From assembly GCA_019828565.1 (NCBI GenBank), contig JAHDYR010000033.1, positions 91,727-155,726 of the forward strand: a DNA stretch of 64,000 bases, read 5' to 3'. How positions within the stretch are numbered: position 1 is the stretch's first letter; every line of letters begins with the position of its first letter. The DNA comes from Carpediemonas membranifera BICM. Lineage: Eukaryota; Protista; Fornicata. Under the pieces are notes generated by a model. The model searched no databases. It was not told the origin of the DNA and saw only the letters and a list, made by a program, of their open reading frames with translations. The position numbers were made by a program, and so were the translations under genes. Shown here piece by piece: positions 1 through 64,000 of the stretch.

Positions 1-1
1 T

Positions 2-1210
2 TATCTCGTCCAGGACGGCATCCGGATCCTGGACTACCTCATTGTAGCCCTATTCTTCTTTGAAATCGGGTTGAAGTGGTGCGACTCGTTTTCGGCATAC
101 TGGAAGGACGGCTGGAACGTCTTCGACTTCCTGGTGACCGTCATCGCCCTCCCCGACATCCTTCTCTACTTCAGTACCCTGCAGTTCGCCGACTCGTCCT
201 ACGTCATGCAGGTCATCGGCGTCATCAGGCTGGTGCGGACCATCCGGCCGCTTCGTATGGTCGGCCGGTTCTCGTTCTTGCGAATCATCATGCAGACAAT
301 CATCCGGGCCACGGTCAACCTGCTATTTATCGTTGTTCTGCTATTTATCCTTATGTATATCATGGCTATTTTCGGTATCAACCTCTTCTCTGATTACACC
401 AACAGCAACCGGTCAGATCTGATCTACCAGTATCAGTTTGAATCTTTATACGAGGCCGTTGTCACAATGTTCCAGATCATGACATTTGACCACTGGTTGG
501 CCCTATACATGGATATCAAGAAGGTGGTCCCCACATATGTGGTCATCCCTTACTTCATGCTCTGGATTTGGGTCGGCGCGCTAATATTCCGTAACATCTT
601 TGTCGGCATCATGGTCAACCACTTTCAGAACATCAAGCGCGAGCTCCAGGTCCAGGCAGACATTGTCAAGAAGGCACGGCGGATCCAGAAGCTTCAGCGG
701 CAGCTCAAGCGACGGAAGATGGCCAAGGACAAGGAGCGGCACGAGGGGCAGCAGGACGGGCCGGCCAACGACCAGGCCATTGCCCCAGAGCGTGCCGACG
801 GGGCGAGCTCGGCCACGGGCCATGAGAGCGACACGGCCGTGTCATCTCTGGGCAACCGGGCCATGTCCAACCTGTCCGACGAGACGCTCTCCGTCGCCAA
901 CTCGGGCCACAGTCGCCGCATATCGGACCTGTCGTCGGCTGTGGGGTCAGACGCCAGCAAGGCCCGGGTCGAGGTGATTCAGAGCGACCCGACCGCCGAG
1001 GTCACGGGCGCCGAGCTCCGACAGCAGCTTGACAACCTTGGGGCCCGCCGGCCTGACACGACATGGCCGCGGGACACGCTGTTCCGGTACCTGCGGGCGA
1101 TGGATAACCTCATGGAGAACCAGCGGGAGTTCCAGGAGCTTGAGCTGCTGTGCGCCATGGCACTACACCAGCTGCATGACACGGCGACGTTTGCGAGAGG
1201 TGGTATTTGA
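2..1210 (+). CDS. CATSPER2: CatSper2-like cation channel alpha subunit, 5'-partial (frame open from position 2)
   Basis: WKDGWNVFDF (S2-S3), S4 RLVRTIRPLRMVGRF, pore motif TFDHW, S6 plus coiled coil, C-terminal WPRDTLFRY...NLME..EFQEL as recalled for CatSper2. Confidence 0.75.
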   Translation, partial: YLVQDGIRILDYLIVALFFFEIGLKWCDSFSAYWKDGWNVFDFLVTVIALPDILLYFSTLQFADSSYVMQVIGVIRLVRTIRPLRMVGRFSFLRIIMQTIIRATVNLLFIVVLLFILMYIMAIFGINLFSDYTNSNRSDLIYQYQFESLYEAVVTMFQIMTFDHWLALYMDIKKVVPTYVVIPYFMLWIWVGALIFRNIFVGIMVNHFQNIKRELQVQADIVKKARRIQKLQRQLKRRKMAKDKERHEGQQDGPANDQAIAPERADGASSATGHESDTAVSSLGNRAMSNLSDETLSVANSGHSRRISDLSSAVGSDASKARVEVIQSDPTAEVTGAELRQQLDNLGARRPDTTWPRDTLFRYLRAMDNLMENQREFQELELLCAMALHQLHDTATFARGGI

Positions 1211-1619
1211 ACGACTGGCTGCTTGACGGTGGCTATATCTGACAATTTATAAAGGAGCGTGCTGCTTTGTTGAGGGGTCCGACAACTGATCATGACGACA
1301 TTCCAGTTTTTGCCGTAGGAACCGTTCTACATGACCAGCCAAGATGATTACTGCTGCGGCAACCCCAAGCGGAGCCTGAAAGAAAGAAGAAATAACTTTA
1401 CTGTGCTTGGTATCTGACCCCGGTTACTTTGGGCTGCTTTCCCATTCCAAGCGGAGCCTGGGTTTGGCTCTCACTGCTCCGCAGTTTAGTGTAGCGAGAG
1501 TATACCCGTTTGCCTCATTTCGAAAAGGATTCCGTGTAAACATGAAGAGTAACCATGGAGAAGACACTCAGTCTATTTCGAAGCTACTTGAAGAAATAGA
1601 GCGGCTCCGAACAAAGAAC

Positions 1620-2925
1620 ACTGACCGGGGGGGCTGCAGGCGTACCGTGCAGTGGGTCCCCATCTACCGTCCGATGCTGTCCGTGGGTGCGCCCCTCCCA
1701 AGTTGTGTCAGTCCCTGGGGTGGCTATGTGTCCCTTGGGCTCACAGGGTTTCTCTACCGGGTACCATTTCTTAGGTCATAACTCCACTTTCTTTTTGTCA
1801 GAATGGTCTGGTCGCAACCTTGGCTGAGCCAGCGATGTCCCAGGGGTATTCTCCATTTCCGTCCGTGCTTCCCCTCCAGTGTAGTGCACCTACCTGTACT
1901 GTAAGTTTCCTTGCCTACTGGGTAGGGTCCTCCGTGGTGTCCCCCGCAAGTAGGGTGTCTTGTCCATGTGTCCGATCTAGTCCAGTCCTATCTGTTCGCC
2001 TACTTTCCCCAGTCCTTTCATGCCTTCCTCCAGTCCCTTCCAGATTTCATCCTTGTTCCAGGCCATCATGATGTGGAGCTCCAGGATGGGTCTGTCCTTA
2101 TACCATCCGAACCCGGCCCTCCGTCTAAGCCTGCTCCCACTTGTTTCCCTCCTGGCTCTTTCTAGGAGAGCTGGCCATCTCGGGCCTCTGTCCACTGCTG
2201 GGCATTCACATATGATATGCGATGCCGATCCCAGTCTGCTGTCCTCTGTCCACTTCCTGATCTTGTCCTCTCTCGCCTGTCCGGTGATATGGTTGTCCAG
2301 GATGTCCTGGAGAACTTCTACTTCCGAGTTCAGTGTACAGAGCGGGCACAGTTTTCCTTATGCTCACCTTGAGCTCCTCGTCCACTGCTAGGTCCGCTAT
2401 GCTCCTGTATACTCCCTCCTTGTTTGACGATGGCGACGGGCTGACGTTGCTGACCATTACCACCTTCCTCGTCCACTCCCCCCTCGTCTCTCCTTTTGTG
2501 ATATTCCGTTTGGTTTGGGGTTTCCCCATGAGGACCTTTCCTGCATTCCTTGCTCCGAGCCTTTCTATGAGGCTCTCTGCTGTCCGACTTTTGACTCTTT
2601 TTGCCAGTTTGATCCATGCGTTCCTCTTGGCTAGGTCCAGTTTGGCTCCTAGAGTCCCCGGTGTCCCGTATTTGACTAGTCTCCTTGACTGTCTCGCGAG
2701 GTTCCCCAGTACTGTATCTCCGTCCCAGTTAATCCGTCTCGGACTTATTGGCATGTCGATGTCCTCTTCACTTGCCTCAGGAAAATCCTGGCTGCGAGTA
2801 GTCCCATCTCTCCCTCAAAGTCCATCCATCCGTTTAGGGCTCTTGCCGCTGAGCCTCCTCCTGGGCCCGCTCCTGAGAGAATGCCCATCCAATCTGTCCA
2901 TATTTTCCTGCCCCCCGGGACTTGG
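1620..2925 (-). mobile_element. LINE-A 3' portion (ORF2 C-terminus with CCHC knuckle); 3' boundary approximate
   Basis: Minus strand encodes CPLC...HIICECP (~2200-2350). Removing E1 and one TTGG joins GIIVWGQ to VPGGRKIW in frame with the RT at 12108+. Confidence 0.75.
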
Positions 2926-2978
2926 TGTGGCGTAAACGACGGGTATTCGAGAATTCGTTTTAATCAGGTGATGCGTCA
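2926..2978 (-). repeat. E1 3' LTR (53 bp), contains the pol stop codon
   Basis: Identical to 12055-12107; ORF 2960..3451 ends inside it. Confidence 0.95.
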
Positions 2979-4991
2979 CTGCCCTCCCTGAGCAGCTCGG
3001 GGTGAGCGGCTAAGAACTTCTTGGCGGCGGGAGTGTGGCGGACGGCGTCGATGGGCTCCCAGGACAGCTCGGAGCTACCGAGCCACTTGACGCGCAGGAA
3101 GCCGGGCTTGGACTTGACGATCCGTTCAACGTACCATTCCTCTTGGTCTGTAGCGGCGAAGTAGGCGAGCTCGCCCTCAGAGAGGTCGGACTTGAGCGGA
3201 ATGAGGTGGGACAGGTGGACTGTGCGTCGCGGTTCGTTGGCGAGGAGCGGTACGACGACTGCCGTGAACGGGTTGACCTCAATGACCTTGAACGGTCCGG
3301 TGTGGCCGTGGAGCTTGCTTTCAGCGTGGTTCTTGCGCAAGACGTAATCACCGGGCTTGACTGGAACCGACTGCGTCTCTGCCCTCCCCTCACGAGTCTT
3401 GGACTGGCGTTTGTGAGCCTTGCGGCAGAGCTTGGCCAGGAGCGCGTCCATGACGGTGAGGTATTCGGCGACAGAGGTAAGCGGGGTCTCGTCCTCGGCG
3501 TTGTTGTCTGGCTGGGGTATCTGCCGGTCGGCAGCGTGTGCCGTAGAGTAGCTCGAACGGGGTGAACCCCGTCGCGCTGTGAACCGTGCTGTTGATTATC
3601 CACGCGACATATGGCAGTAGGGTCGTGGACCATGCGTCGAAGGAGTTAAATGCCAGCGCTAGGGTACGTAGGTGGCGCTTGATTTCGCGATTGACGCGTT
3701 CGACGTGACCGTTCGACTGCGGATGGAAAGGCGTGGTCCGGTGGTGTGTGACCGATAAGCGCTCGGTTAGAGCGGTGATGATACGGTTGGCGTATTCCGG
3801 GCCTCCGTCTGTGTGCAGGATGGCCGGGATGCCGTGGCGGCAGATAGACGCCCAGATAGCGGCGGCAGCCGCGTCTGCATTGTTCGAGGGGGCTGGCACG
3901 AGCTCAGTAAAGTGCGTGAATGTGTCAGTAATCACGACGACATACCGGTTGCCGGCCGAGTCCTCTGAGATGGGGCCGAGCGTGTCGACGGCTACGCGTT
4001 CGAATGGTGTGCTGCTCGGGGTCGCGCCCATCTTCAGCTTGATGAAGTTCGCCAGACGGGTCTTCTGACAGATCAAACAGGCGTTGATCAGGTCGGATAC
4101 GGTGTGTTCGAGCTGTGGCCAGCCGTAACCCAAGTCACGCACGGCCTGAGTGGTCTTCTTGACGCCCAAGTGCAGCCGGTGGGCCTCGGCTAGGACGTCG
4201 CGACGCGCGTCGGCGGGTACGAATGTGCGACCGTGATACTTGACGACACCGTTGACGATGGTGTGCTTGGAGGGTCTCTCGTCAGCGTGCTCCTTCTGAG
4301 AGGCGAGCACTCTCGACTCTAGCGTGTTAGCCGTGACCTCGGCGATCTCTGCGGGGCGGGTCTGGAAAGGGAAACGGCTTAAGAAGTCGGCCGTGACGTT
4401 GGACTCGCCCGGGACGTGGTGGATCTTGAGTCTGAACTCCAAGAACGACAGTAGCCATCGGCGATGCTTCCGATTGTGAGCGGCCATGCGGTGGAGTGCC
4501 ATCAGATTCTTATGGTCGGTGAACACGGTCAGATCGGGGTGGCCCAGGAAGAGAGAGTACATGTCAGGACGTGTCAGACAGTATATCAGAGCATACATCT
4601 CCTGGTCGTAGGTGCTCCATCTTTGTTGAACGTCCGAGAACGCCTTGGAGAAGTAGGCGACGACTCTCCAGTCTGTGGGCGTTTGCTGTTGTAGCAGTAT
4701 GCCGCCTAGGCCGAGGAGACTAGCGTCCGTCTCGAGGCGCCAGGGTTTGGAGAGGTCTGGTATGGCGAGTGACTCCTCAGAGGCGAGCTGTGTCAGAACA
4801 GCCGCGATAGCCTCTTGGTGTGCTGAAGTCCACACGACCTTGGCGTCCTTGCGGAGGAGGCCATTGATGGGCGCTAGGATGCGCTGGCAGTCAGGGATAA
4901 AATCTGCCACGTAGTTGATGTGGCCGAGGATCTGACGTACCTCGTGCGTGGTCGTCGGGCGTGGGAGGCTCTTGATCGTGTCAATGCGTGA
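2960..4991 (-). CDS. pol: E1 pol 3' part: RT thumb, RNase H, integrase, chromodomain (one frameshift near 3400-3450)
   Basis: ETDAS, TDHKNL, HHCC, VDTLGP/TDGG/NGHVER, GPF, EEWYVERIV..VKWLG..SWEP. Confidence 0.9.
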
Positions 4992-4995
4992 GGGC

Positions 4996-5120
4996 TGTGG
5001 CAGTGTGCCAATCAAATAAAATATTTGATTGGCGATTCGATCCGCCATTCCGGTCGACACTGTTGTGTCGACTTCTCTTTGACTAAAGCACCAAGTTGTT
5101 TTTCCGTCCTCTCGAGCACA
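4996..5120 (+). repeat. E2 5' LTR (125 bp)
   Basis: TGTGGC...GCACA, identical to 9119-9243. Confidence 0.95.
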
Positions 5121-5131
5121 GTATTAATACT
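5120..5131 (+). promoter_or_regulatory. Palindrome at PBS position of E2: AGTATTAATACT
   Basis: Perfect 12-bp palindrome beginning at the LTR terminal A; no TGG tRNA-type PBS. Confidence 0.85.
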
Positions 5132-5138
5132 CTCCATC

Positions 5139-8100
5139 ATGGTGTTGCCTACTCCCATAGAGCAGCCCAGTATCCCCTTGGCCGGTCTTTCCGCCGACTC
5201 CTGGCGGGCCGCCAAGCGCTCATTCAGAAAGTTCCAGGTATACTACCCCGAGGCCAAGATCTCCCTGTTTTTAGACGACGACCTCTACAACGCCCTCGAG
5301 CTCCAGTTCGATGCCGATCTGGACACGCTCACTGACGAAGAGGTGGGTCACCTCATCGAGCGTCTGATCGCTCCAAGAGACCTACTCTCACTCAAGGAAC
5401 GTCTCGATAAGATTGTCTGTGCCGTGGACGCAACGCACAAGAAGTCTAGAATCGTTCTAGTCCGAGACTATATCCACCGCTTCAACGAGGTTTTTAACCT
5501 GCACACCGTACTACAACGTGATGACGACAACGACTCCGACTCCGAATCCGACAGCAGCTCCGACAGCGACTACGAAGAAGCAGCCATCGTCCCTGTAAGG
5601 CACGTCGACGGTGATGCCCCTGATGACGACGATCCCGATCCTCAATCCCCCTCAGGCTTTCTGAAAGACTGTATGAGGATCTTCACCGACAACCTACGTC
5701 CGAAGCCCTTCAAGGAGGTCATGAAGTTCAAGAAGGCTGAACGCAAGCCCACCGCCATGGATGATCTCCAGCGCCTTGCCCTCCGCGTTGCCAAACGCGA
5801 CGACAACGCCCGCGAGGAGGCTCTCCGCTACGGCTACTACGCCCAGAGCTCCACTCCAGCCAACAATAACGGCAACACCGGGCCCTCGGGCGACAACACC
5901 CGGCAGCCGGCACGCCCCTGTCGCCACTGTCAGGGCAACCACTTTGACCGAGATTGCCCCTCTCGTCAGTCACGTGGTCCCCAGACACAGGTCAACTTCG
6001 CGAAAAGCCGCGGAGCCGACGCCCTTAAGGTGCCCGCCTCATGCGGCACGTCCCACTTCCAAGCCATCATTGACACGGGCGCAGCAATCTCATGCACGAG
6101 TGATCGTTACGCAAAGATATGGCAGCTCCCCCGCACCAGCATCGACCACTCTACGCCAGCGGCTGACGACGTCGTCCTCCCAGTGTTCTCGGTGTCCGGA
6201 TCAAGGCTACAGTCAGCCCTTGCAGACTACCGCTCGGGCTGGCAGTCAGTCCAAATACCCTCGGACGAGCTCCGCTCTCGCGTCGTGCCACTTCTGCGAG
6301 AGTTCTCAGACATCTTCGAGCCGCTCGGTCCTGAACCGGCCAACGTTCCCCCCATGGTCTTGCACGTCAAGGACGATACCCTCGTGCAGATTAAGCCGCG
6401 CCGCCTCTCGCCTGATAACAGGAAGAAGACGAAGGAGATCGTAGCGGAGCTCGCCCAGAATGGCATCGTCACTCCCTCCAAAGGCCCTTTCGCCTCACCT
6501 ATCGTCCTCGTCAAGCAGAAAGACAAGACACGCATGTGCGTCGACTACTCGGAGCTGAACAAGCACCTCGTGGAGGATCACTTCCCGCTACCTAACATCA
6601 GAGAGTTTCTGATGTCCATGCGCGGCGCGAAGTGGTTCGCTGCTCTTGACCTCGTCAAGGGATATCACCAGCTTCCCCTCCACGAAGATTCACAAGCCCT
6701 CTCCGCCTTTGTCACGCCAGACGACTACCTACAGTACACCCGCGTCCCGTTCGGCCTTGCCTCGGCGCCCTCGTACTTCCAGCGTACCATCCAGGCTGTC
6801 ATAGCACCCGCCATTGCCACCGGCCGCTGCAAGGCGTACCTCGACGACATCCTCGAGGCCGCCCACTCAGATGACACGTTCATCGACGACCTGCGCACCA
6901 TATTCATGGCCTTGCGGGAGCATAACCTCAAGCTCTCGCCCGCAAAATGCGTCATCGGCGCCTCCGAGGTCAGATCGGTCGGCTTTATCGTCGACCGAAA
7001 TGGCATACATGTCGACCCCGACCGCATCCAGGCCATCGTCAGCCTCAGGCCCCCCGGGACCAGTCTGAGTTGAAGTCAATCCTCGGAAAGATCAACTACA
7101 TCGCACAGTTCCTGCCTGACGCCACCAAGTCACTCGCCACACTCAACCGGTCACTCAGAGCCGGCGAGTTCGTCTTCGGCGAGGAACAACTGACTGCTTT
7201 TGACGACATCAAGTCCCAGTTGGCGCTTCACATCAGCCTAACATACCCAGACCTCGATAGACCCTGGCACATTTACACCGACGCTTCATCACTTGGCGAA
7301 GGAGGCGTGCTAATACAAGATGAGGAGGACGGTACTCGCTCAATTCTGGCCTGTTTCCAGAAGACCTACGACAAGACCATGTCGAATTGGTCAACATACG
7401 AACAAGAGTTGCATGCCGTGATCTCTGTCCTCACCAACAAGGTCTTCGAACCCCTCTTCCAGATCAAGTCTGACCTACATGTCCACACCGACCATAGCAA
7501 CCTCGTCCAACTCAGACGGAAGGCCCCGACTGTCAAAAAGCTTCTCCGCTGGGCCCTACGACTATCCGAGTTTCGCTTCACCATTCAGCACGTCCGTGGC
7601 GTCGACAACGTCATTGCAGACGTCCTCTCCCGGATCCTCCCCGACGCGCCTGTAGTCAACGCTGTCGTCCAAGAGCCTCACTTCGACAAGTTCTCCGCCG
7701 TCCACAATGACGCGGTCGGACACTTCGGCGTCGACGAGTGCATTCGCCGTGTCAAAGCCGCCAAGACCACGTGGCCTGGCATGTACAAAGACATCAGACG
7801 CTGGATCAAGGCCTGCCCCCACTGCCAGCTGCATGCCCCTGCCAGAGAGTGCCCCATCGCGTATCACCCATCCTCCTCGGACGCTCCTTTCCACAGAGTT
7901 CAGGTCGACACTCTTGGGCCCCTACCCACCACGCCGTCGGGAAACTCCTACATCATCTCGATCGTGGACACCTTCTCCAGGTACATCAGACTGTTCCCAG
8001 CCACGTCCACTGACGCCCTCGCGGCCGCTCGCGCACTTTATGCTTACTGCGGTGCCTACGGCGTACCTCGCGAGATCCAGTCCGACAACGGCTCGCAGTT

Positions 8101-8890
8101 CACAGCGAAGCTAATAGATGAGCTTACATGCGCACTCTCGTTGAATCACCGCTTTTCCGCCCCTTACAGCCCACAGTCCAACGGCATTGTGGAAAGGTAC
8201 AACTTCGAGATCGAAAAGATCATCAAGCCCGCTACGATGCAACCCTGGGACGAACATCTGCCCTCTGTCGAGCTTATCCTCAATTCCAAGCAGGTTTCGT
8301 CCACCAAGGCCTCTCCTCTGGACATCCTCTTCCCATTCACCGAAGGGAAGGCCGATCCTTCGCGCCTAAAGGCCGCCCGCGAAGCCCTCGCTCGCTACGC
8401 CGCCAAGAAGGCTGCAATTCCCACCAATGTGCCCCCCACGCACGAGCCCGGCTCTCTCGTACTCCTCCTTCGCCCGAAGTCCGCCAAGATCGAGGCAAAC
8501 TGGCGCGGTCCGTTCAGATATCTGCGCCGCGGTGACCACACGTCGTCGTCGATCATCCAACACATCACGACCGATAAGACCATGGAAGTTTCCGACCGCC
8601 GCATCAAGGCCTGGACTGGCTCCACGGACCTCGACGAGCTCAAGACCCTAGTCGCCGAGCAAGAGGGGGAGTACGCCGTAGACCACATCGTCTCGGCCCG
8701 TCGTCCAGCCAGATCGAAGACCATATACCTCCTAGTCCACTGGGCCGGGTGCGAGTCAGCAGAGGATTCGGAGGTCACGCTCAACGCTGAGACAGCCCAG
8801 ATGGCCGCTCTCGACGACTTTCTCAACGTCAGCCCTTCATGGAGACAGCCAGTCGAGGCCGCCTGCCGCCGCAATGGCTGGCAACTCTAA
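5139..8890 (+). CDS. gag-pol: E2 gag-pol polyprotein (frameshift near 7050-7070)
   Basis: CRHCQGNHFDRDC knuckle, IIDTGA, YLDD, YTDAS, integrase DDE, GEYAVDHIV..HWAG chromodomain. Confidence 0.92.
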
Positions 8891-9118
8891 GCTACTGTCA
8901 AGGCAGGACATTGGTTCAGCGTCCTGCCCAAACAAATAAACGATCCGTGCTAGTACAAGTTGTCTCTACTCTCCCACCCGTCAGAGCCTTGAGGGAAGGT
9001 GTGCCCGGCCAAGATGTCCGCCCGTGTCCTGCTGCAGGACCCGCTGTGCGCCTGTCGCCAGGCGGAAATGAGCTTTGACCGCTCTTGAAGGTCTCGGGCT
9101 CCGCCTCTGGGGAGGTAG

Positions 9119-9243
9119 TGTGGCAGTGTGCCAATCAAATAAAATATTTGATTGGCGATTCGATCCGCCATTCCGGTCGACACTGTTGTGTCGACTTCTC
9201 TTTGACTAAAGCACCAAGTTGTTTTTCCGTCCTCTCGAGCACA
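9119..9243 (+). repeat. E2 3' LTR
   Basis: Identical to 4996-5120. Confidence 0.95.
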
Positions 9244-9247
9244 GGGC

Positions 9248-12037
9248 TGAGGGCGACGACCGTGTTCGGAGACGATCTCGCCGAGACAGTCGAGAGTCTG
9301 GTAGCCAAAATGACACTTCTCGGCGCGCAGCCTGATGTTCTTGTCACTGAGTAGAGCGAGCGTGCGCTGGGTGCGCATGACGAGTACCTCGGGCGATGGC
9401 GCGCCAGCAAAGATGTCGTCTATGTAGTTCCTGACGCCATCTGAGTATACCGGGCGCAGGACGTTGGCGATGGCCCGCTGGAATTGTGCGGGGAGGTTCT
9501 TTAGGCCAAACGGGGCGACCATATATTCGAAAAACTCGCCCGGGACCCGCACCGCGGACAGGTAACGGTGGGCATCCTTCAATGGCATCTGGTGAAACCC
9601 TTGGCGAAGGTCTAGACCGAAGAAGTACTTGCTGCCGACGAGGTCCTGGATGAGCGTGCGGGTATCTGTCATGGGGAAAGCGTCAGTCACAGTTGCCTCG
9701 TTGAGGGCCCTGTAGTCTGCGCAAAGTCGTAGTGGGCGGCGTCCGTCCGCGTCGGGCTTCTTCTGGACAATCACAGCCGGGCTAGAGACTGGGCCGTGTG
9801 CGTCGCGGATGAGCTGGGCTTCGTACATTTCATGGAGCTGTCGCTTGATCTCGGGAAGCCAGTCGGCGCGGATGCCGCGTGGGTTGGCTTGTGGCAGAAT
9901 GGCGTCCGGCTTCAGGTCAATGGTGGCTTCCGCGATGTCGGCGCCGCCGAGAGGCAGCTTGGGGTCGAAGACGTCGGCGTTGGCCTGGAGCACAGCGAGT
10001 AGCTCGTCGTGTAGAGGGAACGAGGGGTCAATGTCGAAGGTTGGCGTGGCGAAGGACGAGACGTCGTCCGGCAGGTCGTCAGTCTCCGAGTCAACCTCGT
10101 CGATGTATTGATTCTGGGCCGGTGTGACATCGTCGGCGGGGTCCTCCGCTGACGGTGGTAGCTGAATGTTGATGCCCGTGTCCGACATGAGGCCTAGGTG
10201 CCGGAGGAGGTCTGCCCCGAACAGGAACTTGTGGGCCTCCCCGGAGATGACTGGTACGGTCCACGTCAGCTCGACAGCGTTTGGTACGATGCCGTCGATA
10301 ACGAGCTCGGCTATGACGGCGGTGGTGTCCTCGCAAGGTCGCTGGTCGGCCATCTTCAGCGTGTAAGCATGATTTGTGATCATTACCGGGCCGGCCTCCT
10401 TCAGCGTGGCGAACGTGGCCTCCGAGATACAGGTCTTGGCGGCTGCCGGGTCGAGCTTCGCCCGCAGTCTCGTGCCGTTGACGAGGATGTCGTGGTAGAT
10501 CGGCTTACCGATGTTTTCGCGCTGCGCTGACGTGTCGACTTCGTCGATTGACTCATCGGTGTCGGACTCGGCGTCTATGTCGACCTCGTTGATGGATTGA
10601 CTGAGGCGCTCGAGCCGGTTCGTCTCCTTGTTTCGCGTCCAGCCTGCCGCTGGGTTAGGGGCTCTCGCGTTGCGTTTGGGCGCTTGGGTGGTCGTTGTTG
10701 CAGGTCGGTCAGGGTTGTTGTGGTGGCCAGGGGCCTTCTTGGGCTTGGCACCCACAACAGCTGGTTGAATAGGACGCGATGGTTGGGGGCGGCACTGCGC
10801 TGTGTCTTCAGATGAGGGCACGCCTGAGTGACGTGGGACGAGTTGTATCCGTGGTAGTCGCAGAAGTGGCGGAAGGTGGGGTTGATGTAGTAGTTCGCCT
10901 TGTCTTTCAGCTGGACATACGGGTCTGGGCCGCTGATCTTGCGGGCTATGGGTTTGCGTGTGCGGGATCCGCCTGTCGCTTGCTCACCGTGGGGTTGCGG
11001 GGGCTGGCCGGTGCGGAATGCTCTCCAAGGAACGACGATGTAACCGTCGTGGTCCTCTTTGAGGTCCCTAAGGTTATCAAGGACGTCATCGATGTCCTCT
11101 GCATCATCTATGATGTAGGAGTCGAAATAGTCCTTTGCTTCGGCGGAGAATCCCTTAAGTGCAAGCTCTCTGACTCTTGCGGCGAGAACCTTCCAAGGAA
11201 TGGCTTGCAGTGCAGGAGCAGAAGCATCAGTGTTCACGAGATCGATGAACTCGCGCAAAGCGGCAATAGTTGAGCGATGTTTGGATGCTTTGCCATAGAG
11301 TGCACCGGGAAGGTTGATGGACTTGATGCGCGCGCCGACGTCCAGGGACGGCATGAGTGTGACGGAGCAGGCGGCTACGATGTCGTCGGCCTCGTCATGG
11401 AGGTAGGCGCGAATGTCGGTGACGTCGTCCCAGTCGGACTCGTCACTGGACGTGTCGGAGTTGTTGGTGGCGGCAGCCTCGTCATCGGCCGGCTTGGGTG
11501 GGGCCAGGGCTGCGTTGACCTCGGCGACGTACTCGTCGTCGCGGAGGGGACATCTGGGTTGAACTTGTTGATGAGGGGCACATAAACCGGGGCGTTGTGG
11601 TCGATCTCGGCTACTGCAGCCGTGAATACGGCTTCTGCGCGGCGCTGTGCAGCCGCGGCCATCGGGCCTTCAGGAAAGGCCGCGGCCGCCGCTTCAGCGA
11701 GCATAAACAGGTCTTCTTCGAGAGCGGCGGTTAGACGGGCTACTGCCTGCTTGGGGGGTGGCGTGGAGGTGCTTGGGGGCGTGATGGGAAGTGAGAGCTT
11801 CATCTCGCGCCTAATGGCGCTGCGGATTACCGCATCGGGACATACATCGTCTTCTAGGTCCTCGAAGGTCTTATAATCAGAGGTGGGTCTCCAATTGGCC
11901 CGTAAGAACTCCTGCGAGCTGATGCTTAGGCATCTGAGGAACGATGTAGGAAATCTTGCATGAGGAAGTTCCCGCTTGTATTCCTTCGCGGCGGAGTTGA
12001 GCAGTGGAAGGGAACTTACGTCGAATTTCGTAGCCAT
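9248..12037 (-). CDS. gag-pol: E1 gag, protease and RT (frameshifted pieces 11375..12037, 10575..11354, 9248..10821)
   Basis: CDYHGYNSSHVTQAC knuckle, LDPAA protease site, CADYRALN, PFGL, YIDD. Confidence 0.88.
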
Positions 12038-12041
12038 AGGG

Positions 12042-12055
12042 AGTGATTAATCACT
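12042..12055 (-). promoter_or_regulatory. Palindrome at PBS position of E1: AGTGATTAATCACT
   Basis: Perfect 14-bp palindrome overlapping the last base of the 5' LTR; gag ATG lies 17 nt from the LTR. Confidence 0.85.
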
Positions 12056-12107
12056 GTGGCGTAAACGACGGGTATTCGAGAATTCGTTTTAATCAGGTGA
12101 TGCGTCA
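12055..12107 (-). repeat. E1 5' LTR (53 bp)
   Basis: Identical to 2926-2978. Confidence 0.95.
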
Positions 12108-13720
12108 TTGGCCCCACACTATTATTCCGAATGCTATCCTTGGCCATATGTAGGTCTGGAGTAGCAGTCTGCTGGCTACTGCCGGCATGTCCTTCCGTGT
12201 CCATCCTGTCCTTCGTACCAGTTTCTTGTATTTCTCACTCTGCTCCATTTTCTTGGCTATGCACGCCTTGAGGGGGTCCCTTCCGCTTGATATCCACAGT
12301 CCTAGGTACCTTTCACTCTCGCTAGCTTTGAGTGGGGTGCCTCCTAGTGTGATTTCCATGTCCTTGTCTCTTGCAATCAGTACGTTCTTGTCCAAGTTGA
12401 TCCTCATCTCGTGCGCTTCGACCACTTGGATGGCGATGTTGGATATCACCTCCGTATTTGTCTTTCCGTTCCCTGTGATCGCAGTGTCATCTACAAACAT
12501 TGTGATCTTTGCTGGGAGTTTCTCTCTGTATTTGTCCGGGGCCGCTTCAGGCAGCATGTCCACTGTGGCTGGTAGTCCTTGATGTAACTTCCGTATCATC
12601 GTTGGCCAGTTGACCATGAATAGTACAAAGAGCATGGGGGCGAGGACGCACCCCTGCTTTACGCCAGTGTTCGTCCTCTCCCACCTCTCCGCTCCGTCCA
12701 CTGTGATCCACGATTCCTCCAATGTGCCTCGGACTGCCCTTACTAATTGCGGGGCGACTCCCATCATCACTAGCTTCCTGACTAACATGTCCCTTGGGAC
12801 TGTGTCGTATGCCTTAGCTATGTCCAACATGACTGTAGCCGCATCGTCCAATGTCTGGTGCAGTTGTACTACGTGCATGATCTGGTTTGTGACCTGTTTC
12901 CTTCCCTGGAAACCTGCCTGCTCCATTGGTAGGTATTTGTCCGCCGTATCCTGCAGTCTTCCTTTTAGGAGCCTTCCATATACCCTGTATAACAGGGGTG
13001 TGAGTGAGATTGGTCTGAACGACGCTGCCTCCATTTTGTCCTTCCCCACCTTGTGGGTCGGGGACACGGTTGCGTATCTCCACGTGGTCGGCATCTTCCC
13101 TGTCCGGTAGACCTCATTCATGAGTGTTGTGACTTGTCTTATTCCCTGTTTTGGTAACTTCCTGAGTCTAGCTGCCGACATTCCATCCGGTCCTACTGCT
13201 GTGTCCGCCTTCATCCCGCTTATCGCCTTCCGTACCTCATCTTCCGTAAACTTGTCAATCGGCCTCTGCGGTAGTCCGAGTGGTTCCCACTCCGGTTCTC
13301 TACCTTTGCTGATGCCTGCGAACTGTCCGAGCAGGGCTCCTGCTATTTTTCCTTCGTCCGTTGTCAGTGCTCCTCCTACTTTGAGGACCTTCGGGGGGCC
13401 TCTGTACTGGGATTCACCCCACCATCGCTGGATTGCTCCGTCCACCATGGCCCTTGTGACCTTATACCCTTCCTTTGTACTGAGTTCTATTTCCTTAATC
13501 CACTGTTCTCTGCTCTCCTCCCTGTGTTGTTGGACCGCCTCGTTCATTCTGTCTTGCATCCTTCTTGCTCCCTCCTTGTTCCAGGGCAGCCTTCCGAGTG
13601 TAGTCCATAGGTCCTCCGGGAGGACTAGCTCCCTCTCTCTCCTCTTGGCTTCTCTCGGGCAGGGTCTGTCCATTATTTCCTTCCTCAGGATCCTCTCCCA
13701 TACTTCCGTGCTTTTCAGTC
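12108..13720 (-). CDS. LINE-A ORF2 reverse transcriptase domain (interrupted at both ends)
   Basis: GPDG, FRPISL, EQAGF, LDIAKAYD, GVKQG..LAPMLF, FVDD, YLG non-LTR RT motifs. Confidence 0.92.
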
Positions 13721-15992
13721 CGCCATCGAATTCAGCTAAGTCGAAAGACTATGTTCGGGGATGGATAAAAGGCCAACGGCCTGTCCCAGTAAACTGGTAC
13801 AGCGCCCCCATCAGCTCAGAAGGAGCGGCCTCAGCTTCCTGTCCGCCAAACTCAAAGGTGCATTCATGGATCTCCGCCGGGCGCGAGTGGGAGCTCCACG
13901 CCCAACACAGAGACACTATAAGAGGATAATGAACAGAGATTTAACAGAGAAAGCAGGGAAACCCACAGAGAACACCGAGAAGCCGCGACCACTTTTGGTG
14001 AAGGAGGAGTGATCAAGCAGAGGCACAGAGACCAAAGATAGCCCTCATGTAGGCACTACCTGGAGTGAAGTCAGTCCTAAAATCCCGAGACCACCCAGCG
14101 AGAAAATCAGCGTGCATTTTTGGACAGTGCGCCATTTCGCCGTAACGCAGTTTACGGCCGAACCAGAGAAAAAGAAGAAAACTGAGACCCCTACACAGTT
14201 GCAGGAGCCGCACAAGGCCACGCTGACCGATTTTCAGGACGATACATTAGCCAACTTTTTTTCATGCAGGCGAAAATGGCAACGAAGAATCGCAGCAAAA
14301 GTATCAGAGAATTACAGAGAAACAAACAGTGACCGCAGATAACGAACATATTTATAGTAAGCAACCATATGACCAACATAGACCATCCGGGAAGCTTTCA
14401 GAGACAGTGCATCGACGAACATCCTGAGACCAAATGCAGATATGCCTCAAAGGTATGCAGAGACCAAAGCAAACAGCAACATACAAATACTAACAGCACC
14501 TCCAGCAGATTCAGCAGCGTGCATGGACCACAGCGGCCACACTAGACCGACAGTTTTGCCTTTCAGAGGCTGAGACCAGACAACAACAGCACATCAAGAG
14601 CAGAGACCGAGCAGAGATCAGAGAATACCAGGGGCAGGTGAGGGTGGCCGGGCAGTCCACGGATGAGAAGGCCCCCCCCCTGCCGCCGCCGACACACCCC
14701 AGTCAGTAGGCGGTACCTGGGGCAGTGGCATGACAGTAGCGACGAACGTGGAATGGCCATCGAGCAGGTTGCTCTCTCAAGTCTCGCAGTAAACGCAAGA
14801 CTGGAACAGGAGGGAGTAAAGTAACGTATTGCAGAGTTTCAGAGACCATGCAGTCAATTCTGGTACCTTTTCTGGAACAAATAGTTCCAGAATTGGTTCC
14901 AGAATGCCAGAAAAAATGGCATTTGCAAGAAAAACTAAACGCGTTCAAACAATTTAGCGACGCCTTGCCACGGGGTGTAAAGCAATATGCAACTAATACT
15001 GGGCCCAAGGAACGTTGATACGTACTGCTCTCATGAACTCACTCACTTTTCAGCAGAGCTCGACCAAAAACTAACAGAGGCTTGCCCGAGGTGTGCTTAA
15101 GCCAGCTCCAACTCTCTCTCAGTCTGTGACAGCTCCCCCAAAAAATTATTCTTGCTCAAAGTTGAGGTTTTCGGAAATACTGCCAAAAAGTTTGCTTCTG
15201 CTCAAGAACGGGGGATGCGCGTTGGATACCGACACCGTTACGTAACAGTTTAACATTCATTATAACAGCGCTAGCCTCCAGATTTCCTTGCGCACGCCTT
15301 TATCTGGAGAAAATAGCACAAACTTTCGCAAGCAAACGCAAATCGATAGAAAAATATGTTTCATGTCCAACGGAGCTAAAACTGAGCACAGTGTTATTCA
15401 TCCTTCTATTCTACTAGTTTATCACTTCAAAAGGATCTGAACTTCAGTATTGATGGTGTTATAGGCACTGGTTCGGTTCGAGTCAAAACTGACTAAACTG
15501 TGACGACGGCTAGGTGTTGAAACATGCCATGCTCACTCGTAGCGTGGCGCTTAATAGTGCCAGAATTGCTTCAAATCAATGGAGGTTCATGTTTGTGCAT
15601 AAAGTGCACAAACATGAGAAGACACGAATTCGTCACTGAATTACAGACGATGCGCAGAAGAATCAAAGATTTGGTTCAAATAGAGGAATACTACCTCTTT
15701 GCAGACGATATCGCGAAGGAATACCTTGATGTTGCGTCCATATACCTGATGAAGGCAATCCTACGTTCTCAGTGAGGCAACTAGCAAACATGAACCGTAT
15801 CAAGAGACAAATATTGAAGCACTCCCCGTCCACATCATGTTTGGTAAATTTTCTGGTGTCATTCTGCTGTTAATATCAGACAAGCAAACAACGTAGTGAT
15901 GCGGAGAGACCGCGTGCTGCTAGAATACGCAGGGCATGATGCGCCCTGTTGATACCAGGAGCGCTGTCCTTAATCGCTGAGCTAACATTGCA

Positions 15993-17936
15993 TTATTTAT
16001 ATATCGCATATATCCGGAGATACCAATTTGGGAAGAGACTTGCGATTGTGGCATCGGTGACGTGATCCGATGAGTAATAAAGGGCCTGAAGCTTTCCAAT
16101 CAGGAAAATAAATGAGCGAAGGGTGCTGTCAAATCCATCAATGTGATCATTCACGAGAGTGGCCAGCTTCCGCCGATTCCACCTCTGCTCGTTGCAACCC
16201 GTGGTCCTCTTAAAGTCGGCCTCAATCTTGTCTAATGTGTAAACATTGGAACCTGCACAGCTTTTCTTGATCAATCCAAGGACAATCCAAAGATCCTTCA
16301 TCAAATAATGGCTTATATGCATGACTGGCGGAATAAGCAAGGTCCCCGCGAACATTGGCTGGATTTCATGGATACCACTAGACGTCAGGCGACTGAAACA
16401 ACACATATCGATATTGCGTCCGTCTGCCTGCCCAAAACGCTGTGTGTCAGGGGTAAGCCCGTTGAAACGCAAGCTGACAGTGTCGCGTAGTGTCAAACGA
16501 TTACACCTGTCCTTAAATGGATCGGTTGCGACGTAGAACATGTTAAGAGAGGAGAATGGTGAGCGGTAATAGCCACCCCGCTTCACACCTGAGACAATTT
16601 GAAGAGCCTTGTGATCACCGCTAAGACCAAGGAGTCGCACGATGATTCTACTAGCTGGCCTGTAGTGACTCACGCCAGAAGGAAGCGGCACATCAACCAA
16701 TGAGCGAAGCAGGCGCTCGATCGTGCCAAAGAAATCCGGTAAGAACTTCTCAGACCCTTGATACATGAGAAGAGTCATGGGAGGAGTTATTCGCTGTGGT
16801 AGAACACACCCTGTCCTGTCAAATAGTCTGAACTTCACTGCCGTAGCATCAGCTCGATATCCATCAAACCAGACGATCAAATCTATCGTTTGCTCTCTGG
16901 AATCATCGGCAACAACAGAGCCCATCAAAGCCTTTTTGTAAGCCTTAATATCGCGTTCAATCCGTGAAGGATGCTGCAGGCAAAACTTAACAAGCGCGAG
17001 TGGGTCATAAGTCACAGATTTGACAACAATGCGCTCTTTTCTGGCACAGATATCAACAGCTGAAAACTTCAAATCCGTACAGATCTCCTTTGCCCGACTG
17101 AGTGTCTCTGCATTCTCGTGGCAGACGAACACTCGACCAGCGCCATTTCCAAGCTTCTCGTGGTGATACACATAGGCGCACTCAAGGTGCTGCAATCTCA
17201 TGTAGAGATCAGGCAGCCGGGCGCTGTCATCTTCATTGTCAGAAACTTTCACAGGTACGTAGAACACATTCGTGACGGAAACTGCCTGTGAGAATCCGGC
17301 AGCACAGTTCATCTGCAGTGACTGTGTCGTAACACCATCATGACCAGTCACATCCTTGTGCTCAGGCGTGAACGCCATCATATCATGGATGAGCGTGGGC
17401 GTGCGCTGTAACACACACTTCATTTCATCTCTTGAAACTATGTCATATCCCAAGCTATCAAGACTCTGGACAGCAGGTGGTGTATAGGCTTCAAGGGCCG
17501 TCCTCAACCCCATGTTATCTGCCAAGTCAAGGAACACCTTTCTGAGGCGAGAAAACTTATTGATGCCAAGATCGACGGCCAAAATCGTTGACATCGCCTT
17601 GTACAGTGGGAGCGCTTCGTCCCTGATATCCCTTCGCGTCACACGCACATGATGGTTGCTAGCTCGTTGCGCGTGTAGTTTTTGCCAATCCTCATCAACA
17701 ATCGCCTTTCGAAGCGGCATTTCTACGCCCTTTGTCGCTCTAGCTGTACGCGACAAGAACTGAATCAGACAACGCTTGCATTGTTCTTTGGAGTCACAAG
17801 TGAAAGCTCCTTGTCTGTTCTTCCGCAAGAATTCGTCGAGAATTGCTGAAACGATCTCCTTCAAGGTGCTATTGTCCAAGAACTCGATCACAGCGTCATC
17901 TGTCACAGTGGATAGTTGAAATGATGCGTTACTCAT
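15993..17936 (-). CDS. Putative DDE transposase A (CMC/Transib-like), C-terminus missing
   Basis: Shares VWFDG, ITPP, GDH..L..GG.Y.SPF, PPVMH, RTTGCNEQ, LQALYYS with 20271 and 46372 proteins; lacks their EE.FER segment. Confidence 0.55.
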   Translation of the reverse strand: MSNASFQLSTVTDDAVIEFLDNSTLKEIVSAILDEFLRKNRQGAFTCDSKEQCKRCLIQFLSRTARATKGVEMPLRKAIVDEDWQKLHAQRASNHHVRVTRRDIRDEALPLYKAMSTILAVDLGINKFSRLRKVFLDLADNMGLRTALEAYTPPAVQSLDSLGYDIVSRDEMKCVLQRTPTLIHDMMAFTPEHKDVTGHDGVTTQSLQMNCAAGFSQAVSVTNVFYVPVKVSDNEDDSARLPDLYMRLQHLECAYVYHHEKLGNGAGRVFVCHENAETLSRAKEICTDLKFSAVDICARKERIVVKSVTYDPLALVKFCLQHPSRIERDIKAYKKALMGSVVADDSREQTIDLIVWFDGYRADATAVKFRLFDRTGCVLPQRITPPMTLLMYQGSEKFLPDFFGTIERLLRSLVDVPLPSGVSHYRPASRIIVRLLGLSGDHKALQIVSGVKRGGYYRSPFSSLNMFYVATDPFKDRCNRLTLRDTVSLRFNGLTPDTQRFGQADGRNIDMCCFSRLTSSGIHEIQPMFAGTLLIPPVMHISHYLMKDLWIVLGLIKKSCAGSNVYTLDKIEADFKRTTGCNEQRWNRRKLATLVNDHIDGFDSTLRSFIFLIGKLQALYYSSDHVTDATIASLFPNWYLRIYAIYK

Positions 17937-18890
17937 TCTGAGATGTCTTATGCCCTAAAGTGCACGGCCATGTGGCTTTCATCAACAGGCCCGTCACATC
18001 AGCCATATCAGGGTGACTAGTAAGGCAAGCTAAGCAGATATTCAGCTGCATGAATGCCGCCACTTGCCCCGAATTGTTCTGATTTCATTTAGTGTGCACT
18101 TTAGGGGATAGTTTCATTGCAACGCCAAAATGGCGAGTTCAGGTTGTAGCAATGATCTGATGCGCGGAACGTACTAGAAAACATTGCAATTACAACGCAA
18201 AGCAGCGAAAAGCGGAGAAATCAACATCAATAAGAAGAGAGAGCAGGAAAAGCACCAGAAGTAAATGGCGAGTGATTATCAACTGGATGCAGAGGCTGAG
18301 CAGCGTAACTAGCCTGCCAGGGTCCGTGTACACAGTATGTGTCTTGGCCAAGCTTGACTTCGTCGGTTGGCCGAAAAAGCATAAACTGCACGGGTCCAGG
18401 TCGGCAACCGTTGCCGACCTGGAAGCCGCTCCTTGGGCGTTGAAGAACAGAAGAGAAAGCGATCAGCGATGCTTTTATGCAGTATTAAGCAGGTTGTGCG
18501 CGTAAAATGTCCGGTAATGCATTCGTCACCATCTAATCAACATCAACTCTTTTTCTCGGCAATGCAGAGGAGAATGCCCGTCACTAAAGGATGATTTGGT
18601 ACTAACAGGCTTTTAATAAGCATGTCAAGCCTGTGATCACGATAACAGCCTTCAATAACTACATCAAGGCAATACATCAAGAAGATTGTTTAAAGAGACG
18701 GCGGGGAGCAAGATGCAGGGAGAGCGGCAGGGAAACGAAGGCATGGGGACAGGAGCCCGAGAAGAGCGCCTGGAGAACGGTGAGGAAGAACGGCGGGGAA
18801 GAGCAGCCGGGCGCATGGGTACACACATCTGTCATCATGTGGCATCAACATTGCCACAGTGGTCAACTCAATAACAAGCAATGTCTTCAT

Positions 18891-20173
18891 TTACTCACTG
18901 TTCTGGATCACCAATTCGTACGACGAGTAACAGTCGGGACAGAGCCGAATCTTGGGAATCGACTTGCCACAGATGACAATCTTCAGCAGCTCCATCTGTA
19001 CGCAGTTGGCAGAGTTACAGAACCAGTGCCCGCACTGCCTACAGTGCACGGCTGAGTCGTTGCGTCGGCATGCGTAACACTTCTTCTCATTGAGGCAATA
19101 GCTACACGTGTATTTCCAGCGACCCTTAGTGGACTCGGCCCAGTTCTTGTTCTTTCCAGTCTTAGGCCGGGGAGGGACACAGCGTGAGTTGTCGTGGAAG
19201 TTCACTTTGCATTCCTGGCAAGTCACAAACTTTGACGTCACGCGATTGTCGATCCAGTCCAGACTGTGGCAATGGCCGCAACAGAAACAAAGCAGCCTAT
19301 TCTGAATGTCGAGAATCGAGAAAGAATCATCACCGACCTCAGACACATCGTCATCGTTGTCCCCTTGGCTGGCCAGACGTGCCTCCACGGTGGCGAGCCT
19401 CTGATCGACACTCATCGCGACACGGTGAACATCGTGCAGCACAATCGACTCGCGAGGCGCTTGAGGGGAAGCTGGAGAGGGAACCGAAGTGGGACCGGAC
19501 GATGAGTGCAGGAAAGGCTTCACTTTTCACGCAAAGCTCTTGCTTCACGTGTGTAAGGGCGGGGGTGGCAGGGTTGGGGATTTCAACTGTTCTGCACTTG
19601 CCCACAAATCTCTCCGGGTCATTGATATCGGGCACACAGAGATTAAAGTCTCGGGAGTCGAGATTATCTGGCACAGGAATATTGAGTCTCGACAGGACGG
19701 ATCTGATCGCGCTGGTTAGCTCCGAACGGACTGGGCGAGGAGCTCTTGCAGAGAGCATGGACAACCTTGGGTTTCCCGTCAGATATGGCCACAGTCACCC
19801 CCATCGTCTCAGCCCAATCTCGGACGTTCTTCGCAACAACCCTTCCCATCGAGACGCCAGGTTTCAACTTCAGCTCATCGAGGAAGTCCGGTGTTTCGGA
19901 GCACGGCTGAAGAAACGACACGATGATGTGGTTGAACGCATTTCCGAGCTTTTTGATGGACAGGCCAGTTGGGTTTGAGTCAAAGACGTCAAACGCAAAC
20001 GTGAAGAAGGCCTTAAGCATGCCCATCATGAGAATTGACCGGCAAGTACTCAAAGCGGTTGTGTTCCACTTCGTCATCGGTCTCGATCTCTTAGAAACAG
20101 CCTTAACTGCATGATCGTCCGCCATGTTCTCATTTACGGCCGCGCGCTTCGTTTCTAGCTCCGTTTCTGTCAT
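18891..20173 (-). CDS. PHD-like/Cys-rich zinc-finger protein (frameshifted pieces), homologue of 55671..56891
   Basis: CGHC...TCQEC..FH..C...CSYC..CYAC..CRQC..WFC..LCPDC, same pattern as the 55671 protein. Confidence 0.65.
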
Positions 20174-20270
20174 TCCAGAGTAGATTTTCTACTAAAAATT
20201 GGCATTGTTACAACCAATCATTAACATTAATAGAGAAGGAGAATAAAGACTCACCAGCCCGCGGCCAATC

Positions 20271-22885
20271 GTGACTCAGGTTCGCATCAGACGTCGAAAG
20301 AGACGAGTTAAACATGAGGCTGGGCAATTGTCTTCTGAGCTAATCCTTAACCTTTCAAAGAGGATGCTAATACCGAAGTGGACGCTATTACACGGCACTA
20401 TTTATGCTCCTCAAGAGGATACTGGCATCAACACCATTCTATGCAGCGTGTACCTTTCCATTGACTCAGATAACGTCAGCACACATCGGTTTCGTGTTTC
20501 CAAAGCTCCCCAACGCCGTGAGTTCGTCCAGGTTGTTCAAGAGTTGCTCAGTGCAGGATATATATGTCGCCAGGATGTTTCAAAGCAGCTGTACCCCTCT
20601 CCGACTGCCACATCTATCGCTGCGGAGAAGAGGAATCACACGACTTACCCAAGAGCCTACGTGAAGCATACATCCGCAGTTGACACTCTCGCAGCCGAGA
20701 ATGAGTGTCTACGGAAGCGTCTGGCCGACACGGAGCGCCTGATTCAACTAACGAACCAGCTCAAGTCCATCACAAACGGATACAATGCCGTTAACGACGA
20801 GATCCGCATAATGAACTCTCTTGCAGGTAGGCTTAACCTTGATATTGTGCGGATATCTCCTGTTACCTCGAAGATCAAGTCTCTCGCGTGTAATATCCAG
20901 AATATGGAGGAGATAGAATCACTTCTCCAATCTGACACCGCTTGGAGGAGATTTATCCGCAGTCACGTTCCCGCCAACATTCAGCACAGGGTAACGGCGA
21001 GAAGGTCTGATCAGGCCAATCAGGAATATGAGCTCGACCTCATCACCCATGTCGAAGCTCCTCTTGATGTTGTACGATCATCTATTCAGGGCGACTCGGC
21101 CCATGCAGAGCACGTTGCAGGAAAGATCGTCGTCTTCTATGACTCAGAGCAGGACCGTGAGACTCACTATAGCATCATGAAAGAGCAAGGCCTCACCCCT
21201 CGGATGCAGACGAGTGCAAGATATACCCATGTATATCATGCATCATTTGATATCATGGAGTATTATCGCCAAGCGGTTGCATTCCCCGTATCGCTGGAGA
21301 CGTCACGATCCGGGCGCAAGAGTGCAGCTCGGACATTAAGACGACAGAGTCATTCCGCTGAGACGGGGACGATCCCACTCGTGTTAGAGTTGTGGGTCGA
21401 TGCGTGGAGAGGGCTGACAACCGCTGTTAAGATTCGTTTCCTCGACGACTCCCACAAAGTCTTTCCGTCTGGTGCGACTCCTCCTTTCCGGATTCTTGAA
21501 TACAACGGCCCAGAAAGTCTCATCACTGAGCATTTTGCCTTCATTGAACAGTCCATCGAGAGCACACACCGCGAGGTGCTGGAAGTCAGGAACACGGGTC
21601 TCCTCTGCCGAGTAACGCGTGTCTTTATTATCGCTGACCATCCAGCCATGTCCAAGGTTTGCGGGGCACTCATTGGAGGCAATTACCCCTCGCCATTCAG
21701 TCCCGTTCATTCGAAGAACAAGGGCTGGAGTCCCTTTGGTCGCACCCCGCGCTGCACCTTGGCAGATATCCTGCTGGCGAAGCATAAGTCACAGTTCGAC
21801 ACTATTATGGACAGAGAGGCCAAATGGGGATCCTTCTATAACCATCAGAAGAAGTGCATCGCTCCCACTTTGTTTGAGACGTCGACTGCGTCGCTGCCCA
21901 GAGACTGCGTCTTCTTATTCCCTCCAATCATGCATGTCAGTCATGACTTTGTGTCGTTGATTCATGCCATGTGCCGCATGTTCAAGCCAGAGCCAATTGA
22001 CCCAGAGAGCGACCCTCGTCAAATTAAGGAGGTGAAGGCAAGGAACGCGATGCTAGCGAATCTGGCGTCGTTTGAGCCACCCAGCCGTACGACGGGCTGC
22101 AACGAGCAAGTCAAGGGGAGAAAGATGATAGCATCGATTGGACTTAAGCTGCATCGTGCGTTCCCGCCCCCGTGCAGTCATTATTCATACTCGCTGCATA
22201 CCTCCAGGAGCACTACTATTCCCACGAGGATGTAACTGAGAACATGGTCGTGTGGCATCGCTTGACAGCACTTCTCGTGCACCTCTTCTCTGTGACCATG
22301 TGTCTTAGCACATCTAACACGGTTGCCCCAGACATTCCGATCCGTCAACCATCTGCGACTCCCGATACGGCGCCGTGTGTTGATACACTTCACGGATTGG
22401 CGCGTATTGCCGCGCTGCCGGATATACAAGCGAAGACTCGGGCTTCCTTTGGTCGAGTCATCGAAGAGTGCTTTGAACGTGATTTCATTGGGAATCAGGA
22501 GAGTCGAGTGCGATTGCGTCAGAACCAGACGGTTCTTGAGAGCACTATTCTGAAGGAGCAGGTTGAGTTGCTGTTCAGATGCCTTCGTGGAGTGATTTCC
22601 TACGGAAGACGCGAAACAGATGTCCCACCCCAGTCACCCCTGAAACATATGCGCATTCATAAGTGTTGTAAGGATGCCAATTGGTGGCTTCGTATCCGGA
22701 GTGTGCATTCTAAGACGCTGACAGCGACTGAGTGCCAAAAGCTGCACATGGTGTTTACGAAGGAAGTCAACGGCCTATGGCGCACTGTCTTGTCGAAAGC
22801 AGACTGTACCTTTGACTCAGACTGGCTGTATGTTCCCATTCACGAGCAGGGACACACTCTTGATGTTTGCATATGTAAGAGATAG
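20271..22885 (+). CDS. Putative DDE transposase B (frameshift near 22170-22235)
   Basis: LWVDAW, ADH, GGNYPSPF, PPIMH, RTTGCNEQ, EECFERDFI, HKCC, terminal CIC; colinear with 46372..48910. Confidence 0.6.
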
Positions 22886-24508
22886 TAAAGATCGGATTTA
22901 GTCTCGCGGTCAATCTCACGTGGCCCAGAGCAGCGTGCTCCTGGAATCAACAGGGCATAAAACACCCTGCGTATTCCGGTAGCACACCGTTCTGACTCAT
23001 ACGTCCGTCTCTGGTTGTCGTATACAGGTCTATTTACGTGTTTGGCGATGGCGCTCCCTTAAATCTGCTTGAACAGCGTGTCGTGGCTGTCAGTATGCTG
23101 CAAATGTCTCAGCGAGAAAGGAGTCACCAATCGCGTTCAGCTTTCTTGTTTCTCGCCTGATAAGGCTCGTAATATCGTTCAAGCGTGAATCTATGAAGTA
23201 ATGGGACTGAATGGCCTCTATTGCGTCAATTTCTTGCGTAATCGTTGTTGAATGGCCTAGAATAGATGTTGCAGCTGCTTCCAGCTCCTGTTGCATAGTA
23301 TATGCTGTGTTTTGGATAATTGGTCGTGTTCAGGCAGAATTTTTTCGTGCAAAGTGCAGGCTAATACGCGCCCTTAAACTGTGGGATCAGCCGATGGGTA
23401 AATATACTGAGAAAAAACCATATAGCTGAGTTCACTGTCTTGTGCTGAATACGGTGGTGCCATTTATTTCTCTGAATCGCTAAGTTTTGTCAGCGTTGAC
23501 CGCGCACGACCGGTCGTCCTTACGCGATGTCACCAACACCATCATATTCTTCCCCCTGATATTCTACGTGTCCCCCAGTCTGGATTCGTGGTCTGCAATA
23601 TTCACAGAGATATTCGCCTTCTCTTTCGCGAATTTGACTCTGATCAAGTCGAAAACCGAAAAAACGACCATATCTCGAAATCTACACGTTGGAATCGGTA
23701 CCAGAGTGATTTTGCGCATATGTACATCCCGTCAGCAGTCTGCAAAATCACTCTCATACCGATTCCAACGTGTCAATTTTGAGATATTGCTCGTTTCATC
23801 GTTTTGCCTTAACCTGCGTCGCAAAGAAGTCGAAATCAGTGCTTAGACCGCACTTTACCTCTTTACAGGCTCTCTGCATACGCGCTTTAGTATGCAATGA
23901 AGGTATTCATTTTCCCGTAAATTGTTTAAATTCAATGAATACTTCATTTTCGGTCCGGAAGAAATAGATAATCTAGGGTTTTTAGGCCCTAGATTATCTA
24001 GAAAAAATCGTAGATTATCTACCGACTTTCACAGTATGGCGAGCATAAAGTGCGCGAATGCGCGGGTCAGTTCCCCCGTTTTCAGCGAAGCTGATGCGAC
24101 AACACAGAGGCAAGCGAATCCTTACACCTCAGGCGTTTCCAAGAGGCCGTTGTCTGCCAGGATCTATAAGCAGTGATGAGATATACGGATTTCAGACTTT
24201 CTGCCTGCACGACCTCAAATGTTGACTCCCCTCGGCACCGAAAAGGCACCTATATCCATGAATACCCTCTACAGTGATGTATCCACCCGATAAATGGATT
24301 TCAAATTTGTCGGGTCTCATGATAAATGGATTTCAGACTTTCGTACTGTTGGCCAGCTGAGAATTTATGAACGACCTCTAGAATATTTTGAAATGCAAGA
24401 ACGTGCCTATGGCACTCTTTTGTACCCCTGAACACGGGTTGACCACTGTTTTGGGCATTTGGAGATTCGAATTTTTGTGCATGACGAAAGTCTGAAATCC
24501 GTATATCG

Positions 24509-25731
24509 ATGGAAGGAAGCCCGCAGGAGATGGAAACAACCATGGAAGCTGTGAAGAATGCTTGGTTGTGCACCATCAGTAAGAAATCTTCCCGGAAAGC
24601 GGCTGCAAACAACCTTTCGCGGTTCGTTCAATTCTTACAACGTGAGCGAGGGAGTACCGAGGACGAAGCGCTCTCCGTGATCCGGTCCGAGGAGGTTAGA
24701 TCGCTTGTGCCCGGTTTTGCTGCATCATTGAACAAGGCAACCGCTGCTGTCACTCTCAGTGCCGTCAACTCATTCCGAAACTCCGGCAGAGACAATGTCA
24801 AGCCGCTTGGGCAGTTTGAGCCTGTCGCATCGGAAGCTATTGTCCGACTAGTCTTCCCCTACAATGCGCTGGCTCTTATCATCAGCCACACGGGCATGAC
24901 TGCCACATCAGCCCGCGATATTGATGTGAGCGAGCTCCAGATTCCCCGGAACTCTCTGACTGGTTGCTATTCACCGGGGCACCATCTGCGATGTCCGCTG
25001 TGATGCCTAGCACCTTCTCGCAGGCTCTCAAGTCGGTCGGGCTGAGTGTTAACCAGCTTCGCTATGCGCCCACTGTGCATGTCGATCTCAATCAGCTCAA
25101 GAAGCGGGTGATTGAGACACAAAGACGGACTGGCAGGCCCAGGGATCCGATCAAGGTTCGTAAGGTCATTAAGGACAAGCGCATCAGCCTGACCGATGAG
25201 CAGTTCAGGCACCAGTTGGCGTCCAGTCACTTAACGACCACGCGGCGCCCAACGATCCTCGATCTCAACCCGGAGATCCGAAGCTCTGCCGACCTGGTGC
25301 CGCCGACGCTCGATAACTGGCTTTACAACAGGCTCAAGGCCAGAATGATCGAGCTTCACGATACTAAGAAGAAAGAGAGGCAGAGCGAGGCTGACAAGGA
25401 GGCGGAGTTCGGCTCGCCGACTCGCGAGACAGAGATGCCAGAGGGCGAGAGAGAGGGCGATACTGACGAGGAGGCGGTGTCCGACGAGCCAGCTTACCAG
25501 GCAGAGTGGATGCACTACGAGGTGCCAGCTCGCGAGGAGAGCGAGGAGGGCGCCTTTGGTGAGGAGGTGGACTTATGCAAGAGTGCCGATGAGGAACCAA
25601 AGATCGACCACGACGAGCATGGCGGGGAGGTGGCGGGCAGAGATGGTGATGGGGAGATTCAAGAGAACGTGACTGATGAGGAGCGCTCAGAGAGCGATAC
25701 TGCCGACAGTATCGTCTTTTCCTTCATCTGA
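24509..25731 (+). CDS. Hypothetical protein, possibly a degenerate tyrosine-recombinase fold, with acidic tail (frameshift ~24970)
   Basis: NLSRFVQFL, LSAVNSF, ALIISHTGMTATSARDI (box-I-like, no Arg), SVNQLRYA (box-II-like). Confidence 0.3.
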
Positions 25732-25895
25732 CATTGTAAAGAGGAAGAGTTTATGATTGGAGCATAGCTGATGTCCATAAACACCATTCATAAGCCAGTC
25801 CTGTCTTGTTTTCCACTGCTACTTCTCTCGTTGCGACGCACAGCTAGCTGTCGCGAAATGCACTTTAAGACCGAATTTCACACAGCTACCTGTGC

Positions 25896-26918
25896 ATGGT
25901 GTTTGAGCTAGATAGCGACAAGCTGGAGCGACTGACTTCCTTACCTGGTAATAGTAGACAATATCTGCACGACTTTGAACCTGAAAAGCTGCAGGTTGTG
26001 ATCAAAGTTGATGAGCATTATGGTATGGAGGTTCCCACCCTGCTAGCGCTCAAGGACAGTCCGCATGTCCTCCCTGTCGTCGATACAGGTTTTGTCGACC
26101 GTGATCCAGCCTTCATGGCTCCTTTGGTCAACTGTACCCCCTTCGCTGGCATCTGCAAGGCTCACTCCAGCGTGCAGTTCCGCTATGTTTCGCATCTGCT
26201 GCAGGCAGTATGCTACATGCATGACCACGGGGTTGTCCATTGCGATATTAAGCCAGACAACTTCCTCTTCAGCAAGAGTCAGAAGGGATACCTCATTGAT
26301 TTTGGGTCTGCAATGAGGAAGCCGGCTAATGGCGACGACAGGTGGGCCATACAACTGAGATTCGCATCCGAGTATCGCGGCACCCATGGATATTTGCCCC
26401 CAGAGCTTTTCTACGAGTACCTTGTCTCGCGCTCAGTGATTCCTGCTGCACGCGACACCTCCAAGCTCGCGCGCATGACGGCAGGGGCTCTTTCCGTCAC
26501 TTCTTATGTCGTGACACCTGCATCGGACATTTACTCTTGCGGTATTGTCATTATGATGCTCGTTAACGGTCTCTCTAAGTCCCCCTTTGCCGCGAAGGTG
26601 ACTGACATGGGTGCAAACATGGCGCAGATCGACAACAAGAAGAAGAAGAAGATGCTGAAGCTTGGTAGCTTGCTGAACTGGTGCCAATTCTATGGTGGGC
26701 AGTTGCAGTTGTCACCTCAGGCACAGACACATTTCAAAGATTGCCTCGAGTGTGTCAACGTGAACTCTGAGCTCCCGATTCGCGGCACCACGCCACCTAC
26801 TTGTCTCAGCCTGTACGACCTGGCAATGCAGATGCTCCACATCGCCGATAAAAAATTGCAAATTTTGAGATACAGAAGATTGAATCTGTCCCCCAGAAAA
26901 CCGAACATACTCCGATGA
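25896..26918 (+). CDS. Ser/Thr protein kinase, C-terminus replaced by transposon-end sequence
   Basis: HCDIKPDN, DFG, GTHGYLPPE, DIYSCG; from 26841 the sequence is a copy of the DNA transposon end. Confidence 0.85.
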   Translation: MVFELDSDKLERLTSLPGNSRQYLHDFEPEKLQVVIKVDEHYGMEVPTLLALKDSPHVLPVVDTGFVDRDPAFMAPLVNCTPFAGICKAHSSVQFRYVSHLLQAVCYMHDHGVVHCDIKPDNFLFSKSQKGYLIDFGSAMRKPANGDDRWAIQLRFASEYRGTHGYLPPELFYEYLVSRSVIPAARDTSKLARMTAGALSVTSYVVTPASDIYSCGIVIMMLVNGLSKSPFAAKVTDMGANMAQIDNKKKKKMLKLGSLLNWCQFYGGQLQLSPQAQTHFKDCLECVNVNSELPIRGTTPPTCLSLYDLAMQMLHIADKKLQILRYRRLNLSPRKPNILR

Positions 26919-27306
26919 TGTATACTGACTATATACCACCGTAGTATGGCCTGCTTTCTGGGGGACAGCTTCATTCTTTTGATTGGTTGATTCAGTCATT
27001 AGTTCCCGGCGACTGAGAAGGAGTTGACGCATAAAAACAACAGAGGATACTCTTTAGAACACACAGACTTTGCTGACAAGGCCACTTGGTCGTACGACCA
27101 CTTTTGCCTTCGACCTTAAAATGCGAGAGGCAATTTGCTCGACCACCAATCTCGCACATGTTACATCAAGCATGGATATGTCATTAATGCACTCGCATCT
27201 ATCATTTCAGCTGCTTCTTAGGACTTCGAACGCCCTGAAGCACAAATAAGGAATTTGCGTTTATCCTCCGTATATCCCCGGATTAACTGGCCATTCTAAC
27301 AGTATG
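26841..27306 (-). mobile_element. 466-bp copy of the left end (48-bp TIR at 27259-27306) of the 12-kb DNA transposon
   Basis: Near-identical reverse complement of 45287-45753; cuts E4 integrase. Confidence 0.92.
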
Positions 27307-27409
27307 ATGCCACGCGGTCTGGCGCGCTTGGATCTGTCGAGTCTTCAGACATGCCGGACAGGTCCGAACGAAGGCGTCGATGTAGGGGTCAATGGTCTCG
27401 CGTTGAGCT

Positions 27410-27491
27410 TGTCGGTTGAAATCATTTACAGTAAACCGCAGCGGGGTAAAAGTGGTCAAAACTGGACGGAGCAGTTTATAGACCGGTGACA
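27410..27491 (-). repeat. E3 3' LTR (82 bp)
   Basis: Identical to 31687-31768. Confidence 0.95.
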
Positions 27492-27549
27492 CTACCTCCC
27501 TTTTTGATGAGAAAACCCCCAACCTGCAAGGAACGGGGGAAAAAGATGG

Positions 27550-30500
27550 TTAGTAGAGTTTCAGGTTCTTCCTCGCCTTACGGGCCAACCTCTTCATCTC
27601 CTCGAGGTGTTTCACTCCCGAGAGTGGTTCTTCCGTTATGTTTTCGAATCCTACCCACTTGATGGCGGCTGTCACTTCTTTCCAGTCTACCGATACTACT
27701 CGCTCTACCTCCCATTTTTTCTGGTCGAAGCTTGCAAGTTGAAGCATCATCGTGTCCGTTACGGCATCCGTGTCGAACATCATGAGTTTTTCAATGTGGG
27801 TTGATCTGGTCGATCCGTCGAGTATCGACTGCAGGACTATTCTGTTATTATCAAGTACATCGTGTACCTTCCATGGGCCCCTGTTGCGCGCGTCTAGCTT
27901 CTGAGGGGCCTCATCTTTCCAGAGGACGTAGTCACCCGGCTTCAGTTCGGTGTTGACTATTGTCTTTTGGCCCGGGTTCACACTCTCTCTGGCAGTGGTC
28001 TCCAGGGCGTTAAGGGCCAGCTCCAGGTCCTTTTTGAACTCTGGGAAATCTCTGATCGGAGAGTTGTTGTCGTTCGTCCACCAGCTTGTAAACATGTTGT
28101 GCTCATGGCCAAATATCAGCTCGTGCGGGGAGAACTTCGTGGCCGTATGTGTCGTGCCGTTGATAATCATCTGGACCGTCGGTAGGAGTCCGCACCACTG
28201 GTCTTTGTAGGCTATTGCCAGGACAAGCCACCGTAGGTGTCTTCCAATCTCCGCATTCCTTCTCTCCACGAGACCATTGCTCTGTGGATGAAACGGGATG
28301 GTGAAGTGGTGTGCGACTTTCAATGACGTTGTGAGTTGTTCAACTATCGAGTTCGCGTACTCCGGGCCGCCGTCGGACAGAATCTCCGCCGGTATCCCGT
28401 GTCGCGTGAAAACGTGGTCCCATAGGGCCCTGGCGGAGGTCTCGGCGTCGATCGATGCGACTGCGACGAGCTCGGTGTATCTTGTAAACATGTCTACAGC
28501 CACAATGATGTAGCGAGCGCCCAGCGAATCCGTTGGGAGAGGGCCAATTGTGTCGACTGCCACTGTCTCCCATGGTCTGGTGCGTCTTGTCTGGCCCTTT
28601 TGGGCGATAAAGTAGTCCTTGATGCGAGTCTTCAGACAAATGGGGCACGTCTTGATGTGCTTTTTGACGTCCAAGAGCATCCCCGGCCAAAATGCAGACG
28701 TGGCGAGTGCTTGGAACGTTGAATTTGCTCCCGTATGAAATTGGTGAGCGGTCCGAAGGGCCTTGTCGCGTGTCTCTCCCTTGGGGATAATCGGCACTCC
28801 GTCCTTGAAGTAGATCGAGTTTTCGATGGATACTCCCTCTAGTTTCTCCCAGCCGACTCGAGTTGACTCAGGTGCCATGGCCTGGGCAGCCTGGATCAAC
28901 TCAAGGGTCAGCCCTGGGCCGGCGTCCTCCGCCTCTAGCAGGTTCAGCTGCGGCCCGAGGTCCCCCTCGGGGAAGGATACGCGACAGCATGTCTGCCATC
29001 TTGTTTGTCTCTCCAGCAATATGCTCGATCGTAATGTTGTAGTCCGACAAGACAGACGTCCACCGGAGGAGTTTCTTGGAAAGCTCCTTCCTCTGCATGA
29101 GATATACCAGATTCTGGTGGTCGGTGCGGATCTGTATGTTGTCCTTGAGGCGGAAAAGTTGAGCCATGTCAGGTCTCGTGAGACAAAAGATGATAGCATG
29201 AAGCTCTTGTTCGTAGGTCGGCCACCTAGTCTGGGTTGGCGTATGACACTTTGCGAAGAGCGAGACGATCTCTCGGTTGCCGGAGTCGTCTTCTTGGAAC
29301 AGAATGCCCCCTAGTCCGTCGTTCGACGCGTCCGTCTCGAGGGTCCACTTCTTTGAGAAGTCGGGGAAATGGAGGACTGTGTCTGAGCTGAGTCTCTCCT
29401 TGAACGTTGTAAACGCCTCTTCTTGTTTGGGGGTTCCAAGTTATGTTCTTTGAGTTCTCCTGTGCCGTTAGCATCTCGTTGAGAGGTTTGAGGATTCGTG
29501 ATGAGTCCGGGACGAACTGGGCGACATAGTTGAATGATCCCAGTGTCCTCTGAAGCTCCTTTGCGGTGGACGGGAGCGGTATGGCGTTTACCGCCTCTAC
29601 CTTCTCTGGGGCAAGTTGTTTCCCCTTCTCCGAGACAATATACCCGACGGCCTCGACGTGGGCTGAGCCTATCGTGCACTTCGGGCCTTTATGGCGCAGT
29701 GAATAATGTCTACAGATCCTGAAGACGGTTTTGATCAGGGTGAGAAACTGGGCCTCGGTCTTGGCGTAAATCAAGATGTCGTCAAGATAGATGTCCACCC
29801 CTTTGTGGAGGACCTCGGCGAACGCCTTCTGCATGGCGCGTTGGAATCTCGCCGGGGCGTTCATCAGGCCGAATGGACATCTGGTGAACTCGCAGTATGC
29901 GTCTGGAGTGACAAAAGCGGTTTTGGGGATATCTTCCTCGTGCATCCGCATCTGGTAGTAGCCTTGTCTGAGGTCTAGGCCTGCAAAGTATTTGCAGCCT
30001 GATGCTCGGTCTACAAACTCGCGCGTGTTAGGCAGGGGGAAGTTATCCCTCACTGTCTTGGAGTTTAACTCCTTGTAGTCAATGCAAAGACGGATCTTGG
30101 TCGATCCTTTGTGGCCCTGCCTGACTACTACGATCGGCGAGCTGTACGGCCCAGTCGAGTCCTGGATTATCCCGTCTCGCCTGAGTTGTTCTAGCTCTGT
30201 CGACACCAGGCCTTGGGTCACTGGGTCGAGTCTGCGAGCGCGGCATTGTACAATTGCCCGCTCGTCTATCAGTTCAATCGACATGGGTTCCAGTCGAGAC
30301 CCTTCCTTGGGTAGTTCTTCCTCGAAGATATCGTCAAATGAGTTGATTATCTCGAGAATCTCGGGTCGGATCTTCGACTCCGGGACGTGGACACCACAGT
30401 AGTCGTCGGTTATCGCCATGTTTGCGTCCTCCGTGAGATATTCATGGTAGAACGGCAGCCAGTCCTCGTCCTCCCTCAATTGAGGAGAGCTTGTGCAGGT

Positions 30501-31665
30501 TAAGGTTGAGTGTGCCATCGCCAATGAGTGCGAGTGACCTCAGCAAGTCACACCCGATGAGAGCCTTGAAGAACTCACCGGGGAGTACGTAGTACTTCCA
30601 TGTAACCTCCAACGGTGTGACACCTAGTGCTGGGAATGCTGCCTTAAATGTGACTGCTTGATCTGTCACGAGGGAGCGTCCGTCTCCTAGCGTGACCTTG
30701 ATCTTTTCCTCGAGAGAGGTCTGCACTGTGTCCTTGGGTAGGGTACGTAGTGCCTTCGAACTAATGAAGCTTCGGCTTGCACCAGTGTCTACAACGAACG
30801 AGTAAGTTTTGCCTTTTACAGTAGCGGGGGTCGTCAGTGGACCCTTCCCGCCCTTCTCGTTAGTCGACGCGCTGTCGGCGTTGTTGTTCTCGCTGTAGCG
30901 GGGGTGCTTATCGCATCTGAAGTCCATGTGGGGACCGCCACAGAAACGACAGGGGCGCGACGGCTTCTTGGGTCCGTCGGCCGGCGGGCGCTTGGCCGTG
31001 TCCGGGCGGTACTGGGCCTTCCTGGCCTGGGCCGGGGCCTTGGGTCCGCCGGCCGGGGTTTGCGAGAGGGGTTGATCATGGTCATACGCCCTAGCAGCCC
31101 TAAGAGCCACCGCTACGGTGTCCTCGAAGGTCTTGACGTTGTGGAGAGCAAGCAAGGTCTGTGCCTTCTTGCGGAATGCTGTCGGGTTCAGGGACTCCCT
31201 GAAGAGCCGTGCAGCCAGCTTATCAAAGCTTGCGAGCAGTTCGTCGGCATTGGGGTTGTCGTCGATGGGGTCCAAGAACCCTTCTGGGTCTGGCGTCTTG
31301 GAGTAGAGCTCGATGCGCTTGCGGAATGCTGCCGCTTGTAGTCTCGTGCCAGCTTCGAAGTTGCGTGCGGTGCTCGGCACCATGGGGAAACGAAGGTCTT
31401 GGAGCTCTTCGACGAGTGCTAGGATGGAGTGGGGAAGGAGCCGCTGGCGACACCATTCGGTGAAGTTCTTGAGAGTGTAGTTCTTGTCGGATGTGTCTAT
31501 GCCTTCGGCCTTGAGTTCGAGGGCAAATGACTCCTCAATGAGGACGGACAGTGGGATGCTTGGGTTTTGTATAGTAAAAATCGTTGCTCGGCGCTCAAAC
31601 TCCTCAAGAGTCTCTAGTGTTAGATTTGAAGGAGAAAGCTCAGGAATTTGAACAGTTAACGACAT
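27550..31665 (-). CDS. gag-pol: E3 gag-pol polyprotein (several frameshifts)
   Basis: CRFCGGPHMDFRC, VDTGA, YLDD, TDHQNL, integrase core, KWEVERVV..KWVG chromodomain. Confidence 0.9.
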
Positions 31666-31675
31666 CAGCACAGCT

Positions 31676-31687
31676 AATACTAGTATT
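31676..31687 (-). promoter_or_regulatory. Palindrome at PBS position of E3: AATACTAGTATT
   Basis: Perfect 12-bp palindrome starting at the LTR terminal A. Confidence 0.85.
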
Positions 31688-31768
31688 GTCGGTTGAAATC
31701 ATTTACAGTAAACCGCAGCGGGGTAAAAGTGGTCAAAACTGGACGGAGCAGTTTATAGACCGGTGACA
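31687..31768 (-). repeat. E3 5' LTR
   Basis: Identical to 27410-27491. Confidence 0.95.
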
Positions 31769-31772
31769 AGCT

Positions 31773-34614
31773 GGCGTTGCCAGCCTGCGGATGATTCTGG
31801 CTGATGGGTGGCCGGCGGATCCTCCATGAAGGGTCCGGAGGATGGCGCGGGCGTCTTCTGGTATGTCGTCAGTGGTCAGGAAGCAGCAGCGACTAAGAGC
31901 GTCTGCTACAGCGTTGTCCTCCCCTGCCACATGTGATATCTCCGCGGGGAACTGCTGGAGGGTGATCCTCCAGCGCATTACCTTCGGTGAGCAGTCCGAG
32001 CGCTTCATGAGGTAGACGATATTGCGATGGTCCGTGTGGACGTGTAGGTCCGTGGCCATGGTGAACAGGGGCTGCATGTCTGATCTGGTGAGTGCACTAA
32101 GGATACCATACAGTTCCTTATCATAGGTGCACCAGCGGCGTTGCACATCAGTTAGTCTCTTGGAGAATAACGTGACGGGCTGATGTTGGCCGTCCGCAGC
32201 GATCTGGTATAGAATACCGCCGACCGCGTTGTCGGACGCGTCTGTATAGAGATGCCAGGGTAGACCCGGGTCCGGCTGGGTGAGGGTGATGGCCTCCGCT
32301 GTGGCCTCCTTGAGGCTCTGGAGGGCCTGTTCTTGTGGATCACCCCACTCCTCGGCCTTGATTGCGTCATAGAGCGGGCCAAGAAGCTCCTGTGCGCGCG
32401 GAAGGTGCTCAGCGATGTAATTGAACATGCCAGCGATGCGTCGCATGTCCTTGACAGAGGTGGGAGATGTGATGTCGTTGAGGGCCTTGGCTCTCTCGGG
32501 GTCCACGCTGCGACCTTGCTCCGAGATGTCGAAGCCGACGACCTTGACCTTACGGGAGGCGAACTTGCACTTCGCGAGGTTAAGTCTCAAGTCATGGCGA
32601 TCGAGTAGCACTAAGGTGTGCTCTAGCGTCTGGAGGAATTCCTCCTGTGTCTTTGCGTGGATGAGGATGTCATCAATGTAGACCATAACACCCTTGTGAA
32701 GCACGGGTGCGAGGACTCCTTGCATGACTCTTTGGAAGTGAGACGGCGCATTTGCTAGGCCGAATGGCACCCGCACGAACTCGTCATACGCGTCTGGGGT
32801 GATCATAGCCGTCTTGCGGACGTCGTCCGGGTGGACTGGGACTTGATGATACCCGGACGTGAGGTCCAGCGCCGCGAAGAAGCGTGAGCCGGATGCTTCC
32901 CGTACAAACGACTTCAAGTCGGGGAGGGGGAAGTGGTCCTTGACTGTGATCCTATTGAGAGCTGTATAGTCAATACACAGTCTGATGGCGCCGGATGCCT
33001 TGTCTACGACGACAATGGGAGAGGCAAACGGTCCCTGTGAGGCCCGTGTGATACCTGCCGATCGCAGGCGCTGCAGCTCTTCTCTGACTTGCTCACGGCG
33101 TCTGGGATTGAGGCGGCGGGGCTTGGCTTGCACGAGGTGCTGTTCGTCCACTAGCGGGATGCGCATGGCGGGCACCTTGGCTCCTCCGGGCGCCAGGCCG
33201 TCAAAAACGTGAGGGTGCTGCACCAATATCGCTGTGATCGGTTGCTTAAGCTCCTCGATCTCAATGTTGGGCTGTACGTCGTCGGCCAGCAGTAATTCTT
33301 CTGCTGGTCTGAAAGGAATATCGTCCCCTTCGTCTGCTGCGGTTTCTTTCACGAGCTTAACAAAAAGGCCATCGGAAGTGAGGCATCCGAGGCTTCTCAG
33401 AATATCGCAGCCTATGAGGATCAGGGGGTTTTCCCTGGTATGATGTCGAGGTTGGCAGTGAAGCGGGTCTCGTGGCCAGCTAGGGCCACTCGGAGGTCCG
33501 CGGAGGTCCGGCCATTAGCGGTGGCCACTGACTGGTCTGCCAGTAAATAATGCCGCGTAGGGCCCGTTGAATGGGGTAGGGCGAGATCCTTTGCTAGTCC
33601 CTCCGAAACTCCTGAACGTCTGGCGCATGAATCAATGTGGAACACGTACTCTTGGCCATTTATATGGCCCGTAGTCTTGAGCACGTCGTCCTCGGTGTCG
33701 ATCTCGGCATCGTCAAGGATCATGGCCTCGAACGGGGTCTTGGCCTTGAGCTCAGATTTGGCTCTGAGGCCGCCGCCCGACTCCCTGGAGCGTGTCTTCT
33801 CTGAACGGGGACACTCGTTCCGCCAGTGATTGCCCTGGCAGATGGGGCAAGGGGTCTTCGGGGGCCTGTTGGTCGGATGGATGTCGTTCGGACGCGGCTT
33901 GGAGGTGGGAGCCGCTTCCTTGGCCTTGATGGGGAGGGCCTGCTTGGTGCTGGAGGATTCGTCAGTGTCGGGGTCGCTGTTGGCCTTGGTTCTGGCCTTC
34001 TTGGTGCGCACTAGATCGTAGCCGTAGCGCGTCATGTCCAGGCGAAGCTGGTCTTCAACCCGGGCGGCCTCGGTGATGAGTTTGTACACGTCCTCGAGCT
34101 TGGTTGGCTTTCGGAGGTCATACTCCGTGCGGACGACACGTTGGAAAGCGTCAGGTGCCAGATGGGAGAGGCACAGCTTGGTGTCTTTTTCGATGACGGT
34201 ATCGTCGTCGCGGGAGAGGTTCTCCTCTTCGGAGAATGTGCCCTTTGTGTAGAGCTGGAAGATGTCCTGGAATGCGTTGATGTACTTGCGCACAAGGACG
34301 GTGCGGGTGTTGAGGTCGGTGATAGTGGATTCACAGCGGACCTTGCTCAGCTCGGCGAGCCATTGGCGGGATGTTTGAGGGCCGACGAGCTTGTCGAGGT
34401 GCTTGAAGAGCTCCTCTTCGGTGATGGTTTCAGCGTTGAGGTCGAACTGTCGCTGAATGAGATCCGACAAGGCGTCGGTGAGGAAAAGGGAGGCTTTCGC
34501 GTCAGGTGCGAACACCTTGAGGCGTTGGACTTGCCTCTTGAAGGAGCGGACGCTCTCGCGGTCGAGGTTAATAGCGTCGAGCTCTGGAATTGTCATTTGG
34601 GTTTTGGCAAACAT
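31773..34614 (-). CDS. gag-pol: E4 gag-PR-RT-RNase H (frameshift ~33420)
   Basis: CPICQGNHWRNEC, IDSCA, YIDD, YTDAS, TDHRN. Confidence 0.9.
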
Positions 34615-34625
34615 GAGTCTGTACT

Positions 34626-34637
34626 AGAATCGATTCT
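34626..34637 (-). promoter_or_regulatory. Palindrome at PBS position of E4: AGAATCGATTCT
   Basis: Follows ...CGCCACA (same U5 end as E1); gag ATG 22 nt from the LTR. Confidence 0.8.
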
Positions 34638-34729
34638 GTGGCGACAACAGTATTTACACATAACCTGCGAAGCAGGGGTGAGTGTGCCCGTAGTTATAAA
34701 TAGCAATAATAATAACTGAGGCACTGACA

Positions 34730-36972
34730 CTAGCACTGACCTGCTACTGTGCACCACACTGGCTTGTACCCTTCCGTCTCGGGGGTCTGTGACTCCGACA
34801 TCCCATTCCGCGTTTGTGTGTGGTGAGATAATTGTTGTCAGTCCGCATCGTCTTCCGTTTCCTCCGTTTCTCTTCTCCTCGTCCACTTGTTCCACCGTTA
34901 GTCCTGCCATTGTGTATTGGAAGTCTCTAAAGGCTCCAACTCTGCTGTTTGCTGTCCTCCATGTTTCCTGGATGCAAACAGCGTCCAGATCCTTCCGTTT
35001 TTCGTGCAACATTGTTGCTATAGCTGCTGAGAAGTCTTCTCCTCCACCGATGTGTCCTTGGGAATTAATTGATGCAATCTTCATCTTGTGTTTTGAAATT
35101 TCCGAAAATCCGCAGTTTTGGGTTCTCCTGGTTTCTTTGCTATCCGGGTTTCGGGTCGATTCCGGGGACTGGCCTTCCTCTTCCTTCCCCCACGGTGCTG
35201 ATTCAGTCTGCGCCGCCTATTCGTCGTAAAAGGATCCCATCGTTGGGGGAGGACATAGTGATGCAACCTCCCCCTTGGCTGCCGGTACAGCCCACCGGCA
35301 GTGGTTTCGTGCTCACCTAATGCCGGACCCTGAGTGAGGCAGGGTGTTCTATTTGTTTTTGTTGCACGTATGTGTCGAGAAAAGAAGTAAATCCGTAGTC
35401 CTTGTATTCCTGAGAAGAGTCCTTTTATTCCACCAGTTCTCAGTCATCTCAGCCAGCTTGTCCATGGTGAGCTCATCGCTGCTCCCCTCGTCCTCGCTGT
35501 CCCTGGGCTGGTCGCCGGTTCCTCTCACTGCTTGGGTTCCGGTTGACCGTCCCCAGCTCCGTCCTTGAGTCTGCTGATTTCCTCTTGCAGCTGAGCTATC
35601 GTTCTGTCCTTGTCCTCCAGCTCCTTCTTGAGCTCGTCCACACGCTGCTTGCCCTTCTGCATCAGGAGTGTCTTCGTGTCCTTTGTCAGCTGGCGGGCCG
35701 CGTCTCTCTCCTCCTCCAGTCTCAGGTTCCTCTCCTTGAGGGTTTCCAGCTGCACGTGCAGCAAGTCCTTGTCGAGCTTGGCTCTCTTGGATCCGCCTGC
35801 AGGGGCTGCCTTCCTCTTCTCGGAGGTATCCTGGGTTCTGTCTGGGGGGGGGGTTGACTGTCCGATTGGCCCCAGTTCTCACGGGAGGGCTGTTGGGTTG
35901 CCTGGGGGTTGCCTCCATCCGGCTTCGCCTGTTCGATCCGCAGAGTCTGCTCCGAGTTACCCGGCCTGCGGGCCATCCAGTCTTCGATCCTTCGGGGTCC
36001 CAGCGGGCGTCCAATCTCCCTTCCGATCATGTTGTCTCTGTATTCCACGGCTACCTGGAGCGTCTCGTGGCCCGCGCGGGCTTGGTCCGGTGTGAGTGAG
36101 AAGCGTTTGTCCGAGTTCTTCTTCCTGTCCTCTGCCAGTGTGAGGTCCACCTTGTTCACCCAGGGCTCTGGGTCGTCCATGTGGGCCGTGGCCACCTGCT
36201 CTTCTTTGTCCCGGTTCCACAGGTACGTCATCCTGTCCATAATGTTGCCGTAAGGCCTTTGGTGCCCATGACTACCTCTAGCACTCCCCAGCCCATTCCG
36301 TACTTCGTGGACGCGGTTTGGGCAACCACTACGTGCCGTCCGGTGCATATCATCCGTTGTCGTCCCTAGCCGAGGTCGCTTCTTCGCCGCTGACGAAGAC
36401 CTCCTCTCTCAGCTCCTTCATGGATGTACGATTGTCCAGTGGGGCGAGGTCCAGGGAGGGGTCCCACACCCCTTCCCCGTTGTCACTGTCCGGAATGAGT
36501 CTGTTGGCTAGTGCCAATATGCTGTCCTGGGGGTTGCCCGTCATGAGAGCGAGAGTCCTGACTACGAAGAGTAGTGCGTCCGCAAATCCGCAGAGGTACC
36601 GCGTAGCCGAGTGCTGGTGGAAGGGGCAGCATGCCTTTGGTCTGCCTCTGCACTGCCAGTTGGAAGTCCACTTGTTGATCCAGTCCTTGTGCTCCACAAG
36701 TGCTTTGTCCATGTTGGCCCAGAAGTCTCCCTCTGCGCCCCAGTCCTTAGCCTTGCTGGCGATGTCCGTTTCATCCACTAGTCGTTCCTTGAAGAAGTCC
36801 TTGACCTCTGCATCCAAGCAGCCGCTTTTGCAGAAAGCTCTCTCCTCCATCGTGCTGCCCTTAGCGTAGATCATGATCTTTACCTTGTTGTCCGATTCCA
36901 TCTGGGTGATGGCCTCCTTCAATGTCCGAGCATATACGTGGAAGCCCACGAAGTGTCTTCTCATGTTCTGGG
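34730..36972 (-). mobile_element. LINE-A 5' portion: ORF1 (frameshifted, ~35400-36970) and start of ORF2 AP endonuclease (ATG 35084)
   Basis: MKIASINSQG...VCIQETW APE motifs; ORF1 homologous to LINE-B ORF1. Confidence 0.85.
35243..35345 (-). other. Conserved structured RNA candidate in LINE-A inter-ORF spacer
   Basis: Four stems shared with 39107-39202. Confidence 0.55.
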
Positions 36973-39600
36973 GAGGGGCTCGTGCTAGTGGACGTCGAGA
37001 CGGGGGAGGTCGTTGGCCATGGCCACGGCCTCTTCTATGAGCCCAACCTGCCGGCCAACAAGGTGGACCAGAGCAGATACGCGACGTGGGCAGTGACGGG
37101 GATTCCCCCAGCGACGTTCGTGGAAGTGGACACAGGGGAGGTGCCGATGGACTATCAGCAGCACTTCAGCAGATTTAGAGAGTGGGCCACGCGGCTCGCA
37201 GCCAAGCTGAGAGACAGAGAGACCAGGGAGAACTGGAAGCTAGTCCTTCATGCCAAGGGCGTCCACATGGAGAAGTTCCTCCTGACGAACGAGGTCAACG
37301 GGCTCAACAGGGACACCAGGGACTTCTTTAGAATGAGGCTGGTGGACGACAGCGAGCTGGCCGACGCCATCGAGGAGCTCGCCCCGGATAAGGCAAGAGA
37401 GTACAGGGCAAACTACGAGATCAAGAACTACAGGGAGATGGCAGATATATGGGCCAGCCAATGGCAGCGCAGGGAGCTCCCGAAGGGGGCCTGTCCGTAC
37501 CACAGGCACACTGCAGGGTGCTACCATTGTGCGCTGGCAGATGCAACGTTGTTCGCGGCGAAGGTGTGGGGCATGATGCTGAAGAAGATGAGCACGCCGG
37601 ATCTGGAGAGTGCGATGGGTAACGCTTTCAACAGCATGTATGACACGGTCAGGGACGCAGGGATCAGAGACGACCTCTGCGGAGGCAACGGAGTAGCGTA
37701 CAGGCGTGAGACCTTCAACATCTTCGGAGGGCACCCGTACGGCAACAGCAGGGACCTAAGCAGGGAAGAGGGCGACCGCATCCTAGTGGTCCCGGACAAC
37801 GATCACTGCTATGGGATCGGCTTCGGATTCAGCGAGGTCATTAAGGGTATGAAGGGCATCCTATTGGCCCCAACCACGGTCATGGAGAGGGGAGTCATCA
37901 CGAGAGTCCCCATATGGTCGATCCATGAGAACACGACCCACATTCAGAGACTGATGCTGCAGGGAAGAGCTGGCAGGGCAGTTACTAGGGACGAGGACAT
38001 CGTCACCATCGCGATGGTCTACAGCTGGTGGCCCTCAAGGGAGGATACTGCTCATCAGGGTCAGCCGGGAGTTCCCGACCTGGCAGAGAGCGTCAGACGC
38101 GAGGAGAAAGCCATAGCGAACGTCAGGGCACCCCCAGGGTATAGCGCAACCATCAGAGCGGCCTTCATCCCGAGAGACTGGGGCTGTATCAGGGTCAGAG
38201 AGGCAGGGACGACACTGGGACGGATGAAGAAGGTGGGGACCCGTATGGTGTCCACGACCATCCCGCCAGAGGATAACTGCAAGATCACCCAGAGGCCGAC
38301 GGTTAAGTACATCCCGTCAAGAGATGGAAAGGAGGAGAGACCCTACACGGTCGATTACTCGGACATGGGCATAGAGGGATCTATCAGACGGCTCACCGAG
38401 ATGATTGGCACGCCGGTCGGGCCAGTAGGCCGAGATGACCTCTATACCAACAACCGCCGAGCCGACGGAACCCTCAGAGACGAGAGAGAGCCCAGAAACA
38501 ACGGCGTCCATCGGTGCGACAGAGAGCGCAGGGACGATCAGGGCAGAGACTCCGGAGAGAGCAGACGCCGCTCACCCCCTCATGGGACCGGCAAGAGGAG
38601 TGGCAAGGACAGGGCGGTGAGCTACACAGGGGCTGGAAGGAGGGGCAAGCTCGACGGCGACGCCCGTTACGAGGCTTGAAGCAGACAGTCGAGTGACAGC
38701 GACGCGGAGAGGGACGAACTCAGGAAGGAACTTGATGAAGCCAAGAAGCTGATTCTCACACTCAGGGCCAGGGACAGCAGGGAGGAGGAGCAGGCGACGC
38801 CAACCCCAGCACCGGCTGACACCCAGGGAAACCAGGGTACCGGCAAGGAGCACAGGGTAGTCCGCCACAAGAAGAGGACTCGGACAAAGAGGTCTCGCAA
38901 GCCGAGACAGCTAAACCAGATGGAGCTAGTGGCCCAGATCGTGTCAACGGTGATGACGACCATGCAGCAACAACAGGGGATGGCAACCGAGAACCAGAGC
39001 GATGATGGCAGTGACAGTGGCAACTCAACGGAGACCGATTAAGCAGGGTAAAGTGGTATTCTTTGAGAGTGATAGTGACAGTTGCGAGTTCTTTTCTTTT
39101 AATCCAACCCTGGCTCCCACCCAGGGTCCGGCATTAGCTGAAATGCACTGCCGGTGGGCTGTGGCGGCAGCCAAAGGGGGGTCACGCCAATGCGCCCCCT
39201 CCTAAGTATCCCTGCCCGAAGGTAAGGATGGTCACCAGGGTAACCCATAGTTGGCCCGCCATGGGTAACTGGAGCCGGCACGAAGGCCCCGTGACGGGAC
39301 AAGGGCAGATTGCAGGGAATTTCCGAAAATTCGCAGGATAGGAAAGACGGAGTACAAGAATGGAAACGATCAAGATAGCGAGCCTGAACACTGAGGGACA
39401 CATCGGGAAGGGAAAGGACTTCACGGCCTCAATGGCAACGGCTATAAGGATGAAACTGAGCGACACAGATGCAGTATGCATCCAAGAAACGTGGAGGACG
39501 GCGAATACGAGGGTACACAACTTCATAGACTTCGACTACGCAATGGCAGGGAAGGAAACAGAGGAGGAGCTAGCTATGGACAACGAGAGGAGGAAGAAAG
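36973..39600 (+). mobile_element. LINE-B 5' portion: ORF1 (~36973-39040) and ORF2 endonuclease start (39360), interrupted by E5
   Basis: IKIASLNTEG...VCIQETW; ORF1 with CPYH..HCALAD and a coiled-coil tail. Confidence 0.85.
39107..39202 (+). other. Conserved structured RNA candidate in LINE-B inter-ORF spacer
   Basis: ACCCTG/CAGGGT, CCGGCA/TGCCGG, GGCTG/CAGCC, G-run/C-run stems. Confidence 0.55.
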
Positions 39601-39718
39601 TGTGGTGAGGCGCAGTTTAAGGTTTTGGTTTTTGACCATTTTCACCACTGCGGTTTCCAGGAGTAAATCAGTTCTCATCCATTAATTGGAAAGTTCCCTT
39701 CAAGGCCAAACCAAGCAC

Positions 39719-39730
39719 AGTATCGATACT
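39719..39730 (+). promoter_or_regulatory. Palindrome at PBS position of E5: AGTATCGATACT
   Basis: Follows ...AAGCACA; gag ATG at 39733. Confidence 0.8.
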
Positions 39731-39732
39731 AC

Positions 39733-42157
39733 ATGCAGTCTTTTGGCATCACCATCCCGTATTTGCGATCGCTTACGCGTTCTGCCTTCTTCACCTTCCA
39801 GGACGACGTCGATCACTACCAAGTTCAAGCGAGAGCCCTCAATCTCCAACTACCTCCCCTTGCAACCTTCCTTAGCCCATCTGTCACGCGCCTCGTGCGC
39901 CTCCGCGTCCCTATCGACGATATCCCCGACGGCGACCTCTTCGACACTATCGCGACCGAGTTCTTCAAGTTTCATACACAAGTTGAAGCTTACCAGTCTA
40001 TCCAGCGCCTCCGCCTGCGCTCCCTCGAGCCGCCGGCCCTCTTAGCCCACATAGACACTTACCATAAGACCCTCGCGCTATGTGATGATAACACTCGCCC
40101 CATCGATCAACAGACGCGGAAGCTCTTCACTGCCTCGCTCCCCTCGGCCCTCAAGACTCGCCTCAAGATCGTTAGCCCCGAGACCTTCGCTGAGGCCTGT
40201 GAGGCGGCCATCACAGAGCTCGATGACATAGTCTCCATCCGCGCGCAGAGCGAATCTTTCCGCGACGAGCCCCGCCTCGACATGCCGCCCCGGCGCCCTC
40301 CGCCCATCAAGGCCAAGGCTGAGCCGACCGCCCCTACCGTCGATCGCCGGCCGAAGTCGGAGCTCATCTGCCACGGTTGTGGCCTCACAGGTCATGTACG
40401 GCCCGAGTGCCCTCACCGGGATCACCCCGGCTTCTTCGCGCATGGCATCCGTCGCCAAGCGCTCAACCTCACTGCTAAGTTGGCCGCCCACACCAACAAC
40501 AGCAGCCCTCATGTGAGCCTCCATTTCTCTGACCACGTCCCTCGCACCGCCTTGCTTGATACCGGTGCCAGCCTTAACTTCATCCCTCCAGCGCTTGCCG
40601 AGGAGATGCACCTGCGTCTCTTCGAGGCCCACGTCCCGCTCGAGACGGCCAACGGCACTATTACCGCGGAGTATACGACCCGTCCCGTGACTATCACACT
40701 GCAGCTCGAGCGCCCAGTGGAGGTCACGGCGGAGTTCTTCGTCCTCCCTTCCGCCGGAGAGCTAATCATCGGCGTGCCCACGATACGCGCCGTGGGTTTG
40801 TTGCCCGACCTGCTCGCCCCGCGCGCCGAGGCAGAGTTCGTTGAGGCCACCCCGGTGCCCCTGCCTGACGATCGTGCACCAGCCGAGATCGCTCATCCGC
40901 TGATCCAGGACTACCCGGACCTGTTCGCTTCTGAACTGCCTGGTGTCATCGGTGTTGAGCCTTTCCACATTGACACCGACGTCGCCCCGTTTCCACCGCG
41001 CCGTATGTCGCCCGCCCTAGCTGAGGCCGTCAAGGCAGAGGTAGATGGGCTCCTCGCCAGAGGCATTATCCAACCCTCGACCTCGCCTTTCGCCTCCCCC
41101 GCCTTCACAGTGCCGAAGCGCGGGGGCAAGCGTCGCATGGTAATTGACTACCGGCGCCTGAACGAGAAAACGGTCCCCCTGCAGTACCCGCTAAGCAACC
41201 CGGCTGAGCTGCATCGTAGGCTCGCCGGCCATAACTACTACACGACGATTGACCTGGTCAGCGGATATCACCAGGTTCCGGTGGACCCGGCCTCCCGTCC
41301 TCTCACGGCATTCGCGACGCCCGCTGGCCTGTTTGAGTTCTGCCGTCTCCCTTTCGGTCTACGTTGTGCCCCTGCCTTTTTCCAACGTATGATGATGTCT
41401 GTGCTCAACGGACTCGTCGGTCGCATCTGTGAGGTATACCTAGACGACGTGATCATCCATGGGGACACCCAGGAAGAGCTGGATCGCAACACGCGCGCCG
41501 TATTCGACCGCCTCCAGCAACACCAGTTCCGTCTGGGTCGTGACAAGTGCCAGTTCGCGAAGACCGAGGTAGAGTACGTGGGACACCTCATCTCGAAGAA
41601 AGGCATCCGCACATCACCGGAGCGCGTCGCTGCTATCGTCGCGATGAAGCCCCCTTCGTCGGTCGCGGCGGTGCGCTCATTCACGGGTATGACTAACTAC
41701 CTGCGGGAATTTATTCCGAACTACGCATCGGTCCTGGCGCCCATCGTCGACCTCACCAAGGCAAAAGTGCCGTTCGTCTGGGGCAAAGCCCAACAGCAGG
41801 CCTTCGAGGAAGTGAAGCGCCTCATCATGCGCCGACCGATCCTCGCGTACCCCGACTACTCCCGGACGCTCATCGTGCGTACCGACGCCTCCACCGCCGG
41901 TTGCGGCGGTGTTCTCCTGCAGGAGAAGGACGGTGAGGAACAAGTCATCGCCTACACCTCCCACCGTTTCACTGAGGCCGAGCAACGCTGGAGCACCATC
42001 GAACAGGAGCTCTTTGGCGTGTTCCATGCCATCATCAGCTTCGAGCATTTCATCCTAGGGCACCCCTTCGTTGTCGAGACGGACCATCGGAATTTGACCT
42101 ATCTTGAGTCCACCACTACGCCTAAGCTCGTCCGCTGGCGCCTTCGCCTCTCCGAAT
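39733..42157 (+). CDS. gag-pol: E5 gag-PR-RT-RNase H single ORF
   Basis: CHGCGLTGHVRPEC, LDTGA, YLDD, RTDAS, ETDHRNL. Confidence 0.93.
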
Positions 42158-42261
42158 TGTGGTGGGCACAGAACAACAACAATCAATGCGAAGTGTTTAA
42201 ATAGGGTCGAACCCTAGTGGTAAATATGGCCTAAATATATACGGGTCAGGTGACCGCTACA
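42158..42261 (-). repeat. E6 3' LTR (104 bp)
   Basis: Matches 62755-62858. Confidence 0.95.
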
Positions 42262-42688
42262 CTGCCCCCATGACTTCCACCATAACATTGTGGATTGTCA
42301 TCAAATTGAAAGATATCGATCAAATATAAAAGATCTTGTCGTCCCCAGACCTAATCTAAATTCCTTTTGCGATCTTCGGAAATTTGGTCCTTTTTGTCAG
42401 ATTTGGCACAAAATGAGTCATTGCGTCTAAGTTGCCAGTGACGACGGATTGGTACGTAACTATGATCTTCTTCACGCTCTATACTTCGTTCTTCTCCATT
42501 TCTGTCTCTTTCGCGCTTCTGTCTCGCTTCTTCAGTTTCATCGCTTCTCATTAGTTCGTTTCGGCGAGTTCACGCTCTCTCTCTCTCTTAGGTGATCATT
42601 TGCGTTCATTATCATTATCCTCGTGATTGCAATCACTTTTCCTCTTCTTCTCTTCTTTCTTCATCAAACAACATCAACAGCACACGTC

Positions 42689-44683
42689 TCAGGGGGATTT
42701 ACCGGCGTGGCGTCCCTTCCTGAGCGATGGAAGCTTCAATCTCGGATGCTCATTAATGTATGCGTCCAGGGCAGCTAATCCATCGATTTCGCGGCTGTAA
42801 TCGGTCCATGTGCCTTCGTCGTCATCGTAGCCCTCCCACAAGAGGAGGAACTGAAGGTTGCCCGCTTGTCGGCGATGGTCAGCAACCTTCCTAACCACGT
42901 ACTCTCCTTCGTTGCGGGCTGCCCAGTGTTTGAGCTCAGCGTCAGTGTAGCTGCCCTCGAACTGGTAAAGCTCAGAGGCATGTACTGTCAGGCGGTGGTC
43001 AGTGGTGAGGTCTTGAACGACGTAGGTGTTGGGGCGGTCGGGATTGGTGGAGATGACCCGGACCGGGCCCCGGGGTACGATGCCTATGGCAGTTTTGCGC
43101 TGGATCATGGCGGCGGATCCAAGGAGATGACTCGCTGGATGGCTCTGCGCTGGAGTTTGGCCACCGACAGCGCGTTGTCTGCTCTGTAAACAGCGTAGGG
43201 TGGTACGGAAGTGGTCGACGGTGAGGGAAGGTTGTCTAGTCGGTTCGTGGACGTCCCTGGCGTATAGGACTTCGTACGGCGACAGGTTGGAGGCGGTTAG
43301 AGGTGCGTTGTTGATTATATTCGTGATTCGTGGTAAGGCGTCCTCCCAGTCGTCGTCATGTTCGAGAATCCAGGCGCGTAGGTGTCTCTTCACCTCTTTG
43401 TTCGCTCTTTCAACAGCACCCTGTCCCGCAGGATGATAAGGCGTACCGATCTCGTGTCTTATACCGTGGTCTTGGCAAAATTCTCTGATGGTTCTGTTAT
43501 GGTACTGTGAGCCACCATCGGTAATCAAGCATGTCGGGGAGCCATAGTGTTTCATCCATGTCGATAAAGCCGAACGTGCAGATACAGCGTCCGTGCTCTT
43601 CGTGGGGTAGGCTTGGGTGAGTCTAGTAAACGTGTCGATAATCACAACCGCGTAGCGGTGTTGCCCGGGCAGTGAGAGGGGACCAATGGTGTCGGCCTCC
43701 ACTACTTCGAAGGGTCGGCTGCCGGTCATGGGATGGGTCGCTTGGGGAAACGGTGAAAGCTTGAGGCGTGTCAACTGGCAAACAGGGCACTGTCTTATCC
43801 AGGCAGTAACGTCCCGGCGCATGCCAGGCCAGCCCTTGTCGGCGGCTATGATGCGTTTGCAGGTGGCATCACGGCCAAGGTGACCAGCATCTCCGCCATG
43901 TGCTTCTTGGAAGGATTCCCGATGCGCCTCGGGTGGAGGGGAAGGTTCGACGGAGGTCTCGTCCAGGTGAACGAGGCGGGACAGGGTGTCCGCTACAGAG
44001 TTGTCGGAACCTGGAACGTGTACGATGTCGAATGAGTACTCAGACAGCGCGAGGCTCCACCTAATCACCTTGGAATTCAAGGAACGGTCCATGTAGACCA
44101 AGTTACGGTGATCTAGATGAGCTGTGAAGTCTCGTCCAGCGAGATAGCGTCTGAACTTGGTAGTACCGAAGTACAGAGCGTAGCACTCTTTCTCTATCGT
44201 AGACCAACGGCGCTGTTGGGGCGTGAGCGTCTTGGCGAAGAACGCGATGGGCTTAAACTCCGCGTTCATCAGCACGCCACCAATGCCGTAGTCTGATGCG
44301 TCCGTAAAAATGTGGAGATGTTCGTCGGGACAGGGGTGGACCAGCGTGCGCTGCAGTAGAAGCTCTCGCTTAATCTGCTCAAACGCGTCATGTTGTCGGT
44401 CGCCCCAAACGAACTTTTCGGCGGCTCGGGTGAGCTCGGTGATGGGTTCAGTCATATCGACGTAACGCTCAATGAGTGCTCGAAAGTAGTTCGCGAACCC
44501 GAGCAAGGCTCGGGCGTCCGTCAGACTAGTCGGCTCCTTGAGATCATGGATGGCCTCCAGACGGTCGGGGGAGATCCGCTTACCGTCCTTGTCTACTCGC
44601 CAGCCCAAATAGTCGATGGAAGTCGCTCCAATGACCGTCTTGGAAGGATTAAGCTTCAGACCGGCCGCGTGGATGCGAGCTAA
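42689..44683 (-). CDS. pol: E6 pol 3' part (RT end, RNase H, integrase, chromodomain)
   Basis: FTDAS, integrase DDE, GEYVVRKVADHR..WEGY. Confidence 0.92.
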   Translation of the reverse strand, partial: LARIHAAGLKLNPSKTVIGATSIDYLGWRVDKDGKRISPDRLEAIHDLKEPTSLTDARALLGFANYFRALIERYVDMTEPITELTRAAEKFVWGDRQHDAFEQIKRELLLQRTLVHPCPDEHLHIFTDASDYGIGGVLMNAEFKPIAFFAKTLTPQQRRWSTIEKECYALYFGTTKFRRYLAGRDFTAHLDHRNLVYMDRSLNSKVIRWSLALSEYSFDIVHVPGSDNSVADTLSRLVHLDETSVEPSPPPEAHRESFQEAHGGDAGHLGRDATCKRIIAADKGWPGMRRDVTAWIRQCPVCQLTRLKLSPFPQATHPMTGSRPFEVVEADTIGPLSLPGQHRYAVVIIDTFTRLTQAYPTKSTDAVSARSALSTWMKHYGSPTCLITDGGSQYHNRTIREFCQDHGIRHEIGTPYHPAGQGAVERANKEVKRHLRAWILEHDDDWEDALPRITNIINNAPLTASNLSPYEVLYARDVHEPTRQPSLTVDHFRTTLRCLQSRQRAVGGQTPAQSHPASHLLGSAAMIQRKTAIGIVPRGPVRVISTNPDRPNTYVVQDLTTDHRLTVHASELYQFEGSYTDAELKHWAARNEGEYVVRKVADHRRQAGNLQFLLLWEGYDDDEGTWTDYSREIDGLAALDAYINEHPRLKLPSLRKGRHAGKSP

Positions 44684-44744
44684 TGTGCCGGGGCGAAGAG
44701 ATTGGAACCTTTACATAAACTGCGGACGTGGATGCCTTATGACA
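44684..44744 (-). repeat. E7 3' LTR (61 bp), contains the pol stop codon
   Basis: Matches 60795-60855; ORF 44737..45225 stops inside it. Confidence 0.95.
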
Positions 44745-45286
44745 TCCTACCCCCCTTAAGCTTGAGCTTGTGGGACTTGAGGTAGTCACGTGCCGCAGTG
44801 ACGTGGCGGAGCCCGTCAGCGGGTTCCCATGTGGGATCGTAGTCGCCCTCCCAGCAGACGAGGAGCTGCAGTGTGCCGTTGCGGCGACGGTGCTTCTCGA
44901 TGCCTTGCACGACGTACGTCTGCTCGTCGGAGGCGGCGAGGTTCTTCAGGCGGCTGAGCCCCGACTTGGTGTTGAAAGGAAGGACCTGGTCTACGTGAGC
45001 CATGAAGGGGGCGCTCTCGAAAAGGTCGACCAGCTGAAGGGTGTTGTTGTCCTTGATGGCGAGAATCTTGAACGGGCCGGCGAAGCCATGCAGCTTTGGG
45101 GTCTTCGTCCGGTTGAGCAGGACGAGGTCGCCTTCCTTGAAGCTAGTCGGCTGGCGGTCGGCGTTCGCCTTGGCGAGGCGCTTGTCTACAGTCTCGCGCT
45201 GCTTCTCGGCCGCCCTAGAGGTCAACTTGGAGAGGTGGGCTCGAAGTAAAGTGATGTAGGCTGAGGCTGAGGCAAGGGGCGAGTCA
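44737..45286 (-). CDS. pol: E7 integrase C-terminus and chromodomain
   Basis: GPF motif, YVVQGIEKHR..WEG..TWEP. Confidence 0.88.
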
Positions 45287-46371
45287 CATACTGTTAGAAT
45301 GGCCAGTTAATCCGGGGATATACGGAGGATAAACGCAAATTCCTTATTCGTGCTTCAGGGCGTTCGAAGTCCTAAGAAGCAGCTGAAATGATAGATGCGA
45401 GTGCATTAATGACATATCCATGCTTGATGTAACATGTGCGAGATTGGTGGTCGAGCAAATTGCCTCTCGCATTTTAAGGTCGAAGGCAAAAGTGGTCGTA
45501 CGACCAAGTGGCCTTGTCAGCAAAGTCTGTGTGTTCTAAAGAGTATCCTCTGTTGTTTTTATGCGTCAACTCCTTCTCAGTCGCCGGGAACTAATGACTG
45601 AATCAACCAATCAAAAGAATGAAGCTGTCCCCCAGAAAGCAGGCCATACTACGGTGGTATATAGTCAGTATACATCATCGGAGTATGTTCGGTTTTCTGG
45701 GGGACAGATTCAATCTTCTGTATCTCAAAATTTGCAATTTTTTTATCGGCGATAAGATGGAATCAGAAGACTTGGCTCAGAGCTCAAGTGCACTTAGCTC
45801 CATAGAGCTGAGATCGGCAATTGGCATGATCCACCGCCGCAGAAGGTGCCCAAAGAGGCGCTGACGTTGAGCGGTCGATCATGGCCGTTTAACACATCAA
45901 CGGGGGCCTCATCCCATGCAGTATCCATAACTTTTTACCATTTTCTTCTAGCTGCACTGGTTGGCAAATGAGCATTTTGTGTCGCCTTCATCATGGCAAT
46001 ATTCGAGATCAAATCCAGATTTGCTTTTTTTGTGCACAAGGAGCACAACAGCAAATTCGCAAGTAATGCAGATGAAAATCAGATGAATCTTAATCAGGCA
46101 CTCTCATACACACACTGCTTTAGTTTCGGAGCCAACGTCCATAAACTGAAGGAGTTCTGAACATTGTTTCACCAATTGTGTGAAACTGGTGAAATTGTGA
46201 AATAGTGTTGAAACGGCCAGAGAAGAAGAAGGAACCCCGGCAGCGCAGTTGTAGCTGCTCTTATAGAGCTATAGCAACAGCCAAATTGTCTGATTTATCT
46301 CACAGACCGTTGCGCATGTACCTGCCTAGTTTTTGTACAAAAATCTTGTTTTTTTAAACTCTACAGAAATC

Positions 46372-48910
46372 ATGGTTGCTCATATTGTGTTCGAGAGCCA
46401 CATCGGTACAATATATGATGACCAGCCACGCTCAGTTGAGCGCATGAATTACCTTCTTGGCTGTACCTACTTCGCCATGGTCGGAATTGGCCTCAACTCC
46501 GCCAGAACAAGACCTCAGCGCGAGCAATTCTGCCAGCTCGTCCGCGAGATGGAGGAGGCGGACCTGATCTCCCAGCGCATTCACGACGCAAGGTTCTTCC
46601 GCCCTCCAGCAGACTCCCGTCCCTTCCAACGTGCCGCAACCGCACACGGAAATCAACACCCTCCTCACCCTGTCTTCGTACGGGACGATTACCGCACCCA
46701 CGCCATCCAGGAGCGTGCTGTGCAGGACTACAACGACTCAGAGGAGCGCTCCGCCAACTTTTCTGAGATCATGGAGCTCACATCGATCCTGATGTACGTC
46801 CGCAATGGCTTCAACTCGACCCAAGAGCTCTTTAAGCTCATCAACAACATCTCCCGCCGGCTTGGAAAGCCGATCTCGAAGAACAAGACCGCGGAGGTGC
46901 TCATTAAGGACCTTGGCATTGACATGACCAGAATATCTGGTGTCTCAGAGGCCCTCACTGAGGAGGAGCGCGCCTTCGTCAAGCATCTCGTGCCGTGCAG
47001 GTCGGTCTCAGGCAATACAACATGGCGGCGTACCATGTCCGGCACGCAGTCGCGACTTGAGCTCACGAACCGTTTGACTGTAGCCGACGGAGCCGAGCCG
47101 ACTCCGTTTTTCGACCACGACCTCGTCGCCGACCACACTTGGGAGCGACCGACGCTCACCCTCCACTATGACAGCGAATCCGACGCTGTCCAGCACTACC
47201 AGTCCCTCAAAGGCAGTGTAGGTATCGCCCATCTGGGCAAGCGACTGAACAGCTCGACCTGGGACAAGGTGGAAACGGTGTGGTTCGATGGCGTGTACTA
47301 TCTGCAGCAGGCAGTGCTTCACCCGGAGTGGCTCGAGTCTGACCAGACGAACTTCGAGCGTTGCTCTCGTGCCCTTCAGGACCCAGGCCATGTCGAGTTC
47401 CAACCACTAAAACTACTCCTGTGGCTCGACGCATGGAAGGGACATACCGCAACGTTCAAGATCCGCATCTACGACCCGTCAGGCTTCACGTTCCCTAACC
47501 GCATCACTCCCCCCTTCCGACTCGTTGAGTGTCTTGCCGGTGAGAAGGAGCTGACGGAGGAGGGAAACCTTCAACTCGTTGAGGAAGAAGTCGAGCGGAT
47601 CTATCAAGCCCTCATACCGATCAGAGGAACTGACCAGGTCACCACCTTCGACCAAGTCATCGTCATGGGCGATCACGCGGCCATCAGGAAGCTGTCATCC
47701 GGCATCGAGGGTAATGGAGGGCACTATCCCCAGCCCTTCAACAGCATCCGTCGAGACCACAAGGCGCTGCACCCCATTCCGGCGCACTCTCGGGTCACCT
47801 TGCATGATTTGCTCGAGCAGAAGGCAGCGTTCCACGCCGTGCAGGCCGACCCCGACCGTGTGCAGGACCCGAAAGAGGAGTATGGCAACTTCTCCGACAA
47901 GAGGGCCATCTTCGAGAACCGGCCAGAGCCCCGAGTCATCCACACGGAGCGAGTTGTCTTTTGTCCTCCGATCATGCACAACTCGCACCGCCTGCTCGAG
48001 CAAGTGGCACGGCTATGCGCCAGCTTCCCCGCTGATCGGAACGCAACTGCCGTAGACAAGCGCAAGCTCCAGCGCATGTCATCCAACCGCAGTATTGACC
48101 GCACTGTCGGGTGCAACGAGCAGTCTGCTGCCAGAGTTCGCATGGCGAACACCACGAACGAGGATTACGAGGCTCTTCCTGAGTCCGTCCAAGATATTGT
48201 GCGACTCATTGGCTATCTCCAGGCTCTTTACTACTCAACCGAGCCTGTCACCGACAGCAAAGTCGCATTCCACTTCTTGGCCGCGTCCATGTGCCACCTG
48301 TTCCACGTCATGCTCAGTCTGCAGGCACACCAGACAAAGCTGGCGTTGCTCCCTCCTGGGCAAGCAGACAAGGCGGAGAAGCCATGTGCCCAGACACTCT
48401 ATGTCAACAGCAGGCTCACTGCCCAGCCTCTTCTTCACGATCATCTCCGCATTCCTCTTTTTTTACCTCCTCGAGGAGTTCTTTGAGAGAGAGTTCATCA
48501 AGAACCAGGAGGTCCGAGCCGAGTTGCACAGGTCGGCCATGATCGAGAAGCTGTGTTTGACCGAGCAGACCACCCTCATCTGCACGTTCTTAACGGGTAT
48601 TCGCTCGTTCGGTCGCCAGGACTACTCAGTCCCCCCGCTGAACAGGCTTCGTCGTGTCCGAGTCCACCAATGCTGCAGACAAGCTCGCTCATGGTTCGCC
48701 ATTCGCAGCCACATGGAGGCAAGGCACCAATTCCATGCCACGGCGGCGGTGGTGCGCCTCTTCCAGGAGCTCGTTGACGAGATGTGGCAGTACGTCAACG
48801 ATTATACGGCTTTGGCATGGGACGAAGAGTCTGGGGTGATGGTTTGCGAGTTGGCAGACATGGGTGAGGAGCTTGTTTGCTGCATTTGCGGTCATGCACG
48901 CGCTGAGTAG
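46372..48910 (+). CDS. Putative DDE transposase of the 12-kb element (frameshift at T-run ~48460)
   Basis: LWLD, MGDH, GGHYPQPF, PPIMH, EEFFERE: spacing resembles CMC/Transib/RAG1-like D..D..(CxxC)..H..E; lies inside TIRs. Confidence 0.62.
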
Positions 48911-49032
48911 TGAGTAAAGGAGTTTTATTGGTCAGTACATCCCATTTGGTGTGTTTCCCCCAACTACCAATTTTTTTTCAACATTGGTAGTTTCACAATT
49001 TTCACATTACGTCACTTGTTTGGTGAAAAACA

Positions 49033-49958
49033 ATGGAAACGCCACTTCCGACATGGCTGACGATGAATTTATCGCAACACAAGGCCTATATTCAATATGT
49101 CAAGCTTTCAGACAAGTCTGAGCTCTTGCCGTCTGTCAGGGCCTTCTTCAACAGAGATCTGGCGACTTCGAACCTCGACTGTCTGAACTACTCATTCGTC
49201 ATGTATGTCAGACCCACTACACTTCTTGTTAACACAGTCTCATCGCAATTCGTGGGGTTGAGATGGACAACATCAAGGCTGCATGCCTTCTCTTCCGCGA
49301 GTCGTACAGGGAGGGGCAGACCCTGAGCGGACAACTGCACCAGGAGCGGTTTGTCATCGGCTTACGGACAGCCGTCTCCTGCAGAGGTCTTGGGTTCGCG
49401 AGGGTGCTTCTTAGCATAGCATCTGCCGAAGAACTCGTCCGACTGCAGTGCGACAAGCGACTCCAGGACATGTATGCGTCCTTTGGCCTCAAGGAGTCAT
49501 CGGACCCGTCGCAGGTCGAGCAGCTGGTGGACACGGGGGGCAACCCACTTGCCATTGTCACGATGGAGGGCACGATGGGTCCCAACAAGTGGACCAACCT
49601 CGGCAAGAGCCTGACAGAGTGCTGTGGGATGATAATGCAAGGCTCTACGTTGATCCGCGTGACCAACCATGGTAATAGACTTGATCAGCACGCTCATGGG
49701 ATGCCTGCTTCCGACAAGAGGAGTGTTGACTCGTTCGTGGAACGCACCCGTGTGTCCGTGCGCCGTGAACGTGCGGCAAAACGGCCTAACGTCACCCGAA
49801 TCAGGCAGAAGTTGATGATTATCCGCCATTACAACCTTCGTTCTTTCACGCTGGTCAAAGAGATCAAGGAAACGAGGACCGAGATGCGTAAGGAGAAGAA
49901 AGCCAACTTCTGGGACAGTGAATGGAATATTTCCGTTGAGGATGACGAAGAAGTGTAA
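49033..49958 (+). CDS. Hypothetical cargo protein (two frameshifted pieces)
   Basis: Overlapping ORFs 49033..49326 and 49263..49958 between AT-rich spacers. Confidence 0.5.
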
Positions 49959-49982
49959 ATGAAATGAAAATAAAACAAGAAT

Positions 49983-50744
49983 TTATAGCTCCTGTGCCGA
50001 ACACTCTAAGTAGTAATTCATGATGGCTTGGTATACCTTGCGACGCAGCACATCACGCGATTCAGCCTCAGCACGTTCCGCATTCCGCTTGGCAATGACA
50101 GAAGTGAGCTGACTGAGTGTCTTAGCCTCCTTCTTCAGAACTCTGGTGGGTCTGGCGAAGATGAGATCCGCGTCGCGGTCACGGCAAGGCTTGCTCAGGA
50201 CGAGCTTGACGTCATCGACCGTCACACCGCACGATGAAGCAGCGAAGGCATGGACCTTAGCCCGGTAGGCGATGGGAATGCGGTGAAAGGCATCATCCAT
50301 CTCGCGGACAGTCGCGATGAGTGGGTCGTCCGTGTCCAGCTCATCTGTCTGGGCGTCAAGACTGAGGAGAGCCTTGAAGCGGTGACGCTTGTCCTCATCA
50401 CCGCCTCCCTGCCACTTGCGGCTGATCTCTTCGACCGACTGGAGATTGCCGTAGAGCTTGTCCTTCTTCAAGGAGGCTACTTTCATCTTAGGGACCTCGG
50501 CGGCAAACTTCTGGCTGAAGTCGACAACCCATCCGTTTGCGCGGGTAATATCGTCATTATTAAGGAGGAAATTGCTGATAAAGGTCTGAACGATCTCGAT
50601 GGGCGTCTTGTGAGCTTTTCGGGCTGTTTTCGTGGACTTGTTGGACTTGCTCTGGCTCTTTTGCTGCGCTTTCTTGCCAAGAGCCATTCTCCTCTCCTTT
50701 TGAGCTTCAGTGGCCTGTATATTGCCTTGTTTACTTCTTGCCAT
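49983..50744 (-). CDS. Hypothetical cargo protein with basic N-terminus
   Basis: 253-aa ORF, Lys-rich N-terminus, AT-rich flanks. Confidence 0.6.
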   Translation of the reverse strand: MARSKQGNIQATEAQKERRMALGKKAQQKSQSKSNKSTKTARKAHKTPIEIVQTFISNFLLNNDDITRANGWVVDFSQKFAAEVPKMKVASLKKDKLYGNLQSVEEISRKWQGGGDEDKRHRFKALLSLDAQTDELDTDDPLIATVREMDDAFHRIPIAYRAKVHAFAASSCGVTVDDVKLVLSKPCRDRDADLIFARPTRVLKKEAKTLSQLTSVIAKRNAERAEAESRDVLRRKVYQAIMNYYLECSAQEL

Positions 50745-51472
50745 CGTTGTTTCCTTAAAATGCGTGTGAAAATGTGAAATGAACTGTGACTCTCGACATT
50801 GCTGCGCAGCTATGGTATTCCAACGGCACAGAACGGGTTTATAGCATGCATATGATCCATTCTGGTGCCTTTATCCTCTATAACCAACATCAGTCCATCA
50901 AAATGAATCTTGCAACAGAATACTCATCCACACGCATCGAGAACGAAAAAGAAGCATATAACCAACATCAACAACCTAATAGAAGGCTGCATGCAAGCGT
51001 AGAGCTCTCCTAGTCAATTCTTCATTTTCACCACCATCGATCTCCACGTCAGGATGAAACCGTGCGCCCAAAAGCTCAGAGATGCCGTTATAGATGATAT
51101 AACGACGTCTCTGAGCTTTTCAGCGATTTCAGTTTCTGGCCATGGATAAGCTACAAATCCTGTCAATGTTGTCCTCAGAGGACACTGAAAAATTTAATCT
51201 GTGTCCTCTGAGGACCAAATTGACAAAATCGAAAATGGAGCGAGGAGATGTCCATCGAAAAACGGCCAAAACAGCGCAGGTGCAGAATGAGCTGAAAATC
51301 GGCCAAGGGGTAGCTCTTGGGTCTTTATGGCTGATCGGAGGTATTTACATGACAGCTGGCAATATTTATTGAGATAAAACGTATTTCATTTTTCGAGAAA
51401 GTCTTCTGAGGACCAAATTGACAATGGTTAACGAAGACATCATCTCTCTCGGCAAACTGAAGGAGACAATGC

Positions 51473-53599
51473 TTGCTCCTGACGATTCTGGTATGTCACT
51501 TTCATTTTCACGGTCCTATTTACACAGATGATTCATTCCGTGCATACGACGCCCTTTCGTCCACAAAGAGCCGTATAACCTGGCTGCAAGATCACGGCAT
51601 CGTCTCTGATGACCCTCTGTTCTTCGTTTGCGTCCGTCTGATCAGCATTCGTACGATCAACGTTGTTTTCGGGTTCCCGTTGAAGCGCACTTTAAGCCAG
51701 CACGTTCACGACTATGGAGTTGCCAAACTACGCGCGATATGTGACGCAACTAACCGCAACTACCTCTGCGAGGTCGACTTTGACTCTCCCGACACAATTG
51801 AGGCATTCCGACGGAAGTTTTGTGACCACTTCACCGCCAAATCTGTTCATAAGGCTCTAGTCGGCGTCGACTCGCTCCCTGTTGAGAAGCAGGTTGAGAT
51901 TTACCGCGCATTCCACCTTGTGTTGCGCCACAAGGACTCGAAGAAACTCGATTCTCGTGTTCCGGCAGGCCAATTTGGCCAGTTTATCGCCCACGCCCAG
52001 CTCAGCAAGAAGCTGTCCTTCGCTGGCTCAGAGAAGCTGGCCGAGGAGTTGGCTAAGATCGGTTCGCTCGATCCGTCAGCTCCTCTGAAGAGGAAGATCG
52101 CTCGTCTTGAGAAGGAGCTCGCCTCATCGACTGCTGCTCTGATGAAGGTCCAAGAGGAGTTAGTCCGGGCCCAGGATCGCTCAGCAGCAGCCACCAAGCC
52201 TTCTTCCGTCGTTGCTGCCCCTCAGCCGCTTCCGGTTGTCGACGCAGAGTCCACGACACACGATGAATTTTCCGACACTGACGAGTCCGAGTCCGATGGC
52301 CACTCTGAACCGGCCGCCATGCAGGGTGACGGCGTTCCTTTGCCACAGTCTGATCAAGACGTCGACGTAGAGTCCGATGTGGACGACACAGACACCGTTG
52401 GTTCTCTCCTTCAGCAGCTAGACGACACCATTGCAGGCCTTGATGATGTCCCTGAGTCTGTGCGCTTGTTGGAGCAGTACGAGCCCTTGATAAAACGGCT
52501 TGCTGAGGAGAGGGAGGCGAGGGAGGCGCTTGAACAGGCTAACAGAGAGTCTGAGGAGTCCCAGAAGAGACTTGAAGCTGAGTTAGGTCAGCAGAAGGCC
52601 GAGGATCAGGCGATCCATCAGTTTACTCAAGCAGAGTTGGCACGGGCGAGTGAGGCTGGGCTTGAAGCGCTCGCCGATGAACTCGAGGACAACTGGGCTG
52701 AGCTTGTCAGGCGCGCCGAGGAGGCAACAGTGGAGCTTGACCGCTACGTTCCTCTCGCTGCCTTGATGGTACTGTTCCAGAGGAACAATGTGACTGGAGC
52801 CTTATGGACTCGGATCAATAGCACCATGATGAGGTACGGGGGCCAGAAGTTCATAACGGTCCCACCCCTCGACCTCGGTCTGTCGCCAGAGATGAAGGCT
52901 ATCATCAAACAGCACTCTCCGACGCCTGCCAATGTTCCCCCTATGCAGATATACTTACGGAGCGACGTTGATAGGCAGAAGTACATCGACGTGGAGTACG
53001 ACAAGGTAGGCGAGCGAGTTCTCAAAGATCGTAAGAGTTGGCGGAAGATTGCAGTCAACCCGGATGGATTGTGCATCGGCTACTGCCTGCAGAAGGTTGA
53101 GAATGGCGAGTTCGACAAGAAGTTTGCGGCAGAGGAAGTGGCAGCAGTGAGGGAGGAGGTGCGCGCCTGGGGATTCTCCGATGCTGGCGAGAGGCTGAGG
53201 CTTGAGACGTCTAACGTGTTCGTGCCCACCCTGATGTTCGACGATGCCACTGATTGGTACAGCAACTTTGGTGTCATGGCCTGGTCAGCTCTGAAGAGCA
53301 AGACTGTAGTCGTTATCTGGGTCAAGATGTTGACGTACCATGACAAGTATATTGTGCGGATGCATTTGACGGAAGTTTATGAGTCCGGCATGGTCCGGCG
53401 TGGATCTGATGAAGATGTGGCTGCGGCGCAAGCTATTGTGGTCGTCAAGGATGAGCATGCGACGCTATTTGTCCGCAAACGTTCAAAGGGTGGTAAGAGA
53501 AAGGCTCATACGACTTATATCAAGCGCAAGGCAGTCGATAAGGATCGCGAAAAGAGAGTTGTTGATGCCGAGGACGTTAAGCGTGGAGTTCCCGAGTAA
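51473..53599 (+). CDS. Hypothetical coiled-coil/acidic cargo protein (true start uncertain)
   Basis: 708-aa ORF with heptad and D/E-rich segments. Confidence 0.65.
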   Translation: MLLTILVCHFHFHGPIYTDDSFRAYDALSSTKSRITWLQDHGIVSDDPLFFVCVRLISIRTINVVFGFPLKRTLSQHVHDYGVAKLRAICDATNRNYLCEVDFDSPDTIEAFRRKFCDHFTAKSVHKALVGVDSLPVEKQVEIYRAFHLVLRHKDSKKLDSRVPAGQFGQFIAHAQLSKKLSFAGSEKLAEELAKIGSLDPSAPLKRKIARLEKELASSTAALMKVQEELVRAQDRSAAATKPSSVVAAPQPLPVVDAESTTHDEFSDTDESESDGHSEPAAMQGDGVPLPQSDQDVDVESDVDDTDTVGSLLQQLDDTIAGLDDVPESVRLLEQYEPLIKRLAEEREAREALEQANRESEESQKRLEAELGQQKAEDQAIHQFTQAELARASEAGLEALADELEDNWAELVRRAEEATVELDRYVPLAALMVLFQRNNVTGALWTRINSTMMRYGGQKFITVPPLDLGLSPEMKAIIKQHSPTPANVPPMQIYLRSDVDRQKYIDVEYDKVGERVLKDRKSWRKIAVNPDGLCIGYCLQKVENGEFDKKFAAEEVAAVREEVRAWGFSDAGERLRLETSNVFVPTLMFDDATDWYSNFGVMAWSALKSKTVVVIWVKMLTYHDKYIVRMHLTEVYESGMVRRGSDEDVAAAQAIVVVKDEHATLFVRKRSKGGKRKAHTTYIKRKAVDKDREKRVVDAEDVKRGVPE

Positions 53600-53624
53600 A
53601 AAAGAGATGTTTTGACATTTTAAT

Positions 53625-54435
53625 TCATTTCTTCCGCTTCTTGAGTGCCGGATACTGCTCCAGGAACCTTGTGAGATAGTTCGGATGAGAAATGGGCAGA
53701 CTCGGGAACCTAGCAATGGTTAAGACCTCACCCGCATCAAAGAAGATCTCGCCGTAACTGATACGAAGAAACTCTTCGGCCTGAATGACGTTCGTCGACT
53801 CAACCGCAAGGACTGGAAGGTCCTTGAGCAAACGGTTGGTGAACTGGCAGTTGGTGTCACTCTCACTGTGGTTGATGAGGTGTACACCAATGCCTTCACC
53901 TTCGCCGGCGTCGACGTGAAGGTTGCTAGCGTCGAATGAAATGCTGTGTAAAGGCATAATGAACAATGAACAAACACCATGTTGCTGTTATTCGCGTGGT
54001 AGTCCTCGTCGGACACAATCCTACCGGCGTAAATGCCGAGGAGCTTTCCGGGCTCAATTGCGGCAGTTGCAATGAGGCCTCTACCCACGTCCGTGTGGTC
54101 GGGGAGCCAGACAAGGCTGCACCTCAACGGCAATGGAGGGGTGGGTCAGCCGGGTGGATAACCAACTCGGGGGTTCGAGGGGAGGAAGGTCCTTCTCGGC
54201 CTCCTTAAGCTCCCCTGATCGACTCCTCGGGAGTGTTTGGGTAGATCGCGGCGACCAGATCCGGATGCAGTGCCTGAGTATGCACAACGGATTCAATGAT
54301 GGAATCTTCGCTTGAGGAATCCTCCTGAGAATCATTTGAAGGCGCAGACGGCGGCGTCTTGCCCGCAGTGGACGTAATGGGTATTCTGATACCCCCAGGC
54401 TGCGGCTTTGGTGGGAGCGCCTTTCTTCTCGCCAT
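53625..54435 (-). CDS. SET-domain lysine methyltransferase-like protein (frameshifted)
   Basis: GRGLIATAAIEPG..GIYAGRIV, VDA, LINHS, LRISYG..FF across ORFs 53720..54133 and 53625..53966. Confidence 0.75.
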
Positions 54436-54621
54436 CTGATTTTTTTTTGCAAACGGACACGCGGTATTTCTCGGGATTGATGGGGCCGTCTCACACCGTA
54501 AAGGACACACATACAATATCTTATCTGTAACACCAGAATGCTTGCTTATTGTGGTCCATATCCTTCCCTATAGCTGGTTCGGCCAACTACCAGTGTTGGA
54601 AAAAAAAGTGGTAGTTGCCAA

Positions 54622-55647
54622 ATGGAGAGGAAATTTGGCAAATTCGGTACCAGACGCATCAGCGACCATCCTCTCACGTATGAATGCGTCTGTGGAATCA
54701 CTAGGCCGCGTTCTGACCTTCGCAACCAGGGCCTGAAGGAATATGACGGAATCAGGTACACGCATGACTGCCCCTTCACCCTGAGCAAGCTTGTGAACCG
54801 CCGCATCGTTATCCTGCTCGAGCCAGTCCATGGCTTCGAAGCACCTACTTGTGCGAACCCGGTCTTCACTGTCACCGGGCTTGCTGGCTCCGAGGGGTAC
54901 CACAAGCGCATGAAGGCCATCCTCGATCTCGTCAGCGACGAGTGGCTCACCACGGTTGCCGTCAGTTTCGTCTCGACGACCCACCTCGGCTCCATACTGC
55001 AACAGTTGGCTGCAGAATTCGCCAATTTCGAGACATTCTGGGTTGTTTCTGGCCACAGCGAGACCACAACGTCGAGAATGATCGTTAATGCGAGCGCTAA
55101 CGAGTTCCTGTACCTTCACGATATCGTACAGATGATCCTCTTCGCTTTCCGTGAGCCATCCCTCGTCACCACCAGCCGGGTTCGGCTCATCTACTTCGCC
55201 ACCTGTACCGGAGCGGACAATAGCGAGTTCTCTCTGCTTAAGCAGTCCATTTCGACCCAGGCATACGAGCATACGTGCATCATTCTCACTCCGGAGAAAA
55301 TGCTTGCCAACGAACTCGTCCTGCAGGACTGCTTTTGGCTCTACCGCACTACATGCATGGACAACCCGCTCCACTTCGTCTCGCGTTACTTCTCCGGCTA
55401 TGGGCTCGCACCTGGCACAGCAGGGAGACGGGTTATCGCGAATGGATCAATGTCCATAACCCCGGGCGCGATTGAGATCCTCACAGCCACTCAGTTCCGC
55501 ACGCCAATCCCTCTTCCCGAGATGGTCGACCTTGTTTCTGAGGTACTTGCATATAGACCACTGCAGAGATCTCCGGCGGATGTTATGGCCTCGCGCTACA
55601 TTACTGAGATGACAGTTGCGCACAGAGCGGCACTGGAAGACACTTAA
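54622..55647 (+). CDS. Hypothetical protein with caspase/CHAT-like His-Cys motifs
   Basis: FWVVSGHS and RLIYFATCTGA. Confidence 0.45.
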   Translation: MERKFGKFGTRRISDHPLTYECVCGITRPRSDLRNQGLKEYDGIRYTHDCPFTLSKLVNRRIVILLEPVHGFEAPTCANPVFTVTGLAGSEGYHKRMKAILDLVSDEWLTTVAVSFVSTTHLGSILQQLAAEFANFETFWVVSGHSETTTSRMIVNASANEFLYLHDIVQMILFAFREPSLVTTSRVRLIYFATCTGADNSEFSLLKQSISTQAYEHTCIILTPEKMLANELVLQDCFWLYRTTCMDNPLHFVSRYFSGYGLAPGTAGRRVIANGSMSITPGAIEILTATQFRTPIPLPEMVDLVSEVLAYRPLQRSPADVMASRYITEMTVAHRAALEDT

Positions 55648-55670
55648 AGTTCAAAATCTCCCTATTTATC

Positions 55671-56891
55671 TTACTCAATTGGCTTCATATCCGCCACCTT
55701 CTGGTAGACAGTCATACACTGGTCGCAGAACCTGACACGATAGTCCTGGCCGTCGAGATGGAACTCAGCATAGCTGAAGTGTTTCTCTTCGCAGAACCAG
55801 TTTAGGCACGCCCGGCAGACGCCAGTGTCCTTTGTCGACTTGTCTCCGTCCTTGATACACGCGTGACATCTGTTAGACCTTCCTGCCAGACTGCAAGCTG
55901 CGCAAACCTTTCTGTTCTTACCATCAATCCTCTTCTCTCTGACACACTGAAGATGCATGAACTGATGGCAGAGATAGCACGTTTCATACTCGTTTCTTTT
56001 CATGTTTGGGTTGAAGTACCATTCAGGTGAGGCACAAACAGCGCATGCGAACAGTAACTTACGCTGATATAGCTTCAGAAACGTCGCTTGCTTGAGGGCG
56101 GGGACCTTATCGTTCATTTCAACGGCCTTGGGTGACTGCTTGAGGAGATCAGTGACAGTTGTGGAGAGTGAAGCCGTCACCATCGCGGCAACCTCCTTCA
56201 AGTCAGCCTCTTCGAGCCTCGATCGCTTCTGAGCAGGCTCATGCATCTGCGCATCAAAATTAAGCTTCTTGACGGGGGAATCAGGCTTGATGGTAGCCAA
56301 GTCAGCTCTTTTTCTGAGCTTTGGTACCAATGTTGTCACTGGAGTCTTTGTGGGTGTCTCTGCGGGTGTTTCTGCTGGGGTACGTGGCTCAGGCTGGAGC
56401 TTGCGATGCTTGATCCTGATTACAACGGCTGGAGGCCATTGAATGCCGGTGCAAGTGATCAGACTGGAGACATCGTGGAGTCCAAGTCCCCGAAACAGCA
56501 CAGACATCCTGTTTCTAAACTCCTGCAAGTGTTCAGCTGCATTTGCTCTGTCTCTGACAACCAGGTAGGGTATCTTTGTGCCAATGAGCTCTGTGCCACC
56601 CTTTCTACTTGCCACAAATGCCTGAATGGGCTCAGTAGTCGTGCGCCTGACGGAGTTTGCAATAGCAATCTTGCGAAAGCCGTTGCAGAGGCCCGATATC
56701 ACATCCTGCATGCCAAGGAGAGCGCGATGAACGTCAGAGGTCGTCAGACCGATAGTTGGGATGTCCGCGACGTCGAAAAAGCATTCCAGGAAGCTAGTCA
56801 CGAACAGCCGGCGGTACTCTGTTCTCTTATCCGATCCGCAAGACGTGCCCTGCGAAATCTCAGCTTTCTTCGCAGTTTCACTGGTCGTCAT
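55671..56891 (-). CDS. PHD-like/Cys-rich zinc-finger protein
   Basis: CAVC...TCYLCHQFMHLQC...CAAC plus second Cys cluster. Confidence 0.7.
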   Translation of the reverse strand: MTTSETAKKAEISQGTSCGSDKRTEYRRLFVTSFLECFFDVADIPTIGLTTSDVHRALLGMQDVISGLCNGFRKIAIANSVRRTTTEPIQAFVASRKGGTELIGTKIPYLVVRDRANAAEHLQEFRNRMSVLFRGLGLHDVSSLITCTGIQWPPAVVIRIKHRKLQPEPRTPAETPAETPTKTPVTTLVPKLRKRADLATIKPDSPVKKLNFDAQMHEPAQKRSRLEEADLKEVAAMVTASLSTTVTDLLKQSPKAVEMNDKVPALKQATFLKLYQRKLLFACAVCASPEWYFNPNMKRNEYETCYLCHQFMHLQCVREKRIDGKNRKVCAACSLAGRSNRCHACIKDGDKSTKDTGVCRACLNWFCEEKHFSYAEFHLDGQDYRVRFCDQCMTVYQKVADMKPIE

Positions 56892-57413
56892 ATTCTCATC
56901 TTAAACTGCGCAGGTGTTGACGACAATGTTCCGGTTATCCACGAACGAAAGGCTTAATCATATGACCAGTTGCCTCCATGAAGTCGGCAAGATACAAGAT
57001 TCTGTTCGAGAAATACGAAATCACATCACTGGGCTGAATTGCGAGGGTTTGGTGAATGAGAGGCTGAATGACACACAACACGTTCTGGAAGAGATAGGAG
57101 ATATGTTTATAGATGTAATACAGCAACTTAAAGACCACTAACTCGTTATTATCACTTTGAATAAGCAATGAATGGTTATGCAACATCAGCACCTACCTAC
57201 GAATCACAAGAATGCCCCTAGCACGTCGTATGCAAGCAAAAATGAGACTTACCCGTACCTTCCGCACGTTTCTCTACGTTTCACCAACGTTGGTGAAACG
57301 TGTGAAATAGTGAAAAAGATACGGGTGAATCTCATTTTTTCTTGCAGTTTCTTGTGCAAAAGGGTGTTTATCCTCCGTATATCCCCGGATTAACTGGCCA
57401 TTCTAACAGTATG

Positions 57414-60400
57414 CATTGTCGCTCGGTCGGAGGATTCTAGCGACTGTGGAGCTGGGGTCGAGTTGGTCTCCATACAGCATGGCGTGGGGTGTGACCCCAG
57501 TGGCGCTGCAGGTGGTTGTGTTCAGCAGCAGCTGAACTACCGGAAGGAGGTCGCTCCAACGGGAGAACTTGTCGAATTGGAGGATCAAACAGCGAAGATG
57601 CTTCATGACCTCCGCGTTACGACGCTCTACCAGCCCATTCGACTGAGGGTGGTAGGGGAGGGTGAATTGCTGGGTGATGTCCGCGCTTTCGAGCAGGGCC
57701 TTGACGACGTTGCCGGTGAACTCAGGCCCGTTGTCGGACTTGATGAACAGGGGAGTCCCATGACGGGTAATCACCTGGCGCCAGAGGGCCTCTGACGCTG
57801 CATCAGCTGTGTTCTCGTCCGTCGCGGCCAACTCAGTGTAGCGAGTAAACATATCGACCATAACTGTGATGTATCTGGAGCCGACTGCGTCTGCCGGGAT
57901 TGGACCAATAGTATCCACTGCGACAGTGTGGAACGGTTTGTACACTGCTGTTGTGCGGAGCTCTGCCTCGGCGAAGTTGCGTAGGCGAGCTTTCTGGCAC
58001 TCGTCACATGAGGCGATGAACTCCTCGACATCTGCTGTGCAGCCTGTCCAGGTATAGCCGTCTGCTCTCAGGCGTTCGATGGTAGCCTTGGCGCCGTGGT
58101 GTCCTCTGTGGGCGATCTGTATCAGCTCCTTTCGGAGGGGTCTGCACACGGTTGAAGTAGGGATGACGACGAGGCCGTCCTTGCGGCGAAGACCGTCGCT
58201 GTCTACGGTCAGCTTGGAGACGGTAGAGTCGTCTGTCTGGTGTTTGATGAGTGTGTCATGGTAGCGGGAGTCAGTCGTGATGGCTGCGACAGTGGGCGAG
58301 GTCGAGTGACCGCAGCGGCTCAGCGCGTCTGCGACTGCGTTCTGTAGGCCGGGAACGTGCTCGACATCGAACTTGTAGTCTGCTAATGTCAGTCTCCACC
58401 GGTTGATCTTGTCGTTCTCGGATGACTTGGCGATCATGTAAATAAGATTACGGTGGTCGGTCCGTAGGAGGAACCTCTTCAGGCGTAGGAGGGGTGACAG
58501 GGTCGGGTGTGTAAGGCAAAAGACAATGGCAAATAGCTCCTGCTCACACGTGGCCCAGCGCGACTGGGTTGACGTGAATGTGTGAGAGAAGTAGGCGAGG
58601 ACCTGTGTCTTGTCGTCCTTTGTCTGCCATAGTACGCCGCCAGTTGCAAAGGCCGAACGGCATCCTGAGGAATTCCTCGTAGACGCCCGGGGCGGTGAAG
58701 GCCGTCTTAGGCACGTCGTCTGGGTGCATGGCCACCTGCCAGTAGCCCGACGTCAGGTCTAGCGTCGCAAAGCGTGTGCAGCCCGACGCGAGGTTGAGGA
58801 GTTCTCGCATGTTGGGGATCGGGTGCCGGTCGGGTACTGTCCAAGAGTTGAGGCGGCCGTAGTCGATACAGAGACGGTAGGCGTCGCCCTTTGCGACCAG
58901 GACGATGGGGCTTGCGTAAGGCCCCTCAGAGGGCTGTGTGATCTCGTCCTGGCGCAGGCGCTCGACGTATGGCAACAGCCACTCCAGCTTCTTCGGGTGT
59001 AGGTTGCGCGGGCGAAGACGGATCGGAGGGGCGTTGTCGTAAAGCGGGATGCGCATAGGGGCAAACGAGCACGGCTGTTTGCTTATGACGGGGTCGAATA
59101 GGTGATCGAACCGACGGAGGATCGAATGTAGCTCGTCGGTCTGGGCCTTGGTGGAGAGCTCGTGTATCTCACACGCGTCGGTGTGAAACTCGCTTGAGGA
59201 GACGGCCTCGACGGGGGCGTCGAGGTACTTGTGGAGTGGGAGGCCATCGGTGGCGTCCTCCGGGCGTGAATCCGGAAGAAGTGGGATGTGGAGGCCACTC
59301 TCGGAGAGATAACCGAGCGCGCGAAGCACGTCGCATCCAATGAGCACACGTTCAGTGGCGCGCGTCATGATGTAGAGGATGAGATCGACGATGACGTTTC
59401 CAGATGTGCTGGGCAACGTGATCCGCGCTTGGACGTAGTGAGTGATGAGGATGGGCTCATTGGTAACGGACTGAACAGTAAATGGCTTTTCAAGCTCATG
59501 TGTGACGAGTTGGAGCGTCTTAACGGAGGTTGTGGAGATGATCGTGATTGCGGAGCCGCTATCGATCAATATCACCTGTTCTTGGTCATTCACAGCTCCC
59601 TTAACTGAGAATGCAGTTGAAGCGGCAACTTCTTCGATAAAGGCATCATCACAAGCATTGTGTGCGACTTCGACTTCGTGGACTCCTGGACGAGAGTTGA
59701 TCAGCTTGGATCTGTCCCGGAGCACCATGTTCCCAGCGCGTCTCTCGTCGGGGCGAGGCTGTGGCTGCTGGGATGACTGTTGCTGCTGCTTCTGAGCAGC
59801 TGGTGCCGGCTGTGGCTGAGCCGGTTTGTTGGCCGCTTGGGGCTGGCGTTGCGGCTGAGGTGCCGGTCTGGCGTCGCGGGCCGCGGCGGGGTGGCCTTTG
59901 GTAGCCTGGGGCTGTCCGGGCGTGCTGCCGCGGTGCGGGCAATCAGCCTTCCAGTGCATGCCTCCACACGAGCACGCGTATGGAGGAGGGCGCCGGCGCT
60001 CGCGGCGGGATCTGGTGTTGGCGTTCTGGCTATGTTTCGGGCCAGTGCTGGAGCTCGTGATGGAGCTCGTGCTGGAGGATGTGATGGATATGTCTTGAAT
60101 CACGCTTCCGAGGACTTCGCGGGCGTCAATGGCGTGCAGTATGAGCTCGCGCGTGTGCACAAATAAGCTATCGATGTCCCGGGCGCCAGAGAGGTCCCAC
60201 TTTTGCTGAATACGGTTGGCAAGTGAGACCGGGCGAAGGGCGGCGATAAAAGCTTTGGCGATGATCTTATCGAGTCCGCGGGTGGGGCTGGCTTTTCTCG
60301 GGGTGTCCTGCTCACTCGGCGTGCTGTCTGGCTTCTGGGTGATGACCTTGCTGAGGGCGGCCTCGTCTTCATCCACCTCGGCGGGCTCGGGCTCTGGCTT

Positions 60401-60778
60401 GGCGCCGAGCTCGGCGTTGAGAAGGGCATGGGCGTGGGAGCGCAGCTCCTCGGTCTCAGCCATGAGACGAGATACGGCCTCGATCGTGGACTTGGTTCGG
60501 TCCTGCGTGAGGGCCCGGATTTCTTGGATGGTTTTCTCAAGGGTTCTCGGGAAAGAAAGAGCGGTGATTTCGGCGAGAAGTTCTGCGTCGTTGAGTGCTT
60601 CGACGTCGACGTTGCGGACAAATCGGACATGACTGACTTGATCCTCGGTGAGGCACTCGTAAGCCGTTATGACGGTTGTGGTAGGAGCATGCTTCTGCGC
60701 GAACGTGAGGGCGCGTTTGAACGCGCGAACGGACTCTCTAGAGAAGTCCGATAGTGATGGCGGAATCCAATTATTCAT
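57414..60778 (-). pseudogene. gag-pol: E7 gag-pol with deletion of the RT catalytic half
   Basis: CSCGGMHWKADC, IDSGS; PFGLCN joins directly to RNase H TGGVLWQ near 58643; integrase 57414-58437. Confidence 0.85.
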
Positions 60779-60785
60779 TTCGGAA

Positions 60786-60795
60786 AGTGATCACT
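60786..60795 (-). promoter_or_regulatory. Palindrome at PBS position of E7: AGTGATCACT
   Basis: Perfect 10-bp palindrome starting at the LTR terminal A. Confidence 0.8.
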
Positions 60796-60855
60796 GTGCC
60801 GGGGCGAAGAGATTGGAACATTTACATAAACTGCGGACGTGGATGCCTTATGACA
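60795..60855 (-). repeat. E7 5' LTR
   Basis: Matches 44684-44744. Confidence 0.95.
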
Positions 60856-62737
60856 CCGGCCGCGTGGATGCGAGCTAACACGTCCTCCAGATTCTTCAGG
60901 AACTCGTCACGGTTCGCTCCAAAGACGACAATGTCATCTATGTAAGCGAGACACTGAGTATAAAGGGATTGACCCAGAATGTGTTCCATGGCTTTCTGGC
61001 AGTGGATGGGAGCATTACGAAGCCCAAAGGGCATCCGCTTATACTGGTATTTCTTCCCACCAGCCACAAAAGCGGTATACTTGCGCGAGTCCTGGTTGAT
61101 TATGATCTGGTGGAACGCTTTGGATAGGTCCAGCGTGGCGTAAAACTGTTGGCCTTGTAGGTGATCAATCAAGTCGTCGATGAGGGGTAGGGGATGCTCC
61201 TCGGCCTGGGTGATAAGGTTCAGCCGTCTAAAGTCGAGGCAGAGGCGAAGCTTGTTGCCTCTCTTCTTTGCCATGACGATGGGGTTATTGAAGGCTGAGT
61301 CCGAAGGCTCGATGACGTCCAGAGCAAGCAGCTCCTTAACCTGGCGATTAACCTCATCTTCCACCTGCTTGCCGTGACGATATGGGAAGCAGTTGATGAC
61401 CTGGTCATTCTTGGTCTTCAGGGAGAATGCTGGGAGCTTGGACGGGCTGGAAATGTCCCCGAATAGGCCTGGGAACTTTTCAACAATCCTTTGGCTGGCT
61501 TCTGCAAACTGCACATATTCTGGGGCTGTTCTCTCGACCTCGTTTTCGAACATCTCGTCGTCGTCGTTCTGGTTTGACGGAGTCGGGTCAGGCGAGGGTA
61601 TCTCGATCAGTCCCGCGCTGCGCAGGAGTGGGAACCCGATGATCGCATCGTAATGGTCGAGTGAGATGAGGATAAACTTTGTGCGTACAGAGAGGGGTCT
61701 ACCTGTCACAGAAGGGTACAGGACAGTATCGTAGGCCACGTGGGAGGTGTTGATTAGTTGGCCTGACATGAGGCGAACCCTGTGGCACTCAGGAATGGGG
61801 GTGAGGCCCAGGGACTTCGCTTTCGCCTCATGGAGGAAGTTGGCGGTGGCACCTGTGTCGTAGAGGGCGCGCACGGAGGATCCGTGCAGTCTGACTTTGA
61901 AGACTGGGCGGTGTTCTGCTTGATCGTCTTCAGGCGTTTCGGCTGACATTGCGTCTAAGTACTCTTCAACCGTAGCAGCGAGGAAATCGTGCGCGTAGGA
62001 CCTATCATTTACGTCCTTCTTCCGCGACTTGTGGGATTCCTTCTCGGCTTGCTGCATCTTCTTGGCTTGGGAGAGAGCGGCGCGCATGGTGTTGGCGATG
62101 GAGGACTTATCCTCAAAGGTCTTACAGCGTTCACGTAAGCGATCATTGCGGATGCCCTTCAGGAATTTGGCTACGAGGCTCGACTGCTTCGGGGGTACAG
62201 AGGCGCAGTTTTCGAGTGTCCGCTGGTAGATTAACGTGTAGTAGAGCATGGACTCATAAACGTTCTTGCTGGCGGTGTCAAAGGTAATCGAGTCAAATCG
62301 GTCGAGCGCGTCCTGACGGTCGAGGGGTCCGAAGATGTCGTTCACCATTGAGATAAATCTTTTGTTGAAGTCGTTAGGGGTCTCGGGTGTGTGAACGGGT
62401 AGATGCTCGGACTCGTCGGAGACCGAACTATCAGTGTCAGACTCGGTGTCGTCATCAGTGTCAGACTCAGGGGCGCGAGGAACAGAAGGGGGTCCCTAGG
62501 CGCAGCGCGGGGTTGCTGTGTGACCTCACGGGCACGAGTAATAAGGTCTTCGAGGTCCGGGCATTCGAGGAACATGATCTTCAAAACCGTCGCTGCGACG
62601 TAATCGAAGATCAGAGGCTTGGAAGCGGCGTTTCGTGCGTAATGGGCAATGAAGGCTTCCCGGAATGAATACCATGCCTTAGGCTTCGTACTAGTGAGAT
62701 AGGGTGCCAGGAAAGTTGATAGTTGTTCTACGTTCAT
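60856..62737 (-). CDS. gag-pol: E6 gag-PR-RT (frameshift ~62350-62500)
   Basis: YDTGA, CLDFRRLN, PFGL, YIDD. Confidence 0.9.
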
Positions 62738-62743
62738 CTAGAT

Positions 62744-62755
62744 AGTAATATTACT
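62744..62755 (-). promoter_or_regulatory. Palindrome at PBS position of E6: AGTAATATTACT
   Basis: Perfect 12-bp palindrome starting at the LTR terminal A. Confidence 0.85.
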
Positions 62756-62858
62756 GTGGTGGGCACAGAACAACAACAATCAATGCGAAGTGTTTAAATA
62801 GGGTCGAACCCTAGTGGTAAATATGGCCTAAATATATACGGGTCAGGTGACCACTACA
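62755..62858 (-). repeat. E6 5' LTR
   Basis: Matches 42158-42261. Confidence 0.95.
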
Positions 62859-64000
62859 CGAATACGACTTCACGGTCCGTCACATCGCCGGAGTCAACAA
62901 CGAGGTGGCCGATTGCCTTTCCAGATGCCTGACAATTCGCTCACAGCGCGTGGCATCCCCGGTGGACATTACCGACCAGGTACGGCAGCTTTTTGGCAAG
63001 TGCCACAACGCCCGTGTTGGACACATGGGCACCCGCATCACGACGGATCGGATCGCCGCCCAGCTACCTTCGTTTGCCCGCAAGGCGATCGAGAAACACG
63101 TCAAGCCCCTAGTCCGTACATGCCCGGTGTGCCAGCTCACGCGACAGCGCCAAGGTCAGTGTAGACCTCCCTCGCCAGCCCACAATGGCACCGTACCCCA
63201 TGCACACCTGGGCCGTGGACTTTATTGGCCCGTTCCCGGAAGAACACGGTTTCCGTCACATCCTAGCCGCCGTTGACTGCTTCTCCCGGTTCGTGGAGCT
63301 AGTTCCCACGCCCGATTGCACCGCGCAGTCAGCGGTCACGGCCATCATGCAACTGGTGGGCCGCTACGGATGCCCGGCACACATTCGCTCTGATCAGGGC
63401 CCCACTTTACCGCCCACCTGTTTGCTCAGCTCGCGCATCCTGAACATTCAGCACGACTTTACGCTCCCGTACCATCACCAGTATAACGGCATCATCGAGC
63501 GCCGCAACAAGGAAGTGAACCGCCACCTCCGCGCCGCCATGAACGAGCTGACCGATGATTTAGCCGACTGGGTTGCCTGTCTCCCGCTTGTACAGCGCAC
63601 TCTGAACTGCACGCCGTGCAGCCACCGGCAACATACCCCGGCCAACATCATGTTCGGTAACCTCACCGACACGGACCGAGTACTGCTACACAACCCGGTG
63701 GAGGGGTGGGCGACGTCGCATTGTACTACGACAACCTGCTTGAGGCACAGAGACAGCTTGTCAAGGCCGTGCCAGTTCCTAAGCCACGTCCGGTCACCCA
63801 GACCACTTTCACTGTCGGCCAAGCTGTTGTGGTCACCAGGCCCGACAATGCCCGTGGCCCTCTCGTCTGAGCCCCATCTATATGGGCCCCTACACCGTAG
63901 CCTCCCTCGACGGCACACTCGCCACCCTCACGAATCTTCGAACTCGTGCCGAAGAGACGTATGATCTCCGCCGCCTCGTTCCCTTCCTCGGCGACTACAC
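62859..64000 (+). CDS. pol: E5 RNase H end and integrase (frameshifted, 3'-partial)
   Basis: H..GH..CPVC, VDFIGP, SDQG, NGIIERRN, YGP. Confidence 0.88.

Follow-up and report, generated by a model that had tools for sequence, protein, structure and literature searches.

How do the Gypsy elements of the free-living protist Carpediemonas membranifera start minus-strand DNA? As far as we are aware, minus-strand priming is among the few steps in the replication of retroelements for which just two solutions are recognised, either a host tRNA or the fold-back of the Tf1/sushi group. In the window, that is, the whole stretch of 64,000 nucleotides that was analysed, the primer-binding site (PBS) position is occupied by perfect palindromes, and all seven of those reported by a first-pass annotation are found where it had placed them. 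They belong to seven elements named E1 to E7, of which E1, E3, E4, E6 and E7 lie on the minus strand, each palindrome being read on the strand of its own element. The survey was based on the window and ~60 further loci of ~4 kb each. The features of the window are the following.

12042..12055, minus strand: palindrome of E1, AGTGATTAATCACT, at the PBS position, with its first A (12055) as the final base of the 5' LTR
12055..12107, minus strand: 5' LTR of E1, 53 nt, TG..CA; 3' LTR at 2926-2978 with 0 mismatches
12108-12111 and 2922-2925: target-site duplication (TSD) CCAA of E1
4996..5120, plus strand: 5' LTR of E2, 125 nt; identical 3' LTR at 9119-9243
4992-4995 and 9244-9247: TSD GGGC of E2; the polypurine tract ends at 9118
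5120..5131, plus strand: palindrome of E2, AGTATTAATACT; gag ATG at 5139
up to 7073 (gag-PR-RT) and 6947-8890 (RNase H-INT), plus strand: ORFs of E2
31676..31687, minus strand: palindrome of E3, AATACTAGTATT
31687..31768, minus strand: 5' LTR of E3, 82 nt; identical 3' LTR at 27410-27491; TSD AGCT
27550-31671: internal ORFs of E3
34626..34637, minus strand: palindrome of E4, AGAATCGATTCT; the 5' LTR lies above 34637, its start not being defined
33421-34614, minus strand: gag-PR ORF of E4
39601..39719, plus strand: 5' LTR of E5, 119 nt, its extent taken from over 20 other genomic copies
39719..39730, plus strand: palindrome of E5, AGTATCGATACT; gag ATG at 39733
to 42157 and again after 62863: polyprotein ORF of E5, broken after 42157 by the insertion of E6
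62744..62755, minus strand: palindrome of E6, AGTAATATTACT
62755..62858, minus strand: 5' LTR of E6, 104 nt; 3' LTR at 42158-42261 with 1 mismatch; TSD ATTCG
60786..60795, minus strand: palindrome of E7, AGTGATCACT
60795..60855, minus strand: 5' LTR of E7, 61 nt; 3' LTR at 44684-44744 with 1 mismatch
60856-60878 and 44661-44683: unusual 23-nt direct duplication flanking E7

These elements are nested (E2 inside E1, E6 in E5 and E7 inside E6), and E3 interrupts E4. They measure only ~4.2 kb, with LTRs of 53-125 nt. Pfam matches on the ORFs of E2, E3, E5, E6 and E7 follow the Ty3/Gypsy order PR-RT-RNase H-INT, and the window elements represent distinct families, with RT blocks 32-47% identical to that of E5. 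LTRs of the TG..CA type, a TSD of 4-6 bp and a polypurine tract preceding the 3' LTR are found in E1, E2, E3 and E6; E7 has the TG..CA ends but the 23-nt flanking duplication. A CCHC knuckle is present in the Gag of most families checked, and a weak chromodomain match was obtained in the relatives P0001 and P0002. A search of the genome for Copia RT (RVT_2, PF07727) gave no match, its control search being equally silent. Within the window, the two LTRs of an element differ by 0-1 mismatches. The elements are thus young, and the palindromic site belongs to working copies.

The palindromes had been described as starting on the A that terminates the 5' LTR. LTR ends were set independently of the palindrome, using the TSD and the 3' LTR copy, which provided seven independent 5' ends, five in the window (E1, E2, E3, E6 and E7) and two at other loci (L032 and L033). 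All seven carry an anchored palindrome of 10 nt or more, as against none of five 3' LTR ends, the background being 22 of the 8846 CA sites of the window (0.25%), true sites included. For E5, the register is fixed by other copies, as the 3' LTRs in L003 and L012 terminate on the same A, whereas for E4, no 3' LTR being available, it is unconfirmed. In six further families, other LTR copies stop on the first A of the palindrome. On the element strand, (C/G)AC stands before each palindrome, whose first A is the last LTR base, and the gag ATG follows 2-13 nt downstream. Two kinds of 5' end deviate: in L015/L020 the symmetry reaches 3 nt into the presumed LTR, and in L046 a T precedes the first A of the palindrome, so that the LTR would end with TA rather than CA. 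At the L027 locus, no 5' end was recognisable. Palindromes of at least 10 nt are not enriched overall, the 324 found in 326 kb being close to the chance expectation; the signal is therefore positional.

The site is not restricted to the seven window families. About 16 different palindromes occur across at least 19 deeply diverged Gypsy families of C. membranifera, and two more were found in a second assembly, GCA_002919055.1, probably from C. frisia, the elements of which show at most 61% protein identity to anything in the C. membranifera genome. In more distant metagenome relatives (L034 and L068-L071, 28-39% protein identity), no palindromic site was recognised, their LTRs being long, incomplete or off contig. 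The earlier observation that the seven sequences differ while symmetry and register are kept holds in a wider alignment of 15 family sites with six pairs each, in which all 90 pair cells pair. Changes on both sides are found at five of the six pairs, in 25 cells, and pairing drops to 23-62% when the partner is slid out of register. Likewise, between sister families of the RT tree the changes are symmetric (GATC/GTAC, G:C/A:T at pair 2, TCGA/AGCT).

Symmetry that is kept while the sequence varies points to pairing of nucleic acids rather than to a protein site. This bears on a DNA-level signal, either a symmetric site for a dimeric protein (integrase, host factor or methyltransferase) or a feature of a DNA intermediate. 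Although the cores resemble restriction-type sites such as ATCGAT, ATTAAT, AAGCTT, GAATTC and TGATCA, ~16 sequences would demand ~16 specificities and the site is internal, not at the end of the cDNA, which makes such a signal decidedly unlikely.

The palindrome might also serve only as a dimer-linkage, packaging or translation-control signal by the gag start, the primer then being a protein or a host small RNA ending with ...ACU, placed on the first few bases. Palindromes are classic retroviral dimer initiation signals, the outer bases are semi-conserved (AGT...ACT in nine of the 15 aligned sites) and the ATG is close. Yet such a signal would have no reason to stay in exact register with the final base of the LTR, as is seen at every independently defined end. 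The shared outer bases number 3-4, not enough for one host primer to serve all families. The inner bases covary, and a host primer would require a 3' end ...ACU or ...AUU that differs for each family. Moreover, the E5 12-mer occurs at 37 places in the genome, compared with one for the reversed 12-mer taken as control, and 36 of the 37 stand directly after AC, so that it is essentially without copy outside the LTR-end context. This explanation is considered rather unlikely.

A TGG-type PBS located 0-5 nt after the 5' LTR is usual in Ty3/Gypsy elements, though not universal. None was found after the ~20 5' ends examined, in agreement with what had first been claimed for the window. None of the 37 copies of the E5 12-mer falls within the 63 scored tRNA places; in the window, Rfam matched no family, and ARAGORN detected no tRNA gene there or in L031-L033. 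Nothing was found to favour a host tRNA or a fragment of one as primer, or a pattern due to chance, and both are practically negligible: the sites do not start with TGG and differ between families, and chance would give ~0.0025 per site against a palindrome at every one of the seven ends.

The transcript itself could supply the primer in cis if its 5' end folded back onto the site, as in the Tf1/sushi type. The absence of a full complement of the palindrome from the LTRs, which the first-pass annotation had noted, is upheld in the window elements, where no match exceeds the 7 nt seen in E1. More broadly, in seven of nine elements no LTR complement is longer than chance would give. Only E1 and L032 have partial complements of 7-8 nt (p ~0.02 each), and these are situated in what is presumed to be U3, with TATA-like and poly(A)-like motifs downstream of them, and would hence not be at the RNA 5' end. 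Self-priming of the Tf1 kind is thus very improbable, and the two partial complements hint at an additional or different interaction.

Another way of priming within a single RNA would be a hairpin, in which pairing downstream or self-folding recruits or creates the primer. It has a precedent in the fungal Copia elements GalEa, which show the same register, with a palindrome including the final A of the 5' LTR, for which no mechanism was given (Donnart et al. 2017, BMC Genomics 18:410, PMC5445492). In these elements, a second conserved sequence located 12-41 bp downstream pairs with the first to form the hairpin (PMC5445492). The minimum-energy folds of the palindromes studied here do include a small hairpin of 4-5 bp with a 4-nt self-complementary loop, and no flanking stem is predicted around them. 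Nevertheless, in the five elements tested (E1, E2, E3, E6 and E7) no complement of at least 7 nt resembling CHSeq2 of GalEa is found within 70 nt downstream, the longest reaching 6 nt in one element, and the ATG within 2-13 nt leaves no space for a conserved non-coding stem. In addition, a 12-nt palindrome has no loop and is unable to fold fully on itself. The fold-back that the first-pass annotation had offered as an alternative is for this reason sterically poor, and an intramolecular hairpin as a whole is unlikely.

With the register fixed, the sequence varying and the symmetry kept by double changes, the primer can plausibly come only from the palindrome of the element itself. This palindrome stands in the sole place where a minus-strand primer can anneal, because the 3' end of the primer defines the U5 boundary. 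Being self-complementary, it has a perfect partner in the corresponding site of a second, co-packaged RNA. We therefore consider it slightly more probable than its contrary that the palindrome is the PBS, at which two genomic RNAs would pair, one of them being cleaved at the 3' boundary of this duplex to prime the other. With no TGG site, double changes that keep the symmetry and LTR complements mostly lacking, the earlier proposal of a PBS acting as its own primer is the most economical reading; from the observed position, register, symmetry, covariation and lack of a tRNA-type site or LTR complement, we infer the duplex between RNAs, its cleavage, the nuclease and the retained nucleotide.

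In detail, two genomic RNAs would form an RNA:RNA duplex of 10-14 bp directly 3' of U5, probably assisted by the CCHC nucleocapsid part of Gag; the prediction for the palindrome homoduplexes is -11 to -18 kcal/mol. Cleavage of one strand at the 3' edge would follow, and the example of Tf1 makes the element's own RNase H the likely nuclease. The new 3'-OH, opposite the U5 boundary, could be extended through U5-R of the partner RNA to yield minus-strand strong-stop DNA, while on the uncut RNA the site would remain available for the second strand transfer. As for the primer, its final U would pair with the terminal A of the LTR. In HIV-1, the terminal tRNA nucleotide is kept on primer removal; if, by analogy, this one ribonucleotide were retained, the DNA would end with ...CA, which would explain the register on the LTR A. 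The same duplex, 2-13 nt before the gag ATG, might double as the dimer linkage.

Several points count against this pairing of two RNAs. It requires an asymmetric cut, affecting one RNA only, and a halt of plus-strand strong-stop synthesis on a primer with an R-U5 tail, the model giving no explanation for either. Furthermore, an AU-rich duplex of 10 bp is weak compared with the 18-bp tRNA:PBS duplex. The partial LTR complements of E1 and L032 and the deviating 5' ends of L015/L020 and L046 also weigh against it, as does a search of the assembly for a head-to-head product of E5, joining LTR, palindrome and inverted LTR, which found none with up to 2 mismatches allowed.

On the sequences gathered here, a radiation of young and apparently active Gypsy elements, with at least 19 families and in two Carpediemonas genomes, is suggested to use neither of the known priming routes, and the lineage appears to have given up host tRNA priming. 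We know of no demonstration of priming by an element RNA paired with a second copy. A broader proposal, to which we give a little less than an even chance, is that of a third priming mode, in which co-packaged RNAs pair via a family-specific palindromic PBS and one is sacrificed as primer. This mode would have arisen independently in the Gypsy elements of Carpediemonas and in fungal GalEa Copia, and the family-specific sites would bar cross-priming and cross-packaging between co-resident families. If true, genome dimerisation and priming would be a single event, the unexplained palindromic site of GalEa would be accounted for, and a route would be revealed to independence from host tRNAs and, via family-specific sites, from competitors. 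Since C. membranifera can be cultured and has short elements with short LTRs, the question is directly testable.

Among known systems, Tf1 forms an RNA:RNA duplex of ~11 bp at the PBS, which is cut by the element RNase H to give the primer. The strand paired with the PBS comes from the 5'-terminal 11 nt of the same RNA, so that an LTR complement is needed. The Tf1/sushi group (Tf1, Tf2, Maggy, Skippy and sushi-ichi) is similar to the present elements in being Gypsy without a tRNA primer and in the length of the proposed duplex, whereas in Carpediemonas seven of nine LTRs lack a complement and the site can find a partner only in its counterpart on a second RNA. In retroviral dimer sites, such as the HIV-1 DIS and the MMTV PBS palindrome, a short self-complementary sequence of the 5' leader joins two genomic RNAs. 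These sites are additional to a tRNA PBS and usually lie in a hairpin loop, whereas the palindromes described here abut the LTR and occupy the PBS position.

The literature search returned nothing on palindromic PBSs as such and no paper on LTR elements of Carpediemonas. The first-pass annotation knew of no description of such a site, which is partly mistaken: a palindrome with the final LTR A had already been recorded in GalEa, the mechanism not being given (PMC5445492). Skipper, a chromodomain Gypsy element of dictyostelids, has a non-canonical sequence in place of the TGG PBS and no LTR complement, and some form of self-priming was proposed for it (Spaller et al. 2016, PMC5006619); its site is a degenerate polypyrimidine tract and not a palindrome. 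In GalEa, the Conserved Hairpin Site (CHS) is ACTGATCAGT or ACTAATTAGT, two sequences that cover 85% of families (PMC5445492). GalEa and the present elements share the lack of a tRNA PBS and of an LTR complement, and a palindrome including the final LTR A (here AGTGATCACT and others). They differ in that GalEa are Copia elements of Pezizomycotina, with a downstream partner for the palindrome, whereas those of the metamonad are Gypsy elements in which the ATG comes immediately afterwards and no such partner was seen in the five tested. Finally, the palindrome is nearly invariant in GalEa, whereas in Carpediemonas its sequence varies freely and its symmetry is kept.

The palindrome found at the LTR end is real, precise and genome-wide in Carpediemonas membranifera, whose genome comprises 24.2 Mb in 69 contigs and carries a beta-tubulin gene identical to C. 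membranifera KAG9393716. The palindrome is a family-specific self-complementary stretch that starts on the last A of the 5' LTR, where a tRNA primer-binding site (PBS) is expected, and is referred to as the anchored palindrome. Self-comparison and protein mapping resolve the window into a nest of LTR retrotransposons, which are assigned to Ty3/Gypsy because their Pfam domains follow the order protease, RT, RNase H and integrase. The seven elements, each its own family, are the following.

Ty3/Gypsy elements of the window
4996-9243, plus strand: E2, nested within E1
2926-12107, minus strand: E1, host of E2
27410-31768, minus strand: E3, nested within E4
5' end at 34637, minus strand: E4, host of E3
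44684-60855, minus strand: E7, nested within E6
42158-62858, minus strand: E6, host of E7 and itself nested within E5
from 39601, plus strand: E5, host of E6

Their LTRs are remarkably short (53, 61, 82, 104, 119 and 125 nt), start with TG and end with CA, and a purine-rich tract precedes the 3' copy. Target duplications of 4-5 bp flank the elements, E7 excepted (23 nt). As the LTR pairs of single elements differ at 0-1 positions, the insertions are recent.

The LTRs of E1 (53 nt; 2926-2978 and 12055-12107) and E7 (61 nt; 44684-44744 and 60795-60855) are among the shortest known for autonomous elements and contain tightly packed TATA-like and poly(A)-signal-like motifs; the total length of these autonomous Gypsy elements is ~4.2-4.4 kb. 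The perfect 23-nt direct duplication at the E7 flanks (44661-44683 and 60856-60878), beginning TTAGCTCGC, either arose by repair or is a target duplication of unusual length. Blocks of ~12-13 kb, at about 14000-27306 and 44763-57413, interrupt E4 and E7. Both have a lower G+C content and lack Gypsy genes, and at one end the same 48 nt recur in each (27259-27306 = 57366-57413). They contain long ORFs without Pfam match and, at 25896-26918, a protein kinase ORF, and may represent large gene-carrying DNA transposons. Near the junction of E7 with its inserted block lies a perfect 26-nt palindrome (57276-57301; ACGTTTCACCAAC, then its complement). The 281 nt directly upstream of the E5 5' LTR (39320-39600) are repeated inverted and 100% identical ~26 kb away, at 1824-2104 of the fetched locus L031 (window-equivalent 65824-66104), and E5 therefore sits in another repeated element. 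Of host genes, the window shows only one evident fragment, an ORF at 71-1210 that encodes an ion-transport domain (PF00520).

All seven palindromes reported by the first-pass annotation were confirmed on the sequence at their positions, five of them in minus-strand elements. On the element strand, (C/G)AC precedes every palindrome, the first base of which is the A ending the LTR. The fixed register on this terminal A, also claimed there, holds for six of the seven elements, in which the A is set independently of the palindrome, by the 3' LTR and the target duplication for E1, E2, E3, E6 and E7 and by the 3' LTRs of other copies for E5; no 3' LTR is present for E4. At 7/7 independently defined 5' LTR ends, two of them from another assembly, the sequence has an anchored palindrome of 10 nt or more; none of five 3' LTR ends does, and 22 of the 8846 CA sites forming the window background do. 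Palindromes are not enriched as such (324 of at least 10 nt in 326 kb), and the signal is therefore purely positional. The distance from the palindrome to the gag ATG is 2-13 nt in nearly all families.

The same arrangement extends outside the window, as tested on loci retrieved by means of two polyprotein queries. These loci yielded further families, with the palindromes AGTGTACACT, AGTAAGCTTACT, AGTACTAGTACT, AGTGAATTCACT, AATGTCGACATT, AATGATATCATT, ATTAGTACTAAT and AGTAATTACT; AGTATTAATACT is common to two further families and AGTGATCACT is found in one further family too. In six of these families, another LTR copy stops exactly on the first A of the palindrome. Genome-wide, the E5 12-mer occurs at 37 sites versus one for its reversed control; AC precedes it on one strand at 36 of the 37, the exact E5 context is present at only 16, and none falls within the 63 scored tRNA places. 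Two elements of assembly GCA_002919055.1, the proteins of which have at most 61% identity to anything in the C. membranifera genome, have the arrangement as well, AATATCGATATT following an LTR of 224 nt and AATAAGCTTATT one of 89 nt.

The 224-nt LTR of one of these relatives (L032:3760-3983) includes two motifs resembling a tRNA T-arm or Pol III B-box, GGTTCGAGTCC and GGGTTCGATAT, and no tRNA was called in it by ARAGORN. In the C. membranifera genome, E5-family copies are arranged in tandem, repeating every ~3943 nt, at G000:C1:899800-911800 (loci L007-L009, L013, L014 and L016). This array consists of alternating LTRs and internal parts with shared LTRs, and each unit has its palindrome.

Self-complementarity is kept across families, as the earlier reading proposed. 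In a gap-free alignment of 15 family sites of the 12-nt kind, taken as six nested pairs, 90/90 pair cells pair, a full pairing partly due to construction since some rows were chosen by palindrome search; elements with independently defined LTR ends are likewise fully paired. Changes on both sides affect five of the six pairs (25 cells), and control versions with slid partners reach only 23-62% pairing. The families are deeply diverged in the RT tree, and sister families differ symmetrically (GATC versus GTAC, G:C versus A:T at pair 2, TCGA versus AGCT). Symmetry conserved without conservation of sequence is the signature of base pairing and not of a protein site.

In the accepted scheme for LTR elements, the minus-strand primer sets the U5 end of the LTR with its 3' end, so that its annealing site has to be the sequence following the LTR, here the palindrome. 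The primer would need a 3' end in ...ACU or ...AUU that varies from family to family, whereas mature tRNAs end in CCA, which rules them out as primers. A single host RNA common to all families seems hardly possible, because the sites share only their 3-4 outer bases. Priming in cis as in Tf1/sushi, in which the primer derives from the 5' end of the same transcript and the LTR must hold a complement of the site, fails as well. Indeed, the absence of such a complement noted in the first pass is borne out, the longest match being at chance level in 7/9 LTRs. The others, E1 (7 nt; 12089-12095) and L032 (8 nt; L032:3867-3874), have partial complements in the presumed U3 (p ~0.02 each), which may be due to chance or may provide a second contact with the RNA 3' end as in the bipartite Ty3 PBS. 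A downstream hairpin partner of the palindrome was looked for in five elements and not found. Only one sequence is complementary to the site in all families, namely the site itself, and the best available reading is that the element's own palindrome would replace the tRNA primer.

In the mechanism proposed for such self-priming, the palindrome would pair two genomic RNAs with each other; predicted homoduplex energies range from -11 to -18 kcal/mol, and a CCHC knuckle is present in the Gag of most families checked. One strand would then be cut where the duplex has its 3' edge, in a manner comparable to the RNase H of Tf1, which cuts Tf1's own 11-bp RNA duplex. The new 3'-OH would be extended along the partner RNA through U5-R. 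In most of the LTRs examined, poly(A)-signal-like motifs are situated 21-42 nt upstream of the LTR end, which suggests that both U5 and the strong-stop DNA are very short. If the last U of the primer were kept on the minus strand, as is the last tRNA nucleotide in HIV-1, the DNA end would become ...CA; such retention would account for a palindrome that begins on the A and not after it. The model requires that a single RNA be cut and that plus-strand strong-stop synthesis be stopped on an R-U5-tailed primer.

The arrangement had been put forward as undescribed, which is partly wrong. Literature searches for a palindromic PBS, also under other wordings, gave no description, and no paper was found that deals with the LTR elements of Carpediemonas. 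A palindromic non-tRNA site that takes in the final A of the 5' LTR is, however, already known from the fungal GalEa Copia elements, which lack a tRNA PBS (Donnart et al. 2017, PMC5445492). The Conserved Hairpin Site of GalEa also includes a second, complementary stretch located 12-41 bp downstream, and neither an LTR complement nor a fitting priming model was found by these authors (PMC5445492). Skipper, with a pyrimidine tract in place of the PBS, is likewise unexplained in its priming (PMC5006619). The Carpediemonas elements resemble GalEa in their register and in the lack of a tRNA site, whereas they are Gypsy and not Copia, their site varies freely in sequence while its symmetry is conserved, and no second hairpin arm was found. 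Membership in the Tf1/sushi or GalEa classes is thus rejected, the defining features of both being absent, and the Carpediemonas site files as a variant of the non-tRNA palindromic primer site, which is known but unexplained.
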